From IMG/VR virus record IMGVR_UViG_3300037524_000729, positions 1 to 29,184 of that record: DNA of 29,184 nucleotides, one strand, 5' to 3'. Made by a program: the position numbers and the translations under genes. Origin of the DNA: a virus. Lineage: Duplodnaviria > Caudoviricetes. The first letter of the stretch is position 1. The number at the start of each line of letters is the position of its first letter. The notes under the pieces were generated by a model. The model did no database searches and had not been told where the DNA came from. It was given only the letters and a program-made list of their open reading frames with translations. Positions 1-29,184 of the stretch are shown here, piece by piece.

Positions 1-1
1 G

Positions 2-175
2 ATCCGCTACACCGACAGCGACATCAGGGAGTATCTCGACCGATGCGTTTCTACCTCAGAGAGCGAGGCGGGATCTGGTACATCTGCTGGACCGAGCGAG
101 GAATTCCGCGACGTGTCAGCACTCGCCTTAGAGATCGCGGGCAGGCGGAGCTCGCGCTCGCCCGCCACGTCCTGA
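2..175 (+). CDS. 3' part of probable excisionase / HTH DNA-binding protein (truncated by window edge)
   Basis: Frame 2 is open from the window start (IRYTDSDIREYLDRCVSTSES...PATS*, TGA at 173-175). 'RYxxxDIxxYL' resembles the C-terminal end of HTH_17/Xis-type domains, and the ORF overlaps the integrase start. Confidence 0.55.
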   Translation: MRYTDSDIREYLDRCVSTSESEAGSGTSAGPSEEFRDVSALALEIAGRRSSRSPATS

Positions 176-1206
176 TCCATGCGAACCCGCGGCACCAGCC
201 GGCCGAGGTTGTCACCGTGCAGTCGGTCGTGCTCCGCTACTGGCAGCACCACGGTCGGCAGATTGCCAGCCGCGACAGCGTGACGGCCGCGCTCAAGGCC
301 GTGAATACCTACCTCGAGCGCGTCACGGTCGCGGAGTTTGGCCTGAAGCGCCAGGAAGCCTTCGTGCGTGCGCTGCGGTCAGACGGGCTTTCACCCGGAA
401 CCGTGAAACGCTGGGTCGGCGTGGTCGGCACGGCGCTGCGCTGGGCGCATGCACGCCAGGAGATCACGGACATCCCGCCCATGATTCGGGTGAAGGCGGC
501 TGACGGCGATGGCGTCCGGCCGTTGTCGGTGGCGGAGCTGCGCGATCTTTGCGCAGCCTGCTTGCATGACCACCAGCGAATCTTCGTGCTACTGGCGATT
601 GGCACGGCGGCACGACCGGGCGCGCTGGTGGATCTCACCTGGGACCGGGTCGACTTCCAGACTGGAACGATCGCCCAGGCGGTGCCCGGGGTCGACCACG
701 GGAACAAGCGACGGCCGAGGGTGCCGATGCCGGCTAGCGTGAAGACGTATCTCGAGGACAAGAAATCGGTGGGGCCGGTGATCCAGTGGAACGGGCGCGC
801 GCTGACGGATCACAAGAGGCTTTACGCGGGGCTCGCGGAGCGGGCGGGCGTCGAGGTCACGGCCTACGGGATACGCAAGGCGTGCGCGACGTGGATGAGG
901 CGGGAGGGTGTTCCGGAATGGGACGTGCTGGGGATGCTAGGCCACCGAGCTGGCGGCTCGCAGACGGAGCGGTATGCGCACTGGCGGCCCGAGTTCATGC
1001 GGGCGGCTAGCGAGTCGCTCGAGAGGTTGATCCGGGCGGTGAACCCGCCCTGGCTTGCCAGTCCCTTGCCAGCGATCCCGGCTGGCTTCGTGCAAGTGCT
1101 TGATGGGACTGGTGGGCGCACGTGGGATCGAACCACGGACCCCTACCATGTCAAGGACGGGGCCCAGCCGATTATTCTACCACTTACGGCAGCAAACGAC
1201 GACTAG
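43..1206 (+). CDS. int: Tyrosine recombinase / phage integrase (387 aa)
   Basis: N-terminal arm-binding-like segment (GIWYICWTERG..RRVST). Catalytic-type motifs GTAARPGAL (R), YGIRK (HxxR position), LGH and TERYAH (Y nucleophile). Confidence 0.93.
   Translation: MRFYLRERGGIWYICWTERGIPRRVSTRLRDRGQAELALARHVLIHANPRHQPAEVVTVQSVVLRYWQHHGRQIASRDSVTAALKAVNTYLERVTVAEFGLKRQEAFVRALRSDGLSPGTVKRWVGVVGTALRWAHARQEITDIPPMIRVKAADGDGVRPLSVAELRDLCAACLHDHQRIFVLLAIGTAARPGALVDLTWDRVDFQTGTIAQAVPGVDHGNKRRPRVPMPASVKTYLEDKKSVGPVIQWNGRALTDHKRLYAGLAERAGVEVTAYGIRKACATWMRREGVPEWDVLGMLGHRAGGSQTERYAHWRPEFMRAASESLERLIRAVNPPWLASPLPAIPAGFVQVLDGTGGRTWDRTTDPYHVKDGAQPIILPLTAANDD
1093..1105 (-). promoter_or_regulatory. IHF-binding-like site in attP left arm
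   Basis: The reverse complement CATCAAGCACTTG matches WATCAANNNNTTR except at the first base. Confidence 0.6.
1110..1156 (-). other. attP: attP core: 3' fragment of tRNA-Val(GAC), lying inside the integrase ORF
   Basis: The reverse complement reads CC-TTGACAT-GGTAG-GGGTC-CGTGG-TTCGATC-CCACG-TGCGCCC-A-CCA. This gives an anticodon loop with GAC, a T-arm, the acceptor 3' strand and CCA. The 5' half of the tRNA is absent. Confidence 0.9.
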
Positions 1207-1218
1207 CGCCTACTGCGG

Positions 1219-1231
1219 AATCAATGACTTG
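1219..1231 (+). promoter_or_regulatory. IHF-binding consensus site in attP right arm
   Basis: AATCAATGACTTG is a perfect match to WATCAANNNNTTR. Confidence 0.7.
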
Positions 1232-1266
1232 GCAACGGGCACTTGCCAGTCCCTTGCCAGCGGCCC

Positions 1267-1509
1267 CTAAGGCACCCTGACCAGCTCCCGCACGCACGCC
1301 TGGCGCGCCTTGAAGCACTCGATTGCCTCACCCCGTTCACGCCACTGCACGGCCAGCTCGCCATTGGTCGCGGGCACGCCCTCCGGCGCCGGGCACTCGG
1401 TGACGCACAGCGAGGGCACCGTGGCCGGTACGGGCTTCTCGATCACCCGCTCGGTGACGCAGCCGGCGAGCAGCGCTACAGCGGGCAGGAGATACGTTGC
1501 TCGGACCAT
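1267..1509 (-). CDS. Outer-membrane lipoprotein spanin (o-spanin, Rz1-like)
   Basis: Start re-called at ATG 1509: MVRATYLLPAVALLAG-C lipobox. The Pro/Cys-rich body (CVTECPAPEG) overlaps the 3' end of the i-spanin. Confidence 0.85.
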   Translation of the reverse strand: MVRATYLLPAVALLAGCVTERVIEKPVPATVPSLCVTECPAPEGVPATNGELAVQWRERGEAIECFKARQACVRELVRVP

Positions 1510-1922
1510 GCCTTGCACTCCGGATCGGTCTGGGTCGCTTCTCGGTACTTCGCCCGCCACGCCGCGGCATCGGCCCGGGCCTTCTCCTCGGCCCGCCTGA
1601 GCGCCTCAGCGGCCTCCAGGGCGCGCGTCTCGGCCTCGGCTCGTGCTTGCTCGGCCGCCTCCTCCGCGCGTCGTGCGCAGGCTGAGCCGACCGCGCAGGT
1701 CCGCTCCTGCTCGAGTTCGGCCTGCACGGTCGGCAGCAACTGGTGCGACTCGTGCCAGGTCGTCAAGCGCTGCCAGAAGACGCCGGCCACGGCCGCCAGC
1801 CCGATCCAGACGAGCATCCGCCACTGGCGGAAGTACACCGCGAGCCCTGCGGCGACGGCGCAGGCGACCAGGAACGCCACCAGACCCCACGGGATGCCGG
1901 CGAGCCAGGCGAGGAGCTTCAC
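1476..1922 (-). CDS. Inner-membrane spanin (i-spanin, Rz-like)
   Basis: Hydrophobic N-terminal membrane segments, an Ala/Glu/Arg coiled-coil and C-terminal cysteines (DPECKAWSEQRISCPL). It lies in the lysis cassette. Confidence 0.8.
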   Translation of the reverse strand: MKLLAWLAGIPWGLVAFLVACAVAAGLAVYFRQWRMLVWIGLAAVAGVFWQRLTTWHESHQLLPTVQAELEQERTCAVGSACARRAEEAAEQARAEAETRALEAAEALRRAEEKARADAAAWRAKYREATQTDPECKAWSEQRISCPL

Positions 1923-2137
1923 TCCTCAACCTCCGGCGCGCCCGCGATCAGCCCGATCACCCGGGAGATCGACAGCTCGGCTTGGGTGATCTCGTGCACG
2001 ACGGCCTCCCGATGCCGCTCGAGGTTCGCGGTGCGGGCCAGCTCTCGGACGCGGTTCATGTGCGCGAGCGCGGATGCCAGATGGTCGGACAGGGTGATCG
2101 TGCTACCCATTCGGCGACTCCGGCGCGGCGACGGCAT
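1919..2137 (-). CDS. Small hypothetical protein in lysis cassette (start may be ~2110)
   Basis: Fills the gap between holin and i-spanin, with a 4-nt stop/start overlap at 1919-1922. Helical amphipathic sequence. Confidence 0.5.
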   Translation of the reverse strand: MPSPRRSRRMGSTITLSDHLASALAHMNRVRELARTANLERHREAVVHEITQAELSISRVIGLIAGAPEVEE

Positions 2138-2342
2138 TGCGCTGCCGCGCGAACCAGAAGGCGATAGTCATTGTGAATGCGGCGCCGAGTACGCCGACCA
2201 TCGTGTCGATGATACGAAGCCGCTCCGGGTCGATCTCGTGAGGGGAAAACCACGCGAGGTACAGCGCGACGTGGAATCCGATGAACAGCAGTATCGACAG
2301 GACGATCTGCGCGATCATGGTGATCCGGTCGGTGGTGCTCAT
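2103..2342 (-). CDS. Putative holin, two transmembrane helices (79 aa)
   Basis: Start re-called at ATG 2342, overlapping the endolysin stop. TM1 is IAQIVLSILLFIGFHVALYLAW and TM2 is MVGVLGAAFTMTIAFWF, followed by a basic tail. Confidence 0.7.
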   Translation of the reverse strand: MSTTDRITMIAQIVLSILLFIGFHVALYLAWFSPHEIDPERLRIIDTMVGVLGAAFTMTIAFWFARQRNAVAAPESPNG

Positions 2343-2803
2343 GGGTACACCCCCTGCGGCAACTCGAAGTGAGGCATGTCCACAAACGCCTTGCGGCCGG
2401 CGGCCCGACGCGAGGCGACGTACTCGGCCACGAGCACGTTCGGCGTCTTGTCGGTCGTGTCGAGCCGCAGCCAGCAGCCGCCCCAGCGCACCGGGATGGC
2501 GAGCGCCTTCGACGCGCGCTGGAAAGCGGCAGCGATCGGGTAGTAGAGACCGGCGTCCCATCGCACCTCGCCGACCCACGCCGCGCAGTCGATCGCGTGC
2601 CCGGTGATGTGCCGGGAGTCCATTGTCTGCGAGGCCCCGGCCGCGACCAGCTCGCGCTGGCGGGCGACTGTGCGCAGGCCCTCGATCACGGTGAAATCCT
2701 GCGATGACTCGCGCAGCGCCTCGCGCGCGAGCCGCACCAGGTCGGGATGCACGCCCTTGAGCCTTTCGAGGCTGCGCTTGCCGAACGTGAACGCGCTACT
2801 CAT
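2339..2803 (-). CDS. Endolysin, M15-family (L-Ala-D-Glu) peptidase
   Basis: Motifs SLERLKGVHPDL, EGLRT..RQ..L, SRHITGHAID (Zn ligands H, D), RWGG.W and FVDMPHFEL. Confidence 0.92.
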   Translation of the reverse strand: MSSAFTFGKRSLERLKGVHPDLVRLAREALRESSQDFTVIEGLRTVARQRELVAAGASQTMDSRHITGHAIDCAAWVGEVRWDAGLYYPIAAAFQRASKALAIPVRWGGCWLRLDTTDKTPNVLVAEYVASRRAAGRKAFVDMPHFELPQGVYP

Positions 2804-3126
2804 CGCTTCGGCAGCCTCTGCAGGATCTCCCGGTTCTGCGCCTCGAGCACGTCGAGCCGCTTGGCAATGTCGGCTTTCAGCTCGTCGCGGTCGCGCCGGG
2901 TTGCCGCCACGTCCGACTCGAGTACTCGAAGCCGCGCGTCAGCGTCGGGAGTGATACGGAGGTTGCTCAGCTCCTCGATCTGCGCCCGCATCGCGGCTAT
3001 TTCTTCCCCCTGATGCGACATCTGCGCCGACATTGATCCCCACGCCACAGCCACGGCGACCACTGCCGCGACAAGCGTCAGCAGGTCGCCGGTGCTGAAG
3101 AAGCGCAAGTACTTCGGGTGATCCAT
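2800..3126 (-). CDS. Single-TM coiled-coil membrane protein (holin/antiholin-like) preceding the endolysin
   Basis: One hydrophobic helix (LLTLVAAVVAVAVAWG) followed by a coiled-coil, with ATGA overlap onto the endolysin. Confidence 0.6.
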   Translation of the reverse strand: MDHPKYLRFFSTGDLLTLVAAVVAVAVAWGSMSAQMSHQGEEIAAMRAQIEELSNLRITPDADARLRVLESDVAATRRDRDELKADIAKRLDVLEAQNREILQRLPKR

Positions 3127-3140
3127 TGGTCTTTTCCTTC

Positions 3141-4247
3141 TCAGAACGGAATGACTGGGACGATGGCCGGGAAGATCAGCGTGATCGCGATTCGGCGGAT
3201 GTTGGCGTCTGTGGACGACGGCGCCACAATCTCGACCAGGCTTCCCTGCGCAAGGTCTTCGGTCGTTCCGGTCGTGCTGAACGTAAACGTCCCGTCAGTG
3301 GCGACGGTGATGGAGCCGATCGACGACCCGTCAACCTTCACGTCCATCACGAAGCTCGAGGACGGGTTGACCCCAACCGCGCCAACGGAGGCGACGAAGT
3401 CGTCCGGAATCCTGAAATCGCCGGGCACCACGTAGGCAAGGAGCACCTCGCTGCTGGTGGGCGCTGCGGCTTTGTAAAGCGGGATGCGGAGGCCAGGGTC
3501 GAGCGGTGCGTAGACGATCGGGCCGAGTGCCGTCACCGTCCAGAACGCAGAGACGGAGTTGAGCCAGATGATGTCGCCCACGGCGACGCTCACCTGTTCC
3601 CAGCTCGTGCCGTTGTAATAGGCCAGGTTGCCTCGGGTCCAGCCCGACCAGGCGCCGGACGGGGAGGCGCCGCCGAGGTTGATGAGGTCCATGCGCCCGG
3701 TCGCGGGCGACCCCACGGGCGAGCCGCGCTGCGAGGTCACGTAGAACACTCGCCGCTCGCTCAGGTAGCTCGAGCCGCCCGAGGCCGGGGCGGCGACCCA
3801 CTCGTTGTTCGCGGCATCCCAGGTCAGCACGTCGCCGTCGTCGGGCTCTGGTGACGCCGGTACGTTGACGTCGGTCAGGTCGGCGAGTGCGCCGCCGCCG
3901 CTGCCGGACTGGAAGATGGCCCAGCTCAGCGGGGAATCAGACTCGCAGCGGTAGTGCTCGCCGTCGCCCTGGTTGTACACCAGCCACCCGGCCGCCGGTG
4001 TCAGGAACGTCCACCCGCCGCCGATCAGTACTGCGAGTTCCTGCGCGTGTCCGACCCACGCGCCGGTCGGGGCTGCGCCCACCAGGTAGGCATCGCCGTC
4101 GGCCGGGGAGCCCGGCGGCGTGTTGGTCTGCGAAATCACCGCCGCCTGCACCAGCGCGTCGAGCCGACGCAGCGCGGTGTTCACGGTGACATGCGGCTGC
4201 GCCTGGCTGGCGATCAGTTCGGGCAGGGACAGGTTCGGCGTGGTCAT
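3141..4247 (-). CDS. Tail fibre / receptor-binding protein with N-terminal DUF2793 domain
   Basis: TTPNLSLPELIASQAQPHVTVNTALRRLDALVQ...PTGAWVGHAQELA...GGWTFLTPAAGW is the typical GTA-like DUF2793 N-terminus. It also has a LADLTDV..DGDVLTWD linker and is the last gene of the tail module. Confidence 0.85.
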   Translation of the reverse strand: MTTPNLSLPELIASQAQPHVTVNTALRRLDALVQAAVISQTNTPPGSPADGDAYLVGAAPTGAWVGHAQELAVLIGGGWTFLTPAAGWLVYNQGDGEHYRCESDSPLSWAIFQSGSGGGALADLTDVNVPASPEPDDGDVLTWDAANNEWVAAPASGGSSYLSERRVFYVTSQRGSPVGSPATGRMDLINLGGASPSGAWSGWTRGNLAYYNGTSWEQVSVAVGDIIWLNSVSAFWTVTALGPIVYAPLDPGLRIPLYKAAAPTSSEVLLAYVVPGDFRIPDDFVASVGAVGVNPSSSFVMDVKVDGSSIGSITVATDGTFTFSTTGTTEDLAQGSLVEIVAPSSTDANIRRIAITLIFPAIVPVIPF

Positions 4248-7200
4248 ACGATGGCCTCGGCGGCATAGCCCCGGCCGACGACGGCCGAGCGCTGGTAGAT
4301 GCGAACGGTGACGGTGTCAGGCACGGGGCTCCCGAAGTCCTCGGCCTGCTGCGCCTCGGTGTATGTCACGGACGGCGTCGAGGCCGTCAGGGTGCGCAGC
4401 ACCTCGGGCGGGCTGTCGGTCGAGAGGATGTCGACCTCGTAGGACTCCGATGCCTCGCTCATCGGGATGTCGGTGTTCGCCGGCAGCTCCTGGCCGAGCC
4501 GGTCACGGCGGGTCCACGTGATCGTCAGGTCGCCCGCCTCGTCGCGTGCGCCCTCGACGTGCACCCCGGCGAAGGGCTCGAGCGCCACGCCGCGGCCCGT
4601 GAAGGCGACGGCCGTCGTGCCCTCGAGCGTGGTGCCGACGAGCACGGGCTTGTGGAGCCGCTCGGCACCAATCGCGGAGACGTTCTGCGGCACGCGGGCG
4701 ATCGTCGAGTCGAGCAGCACGAAACGGTCGCCGGCCTGGCTCAGCCCCATCGCCCATTCGGTGCCGCGCCGGCCGCGCAGCAGGCCGGTGAGCCGCCAGA
4801 TGGGAGGGCTGCCGGTCAGCTCGGCGTCGCGGAACTGGATGACCTCCCAGCGGCCGTCGGCACCGATTGCAGCGGCGTTCAGCCCGGCGAGCAGCGAGGT
4901 CTCGCTCACGGATTCGAGAGCGTCCGTCGCCAGCCCGTCGACGAACAACTCGTTGCCCTCGTCGATGACCGTCGTGGGCCCGGCTGGCAGCGGGTCCACC
5001 ACGTCGCCGATCGTCGCCTCGAGCGTGAACGTGGCAACGGAATCGTAGGTGGTGCCGCCGTCCGGCGAGCGGTACAGGACGGCGCCGCCGAAGGACGTGG
5101 AGCCGGTCGCCTGCACCGCCGCGTAGTAGCCGGCGTCGTTGTCCGCGTCCCGCAGCAGCGGCAGGTCGAGCAGCACCAGGTCGGCCGTGCCGGGCACGGA
5201 GATGTTCGAGCCCGTCGTGCCCGAGTAGGCCGCTGGTGCGCCGACCGCGTAGGACTCGTACACGCCGTCGTCATCGCGGACGAGCGCGAGACGAATGAGG
5301 CCCGGCAGGCTGTAGTCGGTATCGACGATGCGCAGCCGCTCCATCCGCCCGTCTACCGGCGCCTCGACGGCATCGGCCGGCTCGAGCGCGAGGAAGGACT
5401 GGTCGACGGTGGTCTCGTAGCGGTTGCGCGAGATCCACGCATCGTAGAGCAGCACCTCGGCCGTCTGCGCCGCGCGGTTGTCGCTCATGGCGATCGCGAG
5501 CTCGACGTCCTGCACCTGGTCGGTGCCGACGCTCAGGCGGGAGGCGCCCTGCTCGCCAGCCTCGTAGTTCATGTCCACCTGGGCGTAGTGCACGCGCAGC
5601 CGGCGCGGGAGTTCGACCTCCTGCGTGCGCGTGACCTGTATGGCCGCCGGTCGCTGGCCGCCGGCCTCGTGCGCACCAAGGTCGTCGGAGGTGAAGCTCG
5701 CGACAATCGCCTTGCCGCGCGTCGGCCACTTGAGGACGCCACCGGACTCGACGCAGTCGAACATCCCGACCGAGCGCAGCGGCGAGATCGCGTCGCGCCC
5801 GCTCATCACGCGGGTGATCGCGTAGCCGTAGACAGGCTGCGTCAGGTCCGTCGTGTCGACCACTTCGCTCGCGAGCCCGCAGCGGCGGCAGACATCGCGG
5901 ACGATCGTCCCAAGCGTGGTGATCGACGGGTCTGTCTCGTAGGCGTCGAACTCGACCGCCCAGCCGCGATCCTGAATGTTCGGGTAGCGGAGGCTCGCGT
6001 TTGAGTCCTCGTAGGTCCAGCCGGACGGCGCGTGACCGGCAGCGACTGCCTGCGCGTAGAGGTCGTCCCAGAACTCCTGCGAGTCCGCCAGCGGATCGTC
6101 GGCCGGGATCAGGTACTCGCTGCGCGGCACGCCGGCAAACCCGTACTCAAGTGGGCGACGCTGCAAGTACCAACTGAACGTCCACTCGTTCGCGGGCCAG
6201 CCCGAACCGAAATCGAAAACGCGAAGTCCGGCTAGATCGCCGCCAAGGTCGGCCCATTCAGTATCGACGTGAAGCCACCAACCCTCGAACAGGAACCACT
6301 GCAGGTCGTCCGACCAGTCTTCGGCCATGTCTGGCAGCGGAACAGGCTCCTCCCATTGCCGCGCGCAGGGCACCACCGTGTCAGTGATCGAGAGCAGCTT
6401 GTGGATCGGGTCTTGACCGGGCTCCGGTGGCGCCGGATCGTAGTGATATCCGACTATGTTCGCCGGGCTGCCGAGGATTTCGTTGGCCGCCTCATAAGCC
6501 ACCCACTGACGCACCTGTGGCGCGAATGCGTCGTACTCGTTCGGGATGACATGAACCGGAGGACCGCCATAGGACGCGTGACCACTAGGTGTATTCGAGA
6601 ACACTTTACTGACCGCGCTTCCTCCGACGCAGAACAGCAGCCCGAGCATCATCCGATTAGGCTCTGACGTGACCTGCGGCGTCGATGAAACGCTTGGATA
6701 AAACGGCCCAGGACGCTGTCCTGCTTGGGCCGGTGTAGGCAAGCCGTCAGTCCAAGCTGTCACATCGCTGGAATAGGTGACTCCGCCGTTGGCTGCTCCG
6801 CGGGCGGCAAGAACTTCTCCGAGGTTGCCGCTCCACGTGCCGAGGTTTGTGCCTGGGTTCCAAGTCGTGTTGTACAAAAGCGCTGCGCCGAACGGCCTGG
6901 GGTCGCCGCTTTCGCTGTCCCAATCCCAGTGCGGCACCCACCCGGCGCTGTACAGGCCGACGGTGACCGGGACCGATGCGCCGGCAATCTCGAAGCGGAA
7001 ATTCGGGACGCGGTTGCCGTAGTCGGCGAGCTGGAACTCGCTAAACACCACGTAGGCGAGGCCGCGGAACGCGCTGACGTTGCCGACGCCCTCGAAGGAT
7101 TCGATGGTCGGATCGGCGAGCTGATCCTCGCCGCCGAGGTAAATCTCCATCCCGTCGAGCAGCGTCGCGTTGGCCTGGACGCGGGCGTTATAGCTCTCGG

Positions 7201-7642
7201 TCGTCTCACCTTCGAGCTGCGGCCGGGCGTCATAGATCAGCTTCGCGTCGGCCCAGATGCGGCGGATTCCGCTGATCGGTCCCTCGCACAGGCCGACGGC
7301 GCAGTTGACCGAGTAGGAGTACTCGCGCACGGTCTGTGTAGGGCCGCCTTTGCCGCCTTGGCGCCGCTCAGAGACCGCCTCGATGATGCCGCTTGACCAG
7401 ATGACGTTGCCGGCGATCGCATACGTGCCGTACACGATCGGGATCGGTGCGCCGACGGTCGAGGTCTGCACCGACAGATCGTTCAGCCGCGGCCCGTTGA
7501 CCGTGCCGAGATCGGTCGGGAACAGCGCGCTGCCGGCGAGCCCGCCGAGCTGGAAGCCCCACGCCGCACCAGTTGGGCCGCCGAACACAAAGCCGATCGC
7601 GGCGCCGCCAATCGAAAGGATGGCTTGCCCGGCGTTCGACAC
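4244..7642 (-). CDS. Large tail-tip / host-specificity protein (GTA megatron/gpJ-like, 1132 aa)
   Basis: GPRLNDLSVQTST.GAPIP.VYG, GLCEGPI..IRRIWAD.KL, AFRGLAYVVF..FQLADYGNR.PNF.FE, WEVIQF..AEL and LLRGRRGTE motifs, plus synteny after NlpC/P60. Confidence 0.9.
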   Translation of the reverse strand: MSNAGQAILSIGGAAIGFVFGGPTGAAWGFQLGGLAGSALFPTDLGTVNGPRLNDLSVQTSTVGAPIPIVYGTYAIAGNVIWSSGIIEAVSERRQGGKGGPTQTVREYSYSVNCAVGLCEGPISGIRRIWADAKLIYDARPQLEGETTESYNARVQANATLLDGMEIYLGGEDQLADPTIESFEGVGNVSAFRGLAYVVFSEFQLADYGNRVPNFRFEIAGASVPVTVGLYSAGWVPHWDWDSESGDPRPFGAALLYNTTWNPGTNLGTWSGNLGEVLAARGAANGGVTYSSDVTAWTDGLPTPAQAGQRPGPFYPSVSSTPQVTSEPNRMMLGLLFCVGGSAVSKVFSNTPSGHASYGGPPVHVIPNEYDAFAPQVRQWVAYEAANEILGSPANIVGYHYDPAPPEPGQDPIHKLLSITDTVVPCARQWEEPVPLPDMAEDWSDDLQWFLFEGWWLHVDTEWADLGGDLAGLRVFDFGSGWPANEWTFSWYLQRRPLEYGFAGVPRSEYLIPADDPLADSQEFWDDLYAQAVAAGHAPSGWTYEDSNASLRYPNIQDRGWAVEFDAYETDPSITTLGTIVRDVCRRCGLASEVVDTTDLTQPVYGYAITRVMSGRDAISPLRSVGMFDCVESGGVLKWPTRGKAIVASFTSDDLGAHEAGGQRPAAIQVTRTQEVELPRRLRVHYAQVDMNYEAGEQGASRLSVGTDQVQDVELAIAMSDNRAAQTAEVLLYDAWISRNRYETTVDQSFLALEPADAVEAPVDGRMERLRIVDTDYSLPGLIRLALVRDDDGVYESYAVGAPAAYSGTTGSNISVPGTADLVLLDLPLLRDADNDAGYYAAVQATGSTSFGGAVLYRSPDGGTTYDSVATFTLEATIGDVVDPLPAGPTTVIDEGNELFVDGLATDALESVSETSLLAGLNAAAIGADGRWEVIQFRDAELTGSPPIWRLTGLLRGRRGTEWAMGLSQAGDRFVLLDSTIARVPQNVSAIGAERLHKPVLVGTTLEGTTAVAFTGRGVALEPFAGVHVEGARDEAGDLTITWTRRDRLGQELPANTDIPMSEASESYEVDILSTDSPPEVLRTLTASTPSVTYTEAQQAEDFGSPVPDTVTVRIYQRSAVVGRGYAAEAIV

Positions 7643-7643
7643 G

Positions 7644-8048
7644 TCAGTACTCCACGCCCGGCAGCGCCCAGACGCTGTGCGTCATCCGCACCCAGCGCCC
7701 GCGGTAGCCGTGCTCGATGACGCGCCCCACGCGCTCGTAGGCGTGGATCATCGTCTCGCCGGCGCAGATGGCGACGTGAGCCGCGAGCCGGGTCCATGCG
7801 ATGACGATCAGCGACCCGGGCAGAGCACGCTCGAGCGGGCGGCACACGCCCTGCACGCGAGCGATCAGCTCACCCGTGGGCAGCCGGCCATAGTTCGCCA
7901 CGTCGAACTCCGGCCCGATCAGCCCGAGCGAGCGGCCGACGACGATCGGCAGGCCCACGCAGTCGATGCCGTGCCCGTCCCGGCCCTGGTGGCGGAACGG
8001 CACGTTGAGCCACTGACGGGCTTCGAGGATCACGCGCTCAGGGCTCAT
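7644..8048 (-). CDS. NlpC/P60 family tail-associated peptidase
   Basis: ARQWLNVPFRHQGR..GIDCVGL (catalytic Cys) and AHVAI...MIHAY (His). Confidence 0.92.
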   Translation of the reverse strand: MSPERVILEARQWLNVPFRHQGRDGHGIDCVGLPIVVGRSLGLIGPEFDVANYGRLPTGELIARVQGVCRPLERALPGSLIVIAWTRLAAHVAICAGETMIHAYERVGRVIEHGYRGRWVRMTHSVWALPGVEY

Positions 8049-8997
8049 TCCAGTTTCCCGGTATGGTCCTCGGGTACGCGAGGAACGACTCGGCGCGCGG
8101 CTTCTTGTCCGCCGTCTGGCCGCCGAAGGCCGCCAGCTCGCCGACGCCCGGCACCCACGCGCCGTGCCCGCGGAAGTTCACGAGGTTGTTGAATCGGCCC
8201 TTGCACATCGCCGCCGACTTGTCGCAGCCGGGGCGGATCGTGAAGGTGTCGCCGACCTCGACGTCGGCCGGCATCGGCAGGTAAAGCAGCACCTCGGCCG
8301 GCGAGCCATAGGCGTCGCTCTTCACCTCCATGCTGAATCCGTCGTTCGCGCCCGCGGTCCAGGTCACGAGCCCGCCGTTGAAGTCGCCGGGGTCGGGCGT
8401 CCCGCTGATGGTCGCGGAGAACTGTCGGCTGCTCGTGACGGCGGTCACGGTGCCGGTCTCGGTGAGCGTCGCCACGTTCACACCGCAGCGCGTGTCGCCA
8501 AGCTCCGCGTCGCAGCTCGATCCGTAGGTGCGGACGATCTTCTGCGTGAGCCGCTGGGCCAAGCCACGCAGCTCGGTTCGATACTGGCCCTCGGCGGTGC
8601 GGACGATCTCGCCCAGGTTGCCGGTGCGCAGGACGATCTGGCCGTCATCGGGTGCCTGCCAGTTGACGAGGAACAGCACGACCGAGGCGTCGTCAAGGAG
8701 CCCGGCCTCGATGTCCGCGGCCGAGAGGTCCACCAGCTGCAGGTCGCCGGCGTTGACCGCGCCCGATACCTCCATGTTGTCGACGCTCATGTCCGAGGTC
8801 GACCGCACGCTGCTGCCGGTGATCCCGGCCCGCGCGAGGTAGGTGCCGGCGTAGTCGCCTGTCGTGATCGTCAGGTCGCGGTCGTGCTCGGTCCCGAGGA
8901 TCAGCACGGCGTCGCTGCGCTCGACGCGCCAGCACACGGCCAACGTCGTCACGTCGCCGGCGAGGTGCGATTGCAGGGCGGGCGGGATCGTTCGCAT
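8038..8997 (-). CDS. Baseplate hub / tail-tip protein, DUF2163 (BR0599 family)
   Basis: Start re-called at ATG 8997 (MRTIPPALQSHL..VTTLAVCW). Cys motifs CDAELGDTRCGV and PGCDKSAAMCKGRFNNLVNFRG. Confidence 0.92.
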   Translation of the reverse strand: MRTIPPALQSHLAGDVTTLAVCWRVERSDAVLILGTEHDRDLTITTGDYAGTYLARAGITGSSVRSTSDMSVDNMEVSGAVNAGDLQLVDLSAADIEAGLLDDASVVLFLVNWQAPDDGQIVLRTGNLGEIVRTAEGQYRTELRGLAQRLTQKIVRTYGSSCDAELGDTRCGVNVATLTETGTVTAVTSSRQFSATISGTPDPGDFNGGLVTWTAGANDGFSMEVKSDAYGSPAEVLLYLPMPADVEVGDTFTIRPGCDKSAAMCKGRFNNLVNFRGHGAWVPGVGELAAFGGQTADKKPRAESFLAYPRTIPGNWNEP

Positions 8998-9506
8998 CAG
9001 GTGGCTCGAATGCAGGTTGCAGCCCAGGCATCCGGACGTGTCGGAATCGGCGTCCACTCGCCGAAGCGCCTGAGTTGGTCCTGCCAGAACTCGGCGCTCC
9101 TAACCATCCGGTGAGCCGGCGTACCGTCCGGCAATCGACGGCGGCCAGTCACGAGCGATACGTTCACGAGCAGCGCCTTCGTTGCCAGCTGGTCGAGGTG
9201 ATCCAGCACGGCCGACAGGCACTCGGGCTCGATATGCTCGAGAACGTCCGCGCAGACCACCAGGTCAGCCGCCGCGGGCTCCGCGTCCTTACCTGGGATT
9301 GCCGGGTCGTATTCCGCCACAGCGACGCCCGGAAGTGAGCGAGCGAGCGATCCCTTGCCGCAACCGTAGTCGAGCACCGAGACAGATCCTGAGCGGTCCA
9401 TCAGGATGCGTACCTGTTCGGCCCAGCGCGATCCGTTGCTGCCGTAATCCGGCATCGCCCGGTGTGCCCGGAGGTTCAGGTCGCGATACGCGTCGGTGAT
9501 TCTCAT
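8997..9506 (-). CDS. Class I SAM-dependent methyltransferase (169 aa)
   Basis: Start re-called at ATG 9506 (ATGA overlap with the upstream stop). Motif I VLDYGCGKG, then YDPAIP and DLVVCADVLEHIEPE. Confidence 0.88.
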   Translation of the reverse strand: MRITDAYRDLNLRAHRAMPDYGSNGSRWAEQVRILMDRSGSVSVLDYGCGKGSLARSLPGVAVAEYDPAIPGKDAEPAAADLVVCADVLEHIEPECLSAVLDHLDQLATKALLVNVSLVTGRRRLPDGTPAHRMVRSAEFWQDQLRRFGEWTPIPTRPDAWAATCIRAT

Positions 9507-10213
9507 TGCCAGTGCCTGCGTATCCATTCGATGCGACCTGCCAGCTCCCAAGCTTTCGGGTGGCCGTTGAAGTGCACGATCCGCGCATCCGGAGGAAGCG
9601 TCCGGTAGCCGCTCGCGCGCATGTCCTGCGACTGGTAGATGCCCACTGATCTCGGCCATGCCGGCGCGGACGCTGCGAGCTTGTAGCTGATCCAGGCTTG
9701 ATCGCTGCCACGGAAGCCAGCGGCCCGCGCGGCCTTGATGCCGTCTTCGCCGAAGTCGTCCCAGACCTCTGGGTGCGTCCCGGTGCGCAGTAGCCACGTG
9801 CCGCCGCCGAAGCGGCGTTCGGTGCCCCACGCGTAGTTGGGCCGCCAGCCGACGAAGTCTGCGTCGATCTCGAGCAGCGGCGACAGGTCCCTCGGGATCA
9901 CGCAGTCGATGTCGAGCAGCAGTACGCGATCCGCGATCTCGGTCGCCTCCCGCGAGAACAGCCACAGGCGCCGGTAACTCGACGGGAACTGCGCACCCTC
10001 CGGCGTCGCCATCCGTGCGGCGGCGTGCGCGGCACCCGGCAGCGGGAGCGCTCGAACGTCGGCCGAAAACTCCGACTGGTCGGTAAAACACACGAACTCG
10101 TGCGGCACCGGCAGGTGACGACGGACCATGCTCGCCAGCACGTCCACGTGCTTCGGTCGATAGTCCCGGCTCCCGTCGCACCACAGGAAGCAGACGACCG
10201 CCAGCGAACTCAA
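9503..10213 (-). CDS. GT-A fold glycosyltransferase (GT8-like)
   Basis: FVCFTD, DxD motif in VLLLDIDCVI, GSDQAWI, and IVHFNGHPKAW (HF.G..KPW-type motif). Confidence 0.8.
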   Translation of the reverse strand: MSSLAVVCFLWCDGSRDYRPKHVDVLASMVRRHLPVPHEFVCFTDQSEFSADVRALPLPGAAHAAARMATPEGAQFPSSYRRLWLFSREATEIADRVLLLDIDCVIPRDLSPLLEIDADFVGWRPNYAWGTERRFGGGTWLLRTGTHPEVWDDFGEDGIKAARAAGFRGSDQAWISYKLAASAPAWPRSVGIYQSQDMRASGYRTLPPDARIVHFNGHPKAWELAGRIEWIRRHWQ

Positions 10214-10833
10214 GGCGTCGCCAGTGCCGACGCGAGGTCGGCCTTCGGGAAGCAGGCGAGCCGCGACACCGAGCTCGTGTTGACGACGGAAAGCCCCAGC
10301 CGCTTGCAGTCGCGAGCGATGACGGCGAAGTTCTTGAGCAGCCAGTCGTACGGCGTGGGTCTCGCGATCTCTTTCGGGTGGCTGCCAAAGAAATGATCCA
10401 TCCCGCCGACTGCTCCCATGTCATACCCGACGAGCACGAAGCGACGCGCACCCATGTGCATCGCGAGGTTCATCGCCTGCACACCTGAATTCGCGTTGAA
10501 GTAGATCAGCCGCGGGTCTTCGGACAGACCGGCGGCGTGCTCCCCCGCGATCCGGTGCAGGCCGAACTGCCGGGCTGCGGCTTCGCACTGAGTCCAGCAC
10601 TCGCCAGAGAATCCGCGCTGGATCTCGGCCCAGTGGTAGCGCCACCACGGGAAATCGCACGCATAGAGCAGGTGTGCCCACGGCGCGAGCCGCCAAGCAT
10701 CGTTGATGGCGATGCACGGCCAGCCGCCATCCCTCACCAAGGGGAGGTCTGCGGATGCAGCGCTCGGGCCGGTTGCTACCAGGACGACGGTGCGCGCGCT
10801 GTCCCGGAACGGGAGATCACACCCGCTCTTCAT
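10210..10833 (-). CDS. Maf/DUF115-like (sialyltransferase-like fold) nucleotide-sugar transferase
   Basis: VLVATGPSA, CIAINDAW, LYACD..WW and NSGVQAMNLA..MGARRFVLVGYDM..HFF motifs. The start is probably ATG 10833, overlapping the DUF2460 end (ORF track start is 10869). Confidence 0.7.
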   Translation of the reverse strand: MKSGCDLPFRDSARTVVLVATGPSAASADLPLVRDGGWPCIAINDAWRLAPWAHLLYACDFPWWRYHWAEIQRGFSGECWTQCEAAARQFGLHRIAGEHAAGLSEDPRLIYFNANSGVQAMNLAMHMGARRFVLVGYDMGAVGGMDHFFGSHPKEIARPTPYDWLLKNFAVIARDCKRLGLSVVNTSSVSRLACFPKADLASALATP

Positions 10834-11449
10834 TGAGCGTGAACGGTACGCGCTGGACCCGCATCGCATCGTCGCCGCGGAACGTCAGCACGAACTCCGT
10901 ACCGTCCGCGAAGGTCACGGGCACGTCGAACTCCCCGCCCCACGTCAACGGCCCAACCGGGACGAACAGCAGGCTGACGAGCCCGGTCGTGTAGTCCACG
11001 GTGTAGTCGGTTCCGGCTTCCTTCAGGACGCCGTTATCGGCCACGAGGATGGTGCCGCTCACCGGCTTCTGGATCGGTCGCGTGCGGGTCAGGGCGCCCT
11101 TGGTGTACTGCTTGACCATCTGATAGGCCGCCGGGCTGCCGGGCACGAGCTGCAGCGGCTGGTCGGTTGCCGCAGCGGTCTCGAACGGCGCGCAGCTCTT
11201 GTAGTCGTTCCAGTCCTTGAACCGAAACGCATACGCCCCGCCACCGACGGCGTGCCAGAACTCCAGCACCTCGTAGATGTCGGCCTCGGCATGCTCGATC
11301 TCGCAGTCGAACGAGTGCAGTGGCGCCGTCCAGTTGAGGTTGCGCCGGGTCTGTCCGCCGGCCCGCTGAATTCTCGTCACGCTGATCTGCGGACGAACCC
11401 GGTATCCCAGCGACGGCGGAAGCGGGAAGCGCGGCGTTTCCAGGAACAT
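10817..11449 (-). CDS. Distal tail protein, DUF2460 (TIGR02217-like)
   Basis: MFLETPRFP, RN..W..PL, FRFKDWNDYKS, R.IQKPV.G and GGEFDVPVTF. It lies directly after the tape measure gene. Confidence 0.92.
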   Translation of the reverse strand: MFLETPRFPLPPSLGYRVRPQISVTRIQRAGGQTRRNLNWTAPLHSFDCEIEHAEADIYEVLEFWHAVGGGAYAFRFKDWNDYKSCAPFETAAATDQPLQLVPGSPAAYQMVKQYTKGALTRTRPIQKPVSGTILVADNGVLKEAGTDYTVDYTTGLVSLLFVPVGPLTWGGEFDVPVTFADGTEFVLTFRGDDAMRVQRVPFTLNEERV

Positions 11450-13845
11450 CAGTTGTTCCTCCGGGCCGCCCGCTCGAGCCCCCTGGCGGCAGCGGCGGCG
11501 ACCTGCTCACGCGACGTGCGGTCGATCGAGCCCGTGGCCGAGGTGATGTTGAAGTTCTGGTGCACTACCATTCCGCCCCCTGCTGCGCCCGCGGTCGCGA
11601 CGCCCGTGCCGACCATTCCGCCCTCAGCGAATCTCGGCACGCCACCAGGGACAACCGGCCGGGGATGCCCGGCGTTGAGTTGATGCAGCAGGCTGAGCAC
11701 GCCCGGCCGACGCACGACGCTGGCGCGCACGATGAACTCCTCGTTCGATACGAGCAGTGGGCGGCCGGCGGTCGTGATCGCGCGAATGCTGTCGCTCGTG
11801 CCGGTGCCGGGCCCGCGGATGAGTCCGCCGCCCGTCGCGTCGATCTGGCCGCCTGCGGCGTATCCCGGGATGCGCTGGGCCGTGATGCTGATCGGCGACA
11901 GTCCGCTCATACCACCGCCGCCGAACAGGCCGAACAGGCTGCCGACCCACGACTCGATCTGCGGCCGAATGAACTGCTCGACGGCGATGCGCTGCAGTGT
12001 GGCCAGGATCGTGTCGCCGAGCTGCCGGAACGCGTCGCCCAGGCTGTCGACCTGCTTGATGCCGTCGGTGAGCCAGTTGACGAGATCGTCTCCAATGGCC
12101 TGCGATGCCTGTTCCCGGAACCTGATCCAGCCGTCTTCCGCCTTCGCGACCGATACCGAGATCTGGCCGAGCTGCAGGTTCAGCTGCTCGGCCTGCGCGA
12201 TCAGCGCCGGATCGCCTGACGCCTGCGCCGCGGTCAGTGCCGCGGCGGCCAGTTCCTGCATGACAGGCAACCGGGCGGCCTCGATCCTGGCAATCTCGAG
12301 CTGCCCCTCGCGCTGCGTCGTGATGCCGAGTTCGACGTCCTGGTTGATGCGCTCGCGCGCGTTGGCCAGCTGCTCGAGAGCCTGCTGGGCGCGCGACGTG
12401 GCGTCCTCGAAATCGATCCGCGCCACCTCGACCTGGCGGATGCGGGCGAAGGACTGCTCATCCGTCGCGGTGACGCCGCCGCCGGCCGCCAGGAGTTCGC
12501 GCTGCTTGGCGATTTCCTCGTCGAGGGCCCGCAGTCGCGCCTCGCGCTGCTGGCCGGTCAGCTCGAGCAGGCGCTGCTCGATGTCGAACCGCGTTCGCCC
12601 GGCGGCTTCCTCGGCCCGCCGGCGTTCCTCCGCCAGCCGCGCCGCCTCACGCTCCGCCTTCGCGGCTTCCGCGTTGGCCTGCCGCGCGGCAGCGGCAGCT
12701 GCCCGTTCAGCCGTCTCGTCGGTCGCACCAATGGCGGCTGTCCGGGTTCTTACCGGAATCTCGATCGGCTTTATTTCGCGCGTGGCCTCGTCGGCGATGC
12801 GCTGCAGATCCGTCTTGAACGTCTCTTTGAACTGGGCGAAGTCGGCGCGACCTTGCTCACCGATGTCCCGCCAGATGCGAACCGCGCCTGCGAAGTCCCC
12901 CCTGGACAAGGCGCCGATCGTCGCGGCCAGGCCGCCGATCTGATTGCCGATGCCCCTGAAGATGCCAGAGACGATGTTGAAGAACGTGCGGAACGTCTGA
13001 ATCACGACCCGCAGAATCCGCCCCGTCTCGGTGCCGAACCGCCGCATCGAGTCGACGCCGGTGCCGGCCGTCTCCTCGCGGAAGCTTGTCATCGTCTCGA
13101 GCACGCTCGGCATCAGGCCGGAGACGAACTGGATCGCGAGCCCCTGCGCTTGCCCCTTGATCATGGCGAACGAGTCGTTCACCTGACCGGCCATCGCCGC
13201 CGTCTCGCTGTCGATCACGAGGCCGAGAGAGGCGGCGGCCTCTGCGACGTTGGCGAAGCCGTTGGCCGCCAGGTCGTTGAGCAGCGGCATCAGCTGCGCG
13301 CCCGTCTTGCCGAAGATCTGGACAGCGATGTCCGTCTTGCGGGTGCTGTCCTCGACGGTGCCGAGGCGCTGCGCGATCAGGTCGAACGCCTGCGCGGTGT
13401 CGAGCCCGGCGAAGTCCCGTGCCGACAGCCCAAGGCGGCCGAACGCATCCGTCGCCTGGCGCGAGCCGCGATCGAGATCACCGAGCCTGACTGCGAGCCG
13501 CGTGAGATTCGCCTCGAGCGCCTCGATGCCGCCAGAGATGCCCGCCTGGTACTGCAGCACCGACAGATTCTCGGCCGACGCACCCACCTTCTGGGACAGG
13601 TCGTCGATTGCATCGGCGCTGTTGAGCGCGTTGCGCGTCAGGGCCACGAAGCCCGCCGTGACACCCGCGAGGCCGATCGCCGGCAGCAGCGCCTTGAGCT
13701 GCGCGGCGGCCGACCTCATCAGGTTGAAGCCGCCCGCGCCGGAGCGCGCGACACGCTCGGCCTGGCCTTGCACGGTCTTCAGCGCGTCGAGGACTTCCTT
13801 GACGCCTTCCGGAGACAGCCGTACGCGGATATCGGGTGTGCTCAT
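11449..13845 (-). CDS. Tail tape measure protein (798 aa)
   Basis: Ala-rich helical protein with C-terminal GPGTGTSDSI..LVSNEEFIVRA and PRFAEGGMVG motifs. It follows the tail chaperones. Confidence 0.92.
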   Translation of the reverse strand: MSTPDIRVRLSPEGVKEVLDALKTVQGQAERVARSGAGGFNLMRSAAAQLKALLPAIGLAGVTAGFVALTRNALNSADAIDDLSQKVGASAENLSVLQYQAGISGGIEALEANLTRLAVRLGDLDRGSRQATDAFGRLGLSARDFAGLDTAQAFDLIAQRLGTVEDSTRKTDIAVQIFGKTGAQLMPLLNDLAANGFANVAEAAASLGLVIDSETAAMAGQVNDSFAMIKGQAQGLAIQFVSGLMPSVLETMTSFREETAGTGVDSMRRFGTETGRILRVVIQTFRTFFNIVSGIFRGIGNQIGGLAATIGALSRGDFAGAVRIWRDIGEQGRADFAQFKETFKTDLQRIADEATREIKPIEIPVRTRTAAIGATDETAERAAAAAARQANAEAAKAEREAARLAEERRRAEEAAGRTRFDIEQRLLELTGQQREARLRALDEEIAKQRELLAAGGGVTATDEQSFARIRQVEVARIDFEDATSRAQQALEQLANARERINQDVELGITTQREGQLEIARIEAARLPVMQELAAAALTAAQASGDPALIAQAEQLNLQLGQISVSVAKAEDGWIRFREQASQAIGDDLVNWLTDGIKQVDSLGDAFRQLGDTILATLQRIAVEQFIRPQIESWVGSLFGLFGGGGMSGLSPISITAQRIPGYAAGGQIDATGGGLIRGPGTGTSDSIRAITTAGRPLLVSNEEFIVRASVVRRPGVLSLLHQLNAGHPRPVVPGGVPRFAEGGMVGTGVATAGAAGGGMVVHQNFNITSATGSIDRTSREQVAAAAARGLERAARRNN

Positions 13846-13846
13846 G

Positions 13847-14173
13847 CTACTTCAGCAGGTCCGGCATGGAGGGTGGCGGTTGTGCATTTTTCTGGTGAGG
13901 TCGCAGGGATGCCCAGGCGAGCAGCGCCGTGCGGTAGTCGCGCGCAGCCTGCTCACGGGTGCGCTCGAGACACGTCAGCAACATCTCGCGCAGCGGCCAT
14001 TCGAGGACGGCGAGAATCCGGCCGTAGTCGTGCCCGGCAGCCCGGCGAATCACGCCGTCCCATTGGCCGAGGTCTAGTGCGCCGACTGCGCGATCGGCTG
14101 GCTTCGCTTGCCGGCCCCGCTCGAAGAGATGAGGGAACTCGCCAGCGAGCGCAGCTGCCGCCCGAAAAAACCC
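13847..14173 (-). CDS. -1 frameshift extension of tail chaperone (gpGT-like)
   Basis: The -1 frame is open from the slippery site G GGT TTT TTC to the stop at 13847, just before the tape measure ATG. Confidence 0.7.
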   Translation of the reverse strand, partial: GFFRAAAALAGEFPHLFERGRQAKPADRAVGALDLGQWDGVIRRAAGHDYGRILAVLEWPLREMLLTCLERTREQAARDYRTALLAWASLRPHQKNAQPPPSMPDLLK

Positions 14174-14517
14174 AGCACGAAGTCGAGCCCGAGGCGATAG
14201 ACCTCCTGGACATCCACTTCGGTGTCCAGCCCCTCGATCCAGTTCGCGGTCTCCTGGGCCATCTCCGGCGTCCAGTCCGCCTCGCCCTTGCCCATCGGCA
14301 GCAGGAAGCAGCCGAGCAACTCGCAGGCCCGGCCCGAGCGCATGACGGCGGTATGCAGCCTCAGCAGATACGCCTGCGGCTCCTCCTGGGCGGCCGGCAG
14401 GATGCGGTCGAGCCCTGTGTCGCCGACCAGGCGGTCGACGTGCAGCTGCCAGCGGACCGTCCGGCGCTCGAGGTTGAGGGCGGCGAACTGCCGCCCTCCG
14501 AGCGTGACGTTGCTCAT
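14074..14517 (-). CDS. Tail assembly chaperone (gpG-like)
   Basis: Start re-called at ATG 14517 (MSNVTLGGRQF), overlapping the major tail stop. It lies between the major tail and tape measure genes and contains a slippery site. Confidence 0.75.
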   Translation of the reverse strand: MSNVTLGGRQFAALNLERRTVRWQLHVDRLVGDTGLDRILPAAQEEPQAYLLRLHTAVMRSGRACELLGCFLLPMGKGEADWTPEMAQETANWIEGLDTEVDVQEVYRLGLDFVLGFFGRQLRSLASSLISSSGAGKRSQPIAQSAH

Positions 14518-15257
14518 CACTCGACGATCTGGGCGACGAAGTACTGGCTGACCGTCGTGCCGTTCTTCGTGGTGTCCTTGAGCAGCTTGCCCTTGACCTC
14601 GAGCTCGCCATACTCCTCGGACAGCAGCGCCAGGGCCGCCGCCGGGCCGAACTTGACGCGGTGCGCGGTGATCTTCACGGTCTTGCCGCTGCGCGCCTCG
14701 TTCAGGCCGTCGAACACGAACTCGTACTCCTGCGCAGCCGCGACCAGCGCCTCGACCTTGTCGCCGGCCTTCGGCGTGTAGTCGACGACGATGGAGCTGG
14801 CATCCACGATCGTCGAGGTCTCCGGAATCTCCAGGCCGCCGCCGCGCACGATGTAATCGGAACCCGCTGTGTACAGCGTCGCCGGCGAGCCAGCCGCATT
14901 CACGGTCACGGTCGCGGCGGTGTCGATCGGGTACAGCGTGCTGACGAACCCACCGCGATATGCGGTGTGAGCCTCGTTCGTGACGGGCGTCGCAGCGATT
15001 GCGCTCGCCGCACCGTAGGCCGCCATGGCCAGGTTCTCGGGCGAGAAGTCGGTCATCTTGATCGTCGCCTCGACGGAGTTGATCCGGCGGACCTCGTTGT
15101 AGGTGCCGCCGCCGGGCTGGGTGCGGTCCTTGAGTTCCTTGTTGTCCTCGGTCACGTTGAACGAGAGGTCCGTGACGTTGCCGACGAAACGCAGCCCCGC
15201 CGCCGCGCCTGCCACGCGGACGTAGACCTTGCCGCTGCCCAGATAGCTGTAGTCCAT
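14517..15257 (-). CDS. Major tail (tube) protein
   Basis: YSYLGSGKVY...FVGNV..LSF...FSPENLAMA...FDGLNEA..GK motif pattern. AGGAG RBS upstream. Confidence 0.88.
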   Translation of the reverse strand: MDYSYLGSGKVYVRVAGAAAGLRFVGNVTDLSFNVTEDNKELKDRTQPGGGTYNEVRRINSVEATIKMTDFSPENLAMAAYGAASAIAATPVTNEAHTAYRGGFVSTLYPIDTAATVTVNAAGSPATLYTAGSDYIVRGGGLEIPETSTIVDASSIVVDYTPKAGDKVEALVAAAQEYEFVFDGLNEARSGKTVKITAHRVKFGPAAALALLSEEYGELEVKGKLLKDTTKNGTTVSQYFVAQIVE

Positions 15258-15326
15258 GATCGTCTTCTCCTGAAGGGGTTGAACCGCTCACGCGCGGCAA
15301 GGCGCCCGGTCATCCCGGGGAGAGTG

Positions 15327-15758
15327 TCAGCGTCGAATGTTCGACGTGTACCGAATCACTGCGCCGATCCACTTGAGGCCGTCGGCCGGGGCGATGCGCA
15401 CCGCGCCGGCGAAGCGCGGAAAATCGACGTAGTCTGGATATCGCGACTGCTGATCGGTCATTGCCCGATCAACGTCTTCGATGATCTCGTGCAGGCGGCG
15501 CTCGGCGTTCTCGATCTCGGCCGGCACCTTCGCCGTGATGGCGACCGTGCAGGCGCGAAGTCGCAGCGCACGCGCGGCTGAATCTTCCGACGGAGCAATG
15601 GTCTCGATGAAGACCGCCAGGAACTCGCTGGCGTCGTCCCTCACCTGCCCCGGCTCGAGCGTGACCGTTCGGCCGGCGTTCGTGTGATAGCCGGCAGAGC
15701 GCCGGATCTGCGCCAGGCTCTCCTGCACGGCCTCGAGCAGCTCGTAGGTCCTACTCAC
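15327..15758 (-). CDS. Tail terminator protein
   Basis: L..I....GYHTNAG..V N-terminal motif, size and position before the major tail gene. Confidence 0.7.
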   Translation of the reverse strand: MSRTYELLEAVQESLAQIRRSAGYHTNAGRTVTLEPGQVRDDASEFLAVFIETIAPSEDSAARALRLRACTVAITAKVPAEIENAERRLHEIIEDVDRAMTDQQSRYPDYVDFPRFAGAVRIAPADGLKWIGAVIRYTSNIRR

Positions 15759-16059
15759 GGACAGCCACCCACGTGCTCAGGGACTCGTCCTGCTGCACCA
15801 GCTCGGACAGCAGCCAGGTCTCGGCACCGACCGAAACGGTGTCGCCCCGCTCCGGCGTGTCCGCCTGGTCGAGGCGGAGCGTGATGAGGGTTCTCACCCC
15901 CACCACGCCCGCTCCGTCCTCGCCGAATACCTCTGCGTCCCGATCGAGATACACCTCGACCGATTGACCCCGGAACGTCGCCTGGTCGGCAAGTCCGGCG
16001 GCCCTGAACGCGGCCATGATGGTCGCGTCCAGTGCACGCAGAGTGTCGGACTGGCTCAC
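15751..16059 (-). CDS. Head closure / head-tail joining protein (gpFII-like)
   Basis: Start re-called at GTG 16059 just after the DUF2190 stop. About 102 aa, beta-rich with P.RGD.V, and syntenic. Confidence 0.65.
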   Translation of the reverse strand: MSQSDTLRALDATIMAAFRAAGLADQATFRGQSVEVYLDRDAEVFGEDGAGVVGVRTLITLRLDQADTPERGDTVSVGAETWLLSELVQQDESLSTWVAVRE

Positions 16060-16060
16060 G

Positions 16061-16429
16061 TTACGCCGTCTTCGTGGCGTTGCCGGGGGTGAGCTTGACC
16101 ACGCAGGTGGTCTCGAGGTTGGCGCCTGCCACCATGGCAACCGCGCCGCCGGTGATGTCGCCGGACGCCGGGGTGGCCGCCGAGTCGTCGAAGGCCGGCG
16201 GGGTGGCCGACACGTCGAGGATCAGCTTTTCGCCGACCGCGAACACGGCCGCCGAGACCTTCGGCAGGGTGAACACACCCTCGATCGCAACCGCGCCGGT
16301 GGCGCCGTTGGCGATGTCGGTGAGGGCCACGCCGATCGTGTGACCCATGACCACCAGGTCGCCGGCGGCGATGTTGGCACCCGCGGTGTAGTTCACCACG
16401 TCGCCGCGCTGAACGAAATTCGTCGTCAT
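16061..16429 (-). CDS. Capsid cement/decoration protein, DUF2190 family
   Basis: NFVQRGD.V....A.IAAGDLV..G..IGVALTDIA.G..G...EGVFTLPK...VVKL. It lies directly after the capsid gene. Confidence 0.88.
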   Translation of the reverse strand: MTTNFVQRGDVVNYTAGANIAAGDLVVMGHTIGVALTDIANGATGAVAIEGVFTLPKVSAAVFAVGEKLILDVSATPPAFDDSAATPASGDITGGAVAMVAGANLETTCVVKLTPGNATKTA

Positions 16430-16444
16430 TTCTCGTACTCCGAA

Positions 16445-16490
16445 AAGGAAGAGGTGGAATGCAGGCGGGCCCCGAAGAGCCCGCCTGCAT
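16445..16490 (-). terminator. Stable hairpin / probable intrinsic terminator after capsid gene
   Basis: 12-bp perfect stem (16459-16470 with 16479-16490), extendable to a C(UUCG)G tetraloop on the - strand. It is followed by pyrimidine-rich TCCACCTCTTCCTTTT rather than a clean U-run. Confidence 0.65.
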
Positions 16491-16511
16491 CAGCTGGGTG
16501 GGTGGATGGGA

Positions 16512-18578
16512 TCAGGCGCCGACGTTCTTGTAGCCCGCACGCCAGTCGCCGATGGCGATGCCGTAGTCGAGCCGCACCTTGAACTTCATGGCGTCGGTGT
16601 CGAAGTCGATCGCCTCGTCCACGAACGGCGTCTCGTTGCCGTCCAGGAAAACGATCTCGAACGCCGCCACGTCGGCCGGGTCGGCGAACATGAACCAGCT
16701 GAGCCCGCTGTTGATGCCGTCCAGGTACGGGTCCGACACCACCGTGAAGGCGTTCTGGTAGATGTTGCGGACGCGCGAGTTCGAGGAGGCCGGATCGCTC
16801 TCGGAGGTGACGACCTGGCGCGCCAGATCCTCCTTCGTGCACGAGGTGAGCAACACCTTCGGCTCGATGTTCAGCGTCTCCTTGAGTCCCTTGTCCTTCT
16901 GGACGCGCATGGTCTTGCGGCCCACGCCGAGCGAGGCGACGCTGATCGCGGTGCCCGAGCTCGTGAGGTTCGCGTGACCGCCGGCCGTGGTCGCGGCCGT
17001 CGCGTTGAAGTACTGACCGGTGTCCGAGCACGTCGGGCCGTGGTTGCTCGCGCCGCTGGTCAGGAACGCGTAGGCGTCCGCGTTCACCGAGCGGGCTGCA
17101 GCCCGGCCCATGAGCTGCGCGCGGCGCGCGAAGCCGCCGAGATCGTCGTTCACGATCATCTGGCGGGTGAGTGCCAGCGCCTTGCCCTTCGTCACGGCCT
17201 GGGCGTTCTCGTACTCCTCGGCCAGCGTGCCGTAGGTGTACTCGCCGCCCTCCGGGATCGTCGCCAGGCTGTTGAACGAGCCCAGCTGGATGCGCGGGTG
17301 GATCTTGAAGTCCGACACCGAGCCCTTGAGCGCCCACAGGTTCCAGGTGTTCGGGAAGTTCCCGTACGCGGCACGCAGCACCTTGCCGGCCGTGTCCGAC
17401 AGCAGGTTCGGGAAGTCGCTCGAGGTGTGCGTCGCCAGCACCTTGCGGGCGACCGCGTCGCGGCTCAGACCGCGCACGCTGTGGCCGGCGAGCTCGAGCG
17501 AACGGGCGGCGAAGTCCGCCAACGTGAAGCCGTTGAACTCGTTGCCCTCCTCGCGCTTGCCGATGCCGGAGCGGGCAGCGAGCGCCACCGCGGCGCCGAG
17601 GCGGAACTTCTCGCGGCTGTCCTGGCCGGCGGACACGTTGGCCGCGGCGGACGGAACGGCCGGCGTCACGCCCTCGCCGATCTTCGCGAGCAGCTTCTCG
17701 GCAGCCACGTCCGGCGTGCAGGACACGTCGTCGAGGCACGCGTCGAGCAGCTGCCGGTGCTCCGCGGCCAGCCGGCCCGGGAAGCGGGCGCGGATCGCCG
17801 CGCGGCGGTTGGTCTCGGCCGCGAGCACTGCCTCGCGGGCCTGGGCGTCGGCTTCGGGGGTCGCCGACCGATTCGCAGTCGTCATGGTCACATCTCCTTC
17901 AGGAGTGGCATCGGCGGGAGCCGACTTTGGGGAATCCGCGGTTGCCCGCGGCGGATTGGAAACTCTGGCGTGTGCGAACGCCTGGAACATCTGTGAGGCC
18001 GCGGCCTTGCTGGCGCTCCAGCGCGCGGCAGCTTCGGTGGCTTCCTCGCCGACCGACCTTCCGTCGGCGAGCCCGGCATCGATCGCTTCGTCGCGGGTGA
18101 ACCAGGTTTCACCCTGCATCCAGCCCTCGACCGTCTCGCGTTCCTGACCGGTTCGCGCGGTGTAGGCATCGACGAGACCGACGGAGACCTTGTCGAGCAT
18201 CTCCGCAGTAGCGCGCATGTCGTCCGCGTCGCCCATCGCAAGCGTCCACGGGCTGTGCACCATGAACATGGCGCCCTCGCCCATCAGGATCTCGTCGCCG
18301 GCCATCGCGATCACGGAGGCGATCGAGGCGGCCAGCCCGTCGATGTACACGGTGACCTTGGCCTTGTGCTCCTTGAGCGCGTTGTAGATCGAGAATCCGT
18401 CGAACACCTCGCCGCCAGGCGAGTTGATGCGGACGTTGATCTGGTCGATGTCTCCGAGCGCCTTGAGATCGTCGCGGAACCGCTTGGCGGTAAGTCCGTC
18501 GCCGTACCAGTTCTCGCCGATCGGCGCGTAGATCTCGACCTCCGCGGCATTCTGGCCGCGGGCCCATACCTTGATCAT
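16512..18578 (-). CDS. ClpP-like prohead protease / major capsid protein fusion (688 aa)
   Basis: N-terminal Clp motifs INSPGGEVFDG, GLAASIAS, FMVHSPW and ETWF. C-terminal capsid motifs HTSSDFPNLL, TRQMIVNDDLG, FLDG...P and KVRLDYG...DWR. Confidence 0.93.
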   Translation of the reverse strand: MIKVWARGQNAAEVEIYAPIGENWYGDGLTAKRFRDDLKALGDIDQINVRINSPGGEVFDGFSIYNALKEHKAKVTVYIDGLAASIASVIAMAGDEILMGEGAMFMVHSPWTLAMGDADDMRATAEMLDKVSVGLVDAYTARTGQERETVEGWMQGETWFTRDEAIDAGLADGRSVGEEATEAAARWSASKAAASQMFQAFAHARVSNPPRATADSPKSAPADATPEGDVTMTTANRSATPEADAQAREAVLAAETNRRAAIRARFPGRLAAEHRQLLDACLDDVSCTPDVAAEKLLAKIGEGVTPAVPSAAANVSAGQDSREKFRLGAAVALAARSGIGKREEGNEFNGFTLADFAARSLELAGHSVRGLSRDAVARKVLATHTSSDFPNLLSDTAGKVLRAAYGNFPNTWNLWALKGSVSDFKIHPRIQLGSFNSLATIPEGGEYTYGTLAEEYENAQAVTKGKALALTRQMIVNDDLGGFARRAQLMGRAAARSVNADAYAFLTSGASNHGPTCSDTGQYFNATAATTAGGHANLTSSGTAISVASLGVGRKTMRVQKDKGLKETLNIEPKVLLTSCTKEDLARQVVTSESDPASSNSRVRNIYQNAFTVVSDPYLDGINSGLSWFMFADPADVAAFEIVFLDGNETPFVDEAIDFDTDAMKFKVRLDYGIAIGDWRAGYKNVGA

Positions 18579-20128
18579 TTCGATCTCCTGTGTGACTTGC
18601 GAGCCCGGGCTGCGGGCTTGGCGGCTTCGTCGTCATCGGGCTCCGGCGGCGGCTCGCTCGAGGGCTGCGGGGTGCCTTGACCCGGGCGCGACAGACCGAG
18701 CTGCTCCCGGTCGGCGTTGTCGCGCTCGATTTCCTTATTCACCTGATCGGGGTTGTCGCCGCGCAGTCGGATGATCCGCTGGCGACTCGTCCAGCCGCGG
18801 TCCTCAGCCGTCGCCAGTGCGTCAGCCTCCTTGGCCGGGTCGATCCACGGCATGGCCGGCAGCGTGTGCGACGCGTCGTACACGGTCGCCATATCGATGC
18901 CCTTGGCATCCGCCGCACCCGAGATCAGCACGGCCTCGATGAACCCATCCCACACCGGCTGGCAGAGCCGAAACACCAGATGCCCGGACACCGGGCGATA
19001 GCTGCCGTAGCTCTCGACCAACTCCTGGCGCTGTGAGCTGAACGTGCCGTTGTAGTTCTTCGAGATGCTCGAGTAGCTCGCCCCAACGCCGGCGGCGCCG
19101 CTGCGCAACTGCGCATCGCGGAACGGGATCAGCGCATTGTTCGGGCGGTTCGAGTTGATCGAGCCGATCTCCTCACCGGGCATCAGGTCGTCGAAGATCA
19201 TGCCTGGGACCATTTCCATGGAGCGCAGCGCGCGCTGCCCCGTGGCAGGGTCGACGGGGTGGTCCCCAGGTTCGTAGAGGTCCGGCGTCCCCTTCTTGAT
19301 GTAGGCCGCCATGGCCGCCGCGACACGAGCGGCGACGCGCTCGGACTCGTCGATTTCCTTGATGTCGTCGAAGCGATTGAGCACTGAGGCGAACACGCTC
19401 ACGCCGCGCACCTGGTGCAGTCGCTTGGCCAGTTTCACGTGGATCATCCGCGCTGCCGGGATCTCCTTCGTGTCGACGCTCAGCCGGCCGCTGTCATCGC
19501 CGGGATGGCTCTTGTAGACGCGATAGGCCAGCGGTTGCCCCCATGCGTTAAGCCGCACGCCCTGCACGACGTTGGCCGCTGGATCGTTCATGTCCAGCGG
19601 CACGAAGTCCGGCTCGAGGCTCTCGAGCGAATAGGGAACCACGGTGTTGTGGTCGAGCGAAGCGATCCGCCCGACGATCCGCTGCGAGAACACCTCGCCG
19701 TCGCGGAACATCGTCCGAGCGAGCAGACGCTGCAGCGAGTAGTAGTCGAACTGGCGCGTGACCTCCGGGCTGTGAATCCACTCGTCCCAGAGCAGGCTCA
19801 GCTTTCGGTTGAACTCCTCCGCCGGCTCGCCGCCCTTCATCCGGACCTGTGGTTCCGGCACGATGCCCGTCCCCACGGTGTTGTTCACCAGCACGTCGAG
19901 CACGCCGGACGCGATGTCGAAGTTCTGCTCGAGGTGCCTGGCCTGCGACCTCAGCGTATCGATCGCCCCGCGGTTCTGTGCGTTCGCTGATCGGCGGTCA
20001 CGCTTCTCGCGCCGCAGCCGGTTGGTCTCGGCGGCCTCGTAGTAGTTGTACGCCAGGCGCGCGCGGGCGCGCTTCAATGCCCACGCCGGCGAGATCGCCT
20101 GGATGATTACGCGATCAACCCAGCTCAC
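18575..20128 (-). CDS. Portal protein, lambda family
   Basis: LRSQARHLEQN, FRDGEVF, HQVRGVS, NYNGTFSSQRQELVE and MPWIDPAKEA motifs. Confidence 0.93.
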   Translation of the reverse strand: MSWVDRVIIQAISPAWALKRARARLAYNYYEAAETNRLRREKRDRRSANAQNRGAIDTLRSQARHLEQNFDIASGVLDVLVNNTVGTGIVPEPQVRMKGGEPAEEFNRKLSLLWDEWIHSPEVTRQFDYYSLQRLLARTMFRDGEVFSQRIVGRIASLDHNTVVPYSLESLEPDFVPLDMNDPAANVVQGVRLNAWGQPLAYRVYKSHPGDDSGRLSVDTKEIPAARMIHVKLAKRLHQVRGVSVFASVLNRFDDIKEIDESERVAARVAAAMAAYIKKGTPDLYEPGDHPVDPATGQRALRSMEMVPGMIFDDLMPGEEIGSINSNRPNNALIPFRDAQLRSGAAGVGASYSSISKNYNGTFSSQRQELVESYGSYRPVSGHLVFRLCQPVWDGFIEAVLISGAADAKGIDMATVYDASHTLPAMPWIDPAKEADALATAEDRGWTSRQRIIRLRGDNPDQVNKEIERDNADREQLGLSRPGQGTPQPSSEPPPEPDDDEAAKPAARARKSHRRSK

Positions 20129-20373
20129 CGTCGGCTCCTGAAGTCTGCGACGCTCATCCCCGCCCGGCCCATTCCGGCCGCGCGGCGCTCCATCTGGCTC
20201 ACCATCCGAATCCAGTAGTCGAGGGCCGCCTGCATGTCCTGCGCGGACTTGTAGGTGATCGTCCGGCCCTTGTAGCTCACCGACTGGAACGTGCCGGTGC
20301 TCTGGGCTGCCATGAGCGCCGCGACCATGTCGCGCGCCTGCTGAAGGGTAATTGCGCTCATCGTCTGAACCAT
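20125..20373 (-). CDS. Head-tail adaptor, gpW-like (start possibly 20361)
   Basis: Small ORF between terminase and portal with a QSVSYKGRTITYKS beta-hairpin. Confidence 0.75.
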   Translation of the reverse strand: MVQTMSAITLQQARDMVAALMAAQSTGTFQSVSYKGRTITYKSAQDMQAALDYWIRMVSQMERRAAGMGRAGMSVADFRSRR

Positions 20374-22457
20374 GATCCTTTGCGGTTACCGACCCACGCC
20401 TGCCGAGTCGGCTGCTTCGCTGCCGCCGGCTCTACCGTCGACACCGGCGCCGGCCCGGCCGATCCCGGCGGCGGCCCCTCGGGCGACGCTGGCGGGTCTT
20501 TCATCCGGTGGATTCCGAGCGCGTGTGCGGCAGCCACGTTCAGCGCCTCGCAGTCGAGAAAGTGGTTGTCCTTGCGAAGCCTGACCCACGCCACCCGCCC
20601 GGACGGCTTGACCACGCGGGCCTCCGCCGTCACCTGCTGGCAGTAGTCGTCCGTCACGTCCTGCGGCACATGCCACGCGCCAGGCTGGTCGGTCGGCCAC
20701 TGCAGGCGCGTGTGCACCCACGACTTGAAGTAATCGCTGTCGAGGTGCCAGAGCTGCAGCCCGTGCTTGATCAGCCGGCCCCGTACCGTCACATCGATCA
20801 GCGACGGTGCGAGCGGCTTCGACTGCGAGTCGTGGCCCTTCGTCGCCATGACGCGGTCCTGGTGCATTCGCGCGAAGCGGTAGACCAGGTGGTCGGGCTT
20901 TTTCCACTTGTCGCCTGGGCGGTAGCCGGAGTCGATCGCCATGCGGCGCAGCCGACGGCCGTCGAACTCCCGCTCGAGCAGCGCCCCGAGCTGCTCGTCC
21001 CAGATATCTTCGCGCTCCGTCTCCCCCCAGAACTCACCGGCCTCGATCAGCCAGGACTCCGCCCGGTGCCCGCCCCAGCCGCGCACTACGTAGATCAGGC
21101 GATCCTTCTGGACGTCGACGCCGCAGGTCAGGACCTTCACTCCGGTCGGGACGCTGCCGCTGGCATAGCCGCCGGCCAGGTCCCTCACCGACTCCCACGC
21201 CGGCGCATCGGCGCCGACGCGGTAGAGCTCGCCGAATGCCGTGTTGATCGTCGTGCGAACCCGCTCCGGGTCGCCAGAGCGCGAGGCGCGTAGCCACGCC
21301 GCCGCCCGCTGGCCCCATGTCATCCAGGGCGACATCACGCCTGACGCCCAGAACGAGGCCGTCTCGGACTCCGGCGGGTCTCCCATCACCCGCCCGCCTT
21401 CGACCCACTGGCCGGGCGCGAGGTAATGCCCGCGAGCGTTCATCCGCGAGCGGTGCTCGTCGGTGATCAGCGTGCCGCAGCTCGGGCACGTCAGCCGCGC
21501 CTCTTTCAGTGCGCGCTTCGGCGTGCAACCCTCCGGCCACGTCAGCAGCTTGAACCGCGGCACGAAGTACGTGTCGCAGTCCGGGCACGGCACCGCCCAT
21601 TCGTGGCGCGTGCCCTCCTGCCAGAGCCGCCAGACCGCGCTCGACAGGTCCTCAGGTTCGGCGACGTCCCAGTGCTCGACGCCGGTCTTCGGATGCCTGA
21701 TCGCGCTCACGTTCCCTTCGGTCGGCGTCGAGGTGATGATCAGGCGGCCGTCCGGATACGTTGCGATGCGCGCCTCCGCCAGCGATACCGGATCGCCCTC
21801 GCCCGGGATCGGCGCCATGCGGTCGACCTCGTCCACCAGCACCGTGTGGGCCGGTTGCGAGGCGAGCTCGGTGGCCGACCCCGCCCATGCGAGGCGCAGC
21901 GTCACGCCTGACACCCGCTTGATCAGCTTCTGGGCCTTGCGACCGTGCAGGGTCTTCGACCACAGGCTCGGCGCACTACGCAGCATCTGCGCGATCTGCG
22001 GCTCGATCACGCCGTCGACGTTCGACTTCGTCGGCCCGATGTACAGGATCGGCGCCGGATCGTCGTCGAGCTTGTGCCCGATGACATTCAGCAATCCGGC
22101 TGTCTTGCCCATCTGCGAGCCCATCACCGCGACTACCCGTCGGTAGTGAGGGTCCGCACAGGCCGCAGCGATCGGGATCGTGTACGGCGTCCTATCGCTT
22201 CGCCACGGACCGGGCTCGGCGCTTCCGGCCGGCAGGACGCGGCTTTCGTTTGCCCACTGGCTCGCGTTCCGCTTCTTCGGTGGGCGCAGGATCGCCGCCG
22301 TCGTCTTCAGCACTGCCGAGAACGTCCGCGAGCTTCTCGATCGCGTCAGCAAAGGCGGCGCGGACACTCCTGAGGTCGTCGAGCAGGCGCTCTCGGACGA
22401 CGGCCGGCTCGTTGATTCCTGCAAGCTCACTGGCGAGTCGTCCTGGCACCGCGTCAT
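20358..22457 (-). CDS. terL: Terminase large subunit, GpA family (true start uncertain, perhaps GTG near 22313)
   Basis: PGPWRSDRTPY, Walker A MGSQMGKT, Walker B VLVDEVD, STPT, CPDC/CPSC zinc motifs, GVDVQ, IDSGY and NHFLDCE. Confidence 0.95.
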   Translation of the reverse strand: MTRCQDDSPVSLQESTSRPSSESACSTTSGVSAPPLLTRSRSSRTFSAVLKTTAAILRPPKKRNASQWANESRVLPAGSAEPGPWRSDRTPYTIPIAAACADPHYRRVVAVMGSQMGKTAGLLNVIGHKLDDDPAPILYIGPTKSNVDGVIEPQIAQMLRSAPSLWSKTLHGRKAQKLIKRVSGVTLRLAWAGSATELASQPAHTVLVDEVDRMAPIPGEGDPVSLAEARIATYPDGRLIITSTPTEGNVSAIRHPKTGVEHWDVAEPEDLSSAVWRLWQEGTRHEWAVPCPDCDTYFVPRFKLLTWPEGCTPKRALKEARLTCPSCGTLITDEHRSRMNARGHYLAPGQWVEGGRVMGDPPESETASFWASGVMSPWMTWGQRAAAWLRASRSGDPERVRTTINTAFGELYRVGADAPAWESVRDLAGGYASGSVPTGVKVLTCGVDVQKDRLIYVVRGWGGHRAESWLIEAGEFWGETEREDIWDEQLGALLEREFDGRRLRRMAIDSGYRPGDKWKKPDHLVYRFARMHQDRVMATKGHDSQSKPLAPSLIDVTVRGRLIKHGLQLWHLDSDYFKSWVHTRLQWPTDQPGAWHVPQDVTDDYCQQVTAEARVVKPSGRVAWVRLRKDNHFLDCEALNVAAAHALGIHRMKDPPASPEGPPPGSAGPAPVSTVEPAAAKQPTRQAWVGNRKGSWFRR

Positions 22458-22794
22458 GTCGGGAGGCGAGATCCGCCGATAGGGTCGAGAACACCTCGGC
22501 GACCTGCGAGGCGAAGATCAGTTCGCCGCGCTTCACCGCGTTCTCGATCGCGACCTTGTCCGCCTGCTCCTTGGCCAGCCGCTCGCGCTGCGATCCTTTG
22601 GGCTCGCGCCTCCAGACAACCCACGGCAGCGCCTGTCCCAGCGTGATTTCGACCGGATGACCACGGCCACGACCGCGAGCGCAGGGCATGCCAGCGTCGA
22701 TCCAGGCCGTGACGGTCTGGACGGAAACCCCCAGCACCTCCGCGAACTGAGAGGCTGTGCACTTCGGCCAGCGAACTTGGGGGGTCGTTTTCAA
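22192..22794 (-). CDS. terS: Terminase small subunit (Nu1-like wHTH)
   Basis: FAEVLGVSVQTVTAWIDAGMP HTH and ERLAKEQADK..IEN...RGEL. It lies directly upstream of terL. Confidence 0.88.
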   Translation of the reverse strand: MKTTPQVRWPKCTASQFAEVLGVSVQTVTAWIDAGMPCARGRGRGHPVEITLGQALPWVVWRREPKGSQRERLAKEQADKVAIENAVKRGELIFASQVAEVFSTLSADLASRHDAVPGRLASELAGINEPAVVRERLLDDLRSVRAAFADAIEKLADVLGSAEDDGGDPAPTEEAEREPVGKRKPRPAGRKRRARSVAKR

Positions 22795-22829
22795 GATTCA
22801 GGCGACTTTTTGGGCCACACATCCAATGA

Positions 22830-22874
22830 AAGCGGCGTTCGAACTACCCCCGGAACAAACAACACCAAGGACCC
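22830..22874 (-). other. Putative cos packaging site (cosQ-like GGGTCCT at 22874-22868, cosN-like segment ~22851-22832)
   Basis: The non-coding gap upstream of terS contains GGGTCCT (the lambda cosQ sequence), followed about 16 nt later by GGGGGTAGTTCGAACGCCGC with the palindrome GTTCGAAC. Confidence 0.5.
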
Positions 22875-22891
22875 GTTGCAAATCATTCGCA

Positions 22892-23650
22892 TCACGCAGC
22901 GCGCGCCCGCCATTCCTCGACGGTCAACGTGTGCTTGCTGAAGTTGCACGGTTTGCACGCCACCACCACGTTATGGATCGAGTGAGCGCCGCCTCGATCC
23001 AGCGGGATCACATGGTCCAGACTCTTTTCGACTGATCGCATACGCCTGCCGCAGTAGTGGCAGTGCTTAGCGTTGGCAAACAAACGAACGATCACATCGC
23101 CAGTCAGCGTGCCATCGTTCGTCTCGTCGATTTGCTTGCGGCGCTTCGCTTTAGTGCGCTGCACCTTCTCAATCTCTTTGGCCCTGAACGATGGATCGCA
23201 CCAATATCTGATGCGCCACTTTTCCGCGCTGGTGAGTCTAGGGTTGTTCCAAGGCTTGTCTCTGTATGCGTCTCGCACCCAAGAGTCAGGGGCCTTGACC
23301 CTAGTCCACCATGACCACGCCTGCAGTGCATTCTGCACAACGAGTGACTCGTAGCCGTCGGACCGTGCCCGTCTACGTTTACGCTCGGCTGTTTTCTCTT
23401 TTCCGAATCTTTCCGTTTCCGGCCTGATTGCCTGCGGCCAGTATTCCTTCCCGCGCTTGGCTGCCCTGTTTACGCTCTCAGCCATACGTTTCCATACGTT
23501 GCCGCTGGACTTCAGGCCGGCAGCCTTTCGCTTCGCGCGCCACCGCTTCGTATCCTGCCGCCGTTTTGCAGCATCTATGTACTTCTGGCGGTTGCGCTCG
23601 TAGTGCGCCCTCGACCAGGCGCGGCGCTTCTCTGGGTCGGCACTCGGCAT
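22892..23650 (-). CDS. HNH endonuclease
   Basis: C-terminal CHYCG...SLDHVIPLDRGGAHSIHNVVVACKPCNFSK with a basic N-terminal region. Start re-called at ATG 23650. GC is visibly lower than in the neighbours. Confidence 0.9.
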   Translation of the reverse strand: MPSADPEKRRAWSRAHYERNRQKYIDAAKRRQDTKRWRAKRKAAGLKSSGNVWKRMAESVNRAAKRGKEYWPQAIRPETERFGKEKTAERKRRRARSDGYESLVVQNALQAWSWWTRVKAPDSWVRDAYRDKPWNNPRLTSAEKWRIRYWCDPSFRAKEIEKVQRTKAKRRKQIDETNDGTLTGDVIVRLFANAKHCHYCGRRMRSVEKSLDHVIPLDRGGAHSIHNVVVACKPCNFSKHTLTVEEWRARAA

Positions 23651-23652
23651 CG

Positions 23653-24477
23653 CTATCGGGCCGTCCTGATCGCGGTCCGCAGCGCCTTCTTGAACTCGCC
23701 GGGCCACACGCGAGCTTGCGTCTTGCGAGCGACGTCGACGAACCCGTACCGCCGCCGATAGTTCGGTGCCGCTGCGAAGATCAGCACGGGCTTCACGCCT
23801 CGGGGCTGGATACGGTTGGCCTTGACGGTTACGTCGAAGCCCGCTGCCCTTGCCTCGCTCGTCGCGCGCTTGGCGATGGCGCGCTGTCTGGTTGAGGTCG
23901 TTGGGCCCGTGCGCTCGTAGACGCCGGGAGGCAGGGACTGCCCTGCGCGCGTGGCGAAGTACTTGGGTCGCTTCGCCCCTGCCCGATCGGCGGACCGTGC
24001 GGTCTGGTTCGCCTTGAAGCCGACCTCGGAGAACGCCTGCGTCTGGGACAGGATCTGAACGATCTGCCCGGCGCTGATGTTCCCGTACTGGTTGAGCCGA
24101 GCGCCTGCGCCAGGCATGGCGAACTCTGACGGGCCCATGATGCCGCGAGCACGTAGAGCACGCTCGAATCGCTTCACCCTGCGGCCGCCACCCTCGACCT
24201 CGGGCTCGAGGTACTTCACTGGCGGCGTGCCCTTGGTCGCCTCGTTGCGCAGGAACACCTCTGCCTCGATCTCGCCTCGCTTGGCGAAGCGCACCATGGG
24301 GGCGTTCACTGTGAATGCAGTGGGCCTGTCGAACGCGAACCGCGCCTCGATCTTCAGGGCCGTCTGGATCTTCTTGGCCGTCTCGTTGACCGCCAGCCGA
24401 GTGGCATACGGGATCTGCTCGGCGTGCTTCTGCATCTTGCGCGCCAGCATGGCGGTATCGAACGTCACGGCGATCAT
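23653..24477 (-). CDS. Basic virion morphogenesis protein (gpZ-like tail completion/neck)
   Basis: Start re-called at ATG 24477. QIPYATRLAVNETA...FDRPTAFT...YL.PEVEGG.R..KRFE.AL...LNQYGNI..GQI.QILSQ pattern. Confidence 0.65.
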   Translation of the reverse strand: MIAVTFDTAMLARKMQKHAEQIPYATRLAVNETAKKIQTALKIEARFAFDRPTAFTVNAPMVRFAKRGEIEAEVFLRNEATKGTPPVKYLEPEVEGGGRRVKRFERALRARGIMGPSEFAMPGAGARLNQYGNISAGQIVQILSQTQAFSEVGFKANQTARSADRAGAKRPKYFATRAGQSLPPGVYERTGPTTSTRQRAIAKRATSEARAAGFDVTVKANRIQPRGVKPVLIFAAAPNYRRRYGFVDVARKTQARVWPGEFKKALRTAIRTAR

Positions 24478-24977
24478 CAGACGATCGTCACCTTGAGCCT
24501 GCACTCGTAGATCGAACCTGCCTGCGTCTCGATCACGGCGACGCAGTTGTACGTCTCGCCGAGGGTTCCGCCTGAGGCCCACACACGGACCTCCTGCAGG
24601 GCTGGCAGATCCTGCTCCACCTCATCCGCGAGGACGAGATCACGGTCGGTGATCCACTCGACAGGGTTGGCGGATGCAAGGCGCTCGGAGAGGCTGTCGT
24701 ACGTGATCGCCTGGGCAGTCCACGTGATCGATCCGTCAACGACTGTCTCACCGACGACACCCGGCCAATCCGGCTCGGTCTTGCCATGGGACACTCCGCC
24801 GCTCGAAACGTACTCGAGGCCGGTGCCCGGCCTGCGCCACGGCCGCACGATCTGTCCGACGTCGTACGGATGATTCGGTTCCCAGCGGCGGGCGAACTCA
24901 TCCGTCAGGTCGAACGCATACCACTGGCGCTCTGATGCCGCCTTGCAGACCTCGAGCGTTTGGACGCACTCGGCCAC
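24477..24977 (-). CDS. Putative virion accessory protein with internal CBM5/12-like module
   Basis: K...E...YAFD and VRVWASGG..GETY...C.IET flank WEPNHPYDVGQIV...EPDWP...GETVVDGSITW. Confidence 0.55.
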   Translation of the reverse strand: MAECVQTLEVCKAASERQWYAFDLTDEFARRWEPNHPYDVGQIVRPWRRPGTGLEYVSSGGVSHGKTEPDWPGVVGETVVDGSITWTAQAITYDSLSERLASANPVEWITDRDLVLADEVEQDLPALQEVRVWASGGTLGETYNCVAVIETQAGSIYECRLKVTIV

Positions 24978-24981
24978 GGCC

Positions 24982-25179
24982 TTACTCGGTCGCGATCAGG
25001 CCGAGGCTCTTCAGTCGCTCGACGATGTCGGGCGGCAGGGTGCGGCTCTTGCCGCTGACCTCGACCACGATGCCGTGTTCGGTCTGCGTCGCCGCATACT
25101 CGCCTGCGAGCAGCTTGACTGCGCCACCCTGCGCGCGGGGCAGGCCCTGCTCGAACGTCTGCAATACCTTGAGCTTCAT
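24982..25179 (-). CDS. Small hypothetical protein (65 aa)
   Basis: ATG at 25179 with GAGG RBS. It fills the operon gap (MKLKVLQTFEQG...GLIATE). Confidence 0.6.
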   Translation of the reverse strand: MKLKVLQTFEQGLPRAQGGAVKLLAGEYAATQTEHGIVVEVSGKSRTLPPDIVERLKSLGLIATE

Positions 25180-25186
25180 GGTGTCC

Positions 25187-25750
25187 TCAGGCCGCGGCGG
25201 CCGTGCCAGTGAAAACGACCTCGAGCGAGTCGCCGTCGTCGAGCGACTTGTTGCCCGCGGTGAACGCGCCAGCGGCGTACAGGGTGCCGGTCGTGCCGCC
25301 CTTGGTGTTGTTCGAAGTGAGGAACGCGCCGCCGACGTCGGTGCTGTCCGTGCTGATTGTGAAGTCGGCCGGCGATCCGGAGTTCGACACGGACTGGCTC
25401 GACACGCCGCCATCGGTCCAGGCCGGGCGGTTCGCCTCGTCGTAGGCGGTGACCTCGCTCCAGCCGGCGTGCGAGGACATGGTGTTCCCGGCGGCGACCG
25501 TCGGGGTTGCCGACGTGAGGCCGAGATACCACGACGTGATGGGCGTGCCACCCGACAGCCCTGCGTCGAGCAGGTAGTCGAGGCCGGCGTTGACGACGAT
25601 GTTGTCGATCGTGTCGCGCCACTTCTCGACGCCATTGGCGTCGCGACAGATGAACTCCCAGCGGCCCTTCATGGCGGCCTGCAGGAGCGTGTCGGCCGGG
25701 CGGCGCGCAGCGCCTTCTGCCTGGCCACCCAATGTGCCGATGTTGTCCAT
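25187..25750 (-). CDS. Putative virion structural (fibre/decoration) protein, 187 aa
   Basis: Gly/Thr/Ser-rich beta protein: NIVVNAGLDYLL, WYLGL, WSEVTAY..RPAW, GTLY, GDSLEV. Good RBS. Confidence 0.65.
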   Translation of the reverse strand: MDNIGTLGGQAEGAARRPADTLLQAAMKGRWEFICRDANGVEKWRDTIDNIVVNAGLDYLLDAGLSGGTPITSWYLGLTSATPTVAAGNTMSSHAGWSEVTAYDEANRPAWTDGGVSSQSVSNSGSPADFTISTDSTDVGGAFLTSNNTKGGTTGTLYAAGAFTAGNKSLDDGDSLEVVFTGTAAAA

Positions 25751-25759
25751 CTTCGATCC

Positions 25760-27694
25760 TCAGTGCGTACGGGTTGAACGGGTCCTGGGTTCCAGGTCGA
25801 GCGTCCGCAGACGCTGTTCGATCTCGACGTCGCGGGTGCGGACGGCGAGGCGAAGTTCGTGCAGTCGTGCCTCGAGCAGCAGGTAGCGCTCGCGCGGCGT
25901 GAGCCGGAGCGACCTGTTGGCGGGCGGCAGGCTCGCGCGCGTCGGCTCGATGCCGATGAATGCTGCGCCGAGCAGGACGCCTGCGGAGACCTCCGCCACC
26001 GTGGCGGCGATCGCCACGAGGGTCGCCTGCAGGTCAGTGGCGGCCGACAGGGCCGCGTAGGCCACGCCGACCGCGTCCGTGCTGCTGCTGGCAGCCAGGG
26101 CGCCACTCGTCGCGCCTGCCGTCGCTGCGGCGGCCTGTACGGTCACCGCGGCGGATACGCCGGCGACGACCGCGAAGCCGGCGAGCTCGGTCGCGGTGAA
26201 GTTGGCGCCAGCCGAGGCACCTGCGCCCACGACCCCGTAGGCCCGCGCCAGGGCGGCGAACAGGGCCGGCAGGGACGAGCCGCCAGCAAAGCTGCCGTCG
26301 CCGATGGCCGTGGCCGTGGCAATGGCGCCGAGACTCACGGCACCGCTCGCCGTGGCCGATGTCACTGCCTGGGCGAGCCACGTCGCCGAGGCCTGCACTT
26401 CTGCCGCGGTGGCGAGCACGCCGCCAGTCGTCACTATGAACTGCGCGGCGGCCTCTGCGGCGGCCCCTACGTTGCCGAAGGTGTCAGCCCGGCCCGCGAG
26501 GGTTGCGCCGGCCTGCGCGGCGGCGCTCGAGGCGACCGCGAGCAGTGCGGCGACGTCCGCCACGCTGCCGAGCGTGATGTTTCCGCCGACGGCGCCACGG
26601 GTGGCGGCCAGTGCGCTCAGGGCTGCGCTCGGCACGAGTCCGGCCGTGAACGCAGCAGCCGATGCGCTGCGTCCGTCCAGTGTTGCGCCGGCCGACGCCT
26701 GCGCGCCGACGAGCCCGTAGGCCGTGGCCTGTCCGAGGACGGTGGCGGCGGCGTTGACCGCCTGCACCACTGCGGCCTCGGCGGCGACCAGGGCCGCGAA
26801 GATGGCGTCGAGCTGGCCCGGCGCCGAGACCTGGGCGATGGCAGCGGCGAGGGCTGCGAACGTCGCGCCGGCCTCTGTGCCTGCCGTCACGCTGCCCGTG
26901 TTCAGGTCGGTCGGCGAGAATCCGCCCACGAGGCCGAGCCACGGGAATGGCGCAGGCTCATCAACCGTTGGCGTCGTATCCGCCGCAGCGAAGCTCGCGC
27001 CGAGCCCGATGGCTGCGGCGATCTGTCCTTGTGCGCTGGCGACGGCCGTCAGGGCGGCGGACAACTCCACCTGCCCGCTGGCCGATGCATAGGTCGCGGC
27101 GCCCGCGAGGAACTGCGCGGCCGCGTCGGTGCCTGCCGTCACGACGGTCAGGGCCTGCGCGACCACGGCGTCGAACTGCGCGCCCGTATCGGCGGCAGCG
27201 GCCATCTGCGCGGCCGCAGCGGCAGCGATGGCCCATGACTCGCCTGCCGCGATACCTGCCGCGACCGCCGAGCGCATCACGTTGATGCCAGCGATCGTCT
27301 CGGCGAGCTGGGCCTGCGCGGCAATGGCGGCCGTCGTGGCCGACAGCCCAGAGTCGGACTGGCCCGCGCCGGTGCCTGCTACCACCGTGCCGCGGGCGAC
27401 GGCCCGGGCGGCAAACGTGCTGCCGAGTCCACCCGCGGCGCTCAGCGTTCCGCGTCCGACCGCGACCGCCGCAATCGTGGCGCCGAGGCTCGACCCCGCC
27501 GTCAGGCTGACCGTCTCTGGCGGCGTGGCGGTGGGCGAGAATCCGGCGATCAGGCTCAGCCAGGGCAGCGGCGCCGGCTCGTCGATGCCAGTGGCTAGCG
27601 CGTCGAGGAACTGCTCGCCGAACCAGCCGTCCGCCTGCGTCGTCTCATCGAACCAGCCCGACGCGACGGCTGTGGCGTCGAACCAGCCGAGCAT
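25760..27694 (-). CDS. Ala-rich repetitive protein (644 aa), putative fibre/decoration
   Basis: Long ORF in operon orientation with ~20-aa periodic Ala/Gly repeats, a duplicated 18-aa motif and a charged C-terminus. Confidence 0.7.
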   Translation of the reverse strand: MLGWFDATAVASGWFDETTQADGWFGEQFLDALATGIDEPAPLPWLSLIAGFSPTATPPETVSLTAGSSLGATIAAVAVGRGTLSAAGGLGSTFAARAVARGTVVAGTGAGQSDSGLSATTAAIAAQAQLAETIAGINVMRSAVAAGIAAGESWAIAAAAAAQMAAAADTGAQFDAVVAQALTVVTAGTDAAAQFLAGAATYASASGQVELSAALTAVASAQGQIAAAIGLGASFAAADTTPTVDEPAPFPWLGLVGGFSPTDLNTGSVTAGTEAGATFAALAAAIAQVSAPGQLDAIFAALVAAEAAVVQAVNAAATVLGQATAYGLVGAQASAGATLDGRSASAAAFTAGLVPSAALSALAATRGAVGGNITLGSVADVAALLAVASSAAAQAGATLAGRADTFGNVGAAAEAAAQFIVTTGGVLATAAEVQASATWLAQAVTSATASGAVSLGAIATATAIGDGSFAGGSSLPALFAALARAYGVVGAGASAGANFTATELAGFAVVAGVSAAVTVQAAAATAGATSGALAASSSTDAVGVAYAALSAATDLQATLVAIAATVAEVSAGVLLGAAFIGIEPTRASLPPANRSLRLTPRERYLLLEARLHELRLAVRTRDVEIEQRLRTLDLEPRTRSTRTH

Positions 27695-27703
27695 GGGCTA
27701 ACC

Positions 27704-28552
27704 TCAGGTGATCTGCTGATAGTTCACGAAGCTGCCGGCCTTCGCGACGATGGCGCTTGATGCGACCTCGGAGGCGAAGCGCGCCACCAGCGTGCCGTTG
27801 GCGCTCGGCTGGATCACGCCGGTGATATTCGCCCAGTTGTTGCCTGTCGCGGCGCTCGTGGCGTTGGACGATGCTGGCGCGTCATAAGCCTGCAACATCG
27901 CATTGCGCGTCGAGGTCGTCGTCGTGAGCGAATACTCGGAGCGATAGTCGAGGTACGTCGGGCTGCTCGGCCCATTGATCGACCAGCGCGAGCCCGTCGT
28001 GGTGGCCGCAGCGGTGTACACGATGTGGAAGTCGAAGTAGTACAGCGACCCTGCGACCACCGAGAATGACAGGCCGGTGACGTCCGCGATGGTGTTCGCG
28101 GTGCCGTTGTTGTTCGTCTGGTCGCTCGCGAGCACGACGGTCGTGAGCCCGGAGCCCGTGGCGGCACCGACGTTGCCGTAGTTCGCGACCTTGGCGCGAC
28201 CGTATATGTCGGTCTGCCAGAAGCCCGCACCCTCGACGTACATCAGCGACTCGCCAGCCGCGAGCACGCACTGGATGATCTCCATCGCGTTCGTGCCATC
28301 GGTGTGCACGAGCGTGATGGTGTTCGAGGTCGAGGCGTGGCGGTTGCGGACCGTCAATGTCTTGACGGTGCGATACACGCCCGAGCCCGGCGAGGCGACC
28401 ACGGTCGTCGTCGTGGCCGTCGAGATCGTCGTATTGGTCCGCCCCGGCACGATGGACGAGATGCCGTCCACGTACGACGCGTGCACGTCGATGTTCGCAG
28501 TGCTGCTCGTGATGACGCGGATCAGGTCAGATGTGGATGCAAGTAGCAGCAT
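27704..28552 (-). CDS. Thr/Ser-rich putative virion protein (282 aa)
   Basis: Two beta-rich domains. The second (DVTGLSFSV.AG..Y.F...GTLVARFASE) resembles C-terminal fibre/spike domains. Confidence 0.65.
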   Translation of the reverse strand: MLLLASTSDLIRVITSSTANIDVHASYVDGISSIVPGRTNTTISTATTTTVVASPGSGVYRTVKTLTVRNRHASTSNTITLVHTDGTNAMEIIQCVLAAGESLMYVEGAGFWQTDIYGRAKVANYGNVGAATGSGLTTVVLASDQTNNNGTANTIADVTGLSFSVVAGSLYYFDFHIVYTAAATTTGSRWSINGPSSPTYLDYRSEYSLTTTTSTRNAMLQAYDAPASSNATSAATGNNWANITGVIQPSANGTLVARFASEVASSAIVAKAGSFVNYQQIT

Positions 28553-28572
28553 GATTCACTCGTGACCGTTGC

Positions 28573-29184
28573 TCACCCGCAGCCGCGCAGCAGCAGGCCG
28601 AGGGACTTCGAGGGGGCGGATGCCACTGCAATCTCTTTGATCTCGAATGCCAGCAGCCCGGTCCTAGCATAACGACCTTGATCGACAGATACCGAATTGT
28701 CCTCGGCTCCGATCCAACCGCACTGCATGGAAAAGTTGCTATTCGCATGGGCAGAGGCGGTCGAGTAGCCACCCTCAAATGTCCGCGTCAGGTTGCTGTT
28801 GTAACCGCCCGACACGGCGAACGTCATGTTCGTTGCGCTGGAGAATGCACCAGGGGTCGCAACCGTCGGAGACAAGTCGTATCCGTCGGTAATGTCCCAG
28901 GCACCAAAGGCGTCGGCCGGGGCGCCGGAGTTGTCGACGTCTCCGGTGAGTTCGAAAACTTCGGCCTCTTTTCGCCACGCGTATCCTGTCGAGATCGTGA
29001 CGCTGCCCGACGACGGTGAGCCGCCGACGATACACGCGAAGACGCGGGTGTATTGCGTGGCGGATAAGGACCACTGCGCTGCGATCACCTCCGTCCAGGT
29101 GCCGTGCCCACTCAGCGAAATGGCGCTGGCGGCATCTCGTACCTGGATCGTCGCCATCAGCACCGCCCCGGCGGCCGGCGTGAA
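28573..29184 (-). CDS. Ser/Gly-rich putative virion protein, 5' end truncated by window edge
   Basis: The frame stays open beyond the ORF-track start (FTPAAGAVLMATIQ...) to the window end and ends in ...SLGLLLRGCG. Confidence 0.6.
   Translation of the reverse strand, partial: FTPAAGAVLMATIQVRDAASAISLSGHGTWTEVIAAQWSLSATQYTRVFACIVGGSPSSGSVTISTGYAWRKEAEVFELTGDVDNSGAPADAFGAWDITDGYDLSPTVATPGAFSSATNMTFAVSGGYNSNLTRTFEGGYSTASAHANSNFSMQCGWIGAEDNSVSVDQGRYARTGLLAFEIKEIAVASAPSKSLGLLLRGCG

Follow-up and report, generated by a model that had tools for sequence, protein, structure and literature searches.

Recurrent Gly-Ser-Pro motifs in phage tail proteins and a neighboring Maf-like gene: a putative O-glycosylation tag

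Motif sites in the window

The window, i.e., the whole stretch of DNA analyzed, comprises positions 1 to 29,184 of IMGVR_UViG_3300037524_000729 and is a 29-kb fragment. Its closest prophage match came from a Steroidobacteraceae MAG (51%), and the sequencing runs containing at least half of positions 8000-12000 were of wetland, sludge, and wastewater DNA, with no usable RNA run. Within the tail operon, three enzyme genes overlap one another and tail genes, and the tripeptide Gly-Ser-Pro (GSP) recurs in the tail proteins. The features are as follows.

3702..3725, minus strand: tandem GSPVGSPA in the DUF2793 fibre, from the ORF translation
3930..3938, minus strand: DSP(L) in the fibre; an insertion, with GSP in relatives
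4104..4112, minus strand: PPGSPA in the fibre (3141-4247); in part a family feature
4325..4333, minus strand: tail-tip C-terminus, GSP(V) within DFGSP; the DFG background is widespread
4409..4417, minus strand: DSP(P) in the tail tip; an insertion, with GSP in some relatives
4805..4813, minus strand: GSP(P) in the tail tip; a short insertion in the alignment
6464..6472, minus strand: tail-tip protein (4244-7642), GSP(A) in its variable middle region, from the ORF translation
8299..8307, minus strand: hub protein DUF2163 (8038-8997), GSP(A), from the ORF translation and homologue comparison
8997..9506, minus strand: class I SAM methyltransferase (PF13489, E 4.2e-7), candidate glycan-capping enzyme
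9503..10213, minus strand: gt1, GT8-like (glycogenin/GAT1-like) glycosyltransferase by profile, DxD at 101-103; candidate extending enzyme
10210..10833, minus strand: gt2, 207-aa stand-alone transferase of predicted Maf/CstII fold, PmgO family; candidate initiating enzyme
11132..11140, minus strand: distal tail protein DUF2460 (10817-11449), GSP(A) with Ser105, from the ORF translation and homologue comparison
14883..14891, minus strand: major tail protein (14517-15257), GSP(A) with Ser124, in a turn joining two predicted strands of an inserted domain
25370..25378, minus strand: GSP(A) in a 187-aa protein (25187-25750) of an uncharacterised phage family (phrog_8123)
29014..29022, minus strand: last ORF (28573 to contig end), GSP(S); uncharacterised phage family

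As the preliminary description had stated, the ORF translations contain 11 GSP in seven ORFs, seven of them GSPA, each located where it had been placed. In the 33 curated genes (9,623 aa), GSPA was the top-ranked 4-mer, with 7 occurrences against 0.34 expected (Poisson p 8.5e-8), which agrees with the earlier rough estimate of less than one chance GSPA in ~9,000 aa. When each protein was shuffled, any 4-mer was equally extreme in 1 of 500 rounds. GSP itself (11 vs 2.66 expected, p 1e-4) ranked third among 3-mers, and its count alone is not significant because even the top 3-mer of the window proteome was matched in 27 of 500 shuffles. Comparison with a shuffled background thus upholds GSPA but not the bare 3-mer. 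In its GSPA form, the recurrence of the motif in this phage was confirmed to be far beyond chance. Its serines are encoded by TCC, TCG, TCA, and AGC, in keeping with the earlier argument for conservation at the protein level. A DNA-level repeat was rejected as the source since the codons are divided between TCN and AGY (58 and 38, respectively, in a wider set of GSP motifs).

The proposal that the motif is confined to seven virion proteins had to be narrowed. GSP is missing from the remaining 26 window proteins, but this absence is not significant (1.52 expected, P 0.22), and the DSP/ASP variants also occur in the integrase, ClpP-capsid, and terminase. The 187-aa protein and the last ORF match phage-only families, so that their virion role is putative. 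The Atlas clusters of the 187-aa protein are viral, with Gp80 in 14% of the members of one cluster.

Alignment of homologues, a check suggested in the preliminary description, supported the view that most comparable window sites are loop insertions or lineage-specific changes; two (4325..4333 and 4104..4112) lie on a family-wide background. DFGSP was found in 9/9 tips of the core clade, 2/22 of other glycosyltransferase (GT)-bearing lineages, and 1/27 without a GT, and a motif similar to PPGSPA in 6/7, 8/16, and 4/27 fibres, respectively. The tail-tip alignment left out the variable middle region with the 6464..6472 site. At the major-tail site, Ser-Pro is present in the 10 closest homologues and in 14/97 overall, and about 24/97 have Gly-Thr-Pro there (counted by eye). 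JBD30, which has no GT match, carries SSPA at the same place. The x-Ser-Pro of DUF2460 is kept in close relatives and missing in distant ones and RcGTA. DUF2163 relatives have at most three such sites, in different loops, and for one relative (L062) a low-confidence AF2 model shows the site region as coil. Because the DUF2163 AF2 model (pLDDT 62) yields no surface areas, motif exposure was inferred from loop position. Short insertions bring the motif into three separate loops of DUF2163 and into multiple loops of tail tip, fibre, adaptor, and capsid. From these comparisons, the core of the motif appears to be an invariant Ser-Pro, with Gly merely preferred.

The predicted Maf-like enzyme and its partners

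The AF2 model of gt2 (pLDDT 93) matched best the catalytic domain of Magnetospirillum Maf (PDB 5MU5, residues 271-513), with Z 15.8, an rmsd of 2.6 Å, and 173 aligned residues; Foldseek gave E 1.4e-4. The same fold is therefore predicted for gt2, which at 207 aa is shorter than the solved Maf chain of 632 residues and has no counterpart of its flanking domains at either terminus. In the accessible parts of the sources, Maf enzymes are described as modifying Ser/Thr of surface loops with the ability to use Kdo (PMC11339370; bioRxiv 10.1101/2020.06.03.131540), and no sequon is known (PMC11339370). Maf acts in the cytoplasm, transferring acidic CMP-sugars to loops of a polymer-forming protein, and a similar activity is proposed for gt2. 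The cognate Maf substrate is flagellin, whereas gt2 is phage encoded in a tail operon, and its proposed acceptors are many unrelated virion proteins with a short tag. No flagellin family was found among the 27 window proteins scanned.

Essential Maf residues are given as E324/D415 (Mm) and D272/S334/D357 (Cb) in the accessible text of bioRxiv 10.1101/2020.06.03.131540. In 32 gt2 sequences, S116 and D138 never vary and D60 hardly does. Their spacing (56 and 22 residues, against 62 and 23 in the Cb trio) would fit the essential acid-Ser-acid trio of Maf. The PF01973 curated cut-off was not reached by gt2 (17 bits vs 34.6), and 49/71 homologues matched this family at E up to 0.01.

Weaker structural matches were obtained with CstII (Z 11.0) and pyrophosphokinases (Z 10.8). 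GT42 CstII/CstI and WaaZ share the fold and the GxGPS and SG...GxD motifs with gt2 (profile E 6.6e-4); these enzymes modify lipooligosaccharide, not protein. The curated WaaZ model did not match the window gt2 and touched 1/71 homologues (E 0.0069). By profile, gt2 belongs to phrog_4603, together with P1 PmgO/PmgP, P7 HdmB/C, and D3 orf7; identity to PmgO, HdmB, and orf7 is about 31% over 94-97% of gt2 (tblastn). About 1,400 IMG/VR stretches match the gt2-family motif. According to the accessible text of PMC10695390, pmgO is non-essential in P1.

A profile search against the PDB placed gt1 near glycogenin, GAT1, and LgtC (E 2.6e-6), and its match to PF01501 (E 1.2e-4) fell below the cut-off (22.1 bits vs 24.3). 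Its D101 and D103 are invariant in 23 sequences. The methyltransferase gene overlaps both adjoining genes at its start and stop, and a scan of 8000-12000 gave no promoter-like site. Neither a sugar-synthesis gene nor an oligosaccharyltransferase of PglB/PglL type was found in the window.

Distribution of the motif and gt2 across phages

In 79 viral loci chosen by gt2 alone, outer virion proteins contained 77 GSP against 10.2 expected, inner proteins (portal, terminase, protease, neck) 2 against 10.5, and enzymes 3 against 9.6. Ser-Pro was enriched in this set (272 vs 145 expected), Thr-Pro was not (167 vs 163). DDGSP is a catalytic motif of GT2 enzymes and was excluded from the GSP counts of the gt2-chosen loci and of the DUF2163-tree groups, and from further group totals. 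Adaptors carried GSP in 16/35 gt2-bearing loci and in 1/29 gt2-negative controls, which came from other hosts. In the tail-tip module of the DUF2163 tree, GSP numbered 61 (9.6 expected) in the core clade, 30 (17.2 expected) in other GT-bearing lineages, and 26 (26.3 expected) in loci without a visible GT. Thus, the earlier expectation that homologues without the transferases would stand at background was borne out, but not as a strict rule.

In an aquatic lineage chosen by capsid, gt2 was present in 77/80 loci and GSP in 53/55 adaptors, and gt2 was the sole recognised GT in 38/48 loci spanning capsid to major tail. D3-type capsids with gt2 had Ser-Pro at the site (Ser310 in D3) in 67/67 loci, whereas more distant ones without gt2 had Gln/Lys-Pro in 11/11 and Ser-Pro in 0/11. 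The D3 and aquatic sets are each a single lineage, and the lineages are not independent. The motif tracks gt2 in phages differing widely in G+C and head or tail type. The capsid-chosen scan had been intended as a gt2-negative control but yielded almost exclusively gt2-positive loci.

The preliminary description had assigned motif reading to the phage's own three transferases. Co-occurrence with a Maf-like gene agrees with this, but the three-gene cassette was rejected as the unit, since partners differ among GSP-rich relatives and gt2 is often alone. The gene tracking the motif would thus be gt2 by itself. The presence of a GT cassette as such does not imply GSP, because GT-bearing phages without the motif exist.

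The pairing is also not a fixed rule. D3 virion proteins carry the motif (capsid Ser310, major tail Ser22), while 19 P1 proteins had 0 GSP and 14 SP against 18 expected. Among other phages with a gt2 homologue, CcrColossus had 1 GSP in 6,457 aa, TvV-S20 had none, phiNP had 1, and Psp6 had none in capsid, major tail, and tip; a search for an alternative sequon in CcrColossus, TvV-S20, and phiNP gave no convincing 3- or 4-mer. Two gt2-bearing loci (L019 and L020) had 0 GSP, and GSP was missing from the covered outer proteins of 32/74 gt2-chosen loci, most of which are fragments. Conversely, JBD30 has its SSPA without the enzyme. Loci with GSP do not group into a single gt2 clade: near-identical gt2 occur in rich and poor phages (L055 vs L089), and GSP was not seen as the mark of one subfamily in a 157-row FastTree tree. 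GTP was raised two-fold in outer proteins of gt2-chosen loci (24 vs 11.4), and control outer proteins were slightly over expectation for GSP (7 vs 3.9, and 6 vs 3.1 in a second comparison). Avoidance of GSP by non-target proteins (5 vs 20.1 in gt2-chosen loci) was set aside, since in no-GT loci the inner proteins hold little GSP as well, from too small a sample (0 vs 0.9). The word "glyco" was not found in the main text of the D3 virion cryo-EM paper (2.7 Å).

Proposed mechanism, alternatives, and meaning

GSP occurs beyond chance, often as loop insertions, in outer proteins of many unrelated gt2-carrying phages. For this reason, the loop x-Ser-Pro (Gly-Ser-Pro here) is probably an O-glycosylation tag read by the neighboring gt2. 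The earlier idea of a surface-loop acceptor tag and a glycan-coated tail is favored by the loop sites, the Maf-like fold in the cassette, and the co-occurrence, but not as an invariant trait. In the proposed mechanism, gt2 would glycosylate the serine of small-residue-Ser-Pro loops on outward-facing virion proteins with an acidic sugar, presumably in the host cytoplasm late in infection. The donor may be a host CMP-sugar, most simply CMP-Kdo, because the window supplies no synthesis gene and Kdo serves as a substrate of Maf enzymes in E. coli. If gt1 extends this first sugar and the methyltransferase caps it, their role as mere elaborators would explain why partner genes are swapped among relatives while the tag is retained. 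Tags may be won or lost through small loop insertions, so that each phage would set which particle parts are coated: the tail in the window phage, capsid and neck in other lineages. The benefit might be particle shielding or altered surface charge and adsorption.

The motif could also be a modification tag with another reader, such as a host transferase or kinase of the cytoplasm or a further phage enzyme, or with an added group that is not a sugar, and gt2 would then extend the modification or act elsewhere. The exchange of gt2 types within the GSP-rich clade, where they do not predict motif density, speaks for this, as do the two gt2 paralogues of many loci, the action of CstII-type relatives on glycans, and the presence of the fold in pyrophosphokinases; further phage enzymes may lie beyond the 29-kb fragment. 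We nevertheless consider it unlikely, since gt2 is the only recognised GT in most capsid-to-major-tail loci of one large lineage, the motif follows gt2 across very different phages, and the nearest fold is a protein O-glycosyltransferase. A similarly low probability is given to Gly-Ser-Pro being a favored tight turn of beta-rich outer proteins, fixed by descent in a few lineages, with transferases directed at, e.g., host LPS (WaaZ-like Kdo transfer, receptor masking). The Gly-Thr-Pro and SSPA variants in the same major-tail turn, one in a phage without any GT, the two window sites on family background, the lone WaaZ contact (E 0.007), P1 with its motif-free proteins, and the small number of lineages would all suit such a turn. 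It fits poorly with the same families standing at expectation in no-GT loci, with motifs that are often new insertions where homologues do without, with enrichment in Ser-Pro rather than Thr-Pro, and with enzyme genes that overlap tail genes in a stretch where no promoter-like site was found. It is very improbable that the motif loops stay unmodified and instead bind an accessory protein of the virion or the host. Short exposed motifs are repeated on many outer proteins, and one record labels the PAJU2 gt2 homologue a "structural protein", so that gt2 itself might dock there; yet gt2 retains invariant putative catalytic residues, and a single partner that binds loops of capsid, neck, tube, and tip is harder to imagine than a single enzyme.

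Returning to tag reading by gt2, a more general form is plausible but held tentatively: the PmgO/D3 orf7 family would be a widespread one-domain, sequon-reading O-glycosyltransferase that modifies x-Ser-Pro in any loop with Kdo or an acidic relative of it. By 3-6-residue insertions into capsid, neck, or tail loops, tailed phages of Gram-negative hosts would program their coats, with interchangeable partners building the outer glycan. Oligosaccharyltransferases of PglB/PglL type transfer glycans en bloc from a lipid carrier in the periplasm. They resemble the proposed system in that a short peptide signal steers glycosylation, the sequons given in the accessible part of PMC11339370 being D/E-x-N-x-S/T (PglB) and WPAAASAP (PglL). 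Virion glycosylation has been demonstrated for a few mycobacteriophages; in Che8, Corndog, and Myrna, glycosyltransferases of the phage add sugars to capsid and tail tube proteins, and the accessible text mentions no sequence tag (PMC12363180). The window phage, which is uncultured, likewise carries predicted glycosyltransferase genes, in a different host setting.

In the literature searched, mainly open-access papers, no acceptor tag was found described for any phage. If true, tag reading by gt2 would account for a gene family of P1, P7, and D3 whose role has long been a puzzle, add many phages of Gram-negative bacteria to those with glycosylated virions, and make glycosites predictable from sequence. 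Glyco-engineering would also gain a cytoplasmic enzyme of 207 aa that reads a three-residue tag, whereas Maf enzymes have no defined sequon. D3 is a cultured phage for which deposited maps exist of virions, empty heads, and Prohead 1/2 made in E. coli (PDB 9OSB, 9OTH, 9OUS, and 9OUZ; PMC12749128), which opens this reading to testing.

The motif and the enzyme cassette in the window

The window, a complete 29-kb virus record, belongs to a temperate siphophage with an integrase, lysis genes, a tape measure, a major tail protein, a ClpP-capsid, a lambda-type portal and terminases. Its tail tip is of the GTA type (DUF2793 fibre, tip protein, NlpC/P60, DUF2163 and DUF2460). Three enzyme genes, each overlapping its neighbours, sit between DUF2460 and DUF2163:

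10210-10833, minus strand: gt2, predicted Maf-like transferase (207 aa)
9503-10213: gt1, GT8-like, with a DxD motif
8997-9506: SAM methyltransferase

The 11 Gly-Ser-Pro (GSP) motifs of the preliminary description, seven of them GSPA, were all found at the places claimed. Across 33 curated genes, GSPA occurred 7 times versus 0.34 expected, and a 4-mer as extreme appeared in 1 of 500 shuffles. The proposed excess held for this 4-mer but not for GSP alone (11 versus 2.66 expected), which was unexceptional among 3-mers. Likewise, the other 26 proteins indeed lacked GSP, but this absence alone was not significant (P = 0.22). Thus, the window by itself makes a modest case, and the strength of the case comes from the relatives.

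By two methods, the structure model of gt2 (pLDDT 93) was most similar to Maf, a flagellin glycosyltransferase, over its catalytic domain (Foldseek E 1.4e-4; Z 15.8, followed by CstI at 11.0 and archaeal HPPK at 10.8). Judging from the sequence, the spacing of the conserved D60, S116 and D138 would fit the essential Maf residues. Homologues of gt2 include P1 PmgO, P7 HdmB and D3 orf7. Maf enzymes modify Ser/Thr in surface loops with nonulosonic acids or, when in E. coli BL21, with Kdo; no sequon is known for them (PMC11339370; bioRxiv 10.1101/2020.06.03.131540). From the model, gt2 is proposed to work as a Maf does, but it falls outside the Maf family by domains, Pfam cut-off and substrate.

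Elsewhere in the window, a second frame lies between the tail-assembly-chaperone gene and the tape measure (13847-14520), the usual programmed-frameshift layout. A five-gene block upstream of the terminases (24477-29184) possibly encodes accessory virion proteins; one, a 644-aa Ala-rich protein, contains the segment EPAP.PWL.L..GFSPT in duplicate and weakly matches Gp77/head-decoration.

Loop sites and enzymes in close relatives

Searches that used DUF2460, gt2 and DUF2163 as queries gathered 189 loci, two phage genomes among them. A quick IQ-TREE analysis of DUF2163 was restricted to 67 merged lineages whose DUF2163 measured 250-420 aa and whose tail-tip module had at least 1,200 aa. The GSP-rich lineages formed a single clade (n = 8, SH-aLRT 96), the core clade, with 61 tip-module GSP versus 9.6 expected. 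Other glycosyltransferase (GT)-bearing lineages had 30 versus 17.2, and lineages with no GT seen had 26 versus 26.3, the last class being uncertain for fragments (of 43 records searched in full, only 3 were 90% complete or better). A tally with two loci, L066 and L067, not yet counted as gt2 carriers gave 50/7.2, 25/14.7 and 27/24.2. The expectation that GSP is a loop insertion co-occurring with transferases was borne out in part.

In homologue alignments, most aligned motifs were short loop insertions or changes; the fibre PPGSP and the tip DFGSP stand on sequence backgrounds that also occur outside the clade. Separate motif loops numbered three in DUF2163, one of them used in the window; the tail tip had two and the fibre one. 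In a low-confidence AF2 model of a three-site DUF2163, all three serines lay in coil, two of them flanked by strands and the third by a strand on one side and a short helix on the other. In DUF2460, Ser-Pro was constant while the preceding residue varied (G, A, E, D, N, Q, S), and a DUF2163 at 96% identity had SSPA in place of GSPA; therefore, Ser-Pro is the motif core. Both serine codon groups were in use (58 TCN, 38 AGY). At the major-tail site, Ser-Pro was present in the 10 closest and in 14 of 97 homologues (those below 260 aa among 120 listed), and Gly-Thr-Pro in about 24 others, counted by eye. In two sister lineages (L017, L048), the DUF2163, head-closure, major-tail and fibre proteins carry DSP instead of GSP. 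Locus L002 shares its major tail, tape measure, DUF2460 and cassette with the window at 95-100% identity, but its head module differs (L002:2522-5311 versus window 16512-18578): its decoration protein has GSP, whereas the window head proteins have none.

The suggestion that the phage's own transferases read the motif survived for gt2, the only gene common to the core clade where coverage allows, with three unrelated types there. It did not extend to the partners, which differ (GT8, GT2, GT-D, GT9-like, FkbM, radical SAM). In L006, L009-L016 and L047, 4-kb cassettes between DUF2460 and DUF2163 encode GT9-like, FkbM, radical SAM/SPASM and GT8-like proteins and two paralogues of an unclassified ~265-aa protein with a weak DUF6716 match, one paralogue itself having GSP.

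Virion proteins of unrelated gt2 carriers

The best 80 of at least 590 confirmed matches to a gt2 alignment gave 79 new loci, mostly with HK97-type head modules.

Table. Non-redundant GSP counts by family in gt2-chosen loci (observed versus expected)
Capsid: 29 versus 5.9
Long adaptor: 20 versus 1.8
Short adaptor: 8 versus 0.1
Head closure: 7 versus 0.6
Terminator: 6 versus 0.8
Major tail: 7 versus 1.0
Portal: 1 versus 5.3
Terminase: 1 versus 2.9
Protease: 0 versus 1.6
Neck: 0 versus 0.7

Pooled counts were 77 versus 10.2 for outer proteins, 2 versus 10.5 for inner proteins and 3 versus 9.6 for enzymes, the GT2 family being excluded because of its DDGSP motif. SP was enriched (272 versus 145) and TP was not (167 versus 163). 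At least one GSP occurred in 42 of 74 loci with outer proteins. Six capsid sites lie in a fully occupied alignment column (GSPDY versus GTSDY) and may be structural. The adaptor motif was typically a six-residue insertion. Thirty control adaptors, drawn from 251 sampled alphaproteobacterial genomes, all lacked this insertion. One control has gt2 adjacent; any GSP occurred in 1 of the 29 others versus 16 of 35 (Fisher P = 1.2e-4, kinship ignored). Ten loci (L201, L202, L204, L206, L210, L211, L219, L220, L240, L253) carry two gt2 paralogues of different clades, resembling P1 pmgO/pmgP; the two paralogues are perhaps initiating and extending enzymes.

A set of 80 loci picked by capsid protein proved to be one aquatic lineage. 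gt2 was present in 77; the remaining three loci stop close to the capsid gene. GSP occurred in 53 of 55 adaptors. Each of the 80 capsids had a Ser-Pro, which in most was inserted when compared with HK97 gp5. gt2 was the only profile-recognised GT in 38 of 48 loci covering capsid to major tail. Loci L276-L352 represent a large aquatic HK97-type lineage in which a lone gt2 follows the capsid gene and Ser-Pro sites occur in the capsid, adaptor and major tail proteins; this is the system in its simplest form.

Beyond its capsid gene, the cultured Pseudomonas phage D3 (NC_002484.2, 4459-20879) encodes the gt2 homologue orf7, a GT-B-type protein and a methyltransferase. Five D3 virion proteins have one GSP each, including capsid Ser310 (GSPQ versus GGPQ in HK022) and major tail Ser22, in an inserted loop at the position of a short turn in HK022. 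HK022 has the terminator GSP as well, and no GT match. Among 80 loci with D3-type capsids, Ser-Pro stood at the site in 67 of 67 with gt2 (65 GSP, 2 SSP). Eleven loci without gt2, at 64-73% identity and six with at least 6.7 kb downstream, had Gln or Lys. Two had GSP and no gt2 match, one cut within the capsid gene and the other with 1 kb beyond. This pairing is probably one gain. Of the 64 major tails in loci with gt2, 39 had GSP and most others SGSGP.

Readings of the motif

We favor, with some reserve, the reading that x-Ser-Pro tags serines for O-glycosylation by the Maf-like gt2. The donor would likely be a host CMP-sugar, e.g. Kdo; gt1 would extend the first sugar and the methyltransferase would cap the glycan. 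Several observations count against a tag. GSP was not enriched in the gt2 carriers P1, CcrColossus, TvV-S20, phiNP, Psp6, L019 and L020; JBD30 has SSPA in the major-tail turn and no GT match; control outer proteins reached up to two-fold above expectation; and the positive sets span a limited number of lineages. That the motif merely suits turns while the enzymes act on LPS is unlikely, and a different reader enzyme or different chemistry at the motif is just as improbable. A docking site is less likely still.

Phage virion glycosylation is already known (Freeman et al. 2023, via PMC12363180); no description of a tag-directed, Maf-like form was found in the literature searched. A term search of the main text reporting D3 cryo-EM found no mention of glycosylation, on which its supplements could bear; that study provides a 2.7 Å virion map and proheads made in E. 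coli (PMC12749128).
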